A stretch of DNA of 20,472 nucleotides from IMG/VR virus record IMGVR_UViG_3300042275_000805; one strand, written 5' to 3'. The stretch comes from an uncultured virus (IMG/VR IMGVR_UViG_3300042275_000805) (Duplodnaviria > Heunggongvirae > Uroviricota > Caudoviricetes). A model generated the notes under the pieces. That model did not search any database. It was given only the letters and a program-made list of their open reading frames with translations, and was not told where the DNA came from. This document shows, in pieces, positions 1 to 20,472 of this stretch; the stretch's first letter is position 1, and the number at the start of each line of letters is the position of its first letter. The position numbers and the translations under genes were made by a program.

Positions 1-2
1 CC

Positions 3-3000
3 TATACAACACAGTCATTCAGTTTACCTGTGTCAGAACAGTCGATTGAAAACAATACTTTGCCGGTGATCACGTCTGATCCCACCGGTCCCGCAACCGT
101 GGGACGTCAGTACCGTTATGCTGTCGTTGCAAGTGATGCCAATGGTCAAACGCTGACCTATTCGCTTGCCAACGGGCCTGAAGGTGCAGTGCTTGATCCT
201 GTGACAGGTGTTTTGACATGGACACCCGTCGATCATCAGGCTGGAACGCACAGCATTGTTATCGAAGTCTCCGATGGCATTGACACTGTGAGTCAGTCCT
301 TCGATCTGGAAGCTGTTGTTGATAGCAATAATTCTGCGCCCGATATCGATTCATTGCCAACTGGTCCGGCGGTGGTCGGTTTGCCTTGGCAGTATGCGAT
401 TCAGAGCAGCGATATCGATGGTGATGAAGTGACTTTGACATTGACCGATGCACCGGGTGGTGCGTTATTGGATGCGCAAACCGGTATTTTGTCCTGGACA
501 CCTGATGCTGACGGACTGTACAGCTTTACGGTGACAGCTGCTGACGGACGCGGTGGTTTGGTAAGTCAGAGTTTTGATCTACTGGTCAATTTGCCTGAAA
601 ACGCAGTCAATACTGCTCCTGTGATTTTAACCACACCGGCAGGTTCAGCCATTGCGGGTGAACTTTATACTTACTCCTTTGCTGCCAGTGATGCGGATGG
701 TGATCCACTTACATACAGTCTTGATACCACCATTGTCGGTATGAGTATTGATGCCCAGACGGGAGTACTGACATGGACGCCGGACAACAGTTTGATTGGA
801 ACCTCACAATCTGTGGTGATACGTGTTGATGATGGGCGTGGCGGCATCTTGACTCAGAGTTTTGATTTGGATGTGGTTGACAATGTCCCGGAAAATAATG
901 CTGCGCCGGTCATTATGTCGACACCATCAGGTTCACCGATGGTTGGGCGTTTGTTCCGTTATCAGGTGACTGCCACTGATGCGAATGGTTCGACGCTGTC
1001 ATATGCGTTAAGCGATGCTCCACAAGGGATGCAGATCGATGCAACGAGTGGACTGTTAACATGGACACCCAGCGATAACCAGCTGGGTGAAGCTTCGGTT
1101 GTACTGAAGGTGACCGATGGCACGAATACTGTCAGCCAATCCTTTACTCTGACGGTACTCAGTGACGCTAATAATAACTTACCAACGATAGGTTCGACAC
1201 CTTACGCGACTGCAGCGGTTGATCGTCCCTATCAGTATCAGGTCGCAGCGGCGGATTCGGATGGCGATGTTCTTCGCTATGGCCTGGTTGATGCTCCGAC
1301 CGGTATGCAAATCAATGAAGCGACAGGCTTGCTTACCTGGACACCGACAAGTGTTCAGGAAGGCGAACATACCTTTGCTATCAATGTCTACGATGGGCGT
1401 GGTGGCGTTACCATTCAGACAGTGAGTTTGCAGGTTTCGGTGCCCAAAGATAATCAAGTGCCGGTTATTGACAGTCAACCGCGCATCACGACACAGATTG
1501 ACACACTTTACCGTTATGACATTTCCGCTAATGATCCGGACGCCAGTGGTAATGAGCAGTTGATTTATACGCTTATCCAGGCCCCATCTGGTATGTCAGT
1601 TGACAGCAGTGGTGCTTTGACGTGGACACCTGACAGCAGTCAATTGGGTAATCATGATGTGGTGCTTGAAGTGACCGATGCGCAGGGTGCATCCCAATCC
1701 CAAAGTTTCACTTTAACGGTGACTCAGGAAGCAACCAATCAGCCACCGGTGATCACATCAAATCCTGATGTCGCTGCAAAGGTTGGGAATACTTATCGCT
1801 ATGAATTAACAGCAAGTGATGCGGATCATGATACCGTGGTCTTCCTGTTGGAAAATGCCCCCCAAGGCATGTCGATAACACAGACTGTTTCCGGTCATGC
1901 AATTTTAACTTGGCAGCCGGATGTCGATCAACTCGGGCAGCATTCCATTGAAATTACGGCCATGGACCCATACGGCTTAAGCACGAGTCAAACCTTCACG
2001 CTTCAAGTTTATGGCGGCAATGCTGCACCGTTGTTCAGTACTATTGCAAACACACAAGCTGTCGTTGGTCAATCCTACAATTACACGGTGAATGCAGTGG
2101 ATCCAGATGGCGATCATGTCACGTATCAATTGCTTGCAGGACCGGGGAACATGAGCATTGACGCAGAGTCCGGTGTGATCAATTTCACGCCGATTGCCAG
2201 TCAGGAAGGGACAATTGACAACATCACCGTTGCAGCCATCGATGAACTTGGTGCCTTTAGCAAACAAACATTTTCGTTGGTTGTTCAGGCTGCTCCGCCC
2301 AATGCACGGCCTGAGATTACTTCCAGTCCGACCACCTTCGCCATTGTGGGGGTTCCTTACGAATATCAGATGCAGGCAACGGACGCAGATGATCCGACTG
2401 GGCAGACATTGACCTACAGTCTGTTGTCAGGTCCTGCTGATGCCAGCTTGGATGCTAATACCGGTTTGCTGACCTGGACGCCGTCTGAATCGACGATCAC
2501 TCAGTTCTCGATTGCAGTATTCGATCCACAAGGCGCAGGTTCGGTTCAGAATTTCTCGATCCAGTCCCGTGCAAACAACGCGCCGGTGATCAACTCCACG
2601 CCCATCGAATCTGTCACTTCAGGTGCGTTGTATCGTTACTCCATTCTCGCAACCGATCCTGATGGGGATGCCATCACCGTGGAACTTGTTGATGGACCTG
2701 CGGGGATGACATTGGATCAGTACAATCGACTGACCTGGAACGGTTCGGATACGGCGGCTTTTGAGCCCGGCACCAGTTACACCGTGACCGTGCGCGTAAC
2801 AGATACCTTCGGTTCGCAGGCAATTCAGACCTTTGACTTGACGGTCGTTGCTGACAATCAAGCTCCGACGGCTTATGTCGTACCTTCCACACAGACGCCT
2901 GCGCTCAATCAACCATTGTCCATCGCAATCGTGGTATCCGACAACGTTGGTATTGCTTCGCGCAGCATCTCCGTCAACGGCACGCCGTTGGCTGTCAATG

Positions 3001-6000
3001 ATCAGGGCATCGCAACCTACACGCCAACTGAGATTGGCTCCTTGCTCATCGAATACTCAGCGACCGATCTTTCCGGCAATACCACCACTGATTCGCTGGA
3101 ACTCTTTGCCTACGATCCGACGGATGTGTCGCGACCTGTGGTAAGCATTGCATCGCCGCTTGATGATGCAACCGTCACCCAGGTGACTGACATTGTTGCC
3201 ACCGTCACCGATGATAATCTCGTCAGCTACACGTTGGCTTATGCTTCTTTGGAGGACATGGTCTTCACCACTATCGCCACCGGTACGGAAAATATCACTG
3301 ATGGCATCCTCGGCCAATTCGATCCGACTATCATTAAGAATGGCACCTATGTCCTGCGTCTGACCGCCGTCGATGCAGGTGGTAACGTGTCAACCGATGA
3401 TGCGTTCCTTGAAGTTGATTCCAATGCCAAGATCGGCAACTTCAGTCTCGGCTTTACCGATCTGTCTACGTCGCTTGGCGGCCTGCCCATCACCATTGGT
3501 CGTACCTATGACACGCTTAATGCGGATGAAGTCGGCGATTTTGGCTATGGCTGGAATCTGGACTTGTTCGAAATGGATATTCGTACCGATGTGGACTTTG
3601 GTGAATCCGAACTTTCGGATATCGGCATTATCCCATCACTTCAACACGGCACACGTCTGCATGTAACATTACCTGACGGCACCAAGCAGAGCTTTACCAT
3701 GCAGGTTGTGCCGATCAACTCAACAGCTGCAGCAGGCTTGTTGGCCTACACATTGAGCATGTATCGTGTTGAATTCGTACCTGATGCGGATAACACTTCC
3801 ACACTCACCACCACCTTGCCTCAACTCCAGGTGTTCATGAATGAATATGGTGAATTGGAAACCGGCGCCGGCATGCCGTTTAACCCTGCTTCACCGTACC
3901 TGGATATCGACTACATCATGACCACGCAGGACGGTACCGAGTTTCTGTTGGATGGCAATACGGGTGAGTTATCCACCATCACGGATCGTCAGGGCAATCG
4001 CCTGGAAGTCTCTGATGACGGTATTCGCACTGTCATGCCTTCCGGTGAAATTGCTGCGGAAATCAGCTTTACCCGTGATCAACTTGGTCGCATCAAACAG
4101 ATCACTGATACTGCCGGTGCAACCATTAATTACACCTATGACACCAAGGGTGATCTCGTCGCGGTCACAGATCGTGTCGGCTCGACCACCACATTCATCT
4201 ACAACCCCGATGAAGCCGCAGGTCGTGAACATTACCTGACGAGTATCGAAGATGCCCGTGGCGTATCCGTCATGAATCTGAACTTCGACGAAACCACCGG
4301 TCGCATCATCAGTCTTGCCGACGCTTCGGGGGCAGCGATTCCGTTTAACTATGATCTGAACCCACCCCAATTACCTGACGGCTACACGCGCGAAACACTC
4401 GCCGATGCCGATGACGTTCCCACCGAAATCATCCGCGACGGCCGTGGCAATACCGTGCGCCAACTCCAACGTCTGTCAGACAACGGCACCGTCAACGACA
4501 CCACCGACGATCTCTGGTCTGTCACCGTCTACGAATACGATGCCAACGACTACCGTACCCGTACCAGTGAAACCTTCCAGGCCACCGGTGATGCTGCCTA
4601 CACTGCATCACCCACCACATGGCTCTCCGAAGCAGATTACGATCCCTTCGGCAACGTGCTTTCCACCACAGATAGTCTGGGCAACACCACCTACTTCACC
4701 TATGACCGCTACGGCAGTCTGCTCACCACTACCGATGCTCAAGGCAACACCACACGCAATACCTACAGCGACACCGGCTTGCTTACGCATACCACAGACG
4801 CCCTGGGCAACGTCACCAGCTATGCCTACGACAGCAACGGCAACATGACTGCTGTCACCGATTCCAATGGCAATGTGGTTTCTACCTTCGTCTATGACAG
4901 TAAAAATCAACTGCTCTCGACGACAGATATCAACGGCAACAGCCGATTCTTCAAGTACGATGACTCTGGCAACCAAACCCATAGTTGGTCATACGAAGAT
5001 GGATACACCACGCTAAGTGTCACTGAGTACGATGCCGCCCAACGTGTCACCGCCAGCTACAGCTACACACTCACCGGCGAATACACCGGCAGCGATAGTG
5101 ACCGCACAGCCATCTTGACCGCCATCCAATCCGCATCACCCACGTCCTACTCATCAAGCACCTACTCCGAAACCGGCCAGGTTCAAACCACCACCGATCT
5201 CTTTGGCAATGTCAGTGAAAGTATGTACGACGTTCGTGGCAATCTCGTCCAATCTCGCTCGCGTGCATACATGGAAAATGGCACGCCCATCTGGTCCGTC
5301 ACCCGCACGTTCTACGATGAAAACGGCCGATCCATCGCTAGTACGTCACCGTTCTTCACCGATGATGCCGGCACATTACTCGCCGATCTCAACGACACCG
5401 ATGAACTCCGCGTCAGCTACAGCATCTACGATGCCCTTGGTCGCGTCATCGAAACGCAATACCTCAAGGGTGTCACCATCGACATCGCGTCCGATGCTGA
5501 GCATGACGGCTTGTATGTCACCAGCTTCACCTATCCCACCACGCCCGACATCCAGACCAGTAGCCAAACCGTCTACGATGCTGCGGGACGAGTCTATCAA
5601 AGTATTTCCAGCACCGGCACGATCACGACGTATGAATACGACACCGCCGGTCGCCAAATCCGTACCACCCTTGATATCGCCCCCGGAAGTGGTGACCCCG
5701 ATGATCAACAAATCACCGAAGTCGAATATGATTCCCTCGGTCGCCAAACCCTCACCCGTGACGCCCTCGGCAACGAAACACGCTACACCTACGACGCACT
5801 GGGTCGCCTTGTTCAAACGACTTATGCTGATGGCACCACCACCAGCACGGAGTATGACAACCTCGGCCGACGTATCAGTGAAACCGACCAACTCGGTCGC
5901 ACCACGCAATACGAATACGACGATGCAGGCCGCACCACTGCGGTGGTGTTGCCCGAAGTCATCGACCCGTTAACCGGTGAATTGACGAATCCGCGTTACG

Positions 6001-8750
6001 AGTACGGCTACGATGATCAAGGTCAGCAGACCAGTATCACCGATCCCAATGGCCACACGACGAACTTCACCTACGATCACCTTGGACGCCAACTCACCCG
6101 CACGTTACCGCTTGGCACACTCACCGGCGTTGAGTCCTCGCACTACGATGACCGCACGTTGGCAGACCTGATCGCTTCGGGAGACGACGTGACCACCTCC
6201 ACCGCTCTGGGCCAAACCGCCTACATGGTCGACTTCGAAGGCAACGTCACCGGCTATCTCTATGACAACTCCGCCCTCGGCTCCGGCCGCACCACACAGG
6301 TCACCTACTATGCCGCCGACGATCTGGCTGCCGCTGGCATCACCATCGCCGTCGGCATGACCCCCGCACAAATCCGTGCAGCTCTCGCCGTCATCACCGC
6401 CGCCCGCACCGTCAGTTACACGTATGACGATGAAGGCCGCATTATCGAAATCAACGACACTGCTCGTGGTTCCGGGGGCGGTATCATCACCAATACCTAC
6501 AACGACGAAGATCAACTCATCCGCATCGCATCACCCGAAGGCATTATCAACTACGCCTACGACGATCTTGGCCAGCTCACTCGCGCATGGACAGGCAATA
6601 CCCCCGGAAGCCATGACGGTGGCACGCCCACCACGGAGACAGTGTATACGTATGATGAACTTGGCCGCATGGCCACGGTGAGAGCAACCTACCGTGCTGG
6701 GATTATCACAACTGAGCCCGCCACCATTTATCACTACGATGCACTTGGCCGCATTGCAGCCATTGAACGTCCCAACAACGTGACAGCTCAGTACCTGTAT
6801 GACAGCATGAGCCATGTGACTGCGGTTTACAATTTTATCGACAGCAATACGAACCAGATGTATGATGCAGGCGGAGGCGATACGCTGGTGAGTGTCTTCG
6901 AATACACCCATGATGCCTATGGTAATCGTTTGGCTGCAACAGAGTCATTCGACACCGACAACGACGGCATGATCGCTGTGGCTCAGGGAGATACGGTGCA
7001 AACCTACACATGGCAATACGACGCATTGAACCGTCTGGTCTCCGAGTCGTTTGATAGTCAACTGGACGACACGCTGGATTACACGGATACCTTTACCTAC
7101 GATCTTGCGAGCAATCGTCAAACACTTGAACATGACGCTGGTAGTGATGGCATGACTTCTGCCGGTGATGAAACCACCAGTTACTTCTATGACGCCAATG
7201 ACCGGTTATTGGCAGAAATCAAAGACAATGCGACTTCCGAGGATGGTGATACCCAAGATACATATACAGAATATACCTACGAGAATACGCTGCAAACAGG
7301 TAAGACGGTTTACGAAGGTACGGACAATAGCGGGAATATTACCAGTAACACGAACTATCTCTATGACGCAACCGGGCGAATGATCGGCGTGGATACTGAT
7401 GGTGATCATATTGCTGATCAAATATATATCTACGACGTTAATGGTGTTCGCGTCAGTCAAACGGATGTCGCCACCGGCAAACATACGATCTATCTGATCG
7501 ATCCACAAAATCCCACTGGCTATGCTAAGCAGATTGAGGAACATATCATCGACGTAGGCGTGGATATGTTATCGCGTTCTTATACGTTGGGCCTGATGAT
7601 CCACGCACAAACGGATCATATCGCAGGTTTGGCAGGCGATGCTGGCACGACACTGTATTTCCTGCAAGACGCTGCCGGCCACACGCGAGCCTTGCTCAAT
7701 GCGATTGGTCAATATGCCCGCACCGCTGACGCAGATCAGGTTGCCCAAATTCTAAGCTACACAGCCTACGGCGACCTGCATAACATCACGCAATCCCAAG
7801 CCCTCACCAGTTGGCAGCGTGCTGACGGTATGTACGACCAGACTACCGGCTTAACCAACCACATCCTGCGATGGCGTGAGGGTGCAAGGTTCCTGTGTCT
7901 GGATTCGTACAGTGGGAATAATCTGTCGCCGCTTAGCCTGCATAAATATATCTATGGCAATGCCAATCCGATTATGGGTGTGGATCCGAGCGGTGAAATG
8001 GCATTTACTATTGGGGCACCTGTTTTGTTTGCGGTTACAGTTGGAATTGCATTGTATATAACTGCTCCTGCGGCTCATGGAATATTTACAGCAAAACCAA
8101 ATGTTGGCCCTAGAACCATTCCGATTGTTATTCATGTCAACACATTTGGCCAACCAAGTAAACGGCCAATGAATCTGTGGAAAATTCAGCAAATGATGAA
8201 AACATCTATTGAGCCATCATTAAATCCAGCTGGTTCTGTTGATAAAATTGCTCTTCAATTAAGAAGAGCATATGCACCACCTGTTACAGGCCTAGGGTGG
8301 ACAAATGTTGGAAACCCGTCACCATGGTGGTATATGATTGCTCCAACCGGATACTTTGGACGAGCTGTTGGTTCAAGATTTTCTTACCTACGTTCTCGGT
8401 GGGATGGTTATATGGAGTTTAACACAAAAGCGAGCGGGATTTTCGCAACAACTCACTCCTCTAGAAGTTGGTACAATCCTAGAGCATATACATCATATGA
8501 CGAAATTACAACTGTTTATGCAAAAACTGTAAGCTCTGCAACGACTTGGCACGGCTGGATGTATCCCAATATGCTTGCACATGAGCAAATTTATCTTGGT
8601 GCTTTTAATGGGACCGACAACAACCCTTTGTACGGATCTGGTTTTTCGTTAAATTCAGGGTCAGGCCTGTCGTATCAACTGAACCCAGTCCCTATACCAA
8701 TTAATGCGGCATGGATCAAACAATTCAGGAGTGATATTGGTGCTAAATAA
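3..8750 (+). CDS. Giant Rhs/YD-repeat polymorphic toxin with N-terminal cadherin-like (putative Ig/He_PIG) repeats; 5'-partial
   Basis: The frame is open from nt 3 (YTTQSFSLPV, matching the end of the internal repeats), so GTG at 30 is not the true start. Ten ~95-aa repeats (NxxPxIxSxP...YxYxxxAxDxDGDxLxY...IDxxTGxLTWTP...QxFxLxV) run to ~2855, then two more Ig-like units. YD repeats (YxYDxxGR) span ~3930-7900, the Rhs terminal motif NPIMGVDPSG ends at 7994, and an AT-richer C-terminal extension follows. Confidence 0.95.
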   Translation, partial: YTTQSFSLPVSEQSIENNTLPVITSDPTGPATVGRQYRYAVVASDANGQTLTYSLANGPEGAVLDPVTGVLTWTPVDHQAGTHSIVIEVSDGIDTVSQSFDLEAVVDSNNSAPDIDSLPTGPAVVGLPWQYAIQSSDIDGDEVTLTLTDAPGGALLDAQTGILSWTPDADGLYSFTVTAADGRGGLVSQSFDLLVNLPENAVNTAPVILTTPAGSAIAGELYTYSFAASDADGDPLTYSLDTTIVGMSIDAQTGVLTWTPDNSLIGTSQSVVIRVDDGRGGILTQSFDLDVVDNVPENNAAPVIMSTPSGSPMVGRLFRYQVTATDANGSTLSYALSDAPQGMQIDATSGLLTWTPSDNQLGEASVVLKVTDGTNTVSQSFTLTVLSDANNNLPTIGSTPYATAAVDRPYQYQVAAADSDGDVLRYGLVDAPTGMQINEATGLLTWTPTSVQEGEHTFAINVYDGRGGVTIQTVSLQVSVPKDNQVPVIDSQPRITTQIDTLYRYDISANDPDASGNEQLIYTLIQAPSGMSVDSSGALTWTPDSSQLGNHDVVLEVTDAQGASQSQSFTLTVTQEATNQPPVITSNPDVAAKVGNTYRYELTASDADHDTVVFLLENAPQGMSITQTVSGHAILTWQPDVDQLGQHSIEITAMDPYGLSTSQTFTLQVYGGNAAPLFSTIANTQAVVGQSYNYTVNAVDPDGDHVTYQLLAGPGNMSIDAESGVINFTPIASQEGTIDNITVAAIDELGAFSKQTFSLVVQAAPPNARPEITSSPTTFAIVGVPYEYQMQATDADDPTGQTLTYSLLSGPADASLDANTGLLTWTPSESTITQFSIAVFDPQGAGSVQNFSIQSRANNAPVINSTPIESVTSGALYRYSILATDPDGDAITVELVDGPAGMTLDQYNRLTWNGSDTAAFEPGTSYTVTVRVTDTFGSQAIQTFDLTVVADNQAPTAYVVPSTQTPALNQPLSIAIVVSDNVGIASRSISVNGTPLAVNDQGIATYTPTEIGSLLIEYSATDLSGNTTTDSLELFAYDPTDVSRPVVSIASPLDDATVTQVTDIVATVTDDNLVSYTLAYASLEDMVFTTIATGTENITDGILGQFDPTIIKNGTYVLRLTAVDAGGNVSTDDAFLEVDSNAKIGNFSLGFTDLSTSLGGLPITIGRTYDTLNADEVGDFGYGWNLDLFEMDIRTDVDFGESELSDIGIIPSLQHGTRLHVTLPDGTKQSFTMQVVPINSTAAAGLLAYTLSMYRVEFVPDADNTSTLTTTLPQLQVFMNEYGELETGAGMPFNPASPYLDIDYIMTTQDGTEFLLDGNTGELSTITDRQGNRLEVSDDGIRTVMPSGEIAAEISFTRDQLGRIKQITDTAGATINYTYDTKGDLVAVTDRVGSTTTFIYNPDEAAGREHYLTSIEDARGVSVMNLNFDETTGRIISLADASGAAIPFNYDLNPPQLPDGYTRETLADADDVPTEIIRDGRGNTVRQLQRLSDNGTVNDTTDDLWSVTVYEYDANDYRTRTSETFQATGDAAYTASPTTWLSEADYDPFGNVLSTTDSLGNTTYFTYDRYGSLLTTTDAQGNTTRNTYSDTGLLTHTTDALGNVTSYAYDSNGNMTAVTDSNGNVVSTFVYDSKNQLLSTTDINGNSRFFKYDDSGNQTHSWSYEDGYTTLSVTEYDAAQRVTASYSYTLTGEYTGSDSDRTAILTAIQSASPTSYSSSTYSETGQVQTTTDLFGNVSESMYDVRGNLVQSRSRAYMENGTPIWSVTRTFYDENGRSIASTSPFFTDDAGTLLADLNDTDELRVSYSIYDALGRVIETQYLKGVTIDIASDAEHDGLYVTSFTYPTTPDIQTSSQTVYDAAGRVYQSISSTGTITTYEYDTAGRQIRTTLDIAPGSGDPDDQQITEVEYDSLGRQTLTRDALGNETRYTYDALGRLVQTTYADGTTTSTEYDNLGRRISETDQLGRTTQYEYDDAGRTTAVVLPEVIDPLTGELTNPRYEYGYDDQGQQTSITDPNGHTTNFTYDHLGRQLTRTLPLGTLTGVESSHYDDRTLADLIASGDDVTTSTALGQTAYMVDFEGNVTGYLYDNSALGSGRTTQVTYYAADDLAAAGITIAVGMTPAQIRAALAVITAARTVSYTYDDEGRIIEINDTARGSGGGIITNTYNDEDQLIRIASPEGIINYAYDDLGQLTRAWTGNTPGSHDGGTPTTETVYTYDELGRMATVRATYRAGIITTEPATIYHYDALGRIAAIERPNNVTAQYLYDSMSHVTAVYNFIDSNTNQMYDAGGGDTLVSVFEYTHDAYGNRLAATESFDTDNDGMIAVAQGDTVQTYTWQYDALNRLVSESFDSQLDDTLDYTDTFTYDLASNRQTLEHDAGSDGMTSAGDETTSYFYDANDRLLAEIKDNATSEDGDTQDTYTEYTYENTLQTGKTVYEGTDNSGNITSNTNYLYDATGRMIGVDTDGDHIADQIYIYDVNGVRVSQTDVATGKHTIYLIDPQNPTGYAKQIEEHIIDVGVDMLSRSYTLGLMIHAQTDHIAGLAGDAGTTLYFLQDAAGHTRALLNAIGQYARTADADQVAQILSYTAYGDLHNITQSQALTSWQRADGMYDQTTGLTNHILRWREGARFLCLDSYSGNNLSPLSLHKYIYGNANPIMGVDPSGEMAFTIGAPVLFAVTVGIALYITAPAAHGIFTAKPNVGPRTIPIVIHVNTFGQPSKRPMNLWKIQQMMKTSIEPSLNPAGSVDKIALQLRRAYAPPVTGLGWTNVGNPSPWWYMIAPTGYFGRAVGSRFSYLRSRWDGYMEFNTKASGIFATTHSSRSWYNPRAYTSYDEITTVYAKTVSSATTWHGWMYPNMLAHEQIYLGAFNGTDNNPLYGSGFSLNSGSGLSYQLNPVPIPINAAWIKQFRSDIGAK
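51..2855 (+). repeat. Tandem array of ten cadherin-like/He_PIG protein repeats (~285 nt unit)
   Basis: Repeat starts NNTLPVI, NNSAPDI, VNTAPVI, NNAAPVI, NNNLPTI, DNQVPVI, TNQPPVI, GNAAPLF, PNARPEI, ANNAPVI; recurrent DxDGD and LTWTP motifs. Confidence 0.85.
7995..8750 (+). other. Variable C-terminal toxin domain of the Rhs protein (~251 aa)
   Basis: Directly follows DPSG; abrupt shift to AT-rich codons; begins with a hydrophobic segment (FTIGAPVLFAVTVGIALYI). Confidence 0.8.
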
Positions 8751-9372
8751 CTTGTTTGCTTTTAAAAAATATTTTTGTGTACCATTATTGTTTTGTGTAT
8801 TTACATTGTTAGTGTTTTTGGCAGTCAAGTGTTTATTTTTTTTAAACAATGACGGCAGCAGTGGCATTGCTAGATATTTAGATGCAGTTCAAAATGATGT
8901 GATATACGACGATAACCATGTGGTCGTTGGAATAAATTTCAATCATTTGGTTTTTTCGGATTTTTTGGTAAATGAGATTGTTCGTGAAAAATCAATACAT
9001 ACTATATATATGTATAAGTGTGTTGTTCGAGAGAAACAGTTTTTGAAACTTATTGGCTCTTTAAAAATACAGTATTTGTCAGTCCCCGGGTGCGCAATAG
9101 ATAATTCGTGCAGAAATCATCTGCTTCTCAGTAAAGATTTGGTTTTATTAAATGTGAGTGAGTCTGGATGTACAGGAGAAGATATTGTTAAGTTGTCGGA
9201 GATAAAAAGCCTAAAGTCGCTAATAGCCAATGGTATTTTAATATCGGATGTAGAACTGAAAACTATAGCTAATAAACGTTCAGATTTAAGCGTTCTTACG
9301 GATATAGGTTGCATTGAAAATGGAGAAATTACACTGTGGAAAGGGGAGGCAGAAAGGGGACATTCTAAATAA
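8740..9372 (+). CDS. Putative cognate immunity protein: N-terminal TM helix plus LRR-like repeats
   Basis: Overlaps the toxin stop. AGGAG at 8727-8731 precedes in-frame TTG 8737 and GTG 8740 (the ORF track start of 8704 is less likely). Very AT-rich. TM segment YFCVPLLFCVFTLLVFLAV; LxxLxLxx-like units (IQYLSVPGCAI, LVLLNVSESGCT, LKSLIANGILI). Confidence 0.7.
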   Translation: MLNNLFAFKKYFCVPLLFCVFTLLVFLAVKCLFFLNNDGSSGIARYLDAVQNDVIYDDNHVVVGINFNHLVFSDFLVNEIVREKSIHTIYMYKCVVREKQFLKLIGSLKIQYLSVPGCAIDNSCRNHLLLSKDLVLLNVSESGCTGEDIVKLSEIKSLKSLIANGILISDVELKTIANKRSDLSVLTDIGCIENGEITLWKGEAERGHSK

Positions 9373-9374
9373 TT

Positions 9375-9515
9375 GACATCGCCGATGAAACGACAAGCTA
9401 CACCTACGACCTCAATGGCAACTTGGACATGCAGGTCACCGAGTGGAACAATGTCGCGTCAGACTACGATTACGACACAATGAATCGCCTGACGCACTTA
9501 ACGCACTTCGTGGAT
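9375..9515 (+). pseudogene. Orphan Rhs/YD-repeat fragment, truncated
   Basis: Translates DIADETTSYTYDLNGNLDMQVTEWNNVASDYDYDTMNRLTHLTHFVD, colinear with EPATIYHYDALGRIAAIERPNNVTAQYLYDSMSHVTAVYNFID (6714-6842). No start codon. Similarity stops at TGTAG (9516). Confidence 0.75.
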
Positions 9516-11007
9516 TGTAGCGGCGCAGAAGATTATCACTCGATAATTGTTCGGATTTTGCCCGCTGACAAAACCTTTGACTCCTGATCATAGCACTGAA
9601 AACAGCAGATGGCGCGTACTGATCGCGCAAAATCGCATCGTTCTTTGGCAAGTGAATATAGGTTGTCATTTTGCATTCAAGCAGCCTGACGTGTCATTGT
9701 GATCTTGATCACCGGTAAATGTGCATCGTCTTTGAATCGGTTGCGTTGAATGCGGATGTGAGGATGGGAAGGCCAATCTGCTGCTCGGATTGGGATCGGC
9801 TCTTCGGGTTCAAAACCGTCCCACGCTTCATCGGGCGTTAAGCCATCAAGGGCATGGTGGTAACGTTTCTGGTTGTACCAAAGTTGGAAGCAATTCAATC
9901 TTATCTGCAAGTTCTGATGATTGGGCAGTAGCAATGTTGCTCGTTGCCAAATTCGTAGTGTTCGAAACAAGCGTTCGATCTTCCCGTTAAAATTTGGCAT
10001 GCGAACGGGGCCTCGAACATGTTTGATGCCCAACTCGTTCAAGCCATCTTTGAACTGCTTTTGAAATTCACCACCATGATCAGTGATCAATTGTCCAGGT
10101 GTTCCATAACGTGTTGCAGCCTTGCGAACCTGTCGAAGCAACTGCTGTGAATTGGGCCTTTTCCTGTAGACACGAAGACACAACAACCGTCGTGTCGCAC
10201 CGTCAAGGATGGCTGCAACGGTGTAGTGGCACCACAATATCTTCAAGCTCATTAAATCCATATGCCAGACATCATTGCGATTGTCGGGTGTCAGTAAGCC
10301 ATGTGGTTCAGCACCAACCGGCTGATTCATCGGCGGCCTACTTTTTCTGGCTTTTTTCGACGTTGGTGGTGGAGTTTCTCGCAGCATGCGTTGCACGGAT
10401 CGCCGACTGATCTGAATGCCAGCACGGATTAATTGCCGCGCGATAGTTCGTGTGCCCATCTCCGGTTCAGGACAAAGTCGCCGCATCTCATGTACTGCCC
10501 ACCGCACCGCATCATCAATCCGATTCCAACGAACCTTGGGAAACAATGCTCCTGACGAACCACCTTTCTCGGCCATTCGAATCCAATTGCGCACTGATTG
10601 CGGATGAAGCACAAATCGCTTGCAAACGATGGCAATACTCCAACCCCGCTGCCGCATCAATTGCACGATGGCCATGCGTTGCTCGGCTGAGTATTCAGGG
10701 CGTTTTCTGGAAATCAAGTTGGCTCGTTGCCCACGCAGGATTTCAAGCTCGCGTTTGAGCCACTCAACTTCGGTCAGTAACGCATCGCGTTCCACGATCA
10801 GATTCAGTGTCGAAGAGGCATTGTTTGCCAATCGACATCGTGCAAGCTGATAAGCCTGAGCAATGACGATGGTCACGGAATCTATGATTTTCAAGGTCGA
10901 CGCACAGGTGAACCAATGCATGGCAAACTTCCCTCCGGAATGTACCATGAATTGTATCGAATGGATGAGAGATTCTTAGTAGGCAGTGCGAAATTCACGG
11001 CCAAACA
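9516..11007 (-). mobile_element. IS-like element carrying an rve/DDE transposase; left end fairly clear, right end uncertain
   Basis: TGT terminus (TGTAGCGGCGCAGAA) at 9516, exactly where Rhs similarity ends. Only a weak partner end (TTCACGGCCAAACA, to 11007). No target duplication seen. Confidence 0.5.
9677..10921 (-). CDS. DDE-type integrase/transposase (rve integrase core, IS481/IS3-like) with N-terminal coiled coil and HTH
   Basis: Catalytic triad in WHMDLM, LITDHGGEF and NGKIERLFRT; WYNQKRYHHALDGLTPDE tail; HTH WSIAIVCKRFVLHPQSVRNWI. GGAGGG lies 9 nt before ATG 10921 (the track starts at 10948). Confidence 0.9.
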   Translation of the reverse strand: MHWFTCASTLKIIDSVTIVIAQAYQLARCRLANNASSTLNLIVERDALLTEVEWLKRELEILRGQRANLISRKRPEYSAEQRMAIVQLMRQRGWSIAIVCKRFVLHPQSVRNWIRMAEKGGSSGALFPKVRWNRIDDAVRWAVHEMRRLCPEPEMGTRTIARQLIRAGIQISRRSVQRMLRETPPPTSKKARKSRPPMNQPVGAEPHGLLTPDNRNDVWHMDLMSLKILWCHYTVAAILDGATRRLLCLRVYRKRPNSQQLLRQVRKAATRYGTPGQLITDHGGEFQKQFKDGLNELGIKHVRGPVRMPNFNGKIERLFRTLRIWQRATLLLPNHQNLQIRLNCFQLWYNQKRYHHALDGLTPDEAWDGFEPEEPIPIRAADWPSHPHIRIQRNRFKDDAHLPVIKITMTRQAA

Positions 11008-11084
11008 ATCGCTCCGGTTTTGACGTGATTGGGTTTTTATAAGTAAATCAATTTTTAATGAGTGTCTTCCGATTTTGCGCTTTA

Positions 11085-11090
11085 TATAAT
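11085..11090 (+). promoter_or_regulatory. Possible sigma70 -10 box for the 11113 gene
   Basis: Perfect TATAAT 22 nt upstream of the ATG in an AT-rich intergenic region; no good -35 box. Confidence 0.3.
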
Positions 11091-11112
11091 AGATGGTGAA
11101 ATCAGGTGACTC

Positions 11113-11457
11113 ATGAAAAAATCTAACAGAATCCCCAAGGATGATCAGTTCTCTGAGGGCGACATACGCCGCGCATTAACCAATATCTTTCATGTTTCAT
11201 GTGGGACGATTCCTCCGTTCCTGTGGGTTGGGGCAATTGAAAGGTTCATTGACGAGGAGGGGATTGAAATAACTGTACGAGAGGCAGTGCGTTCATTTAA
11301 TGAGGGAATGGAATCAATCGGGCAGTTTGACGAAGCGTTAGATGAAGATGCATATGCACAACGATTTATGGCCCAATCCTCAAACTCATCTGGCGAATTA
11401 GCTGAAGCACTTTTGAATGATCTATTGCCGCGTGCCAAGAAATGGTCCGGCACTTAA
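11113..11457 (+). CDS. Hypothetical protein (114 aa, acidic)
   Basis: ATG preceded by AGGTGA; AT-rich upstream region with TATAAT at 11085-11090. Confidence 0.65.
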   Translation: MKKSNRIPKDDQFSEGDIRRALTNIFHVSCGTIPPFLWVGAIERFIDEEGIEITVREAVRSFNEGMESIGQFDEALDEDAYAQRFMAQSSNSSGELAEALLNDLLPRAKKWSGT

Positions 11458-11555
11458 TCCAAGGCGAGTGCAACATGATCGCTTGCCATGGTTCAGCACG
11501 ATCTGGTTATAAGCGGTAAAATGGCACTTTCAATCGATGCCCATGGATCGTGCTC

Positions 11556-11783
11556 ATGCCCAAACCTAAGCGTAAACTCACAAAAGCCGAGAAAGCCCGA
11601 CGTAAAAAACGTCGTGAAGAGACCATGATCATCTTCGTCAACGGCAAGCAGAAACGCATCAAACGACCGCCAATCATCGATGGCATGGATGCCGACGAAT
11701 TTATCCGTCGCAATGCTGATCCGCTGTGGTATCACCAAAATGAGATGTGGGAATGCATCGATAAGGATAACGACGGGCTGTGA
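11556..11783 (+). CDS. Small conserved hypothetical protein (basic N-terminus, NGKQ...IDGMDxDEFIRRNADPxWxHQNEMWE)
   Basis: Resembles, from memory, a widespread ~70-aa uncharacterised family found in mobile contexts. ATG at 11556 (the track uses GTG 11550). Confidence 0.7.
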   Translation: MPKPKRKLTKAEKARRKKRREETMIIFVNGKQKRIKRPPIIDGMDADEFIRRNADPLWYHQNEMWECIDKDNDGL

Positions 11784-11882
11784 TTAACCACTGTATGATT
11801 TCATAAAAAGCTAGGGTTGTATGTGCACTTATCAATTGACAGTGGAGTGACTCGAGTAAAACATTGTAGTCAGACCATGGCA

Positions 11883-12551
11883 TCAATTCCATAAGGGATC
11901 AGGCAATCGATCTTCGGGGAAAGAATACCAAATGTGCCACTTGCTATCGGGAATCGGTAGAAAACCGACTTGCTTCCAGTGTTTGGCCAGTTTGGCATGA
12001 GCCTGTTCATATGAACATTGGAACTGATCATACTGCATCTTCTGGCTCCAATCGTCCTCCCATTCTCTGACTTGCGGATTCATCGGCGCTGGACAAGTAA
12101 CCGTCAAGCCATCGGCAATATGATGGGCCTTTAGGAATTTACGCATGGCTTGAAGACCAATGCCCTTGCCACGAAACTCCGGCAGGATTTCGACCGAGTG
12201 AATGTACAGCATATTCCGCATCAAGAAAGTATCTTTGACCCGTTCAGAAACCTTCAATTTAAATTCGTCCAGTTCGGGATCAAAGACCTCTTCATAAATC
12301 TCACATGCCTCTTGTGAATCGGCATCCAGCAAATCCCAAACTGATGTGCGGCCAGTGATGACGCTTTCCAACCAATACTGGATGGCTTTTATGCGTCCCA
12401 CCTGAATACGCTCCACAACCTCACCTGAGTCATCATATTGGACACGTTCAAGACTGCCTTCAATTTTGATGCGGTAGTCCAGCTCATCCGAGAACGATTG
12501 GACAGTCCGTGTGATCATTTCGTAATCGTAGTCATCATCTTGATTGTACAT
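11883..12551 (-). CDS. GNAT-fold (acetyltransferase-like) hypothetical protein
   Basis: Motif A-like LYIHSVEILPEFRGKGIG and a C-terminal HWKQVGF (YxxxGF-like); RBS AAGGGGG upstream. Confidence 0.7.
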   Translation of the reverse strand: MYNQDDDYDYEMITRTVQSFSDELDYRIKIEGSLERVQYDDSGEVVERIQVGRIKAIQYWLESVITGRTSVWDLLDADSQEACEIYEEVFDPELDEFKLKVSERVKDTFLMRNMLYIHSVEILPEFRGKGIGLQAMRKFLKAHHIADGLTVTCPAPMNPQVREWEDDWSQKMQYDQFQCSYEQAHAKLAKHWKQVGFLPIPDSKWHIWYSFPEDRLPDPLWN

Positions 12552-12595
12552 CAGTGAATTCCCCCTTGATTAATAGAACATGTAACTCAGGATTG

Positions 12596-12955
12596 TCATG
12601 ATACCTTCTTGACCAACCATCGCCACCAGACACGTGGCAGTCCTGCCCAACCGGCGCGGTTCATGGTGGCCATGCGGGATTTGCAACTGGTGCATGGACG
12701 CACCAAGCCGAAGGTGGTGACCTGAATGAACATGGAAAGCCATGTGCCGGGCGGCAGAATGCGACTGGACTTTGGTATTGGTAAGTCAGTCCACTTGCCC
12801 AATGGACACTTGGATGAAGGCAACTGAGTACGGGATTTCAGATCGACACCGTCAATGGCACAATTGCATTTGCGATCCGGATGGGACAGGCAGCTAACTG
12901 CGTGTTCGCATTGACGGCAGATGGATCGGCGCTTGTTGATGAAGTCGGTGGGCAT
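12596..12955 (-). CDS. Cys-rich phage protein (CxxC...CxC...CPLGKW plus PCxxC domain)
   Basis: RRSICRQCEH...KCNC...KCPLGKW and VRPCTSCKSRMATMN; RBS AAGGA upstream. Confidence 0.75.
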   Translation of the reverse strand: MPTDFINKRRSICRQCEHAVSCLSHPDRKCNCAIDGVDLKSRTQLPSSKCPLGKWTDLPIPKSSRILPPGTWLSMFIQVTTFGLVRPCTSCKSRMATMNRAGWAGLPRVWWRWLVKKVS

Positions 12956-12988
12956 GGTAATTCCTTGAATGATGAGTGAACGTGAGGC

Positions 12989-13756
12989 TTAAATTCCGGG
13001 GCTTCCGGGGGTGCAACTGCCATCACCGTTGGAATCGCCGACGAAGCAATTGCCTTGTTCGTCCATACAACTCGTTTCATCGAGAACTTCGATTTGCAGT
13101 TGGACGCGAGCGGGGTTGTCGTAAATATTCCAGATGTTGGTGCAGATGCTGTGATTGTGCAGTTCGTCACTGAGGATCGATGCGCTGCGGCAACTTCCGG
13201 GGGCTGACGGGATGCAGGCGGCGAAGATGCGGCCGCAGGTGTCATCTGAATCTTCGTTGGCATAACCGTCGACTGTGACGTACCAACGCGTGGTGCCATC
13301 GCCATCGCAACCTGCGAGCACCATGGCGTTGACATAACTGCTACAAGTCGCCCCCGGAAGTTCGATGCCGTATCCCTGCCAGCGCGGGCCGGTGATGGTG
13401 TCGCTTTCGCAGTTGGGTTGAGGGTGACCACCGATCATGCCGGAGTGACCGCAGCCCGGACAGTATGGTGGATTCCATGCACCGCAACTAAATGGAATCT
13501 CAATGGTGTTACCCATGAAGGCAGGATCGGTGCAGCAGCAACGTTCGTGGGTATTGCCATAATCAATCAATTGCCATGTGATTCGGATGCGTGATTGATT
13601 GGTGAAGCAGCACGGGCCACAGGCACACGCGTTGGCCAACACGGGTTCCTGGCCGCAGCATTTGCCGCAGATCATAAAGAGCCCATCTTCCGTTAAACCC
13701 AATTCGCCTGAGCCAGATTTGAGCGGGTCGAGATCAAATTCGCCATCACTCCCCAT
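12989..13756 (-). CDS. Cys-rich putative tail-tip/receptor-binding protein (255 aa, ~23 Cys)
   Basis: ATG 13756 has GGAGG 9 nt upstream and overlaps the previous stop (the track start of 13885 is too long). CC and CCC clusters. Occupies the distal position of the tail operon. Confidence 0.7.
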   Translation of the reverse strand: MGSDGEFDLDPLKSGSGELGLTEDGLFMICGKCCGQEPVLANACACGPCCFTNQSRIRITWQLIDYGNTHERCCCTDPAFMGNTIEIPFSCGAWNPPYCPGCGHSGMIGGHPQPNCESDTITGPRWQGYGIELPGATCSSYVNAMVLAGCDGDGTTRWYVTVDGYANEDSDDTCGRIFAACIPSAPGSCRSASILSDELHNHSICTNIWNIYDNPARVQLQIEVLDETSCMDEQGNCFVGDSNGDGSCTPGSPGI

Positions 13757-14654
13757 CGTCACATACCTCCACAGCCAAAGTCTCATTGGCGTCATACAGA
13801 ATGAATTCACGTGACCCGTCATAGGGATTGGTGACGTAATAACCGGTGCCGATGATGCCATCGCCGGTTGCTGGCGCAGTAACAAGTTTGCCTGCTGCGG
13901 GCCGTTGCTTGAGGGGCGTCATTTCTTCACCGAGAATCGTGCCATCTTCTTCTTCGTCGTAGGCATCGATGGTTTTGACAAAGTAGGTGCGATCACATTG
14001 CGTGGTGGCATCGCCATCGGTGATGCCACCATCCTGCCAGACTTTGCAGGGAATGAGTGTCGTGGTATCCACCAGGCTGGGGACACCGAGTTTGACGATA
14101 GCCCAACACGGTTCACCGATGGAAACTTCGGGTTGACTCCAGAGAATCTGTGTACTGCCGGTGGCTGACGATGTCATGATCGCCGGGAAGCCCACGGGCG
14201 CTTTGGCAAATTGATGAGTTTCATCGGTGATGATGATGCGAACCTGACACACACCTTGGATCATCGCCCGACCAACCTGACCGGCACGGATCGGTTCAAG
14301 CAGAATGGCATGTTTGTCCATGGCCACATGTGTATCAAGCTCGGGGAACACACCGCTGAAGACGATCTGATCGACAAAGCTTCCTTCCAGATCCATGATC
14401 GTCTGCGGCTCGTGAACCGAGTCCTCGATGCCGAGGATGAAGTAACGCCAACAATCCATCGGCGAATCATTCTTCACCCAAATGACACCACCTTGCCCCC
14501 GGCCCCCGGACGCGTTTGCCGACTGCATGGATTGCTCAAGTTTCTGGCGCGGTTTGATGCGTTGCTGAAAATCCGTCGCCGCATCGATGAACGCGTTGTA
14601 TGTGTTGGCCGGGATCACCAGAGGATCGCCGGTACTGACTTTTTTCAATGTCAT
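13746..14654 (-). CDS. Phage minor tail/tail-tip protein (302 aa)
   Basis: GGAGG RBS; second gene after the tape measure; N-terminus KKVxxGDPLxIPAxTYNAFIDAA resembles planctomycete prophage tail proteins (recall, not searched). Confidence 0.7.
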   Translation of the reverse strand: MTLKKVSTGDPLVIPANTYNAFIDAATDFQQRIKPRQKLEQSMQSANASGGRGQGGVIWVKNDSPMDCWRYFILGIEDSVHEPQTIMDLEGSFVDQIVFSGVFPELDTHVAMDKHAILLEPIRAGQVGRAMIQGVCQVRIIITDETHQFAKAPVGFPAIMTSSATGSTQILWSQPEVSIGEPCWAIVKLGVPSLVDTTTLIPCKVWQDGGITDGDATTQCDRTYFVKTIDAYDEEEDGTILGEEMTPLKQRPAAGKLVTAPATGDGIIGTGYYVTNPYDGSREFILYDANETLAVEVCDDGE

Positions 14655-14666
14655 GCTAAACCTCCA

Positions 14667-15533
14667 TCAAGAACCAATGTCCAGCAAACCAAAGTCGGCA
14701 TCTTCATAGACTTGTTCGACGTAGGCTGCGACCGGGCGTTTGACCATGGCCATCGCATCCATGTCCTCGACGTCGGCGTAACGTACCCAGAGGTACTCCC
14801 AACCCTTCTTGGCAATGCCACTGATGCTGCCGATGGTGATGCCGGTTTTGTTGGGCGATGCGGCGAACCTGAAAGTGATCTCCCAATCACCTGTCGTCTC
14901 TGTGTCAGTCTCAGTACCGTGCAATGTGCCGGATGCACCAAGGAACAAACACTCACCCGCAGCCAACCCACGGAACCCCCCGGAATTGACCTTGCCAGTG
15001 AGTTGGAACAGCGTGCCCTTGTATTCCGGCGTGACTTGTTCAACCGTCAGGTAATGGGTTTCGCTGAAGTTGTAGATGGGAACCGTGATGTCCACGCCCT
15101 GGACTTCGGCATTGCCATTGGTGTTGGACACGCCGATCGCACCATGGAAGTCAGGCGCAGATGGAATCGATGAATCGGCATACGAACCCACGGTGTTCAA
15201 CGACTGGGTGATATGCTGTGTGCCACCCATGGTGTCAAAGCTGTACGTATACTCGCCACTACCAGGCTCAGGCCCCCCGCCCCCGGAAGTTGAAGACGAT
15301 GAAGAAGCTTCGGCGTAACGCACGGATGCATCCCAATACTCTTCGCTGATCGGCTCGATCTGTACGGATTGCATAGGCAGACCGTCGTAGGTTTCAGGTG
15401 CAAAACTCTCGACAGCAGACTTGATCGCAAGATCGTCATCGCTGCCACTGGCAATGTAAGTCAGCGTCACCTGGGCATTGCTACCCGTGGTGCTTTGCCG
15501 ACTGTCATATTTTTCTGCAACGGTGATGGGCAT
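14667..15533 (-). CDS. Phage tail protein immediately after the tape measure (distal tail/hub-like, 288 aa)
   Basis: Synteny; beta-rich, acidic composition; KKGWEYLWVRY motif. Confidence 0.75.
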   Translation of the reverse strand: MPITVAEKYDSRQSTTGSNAQVTLTYIASGSDDDLAIKSAVESFAPETYDGLPMQSVQIEPISEEYWDASVRYAEASSSSSTSGGGGPEPGSGEYTYSFDTMGGTQHITQSLNTVGSYADSSIPSAPDFHGAIGVSNTNGNAEVQGVDITVPIYNFSETHYLTVEQVTPEYKGTLFQLTGKVNSGGFRGLAAGECLFLGASGTLHGTETDTETTGDWEITFRFAASPNKTGITIGSISGIAKKGWEYLWVRYADVEDMDAMAMVKRPVAAYVEQVYEDADFGLLDIGS

Positions 15534-15556
15534 AAGGTTTTCAACTTCCGGGGGGA

Positions 15557-17926
15557 TTAAGCAAATGAGAGCGACGATGATCCACCGCCACCGTTCTGCA
15601 CTTCGTTGTAGAGTTTCTTGACGTAACGCGCGGTGTCTTCACTGGCAGCAGCAGTACGTTGAGCAATCGACTGATTCGTCATGAGTCCCTGTAAGGCTGC
15701 GGAATTGAACGTGCCGCGTGATTGCTGATTGGGACTCAGCGAACCGATCTGCCCACCGAGTTCGGCGAGTTTCTTCTTGAGGGTGTCGATCAAGTTGTCA
15801 GGTGTCGAAGGTGAATCACCAGATTGATTTGCTTCCGGGGGTTTGTTCTTGGCAGCCTGCTGTAATAAATGTTGGTATTCAGCACGGGTCTTTTCCAGAT
15901 CGTTCAACGCAGTGGCCATCTGTTTTTCGTACTGGGTTTGACGACTCTTGTTACCTGCTTTCTGTTCTTGATCGATGAGATTCTGTTGGGTTTGGCGTTC
16001 GTGGTCGATGCGTGCCAGGTCTGAATCGTATTGTTGTTTGTTTTCAGCCAACGCCGCATCACGTTGCCTGGTGATATTGGCTTTATCAGCGTTGGCATTG
16101 GTGCGGGCAATGTTGATCGCCATGTCGACGTTGTAGTCTTTGTCGAACAGGCCGATCAGATGATGCATCCCTTCCTCGACCTTGAGTTGGGCAGATCGGA
16201 ACGTGGACTGCAAACCCGCTGTCATCGTTGTCCAGGCGTCGGAGAGGAATGTTGTGGTTTGAACCCACAGGATGCGCAGGCCGTGCCAGGCATCGACGAG
16301 CACCTTGGTCACCTTATAGAAGGTTTGGCTGGCCACATTGACGATGGTGTACTTGAAGCTGTACCACAGGGATTCAACTTGATAGATGCCGCGTTGCCAT
16401 TCGACTTTGAGTGCCTGCCAGAGAACCTTGGCAGCAAGACTCAGATCACCAGAAGCCAACGCATCGCGGATGCCATGCCAGGCCACCAACGCACGATCCT
16501 TCAGATCATTGAATCGATCACTGAGCCAGTTGAGTGTCTTGGATGCAATATCCGTCATGCTCAATATGGCAATGCCAATGCCTGCCGCAGCGACGATCAC
16601 CAAGCCCATGGGTGAGAGCAATGCACCCAGTACCGTGAGTAGCGTGCCAATCACACCCACGCTGCCGGTGATAATGCCCGACAAGCCACCGAAGATAAAC
16701 GCCACCGCCTGAGCCGCGACGCCGGTGGTCATCAGGATCACACCCACGGCAGAGATTCCGGCAATCACCAACGCAGCGGAGCGCACCAGAGACTGGTTCT
16801 TGCTGAGCAGATCAATCACCACGCCTGCATATCTGGACACAATGGCTGCTGCTTTTGCCACGGGTTCACTCAGAGCTTCGCCCATGATGCCCAGTACAAT
16901 GATGCCTGCTTGCTTGATACGGTTAAAGGCGTGCGTCAAGGTTTTGCTGAGTTTGGCATAGGCTTTGTCAGCCAAGCCCGCGCGACTTTGCATCGCATCC
17001 AGGTCAGACTCAAAACCCTTGAGGTTGTTCAGAGCCGGGACGATACCACGCAGGGCAGCCGAGTCGGGGAACAACTTAGCCAACACATCGGGCGGTAGTT
17101 TGGCGAGTTTTTCCATGACGCCATGCAAGCCCTCGGTCTTGAGCGTCGTGGTATTCATCTCAAAGCCAAGTTGTTTGGCCAGGGCTGTGGCCTCGCTACT
17201 TGGCTTGAGAAAGCTGCGCAGAATACCATTGACCGAATCGATGGCCGTGGTGGTGCGCAGGCCATTGCGTGTGAGTGTGGCGATCATCGCGCCCAGTTCA
17301 TCCAGTGGTAATCCCGCGCTGGCAGCCGTCGAAGCCACCATGCCGATCTGGGGTGCCAGTTCAGCAAACGTCGTTTTGCCACGTTGCACAATACCGAACA
17401 ACCAGTCTGAGACATCACCAGCTTGTTCAGCAGCCAGGCCATAACTGTTCAGCACCGTGGTAATGGCGTCGGCTGCGGTGCGTGTATCCGTCAAACCCGC
17501 CTTGGCAGACTTGGCGGCAACACCCAACACATCCAGCGCTTTAGCTGGAGCAATCGAAGCTGACAGGATGTCATACAAACCACCGGACAAGGCTTCGGTG
17601 GATTCGCCAAATCTCACCGCCATTTTGCGGATGCCCTTGGTGAAGCTGTCCATATACTTCTCGGCATCAGAGTCTGAGAGCATGGTGGCGACGGTGGCCA
17701 TCTGCTGCTGAAAATCCGCATAGATTTTCAGGCCCGAAAGCAGAGGCACCGCCGCCACCGCCGACACGGCAGTCAGTCGCTTACCGATCTCGCCCACAGA
17801 TTTACCGAAGGCTTTAACGCGCTTCTGGGCCTTGTCGAGTCCACGCACCAGCTTGCTGTCCTGTGTGGTCAGTTCAATGTACGCAGCCCCGGCACGAATG
17901 TTCCGACTGTTGGCGATACCAGCCAT
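15557..17926 (-). CDS. Phage tail tape measure protein (TP901-like core)
   Basis: 789 aa, Ala/Leu-rich helical. N-terminal AGAAYIEL; TMP core (GLYDILSA, GKTTFAELA); central hydrophobic Gly-rich segment; periodic Trp residues; GGGAG RBS. Confidence 0.93.
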   Translation of the reverse strand: MAGIANSRNIRAGAAYIELTTQDSKLVRGLDKAQKRVKAFGKSVGEIGKRLTAVSAVAAVPLLSGLKIYADFQQQMATVATMLSDSDAEKYMDSFTKGIRKMAVRFGESTEALSGGLYDILSASIAPAKALDVLGVAAKSAKAGLTDTRTAADAITTVLNSYGLAAEQAGDVSDWLFGIVQRGKTTFAELAPQIGMVASTAASAGLPLDELGAMIATLTRNGLRTTTAIDSVNGILRSFLKPSSEATALAKQLGFEMNTTTLKTEGLHGVMEKLAKLPPDVLAKLFPDSAALRGIVPALNNLKGFESDLDAMQSRAGLADKAYAKLSKTLTHAFNRIKQAGIIVLGIMGEALSEPVAKAAAIVSRYAGVVIDLLSKNQSLVRSAALVIAGISAVGVILMTTGVAAQAVAFIFGGLSGIITGSVGVIGTLLTVLGALLSPMGLVIVAAAGIGIAILSMTDIASKTLNWLSDRFNDLKDRALVAWHGIRDALASGDLSLAAKVLWQALKVEWQRGIYQVESLWYSFKYTIVNVASQTFYKVTKVLVDAWHGLRILWVQTTTFLSDAWTTMTAGLQSTFRSAQLKVEEGMHHLIGLFDKDYNVDMAINIARTNANADKANITRQRDAALAENKQQYDSDLARIDHERQTQQNLIDQEQKAGNKSRQTQYEKQMATALNDLEKTRAEYQHLLQQAAKNKPPEANQSGDSPSTPDNLIDTLKKKLAELGGQIGSLSPNQQSRGTFNSAALQGLMTNQSIAQRTAAASEDTARYVKKLYNEVQNGGGGSSSLSFA

Positions 17927-17950
17927 TGCGACTCCCGTTTACAAGGCAAT

Positions 17951-18056
17951 TAACCACAGATAAACACAGATGAACACAGATAAGAATTAAGCCACGAATC
18001 ACAGCAACACATCAAAAAAACATCTGCGTTTATCTGTGTGATTTCCGGGGGTGTGG
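17951..18056. repeat. Intergenic palindromic decamer repeat element (REP-like)
   Basis: Left arm TAACCACAGA-TAAACACAGA-TGAACACAGA-T (17951-17981); inverted arm ATCTGCGTTT-ATCTGTGTG (18022-18040), then AT...TGTGG. Confidence 0.8.
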
Positions 18057-18067
18057 CAAAAATGTCT

Positions 18068-18541
18068 TTATACGGTGGCTACCGTCGCCCCGGAAGACGT
18101 ACTCGTGGTCTTGCGGCCTTCGTCCAGGCCCTTGTTGAAGGAGGCTTCCTTTTCTTTGCGGAGTTTACCCGAGCCAAGGAATAAACCGAGTAGTCCGGAT
18201 GCAGCAGGCAGCATGGGGCCAAGGACGGGAACGCCTGCAACGGTGGGACCGATTTCATCGAGAGCCGACAGCGACAACTGGTTGACCATGTTGCGGATTT
18301 CATTGGCATGTTCGATGTTGGATTTCCACTGGCTGCCAGCGGTTTGCATGTGCTGATACCAGAGTTGGTATTCGCTCTCGGCTTCGTTGAGGGAGATGGT
18401 GCTGGCTAATCCGGTTTGCTGCTGGATCGTGTTGGGCGTTTTGACGTGGATCATGTCGCCCATGTCGCAGCCCGCAAAACTCAGCAGGCCCAGGACGAGG
18501 AAGACGATGACGAACAGGAAGATCAAGTGGTTGGTTTTCAT
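18068..18541 (-). CDS. Prophage lipoprotein with a C-terminal hydrophobic segment (157 aa)
   Basis: Signal peptide plus lipobox SFAG-C; hydrophobic VAGVPVLGPMLPAASGLLGLFLG followed by a basic tail; ATGA overlap with the upstream gene. Confidence 0.8.
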   Translation of the reverse strand: MKTNHLIFLFVIVFLVLGLLSFAGCDMGDMIHVKTPNTIQQQTGLASTISLNEAESEYQLWYQHMQTAGSQWKSNIEHANEIRNMVNQLSLSALDEIGPTVAGVPVLGPMLPAASGLLGLFLGSGKLRKEKEASFNKGLDEGRKTTSTSSGATVATV

Positions 18542-18825
18542 TGTGGGTTTTTCCTTGAGGGGATGAATGTTTTCTTGAGCAAGGCCATGGCATCGTCGGT
18601 GTCCAAGGGGATCACCTGTGATGTCTGGCTTTGGGCAAACGGATCAAAGTCCGAAGCTTTGAACGTGTGGGAACGATTGAAGGTCAGCAGGTTGGCAAGC
18701 AAGGCCATCAAGTTGGATGTATGCTGCCAATCCTGTTTCTGGCGGGACTGGGCCATCTCGTACAACTCCCGTAAGGTAAAACTTCCGGGGTGGACGCCGA
18801 GGACACCTGCCAGTTGCCAGATCAT
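18538..18825 (-). CDS. Tail assembly chaperone, T part (gpT-like; probably also expressed as a GT fusion)
   Basis: LGVHPGSFTLRELYEM motif typical of T segments; lies in the -1 frame relative to the upstream G gene; ATGA overlap. Confidence 0.75.
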   Translation of the reverse strand: MIWQLAGVLGVHPGSFTLRELYEMAQSRQKQDWQHTSNLMALLANLLTFNRSHTFKASDFDPFAQSQTSQVIPLDTDDAMALLKKTFIPSRKNPQ

Positions 18826-19274
18826 GTCTTGGCAGGTTGCAGCAGGTGTTCGAGTTGCTGCTGCAACTCCGGGCTGTCCAGTTGCTGGCTGGCGATTTCC
18901 AGGGCTTTTTCCTCGACCTGGCGAAGCTTTGCCAGTGCCTTCTTGAGCACTTGCCGCTTCGCTGCGGGGAAAAAATCCGCCAACTCCTGAAGCAATGCTG
19001 TGGTGGCATGATCGATCACGTCACCTGCCAATGCTTGGCCGAACTGTTCATCGGTGATGTTGGCGCTCTCGGCTTGCTGCTGGCAAATGGCAAAGAGCAC
19101 ATCACAGAGCAGGATCGGATCGGTGGAGAGTTTTTCCAGCAGATGGGATTTACTGTCCAACACATCCAGTAGATTGACATTGCATAATGCCTGAACACGC
19201 TTGATGGTGGCGACCGTGATCTGCACAGTCCAGACATTGTTGCCGTTACTTCCGGGGGCAGTGAAGGTATGCAT
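18822..19274 (-). CDS. Tail assembly chaperone, G part (gpG-like, 150 aa)
   Basis: Follows the major tail gene with a TAATG overlap; helical; contains ELADFFP with a slippery heptamer. Confidence 0.8.
   Translation of the reverse strand: MHTFTAPGSNGNNVWTVQITVATIKRVQALCNVNLLDVLDSKSHLLEKLSTDPILLCDVLFAICQQQAESANITDEQFGQALAGDVIDHATTALLQELADFFPAAKRQVLKKALAKLRQVEEKALEIASQQLDSPELQQQLEHLLQPAKT
18969..18975 (-). promoter_or_regulatory. Candidate -1 programmed ribosomal frameshift site T-TTT-TTC
   Basis: X-XXY-YYZ heptamer in the correct phase (GAT TTT TTC); the -1 frame is open for 48 codons into the T ORF. Confidence 0.65.
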
Positions 19275-19498
19275 TAGCTGCCACCTCCATCCACCCAGGT
19301 CGGAGCACGAGTGACATAGGTTGGCTTGACTGTCACGTTGACCGTGATGGCTTCTTCGAGCGGTTCGTTGCGAGTAAAATTGGTGACCGAGAAGTCAGCG
19401 TCGAGACCGCTGCCACCTTCGCCATCGAGCACGGCCATGGCAATGGGTGTGTTGTTGAAGTAGGCGTTCTTGATGGCGGTGAATCCTGCGTCTTCCGT
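19274..19498 (-). CDS. Phage major tail (tube) protein, 3' exon (74 aa); 5' exon lies beyond the window
   Basis: TEDAGFTAIKNAYFNNTPIAMAVLDG...DFSVTNFTRNEPLEEAITVNVTVKP is tail-tube-like, begins exactly at the intron 3' end and precedes the chaperones. The N-terminal part of the track ORF 19274-19675 is intron sequence. Confidence 0.8.
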   Translation of the reverse strand, partial: TEDAGFTAIKNAYFNNTPIAMAVLDGEGGSGLDADFSVTNFTRNEPLEEAITVNVTVKPTYVTRAPTWVDGGGS

Positions 19499-19571
19499 GT
19501 GGTGTAGGCCAAGGAGTTGCACCCTGACCCCAACCCCAAACCGGGCGTGCAAGTTTCCAAGCACCCGGCTT
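19499..19571 (-). ncRNA. Group II intron ribozyme domains V (19538-19571) and VI (19501-19537)
   Basis: DV is the 34-nt AAGCCGGGTGCTTGGAAACTTGCACGCCCGGTTT with AGC triad, GAAA loop and AC bulge. The DVI stem pairs GGGGTCAGGG with CCTTGGCCT. Confidence 0.9.
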
Positions 19572-19589
19572 TCCCGATATTTCTTGACT

Positions 19590-20471
19590 TTATTTCGCAT
19601 AGGTCTTTTCCTTGTGACAAAACAGACACAGGGTCTGCATGTTTTCCAGATAACTTGCCTGTGCAAAGCTGGCAAAGCTTTGGACGGGTTTGATATGATC
19701 GGCCTGTGAGGTTGCTGCTGTGATGGGCTTGCCGCATTGGCTGCATTTCAAACCGTCACGTGCCAGGGCCTGATGCTTCAGGTCCATGCCACCGGTTCTG
19801 TTCTTTTCGTGGATGTAGCGTTCGCCGTCCACGTCAGAATCAGACTCGTAGTCGCCGTTGCCCGGCACATAAGGTTCGGGGCCACCTTGGTCCCATGCCA
19901 TGCGTATATCGCGGAATTTCGCGAGTGTGCATGTTGAGAACATCCCAATGTAGCTTCCGAATGTGTACCCGCGAAGGCACTTGGCAGTGGATATGTCCTG
20001 CTTGCGACATATCGCTTTGACGGCTATCCAGTAGGCGTGATGGTCCAACAAGGACGACACGACTGAATAGTTATGGGCGATCTTGTAATAATGAGCCCAT
20101 CCCCGTACAACTGCCGAGCCCCGGATCATGCGGACGGCAATCGACTCTTGTTGGGGTCGATGCCGAATCGCTTTCGCCAGGCTTCGCTTGGCATTGGCCA
20201 CTGCTTCCAGCGGAACCTTGATCTTCGCAGCGTGGTGGCCACGTCTGACAACACCCATTTCCAAGCGGAAACTGAGAAATTCAAAACCCTCGCGGACATG
20301 CGTGATGTGCGTCTTCTCCTCCGAAAGTCGCAGGCCGCAGTTGACGGCAAGGAACCCACGGATTGCCTCACGGAGATTCTCGGCATAACGCTTTGAAGCC
20401 CGCGTGATGAACACACACCAATCATCGGCATAGCGGACGAACCGAAGGTTCGGCTCCCGGTTATACCATGC
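19590..20471 (-). CDS. ltrA: Group II intron reverse transcriptase/maturase with C-terminal HNH endonuclease; 5'-partial
   Basis: The frame is open to the window edge. VRYADDW (YADD at 20421-20432); GLRLSEEKT and GFEFL (RT6/7); VVRGWAHYY (domain X); CSQC...DHIKP...NMQTLCLFCH (HNH). Confidence 0.93.
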   Translation of the reverse strand, partial: AWYNREPNLRFVRYADDWCVFITRASKRYAENLREAIRGFLAVNCGLRLSEEKTHITHVREGFEFLSFRLEMGVVRRGHHAAKIKVPLEAVANAKRSLAKAIRHRPQQESIAVRMIRGSAVVRGWAHYYKIAHNYSVVSSLLDHHAYWIAVKAICRKQDISTAKCLRGYTFGSYIGMFSTCTLAKFRDIRMAWDQGGPEPYVPGNGDYESDSDVDGERYIHEKNRTGGMDLKHQALARDGLKCSQCGKPITAATSQADHIKPVQSFASFAQASYLENMQTLCLFCHKEKTYAK

Positions 20472-20472
20472 T

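Follow-up and report, generated by a model that had tools for sequence, protein, structure and literature searches.

A lineage-specific octamer of the Phycisphaeraceae that is densest in mobile DNA

The window and its copies of the word

The window, by which we mean the whole stretch of 20,472 nucleotides analyzed here, is a Phycisphaeraceae prophage. It carries the 3' part of a giant Ig-repeat/Rhs ORF and a tail module, the latter being the second copy in its contig and having about 12 related copies in genome G001. Both bear copies of the octamer TTCCGGGG, which are listed with their genes in Table 1.

Table 1. Copies of the word and the features that carry them in the window.
Feature	Coordinates	Strand	Context
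3' part of 9153-aa Ig-repeat/Rhs ORF	30..8750	+	8 copies in the ORF, 3 in the window
TTCCGGGG copy	5681..5688	-	Rhs core of giant Ig/Rhs ORF (APGS)
TTCCGGGG copy	6470..6477	+	Rhs core of giant Ig/Rhs ORF (GSGG)
TTCCGGGG copy	6602..6609	-	Rhs core of giant Ig/Rhs ORF (TPGS)
Prophage tail module	12596..19498	-	Includes tape-measure protein (15557-17926) and adjacent genes
Tandem pair in direct orientation, 9-base spacing	12994..13010	+	C-terminus of 263-aa tail-region gene (TPGSPGI*)
Copy	13195..13202	+	263-aa gene (APGS); non-carriers APGT
Copy	13352..13359	-	263-aa gene (ELPGA); non-carriers VPEGA, a block change
Copy	14978..14985	-	288-aa tail gene (NSGGF)
Copy	15281..15288	-	Ser/Gly loop of 288-aa tail gene
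Intergenic copy	15546..15553	+	Between 288-aa gene and tape-measure gene
Copy	15833..15840	+	Tape-measure protein, C-terminal linker (KPPE)
Intergenic copy	18043..18050	+	Upstream of tape-measure gene
Copy	18088..18095	-	C-terminus of 157-aa gene (SSGA)
Copy	18783..18790	+	95-aa gene (HPGSF)
Copy	19250..19257	+	Inserted N-terminal APGS of 150-aa gene

The word was counted 15 times in the window versus 0.5 expected, nine times on the plus and six times on the minus strand, and dinucleotide shuffling of the window gave a mean of 0.53 copies with a maximum of 3 (100 shuffles). Its over-representation in the window is real and was confirmed. All 15 positions reported in the first-pass annotation, which was made from the letters alone, were exact, and its estimate of less than one expected copy per 20 kb held, as did its statement that most copies extend beyond the core. 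The full CTTCCGGGGG is present at nine copies, and every copy other than that at 12994 lies within one mismatch of it. The twelve copies that had been placed in prophage tail genes were recovered within 12994-19257, three fall within the Rhs portion of the giant ORF, and none was found in the transposase, the intron, the toxin tip, the immunity gene or the Ig stalk of the window, as had been stated. Thirteen copies are coding and two are intergenic (15546 and 18043). The claim of both orientations and two gaps stood, whereas that of several reading frames was weak, as 11 of the 13 coding copies share one offset, giving xSG in sense or xPG in antisense.

The same octamer is the top 8-mer of the 82-kb contig, with 29 copies where Markov models of order 3, 4 and 5 predict 1.8, 2.4 and 8.3, respectively. 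Under the order 5 model, which the first-pass annotation had proposed as a check, the 10-mer likewise exceeded its expectation (15 versus 0.79). Contigs of four public runs had 0 differences to the matching pieces of the stretch, and the word is thus not an assembly artefact. A literature search found no paper on TTCCGGGG, and a full-text search with the word itself gave unrelated papers among the matches listed.

Copies of the word arose at tolerant sites, through substitutions, block changes or the insertion of tandem units. For example, sister copies of the 263-aa gene mostly end in xxPTPGI without the word, the site in the 95-aa gene reads HPDPF in non-carriers and DPGPL or DPAPL outside the family, and the Ser/Gly loop of the 288-aa tail gene is longer than in out-family orthologues. 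Outside the family the 150-aa gene lacks the insert and reads xTFT-DN, and sister copies of the gene hold at most three inserts.

Host lineage and mobile DNA

The word is a host-lineage trait of the Phycisphaeraceae: CTTCCGGGGG is enriched in 99 of the 144 genomes of this family, host density varying between 0.5 and 328 per Mb, and almost all other Planctomycetota have it at background level. Two MAGs from outside the family are also enriched (G053, 145 versus 13; G174, 109 versus 0). In metagenomes, the word may help to assign viruses and plasmids to Phycisphaeraceae hosts. No clear replacement ("dialect") word was found in 20-40 kb of each of 12 motif-poor family genomes; TTCGGGGA, considered for this role in G084, was rejected as largely xPEP codons. 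In G285, GGCGGGGG is a candidate dialect word.

Prophages proved far richer than host chromosomes, contrary to the suggestion in the first-pass annotation that the word had accumulated passively in a long-resident prophage. The prophage-to-host comparison that it had recommended covered 20 prophage regions from 17 motif-poor hosts and gave 46 ten-mers versus the 3.6 expected from the host mean, and G001 has about 630 per Mb in its prophage loci versus 65 per Mb in its genomic background, which is not a formal core genome. Other mobile DNA is also dense, including an IS21 of G001 (8 copies in 2.2 kb), a recombinase-terminase island of G088 (13 copies in 7 kb) and the 194-kb phage G290, where the word occurs 148 times versus 5, on both strands, with the flank profile of the hosts and at a density on par with the richest of them. 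G290 encodes a terminase, a portal, its own polymerase, RecA, RecET and ParA; no integrase was found in it, and a terminase search for host assignment returned no relatives.

The excess in mobile DNA was shown to hold even at synonymous sites, when we scored the share of peptide sites able to encode the word that do so. Prophage loci of G001 use 53 of 197 such sites and its background 12 of 382; prophage regions of motif-poor hosts use 53 of 415 and the background, drawn partly from other genomes, 5 of 498. Out-family phage loci use 5 of 786, although they offer more encodable sites per kb. This last count bears on whether codon bias or Gly/Ser/Pro-rich loops produce the word as a side effect, as the predominance of xSG and xPG among the coding copies might suggest. 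In the comparison of orthologues, a further check named in the first-pass annotation, non-carriers and out-family proteins differ at several sites, and the NSGGF peptide of the 288-aa tail gene is conserved in motif-free out-family orthologues. However, codon-preserving shuffles of nine window genes gave a mean of 0.54 and a maximum of 4 copies (500 shuffles) versus the 13 observed, and 57 of the 148 copies in G290 are intergenic. Together with the out-family loci, these results refute the by-product explanation, whose probability we regard as negligible, and uphold the earlier dismissal of codon bias.

A packaging or binding site of the window's prophage family, also offered in the first-pass annotation, is very improbable and was largely refuted, as the word does not track the phage family. 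The window's tail module is very dense (12 copies in 6.7 kb), but the tail gene is present in 33 of the 144 genomes, with a median density of 19 per Mb versus 16 for the family, and was not found in nine family genomes that are among the richest in the word. Additionally, out-family relatives of the window's phage lack the word, and it also occurs in unrelated phages and in IS21.

Known iterated words are core-biased (DUS, Chi) or palindromic (HIP1). Selection on the Phycisphaeraceae word appears to be stronger in phages than on host chromosomes, which points to a step in the host that incoming DNA has to get through.

Shape of the word and its spread

The core is strict over eight bases, the exact word occurring at 5-36 times expectation and one-mismatch 8-mers at 1.0-1.4 times. 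With dnaA taken as the origin, the replichore split was 44/88 in G001, 51/100 in G107 and 31/80 in G088 (p 0.06), and the best free splits in three near-complete genomes reached 0.61-0.66, none of them significant. The strand-bias check thus revealed no polarity, and the earlier description of a real, unpolarised signal of the host lineage, placed in loops and gaps, was borne out. Among 563 copies, pairs no more than 60 bases apart were direct in 84 cases and inverted in 18, few of which form long hairpins. Two ideas about the form of the word were rejected: a quasi-palindrome (RCYYCCGGRRGY), in a test of ten YY-CCGG-RR words of which only TTCCGGGG was strongly enriched, and G-tailing, the G run being 5 in about two-thirds of copies and not variable.

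Tandem arrays with 9, 12 and 13-base periods, found even inside AddB of G062, could arise with no benefit to the carrier if biased repair or conversion resolved heteroduplexes and slippage loops toward the word strand and spread the word where divergent copies recombine. Such a process would fit the polymorphism of all 30 site clusters among 13 prophage copies, the opposite orientations of the word at one site in different copies, and the flanks of carriers, which are slightly nearer to other copies than those of non-carriers (mean 0.17 versus 0.19). On the other side, the m5C methyltransferases of the four enriched complete genomes compared are not orthologues (identities of 25-35%, and 57% in one pair), one-mismatch variants show no C-to-T excess, and no candidate enzyme emerged. 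We consider biased repair distinctly unlikely, and the lack of a shared m5C methyltransferase and of a deamination trace leaves the CCGG-methylation signal proposed in the first-pass annotation unsupported. The HIP1-like reading fared no better. As with HIP1 of cyanobacteria (PMC5861425), an octamer recurs inside and outside the genes of a single lineage, but the word is not palindromic, palindromic variants are not enriched, and a linked m5C methyltransferase was not found in the four enriched genomes.

A DNA uptake sequence is unlikely, although its statistics are well matched. In this case transformation would prefer fragments with the word, and molecular drive would act fastest in multi-copy recombining elements. 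Like the DUS of Neisseriaceae and the USS of Pasteurellaceae, the word is asymmetric, unpolarised, on both strands and lineage-specific, reaches hundreds of copies per Mb where it is most abundant, and sits at permissive positions, where it often differs from the homologous allele by many mismatches, as Treangen et al. report for new DUS copies (PMC2397512). Of the 144 family genomes, 126 have an intact ComEC and 131 have DprA. However, Treangen et al. find DUS concentrated in the core and scarce in accessory DNA, the reverse of a word that is densest in mobile DNA, so that the parallel drawn in the first-pass annotation stands for the statistics and fails for the distribution. One-mismatch variants, which are enriched for uptake sequences (PMC2817400), are barely so here, AT-rich flanks are lacking, and inverted terminator-type pairs are a minority outnumbered by direct arrays. 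Additionally, phage G290, with no integrase found, matches the richest hosts, and ComEC and DprA are present in rich and poor genomes alike and do not track density.

A host protein as the probable reader of the word

Our analysis suggests that the word likely marks DNA as "self" for a host protein that reads it in the cell, most likely as a Chi-like AddAB signal whose presence is selected for in phages; to the latter reading we assign a probability of somewhat under 40%. The candidate AddAB-stopping sequence would be TTCCGGGG(G); on meeting it in linear DNA, the helicase-nuclease would cease degradation and recombination would start. Selection would then act on the DNA molecule bearing the word, phages, attacked from either end, would gain from both orientations and from direct repeats, and tagged alleles would win in recombination, filling host chromosomes to different levels.

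AddB was found in 135 of the 144 family genomes with the AddA gene adjoining, and the sole credible PDB match of its profile is Bacillus AddB. In AddB, the inactive helicase domain reads Chi (PMC3321194). RecC occurs in three family genomes, all without an AddB match and none enriched (Fisher p 0.03, kinship uncorrected), and none of 10 RecC genomes in the order sample exceeds 31 copies. Also in favor of the AddAB reading, G088 keeps the word in mobile islands and has no ComEC match on its 4.1-Mb contig. Like E. coli Chi (GCTGGTGG), the word is an asymmetric octamer with a G-rich 3' end and a strict core. According to Bobay et al. (PMC3784561), phages without RecBCD inhibitors over-represent Chi at or above the level of the host core, T5-like and P1-like phages the most; no RecBCD/AddAB inhibitor was seen among 114 scanned proteins of G290. 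Unlike Chi, the word is not polarised, not core-enriched, very uneven between host species, and 15-36 fold over-represented versus the 2.3 fold that Bobay et al. give for E. coli Chi (PMC3784561). The first-pass annotation had set Chi aside for lack of polarity; the lack of polarity is correct, but candidate Chi sites without polarity have been published for Vibrio (PMC8022716), so that Chi was retained as a candidate.

Several observations count against AddAB as reader. AddB is present in most of the 45 non-enriched family genomes and in 161 of 201 order genomes, word density is scattered across the AddB tree, 7 of the 20 prophage regions of motif-poor hosts have no ten-mer, and the 17 kb from portal to integrase in the contig's first prophage have no copy. 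In the enriched MAGs G053 and G174, matches to Phycisphaeraceae AddB or AddA were confined to the nuclease and helicase motifs; no good AddB match was obtained in G267 or G537. The flanks of the word in 22 prophage copies, which are saturated mosaics, had no one-sided recombination signature. Among AddB residues separating rich from poor genomes, a loop-cap Asp passed a kinship-blind shuffle and was rejected, failing in G062, G110 and G227; an Arg of the N-terminal region is family-specific, as are many other columns. If AddAB does read the word, it would be the first Chi candidate in Planctomycetota, where literature searches found none, and would show that Chi can lack polarity and owe its shape chiefly to conflict with phages. 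Otherwise, the word would mark a self-recognition system not yet described.

With lower probability than the AddAB reading, the tag may be read by another Phycisphaeraceae-specific protein, neither AddAB nor an uptake receptor, such as a nucleoid or condensin-type factor or a defence sensor that spares tagged DNA. Phages, prophages and insertion sequences would then mimic the tag, rewriting their own proteins. No candidate was found, and the spread of host density (0.5 to 328 per Mb) is hard to fit with an architectural role. KOPS, a polarised chromosome-architecture motif, is likewise a G-rich asymmetric octamer; unlike KOPS, the word has no polarity toward the terminus in three near-complete genomes. 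Such a factor would explain the excess of mobile over core DNA, both strands, direct arrays and a strict core without polarity, and would permit enriched genomes without Phycisphaeraceae AddAB (G053, G174). It would amount to a novel form of self/non-self discrimination, one that is positive and encoded in sequence. The weak R-C and G-Y flanks of the word, identical in the hosts and in G290, also agree with it.

The word in the window and its contig

The first-pass annotation had reported 15 copies of an 8-mer, TTCCGGGG, in the window, and all of the positions proved exact, against 0.53 copies expected. In the 82-kb virus record that ends in the window (G000), this word was the top 8-mer, with 29 copies versus 1.8, 2.4 and 8.3 expected under Markov models of orders 3, 4 and 5. 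The annotation had named two findings that would speak against a signal, namely a ratio near 1 under an order-5 model or a codon-preserving shuffle, and the same residues, encoded by other codons, in motif-free orthologues. The first is countered by the order-5 count and by 13 copies seen versus 0.54 after synonymous codons were shuffled in nine window genes; the second did not hold overall and applied in part to the peptide NSGGF at 14978 (exact in 4 of 39 motif-free orthologues).

G000 carries a prophage together with 13 kb of cargo, an Ig/Rhs ORF of 9153 aa, and another tail module whose identity to the first is 86%. The 17 kb from portal to integrase in the first prophage contain no copy of the word, which speaks against uniform protection; the matching parts of prophages in the motif-rich chromosome G001 carry 4 to 11 copies per 20 kb.

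Coordinates of features in the window, its parent record and related genomes
Feature	Record	Coordinates	Description
Ig-repeat/Rhs ORF, with likely immunity gene	Window; G000	30-9372; 43289-71372	Flanked by two tandem prophage tail modules
rve-type transposase and GNAT-like orphan gene	Window	9677-10948 and 11883-12551	Tail end of module
Group II intron	Window	19499-20472	Splits tail gene; first tail module of G000 has same insertion place
Rfam RF00029	Window	19499-19573	
Maturase/HNH ORF	Window	19590-20414	
Related serine-recombinase prophages (~12)	G001	1.06, 2.67-3.70 and 5.70-5.78 Mb	DNA 10-18% apart, mosaic throughout
REP-like element	G161	L116:5101; L118:2134	Inverted GCACAC/GTGTGC arms, word at centre

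Host lineage and form of the word

The family Phycisphaeraceae gave the closest relatives of the 288-aa tail gene. About 12 related prophages lie in one complete genome of this family, CP087563.1 (G001), where the ten-mer form CTTCCGGGGG occurs 425 times versus 5 for its reversed control. The word is real and family-wide. In the family, 134 of 144 genomes lay above their own control and 99 were enriched at p < 0.001 and at least threefold over it; the median density was 16 per Mb and the range 0.5 to 328. By hand tally, 20 of about 143 order genomes outside the family list also passed this test, amongst them G062 with 1445 copies; in the unpublished order genome G108, on which nothing here depends, the word was at background. 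In the phylum at large, 251 genomes were examined, and more than 50 copies at five times control occurred only in G001 and G016. Amongst non-planctomycetes, 11 triple-tandem matches checked were all at control level (3 of the collection's 64 parts scanned; 50 loci given, chosen by title), and the word was absent from out-family relatives of the same phage. It is apparently new to the literature: a search that most subscription journals lay beyond found no paper on TTCCGGGG and none that treats Phycisphaerae uptake sequences or Chi sites. The octamer tables of PMC8022716 cover Proteobacteria and Terrabacteria.

The profile reads R-C-TTCCGGGG-G-Y, with no conservation farther out. Its core is all-or-none, the exact word reaching 5 to 36 times expectation and one-mismatch 8-mers 1.0 to 1.4 times; a count over 1.28 Mb of rich DNA gave 367 exact ten-mers, whereas each core variant occurred between 1 and 20 times, with no C-to-T excess amongst these variants. 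Chi, DUS and HIP1 each have a defining feature that was tested and is absent from the word, which is therefore classed with none of them; HIP1, for example, is a palindrome, and no palindromic variant of the word was enriched. The comparison of replichores proposed in the first-pass annotation revealed no polarity (44 of 88 in G001, 51 of 100 in G107, 31 of 80 in G088), where for G001 and G107 longer sub-patterns were counted to bring in all, or nearly all, of the places. Of the neighboring copies at most 60 bases apart, 84 pairs were direct and 18 were inverted, with redundant prophage copies counted in.

In rich hosts the word occupies linkers, termini and gaps, arrays of 9, 12 or 13 bases are common, and DnaK, DnaE, RecA and triose-phosphate isomerase were without it in the regions examined. 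The G-rich GTGGCGGGG (tandem) and GTGGGGGT, possible dialects, were over-represented in motif-free genomes in a count without codon control (L364 of G285; L021, L028).

Gain of copies and excess in mobile DNA

The word is strict, belongs to the host lineage and has been repeatedly gained at tolerant sites. Thirteen aligned prophage copies held 146 occurrences in 30 site clusters, none fixed. At 9 of 16 gap-free sites a non-carrier stood one mismatch from the word, and at four coding sites non-carriers averaged 3.7 to 5.7 of 8 bases off the word and 0.6 to 2.3 off each other. Alignment of tail proteins with out-family orthologues, another proposed check, polarised three sites as gains: xTFT-DN received as many as three APGS insertions, and HPGSF and KPPE stand where the orthologues have other residues. 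Further tandem expansion was seen at 19257 in public contigs. The prophage copies are saturated mosaics, and the sequence on either side of the word showed no one-sided signature.

Mobile DNA is under stronger pressure for the word than the chromosome is, and the word is unusual in this phage bias. As the suggested density comparison revealed, prophages are richer than other host DNA, G001 having 26 eight-mers in 400 kb of background and 145 in 230 kb of prophage tail loci. In poor hosts, 20 prophage regions contained 46 ten-mers where the means of their hosts predict 3.6, and 7 of the 20 had none; these came from 17 of the 33 hosts with the tail gene, chosen at 2.5 to 22 ten-mers per Mb. With ORFs called mechanically, the word was used at 27% of the peptide sites able to encode it in G001 prophage loci versus 3% in background, at 13% versus 1% in poor hosts, and at 0.6% in out-family phage loci; site tolerance does not account for the excess. 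The word is likewise dense in IS21 of G001, in a Mu-like region of G143 and in the recombinase-terminase island of G088, and a tandem-pattern scan of viral contigs returned 68 stretches.

One 194-kb record (G290, 97% complete) carried 148 copies versus 5, on both strands, 57 of them intergenic, with flanks as in hosts. Its genes include those for terminase, for portal, head and fibre proteins, and for DNA polymerase, RecA, RecET and ParA; neither a tyrosine or serine integrase nor a relative of its terminase was found. Use of the word to assign its host was rejected as circular. G290 (L596-L605) is a phage or phage-plasmid, with a split DNA polymerase III alpha and a sugar-modification cluster.

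Candidate readers of the word

These patterns suggest that a host factor may read the word inside the cell and that the DNA molecule carrying it would gain. Amongst known factors AddAB fits best, tentatively and at a probability of roughly 0.38. AddAB would enter linear phage DNA from either end, so that the word would be of use in either orientation and as direct repeats; Bobay et al. (PMC3784561) found Chi over-representation to be highest in T5-like and P1-like phages. The estimate is held at this level by real misfits, which are the lack of polarity, the lack of core excess, AddAB in motif-poor genomes, and four enriched MAGs without it. That another binder is the reader seems somewhat unlikely.

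G001 encodes AddB and AddA as a pair, and 135 of 144 family genomes have AddB. In most rich family cases the AddB match is missing through contig breaks (G271, G272, G273, G217, G080); G267, G537, G053 and G174 still gave no match after these were considered. RecC takes the place of AddB in three family genomes, all not enriched. On the AddB tree, density is scattered while the word itself is constant, which suggests an old reader whose word accumulates with labile strength.

That the word is an uptake sequence is rather improbable. ComEC (126 of 144 family genomes) and DprA (131 of 144) are nearly universal and do not track density, and G088 has no ComEC match. Spread by biased repair is quite improbable; the m5C methyltransferases of G001, G107, G088 and G173 are not orthologues. 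The prophage tail gene, found in 33 of 144 family genomes, is absent from G143, G161, G110, G206, G209, G210, G026, G240 and G080.

The family member G061 (L382) has RecBCD in place of AddAB, and in G062 (L627) a 27-residue loop insertion inside AddB holds the word.

Follow-up and report, generated by a model that had tools for sequence, protein, structure and literature searches.

The window, by which we mean the whole stretch of DNA analysed (20,472 nucleotides), belongs to the prophage of a Planctomycetota-type bacterium. Its minus strand carries a series of phage tail genes, preceded at the window end by the last part of a group II intron. The features, in the order in which the minus strand is read, are the following.

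19499..20472, minus strand: group II intron, 3' portion, equal to nt 1509-2482 of a 2482-nt intron that is complete in relatives; cut by the window end
19590..20471, minus strand: intron-encoded protein, C-terminal 293 aa, with the end of the reverse transcriptase (RT) including YADD, the maturase (X) and an HNH endonuclease; TAA at 19590-19592
19499..19573, minus strand: ribozyme domains V and VI (Rfam RF00029); 3' splice site after 19499
19274..19498, minus strand: 3' exon of the major tail (tube) protein gene, codons 69-142, with the stop at 19276-19274
18822..19274, minus strand: next gene, 150 aa, its ATG overlapping the tube stop as TAATG, in the position expected for a tail assembly chaperone
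18068..18825, minus strand: two small ORFs of 95 and 157 aa between the tube and tape-measure genes, the second with a lipoprotein-like N-terminus
15557..17926, minus strand: tail tape-measure protein, 789 aa (PF10145, 101.4 bits; PHROG tape-measure families down to E 1.8e-50)
11883..15533, minus strand: distal tail genes (288, 302, 298, 119 and 222 aa), all full length relative to a related prophage

On the minus strand, the window contains the final 974 nt of the intron. RF00029 matches 19573..19499 on that strand over the full model (positions 1-77), scoring 50.4 bits (gathering score 40; E 2e-07). In the window copy, the catalytic AGC triad is present in domain V and a bulged branch-point A in domain VI, and the intron RNA ends in ...CCUACACCAC, with its final base at 19499. 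The intron protein is placed before domain V, with RT (YADD), X and HNH, and its ORF (19590..20471, minus strand) stays open at the window end. The 293 aa inside the window include the YADD motif and match GIIM (25.6 bits, cut-off 23), HNH (29.9 bits, cut-off 21.4) and the end of RVT_1, whose 28.6 bits fall just below the cut-off of 29.6 because the domain is cut by the window. In relatives, the complete protein is 555 aa long and matches RVT_1 with 120.9 bits in addition to GIIM and HNH. Judged by these matches, the tail-tube intron has the retroelement form, with predicted RT, maturase and HNH endonuclease domains.

Downstream of the intron, the frame read from 19498 downward opens with ACG GAA GAC (TED...) and continues for 74 codons to the TAA at 19276-19274. 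The 74-aa exon by itself matches no Pfam and no PHROG family, and tblastn with it against GenBank phages gave no match. Used as a protein query, the same 74 aa drew 366 matches at E<=0.01 from 413 candidates; among the matches listed, the top homologs are 142 aa long and 92-97% identical across all 74 residues, and PF06199 (phage tail tube) is carried by 117 of 120. A full-length tube relative in L007, a related prophage, scores 30.1 bits against PF06199 (cut-off 23.8) and also matches PHROG major tail protein families. The insertion point is exact: DNA homology to uninterrupted loci ends at window 19497-19500, the boundary of codons 68 and 69, and this break coincides with the Rfam 3' end of the intron. 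Uninterrupted tail-tube homologs have 142 aa and read ...IWD|TEDAGF at the join, so that the intron separates codon 68 from codon 69 in phase 0 and the exons join in frame. The junction 31-mer was absent from viral, metagenome and genome contigs.

These data support a sense-oriented group II intron splitting the major tail (tube) gene of a prophage, and in this they agree with a sequence-only reading of the same DNA. That reading had described an RT-maturase-HNH ORF with domains V and VI ending at 19499, a phase-0 exon beginning ACG GAA GAC, a sense orientation and a tail-tube identity, all of which stand; the join it had predicted, ...WD|TEDAGF, is seen in uninterrupted homologs and in four full-length intron-bearing relatives. 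It had also coupled the exon to a chaperone gene, of which the coupling holds, as the TAATG overlap with the next ORF. The 150-aa ORF (18822..19274, minus strand) lies where such a chaperone would be expected; it matched no Pfam or PHROG family, and it is 97% identical in protein to the syntenic ORF of L007.

The surroundings are those of an intact phage tail module, with the tape-measure gene downstream of the tube gene. Window DNA homology to L007 extends to window 11013. When L007 proteins were searched by tblastn against the distal tail genes, four of the five gave full-length matches at 86-96% identity, and the 119-aa ORF matched at 73% over residues 31-118 with one stop symbol in the alignment. 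Upstream of the tube gene, relatives carry large terminase, portal, protease-capsid fusion, cement and head-tail joining genes; the tube gene lies between the head-tail joining and tape-measure genes, the position expected of a tail-tube protein gene. The prophage belongs to a lambda-like, serine-integrase family that is common in Planctomycetota. Its relatives in G002, a complete Planctomycetota chromosome, encode a large serine recombinase, primase-polymerase, helicase, ParB-methylase, large terminase, portal and capsid. A domesticated GTA-like cluster was considered and rejected, given that the G002 relatives have phage genes over ~32 kb and that many relatives occur in IMG/VR. The recombinase in chimera P0054 was likewise rejected as integrase of this family; it belongs to a different element, with 23% identity over 151 aa. 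An IS is present at the other end of the window's prophage.

Occupied and empty alleles

The 5' side of the intron is visible in relatives. On the viral contig L106, an intact 68-codon 5' exon (...EFTMAWD) is followed directly by GTGCGAC and the complete 2482-nt intron; the full intron in relatives reads GTGCGAC...CCTACACCAC. The window intron is 99.8% identical to that of L106, and since 2 of 980 bases are mismatched, L106 is a twin on a molecule other than the window. In G002, 14 matches to the tube protein resolve into 8 uninterrupted genes and 3 split pairs. Specifically, 3 of 11 tail-tube genes are occupied at one common phase-0 site by an intron of 2482 nt that starts GTGCGAC and lies in frame, and the window intron is 96% identical to these three copies over 974/974 nt. 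There are 5 occupied alleles at this one site, and related introns sit at two other sites within the tail-tube gene family. A domain V 32-mer was found at 5 loci in metagenome contigs, none of the five (0/5) in a tail-tube gene, and a search for the 5' splice site of L102 did not find it.

What precedes the window's portion, namely intron nt 1-1508 and the exon 5' of it, we infer from the twin L106, and the window's own intron copy is probably complete. The contrary reading is that the window holds a fragment, either a 5'-truncated intron or a 3' exon remnant lacking its 5' exon, as a dead gene in a decaying prophage. The 5' side lies outside the window's view, an IS does sit at the prophage's other end and, according to Zimmerly and Semper 2015 (PMC4424553), most bacterial intron copies are truncated or inactivated. 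Yet the twin is full length with its 5' exon intact, and the window retains intact tail genes downstream. Public sequencing runs point the same way: in 4 of 4, compared with the L084 reference, contigs cover the intron, beginning 2 nt into the 3' exon and stopping precisely at the first intron base, and read depth is similar in its 5' and 3' parts (59 vs 68 in X1; 86 vs 94 in X4). The window end is most simply explained by an assembly break in a multi-copy intron, and we regard a fragment as highly improbable. The public runs also contain intron-skipping joints (at 85% likeness, in metagenomes, and possibly from several organisms), a hint that intron-less alleles co-occur with the intron.

Exon recognition and splicing

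How the intron recognizes its exons was examined in relatives, with EBS1 and delta pairings read by hand from an alignment of 12 introns. EBS1, at one aligned hairpin loop, and IBS1 form 6-8 contiguous pairs (G-U allowed) in 11 of the 12, across at least 6 exon contexts; L111, the one exception, shows no such pairing. The delta base, immediately 5' of EBS1, pairs with the first base of the 3' exon in 10 of 12 introns and switches between U-A and C-G, the exceptions being L086 (A opposite A) and L115 (C opposite A). Both pairings covary with the exons across relatives. For EBS2-IBS2, at least 5 contiguous pairs ending at exon positions -6 to -14 were required; 7 of 13 introns have them, with 7 pairs in L100 and L114 and 5 in L084.

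Folding the 5'-terminal 720 nt of 10 relatives together gave a consensus of 191 pairs, and compensatory changes support 98 of these. Domains I, II and III can be made out in it, as can the beginning of IV, with EBS1 and EBS2 placed in hairpin loops. The Rfam D1-D4 models gave no match to the 5' part of the full intron at E<=0.01. According to PMC4424553, a hallmark of class IIA is that delta', the first 3'-exon base, pairs with the base adjoining EBS1 and not with a separate EBS3. By this measure, exon recognition of the tail-tube intron looks IIA-like. For the protein, no class call was made because IIA, IIB and IIC RTs score alike: against PDB sequences it reaches ~170 bits with LtrA and equally with IIB and IIC RTs.

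Three of the checks proposed with the sequence-only reading have answers in relatives. GTGCGAC follows an intact 68-codon 5' exon in L106 and G002, where a GTGCG 5' end had been predicted; EBS1-IBS1 pairs in 11 of 12 introns; and the intron-less alleles are the 8 uninterrupted tube genes of G002. A missing 5' tail exon, an out-of-frame junction or a truncated intron, any of which would have counted against that reading, occurs in none of the relatives examined.

Whether a complete intron also splices well is a separate matter. Splicing could be poor or absent, in which case the tube gene would be knocked out and the prophage would be defective or reliant on tube protein from co-resident intron-less prophages. 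This would suit the lack of an EBS2-IBS2 pairing at the canonical place in L106 and L086, the variants closest to the window, as well as the intron-less state of 8 of the 11 tube genes in G002 and the co-occurring intron-less alleles at which the intron-skipping joints hint. In a host with many related prophages the tube protein could come in trans, and selection for splicing would therefore relax. Several features argue to the contrary. Domains V and VI are intact and identical across copies. In the intron protein region, the window differs from L084 at 34 nt, with 21 silently changed codons against 12 aa differences and an open frame. EBS1 of L106 forms 7 Watson-Crick pairs with IBS1, and its delta is U-A. 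The insertion is exact and phase 0, the neighbouring structural genes are all intact (in the window, G002 and L106 alike, those flanking the intron have their full length), and recent mobility of the intron needs an excised, folded RNA. We consider a complete intron that splices poorly or not at all rather unlikely; the window copy is probably spliced in vivo.

Taken together, the data make it very probable that the window ends in a mobile group II intron, inserted in phase 0 between codons 68 and 69 of the tube gene of a lambda-like, serine-integrase prophage, and that this intron is spliced and retrohomes along the following proposed route. Transcription of the late operon would run through the intron, and the intron protein, made from the precursor, would aid the ribozyme in excising itself as a lariat and joining the exons to ...WD|TED.... 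With the exons joined, the tube protein would regain its 142 aa and the next gene its translational coupling to the tube gene. The excised RNA-protein particle would then locate empty tail-tube alleles through EBS1, delta and, in some copies, EBS2 pairing, reverse-splice into them and be copied into DNA by target-primed reverse transcription.

Splicing might, in addition, be rate-limiting and regulated, so that the intron would truly gate the assembly of tails and the yield of virions; this is the bolder suggestion of the sequence-only reading. The idea borrows from Ll.LtrB, whose splicing efficiency, according to PMC1874635, controls the relaxase level and conjugation of the host element, and many copies of the tube-gene product are needed per virion. 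The sequence shows no sign of regulation, however, and the intron is young relative to its hosts and occupies just 3 of the 11 tube-gene copies in G002, a pattern that fits a selfish insertion and not a built-in switch. By analogy alone a gate is conceivable, and we rate it as distinctly unlikely.

Mobility and spread

A trace of mobility under the retrohoming reading lies in the divergence between the introns and their hosts. The introns are 96-100% identical, whereas the flanking host prophage DNA is 81-89% identical; the spread is therefore attributed to recent retrohoming. Viral contigs in IMG/VR carry the intron lineage, and it has moved into diverged prophage copies, which fits the earlier suggestion that the phage serves as a vehicle for the intron. 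The intron and its relatives occupy three independent phase-0 sites in the tail-tube gene, at codons 33/34, 41/42 and 68/69, and have a further home in the DPPY motif of a phage DNA methylase. With 5 occupied alleles at one site and related introns at 2 further ones, the tail-tube gene appears to be the regular homing site.

A wider reading would see here a lineage of group II introns, IIA-like and HNH-bearing, that has specialised on phages, with the tail-tube gene and the DNA methylase of one Planctomycetota prophage family as regular homes and the diverged prophage copies in one chromosome as a reservoir of empty sites. We put this forward tentatively, as possible but somewhat doubtful. Part of the same tentative reading concerns L084 and L085, which share a tract of perfect identity from -288 through the intron, ending 2 nt into the 3' exon. 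This move may have carried ~290 nt of donor 5' flank, that is, asymmetric 5' co-conversion. Such co-conversion is reportedly a feature of yeast mitochondrial introns, and we know of no report of it for bacterial retrohoming; a search of the literature on exon co-conversion in group II retrohoming found no relevant passage. If the reading is true, intron mobility also shuffles tail-tube alleles between prophages.

Significance and comparison with known systems

The tail-tube intron is a clear instance of a group II intron that encodes a protein and occupies the tail gene a prophage needs most abundantly, and we found no report in the literature of a protein-encoding group II intron in a prophage tail gene of Planctomycetota. 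G002 constitutes a natural 'experiment', with 11 diverged target copies, 3 of them occupied, in one complete genome. It could be used to measure the cost of the intron to the phage, EBS variants against target alleles, and exon co-conversion in bacterial retrohoming. There is also a practical side: such introns cause gene callers to miss or truncate tail-tube genes, and metagenome assemblies break at the intron, as in the window.

Group I introns occur in phage capsid and tail genes, and Twort orf142 reportedly carries one. The group I introns of Cluster J mycobacteriophages (PMC3706429) resemble the tail-tube intron in that they lie in late structural genes and have relatives both with and without the intron; they differ in being another ribozyme class, much smaller, and mobile through DNA homing endonucleases instead of retrohoming. 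Another parallel is Ll.LtrB, a IIA intron that interrupts the relaxase gene carried by conjugative elements of Lactococcus lactis (PMC1874635, PMC4424553). Like the tail-tube intron, it has the full retroelement form, an En-domain protein and recognition by EBS1 and delta-delta'; it also uses EBS2, for which some relatives of the window copy show pairing. Both introns sit in a gene that the mobile host needs for transfer, and spread of the host would therefore depend on splicing. The host of Ll.LtrB is a plasmid or ICE, whereas that of the tail-tube intron is a prophage, and the intron proteins are distant (~170 bits).

The sequence-only reading had held group I introns, and not group II, to be typical of phage structural genes, a view dated by Merk et al. 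2025 (PMC12350094). That study reports group II introns in phage genes, one minor tail gene included, together with thousands of group II intron matches in IMG/VR; its Table S1 lists one in Clostridium phage c-st, where the gene is annotated 'minor tail protein', and one in the large terminase gene of Listeria phage LPJP1, and the word 'tail' is absent from the main text. Those cases share with ours the interruption of conserved phage genes, and the evidence used, namely RF00029, intron-less homologs and EBS/IBS. In the same source, the c-st and LPJP1 introns are ORF-less IIB introns of ~0.7 kb, in contrast to the 2.5 kb, the RT-X-HNH protein and the IIA-like recognition of the tail-tube intron, which, unlike the structural-gene cases there, interrupts the major tail (tube) gene of Planctomycetota prophages. 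The tail-tube intron is a well-supported further example of the phage group II introns first described in 2025.

Intron and tail-tube exon in the window

Within the window, group II intron domains V/VI and a reverse transcriptase-maturase-HNH protein directly adjoin a PF06199-type 3' exon, which confirms the observation, made in the sequence-only reading, that such an intron splits a prophage tail gene and supports its core interpretation. The elements are arranged as follows:

20471..19590, minus strand: intron-encoded protein, C-terminal 293 aa, open at the window end, stop TAA at 19590-19592
19573..19499, minus strand: group II intron domains V/VI (RF00029, full-length match, 50.4 bits against a gathering score of 40, E 2e-07)
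directly after the intron's last base 19499, minus strand: tail-tube 3' exon, 74 codons from ACG GAA GAC to the TAA at 19276-19274

RF00029 is the sole Rfam match within the window. The open reading frame lies upstream (in the RNA sense) of domains V/VI and, in profile searches, matches the end of the RVT_1 model (YADD included), the maturase domain GIIM and an HNH nuclease.

The stop of the 3' exon and the start codon of the following ORF share bases in the string TAATG. Alone, the 74 residues matched no Pfam or PHROG model. A homolog search with them (longer proteins only; 413 candidates) yielded 366 relatives at E<=0.01; among the matches listed, 117 of 120 carry PF06199 (phage tail tube), and the best are 142 aa long with 92-97% identity across all 74 residues. 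At the join, the uninterrupted proteins read ...VEFTLIWD/TEDAGFTAIKNAYFNN..., exactly the predicted WD/TEDAGF, and since they continue through WD/TED, the window exon corresponds to codons 69-142. DNA homology to uninterrupted genes (80 genome loci and 26 viral loci) ends at 19497-19500, and none of the 80 genome loci matches 19500-20472.

Full-length copies in relatives

None of the three contig collections (viral, metagenome and genome) contains the 31-base junction string. Five genomes reached via their tail-tube loci were searched for the window's intron, and one, the complete 7.4-Mb Planctomycetota chromosome G002 (CP087563.1), carries three copies that are 96% identical across all 974 bases. 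All three sit inside tail-tube genes at the same position, directly after a 5' exon of 68 codons ending in ...EFTLMWD or ...EFTMAWD; they are 2482 nt long, with GTGCGAC at the start and CCTACACCAC at the end, and the 3' exon resumes in frame as T(E/D)D.... The G002 protein search returned 14 matches: 8 are uninterrupted tube genes and the other 6 make up 3 split pairs, which gives 3 occupied tube genes out of 11, with the remaining 8 representing the intron-less alleles sought.

Searched against IMG/VR, the intron protein matched 10 loci. One of these is L106, the terminal part of a 30.6-kb viral contig, with 99.8% identity to the window's intron over the overlap (2 mismatches in 980). All 2482 nt of the intron are present in L106, with syntenic head-tail genes and an intact 5' exon ahead of them, and the contig ends 6 bases inside the 3' exon. 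L106 and the window are mirror images of each other, suggesting that this multi-copy intron is a point where assemblies break. The GTGCG 5' end and in-frame 5' exon expected upstream are present both in L106 and in the three G002 copies.

In relatives, the intron protein comprises 555 aa, starts with ATG at intron nt 724 and contains RVT_1 (120.9 bits), GIIM and HNH. Compared with the G002 copy L084, the ORF part in the window has 34 base differences, amounting to 12 amino acid differences and 21 silently changed codons with the frame open, and domains V/VI differ at 1 base.

Furthermore, 16 public wastewater-metagenome runs contain 32-80% of sampled words from window 17000-20472. Contigs of 4 of the 16 were mapped on L084:6500-12000 at 85% likeness. 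All four have one 1825-nt contig that begins 2 nt inside the 3' exon and reaches intron nt 660, and a 653-nt contig that spans the remaining intron and ends exactly at base 1, the two being similar in depth (e.g., 59 and 68 in run X1). Several joints in the mapped runs bypass the intron, one by exactly 2482 nt. Because these are metagenome contigs matched at 85% likeness, this evidence is supportive only.

Exon recognition and ribozyme fold

Fourteen related introns from different exon contexts were aligned, 12 of them across the EBS1 region, and EBS1-IBS1 pairings were read by hand. In 11 of the 12, the 5' exon belonging to the intron ends in 6-8 bases that pair with a hairpin loop at ~nt 355-361 (EBS1); the EBS1/IBS1 pairs include AUCCCAG/CUGGGAU (L106), GAUGUC/GAUAUU (locus L100), UACCUUGG/CUGAGGUA (locus L099) and GUUGUA/UACAAC (introns in methylase genes). 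The exception, locus L111, shows no EBS1 pairing at the aligned loop. In 10 of 12 introns, the base immediately 5' of EBS1 (delta) forms a pair with the first base of the 3' exon, U-A in some and C-G in others, which is the IIA mode of 3'-exon recognition (PMC4424553). A second loop at ~nt 272-278 (EBS2) pairs with the exon in some introns, with 7 pairs each for L100 and L114 and 5 for L084. In relatives, EBS/IBS pairing stands for EBS1; EBS2 pairing was not found in L106 or L086, the variants nearest the window, and this is the main weakness of the reading as a working intron.

RNAalifold, applied to the first 720 nt of 10 introns, yielded 191 pairs, 98 of them with compensatory changes. Domains I, II, III and the start of IV are resolved in the consensus, where EBS1 and EBS2 occupy hairpin loops; the Rfam D1-D4 models gave no match to the intron 5' part. 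The window's own copy is very likely complete and probably splices. That splicing would gate virion production as real regulation, the potential role raised in the sequence-only reading, appears improbable.

Age and movement

The introns are 96-100% identical among themselves versus only 81-89% for the surrounding DNA, which indicates an intron far more recent than the split between its host prophages, and one that has moved between them. Specifically, the G002 copies L084 and L085 are perfectly identical from -288 (relative to the 5' splice site) up to the intron and have 1 difference in its 2482 nt; the tract ends 2 nt inside the 3' exon, beyond which they are ~85% alike, and the prophages are otherwise ~83% identical. 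Such an edge could be a mosaic boundary placed there by chance. That it falls at the 3' splice site argues for an event driven by the intron, and the tract may reflect one-sided co-conversion of the 5' flank during intron movement. One-sided 5'-flank co-conversion is known from yeast mitochondrial introns; it is not known to occur with Ll.LtrB.

Related introns, with proteins 57-64% identical, occupy further sites:

tail-tube codon 41/42: L100 (genome G319) and L114 (viral contig), phase 0, in frame
tail-tube codon 33/34: L113, phase 0, in frame
DNA methylase gene, right after the DPPY motif (...DPPYN/VKVEPRSNN...): viral contigs L108, L109, L110, L112 and L115, 5 of the 10 viral loci

L115 has an unrelated 3' exon and an unpaired delta. 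A ParB-methylase gene of the DPPY-intron target type is present in the G002 prophage family. Intron DNA was matched in 7 of 401 sampled genomes of the phylum at E<=0.001, with long matches only in G002, G319 and G399.

Two chimeras also occur among the tail-tube homologs. In P0054 (659 aa), the frame of a large serine recombinase continues into the final ~75 residues of a tail-tube homolog, and P0019 (171 aa) has the tube C-terminus at its end; other mobile elements seem to insert in the tail-tube gene near the intron site. P0054 was rejected as the integrase of the G002 prophage family (23% identity over 151 aa).

Host prophage and neighborhood

The intron's host is a genuine family of prophages. 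The G002 prophage (~32 kb) encodes a large serine recombinase, PDDEXK nuclease, AAA_24 ATPase, helicase, primase-polymerase and ParB-methylase, together with large terminase, lambda-type portal, protease-capsid fusion, cement, head-tail joining, tube, tape-measure and distal tail proteins. Structural genes beside the intron (window, G002, L106) are full length, with 73-97% protein identity to those of an intron-less copy. G002 holds 11 diverged serine-integrase prophage copies of ~32 kb (loci L002-L008, L013, L084-L086, L196 and L197; 81-89% DNA identity in the parts compared), an unusually large family for one genome. The tail-tube copy L013 (G002:C1:3069671-3070069) aligns over residues 1-133 only, inside a 305-aa open frame, with something else replacing its C-terminus or fused to it.

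Further features of the window are:

18068-18541, minus strand: 157-aa ORF in the tail-chaperone position, lipoprotein-like signal at its start (MKTNHLIFLFVIVFLVLGLLSFAGC), no Pfam or PHROG match
17951-18039: intergenic, between the 157-aa ORF and the tape-measure gene
15557..17926, minus strand: tape-measure gene (PF10145 and PHROG tape-measure families)
9677-10948, minus strand: IS element, 423-aa DDE (rve) transposase (family matches)
8704-9372, plus strand: 222-aa ORF overlapping the next, no family match
3-8750, plus strand: 5'-open ORF of 2915 aa with 10 He_PIG and 8 Big_9 Ig-like stretches and 5 RHS repeats

Two small ORFs, the 157-aa one included, lie between the ORF next to the 3' exon and the tape-measure gene, and five tail-region ORFs follow the latter. 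The intergenic stretch holds three direct CACAGAT(A/G)A repeats with 10-nt spacing and an 18-nt inverted copy 48 nt away, and may serve as a site of regulation or protein binding; between 17920 and 18105, in this same region, the homology shared with several relatives is interrupted. The IS lies just past 11013, where homology to related prophages ends. The 2915-aa ORF looks like an Rhs-type polymorphic-toxin-like surface protein, for which the 222-aa ORF could be a candidate immunity partner.

Relation to known introns

Group I introns in phage capsid and tail genes have long been known (PMC3706429), and group II introns likewise occur in phage genomes (Merk, Jones and Eddy, NAR 2025; PMC12350094). 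That study reports 20 in curated phage genomes and matches in 9,229 IMG/VR contigs, and among those tabulated are two ORF-less IIB introns, one in a 'minor tail protein' gene and one in a large terminase gene. The literature search found no protein-encoding group II intron in a major tail/tube gene and none in Planctomycetota, though a case could sit in published figures or in Table S2 of PMC12350094, the latter covered by word search only. Group II introns in phage genes are thus already known, and the present case is a protein-encoding one in the major tail (tube) gene of a Planctomycetota prophage.
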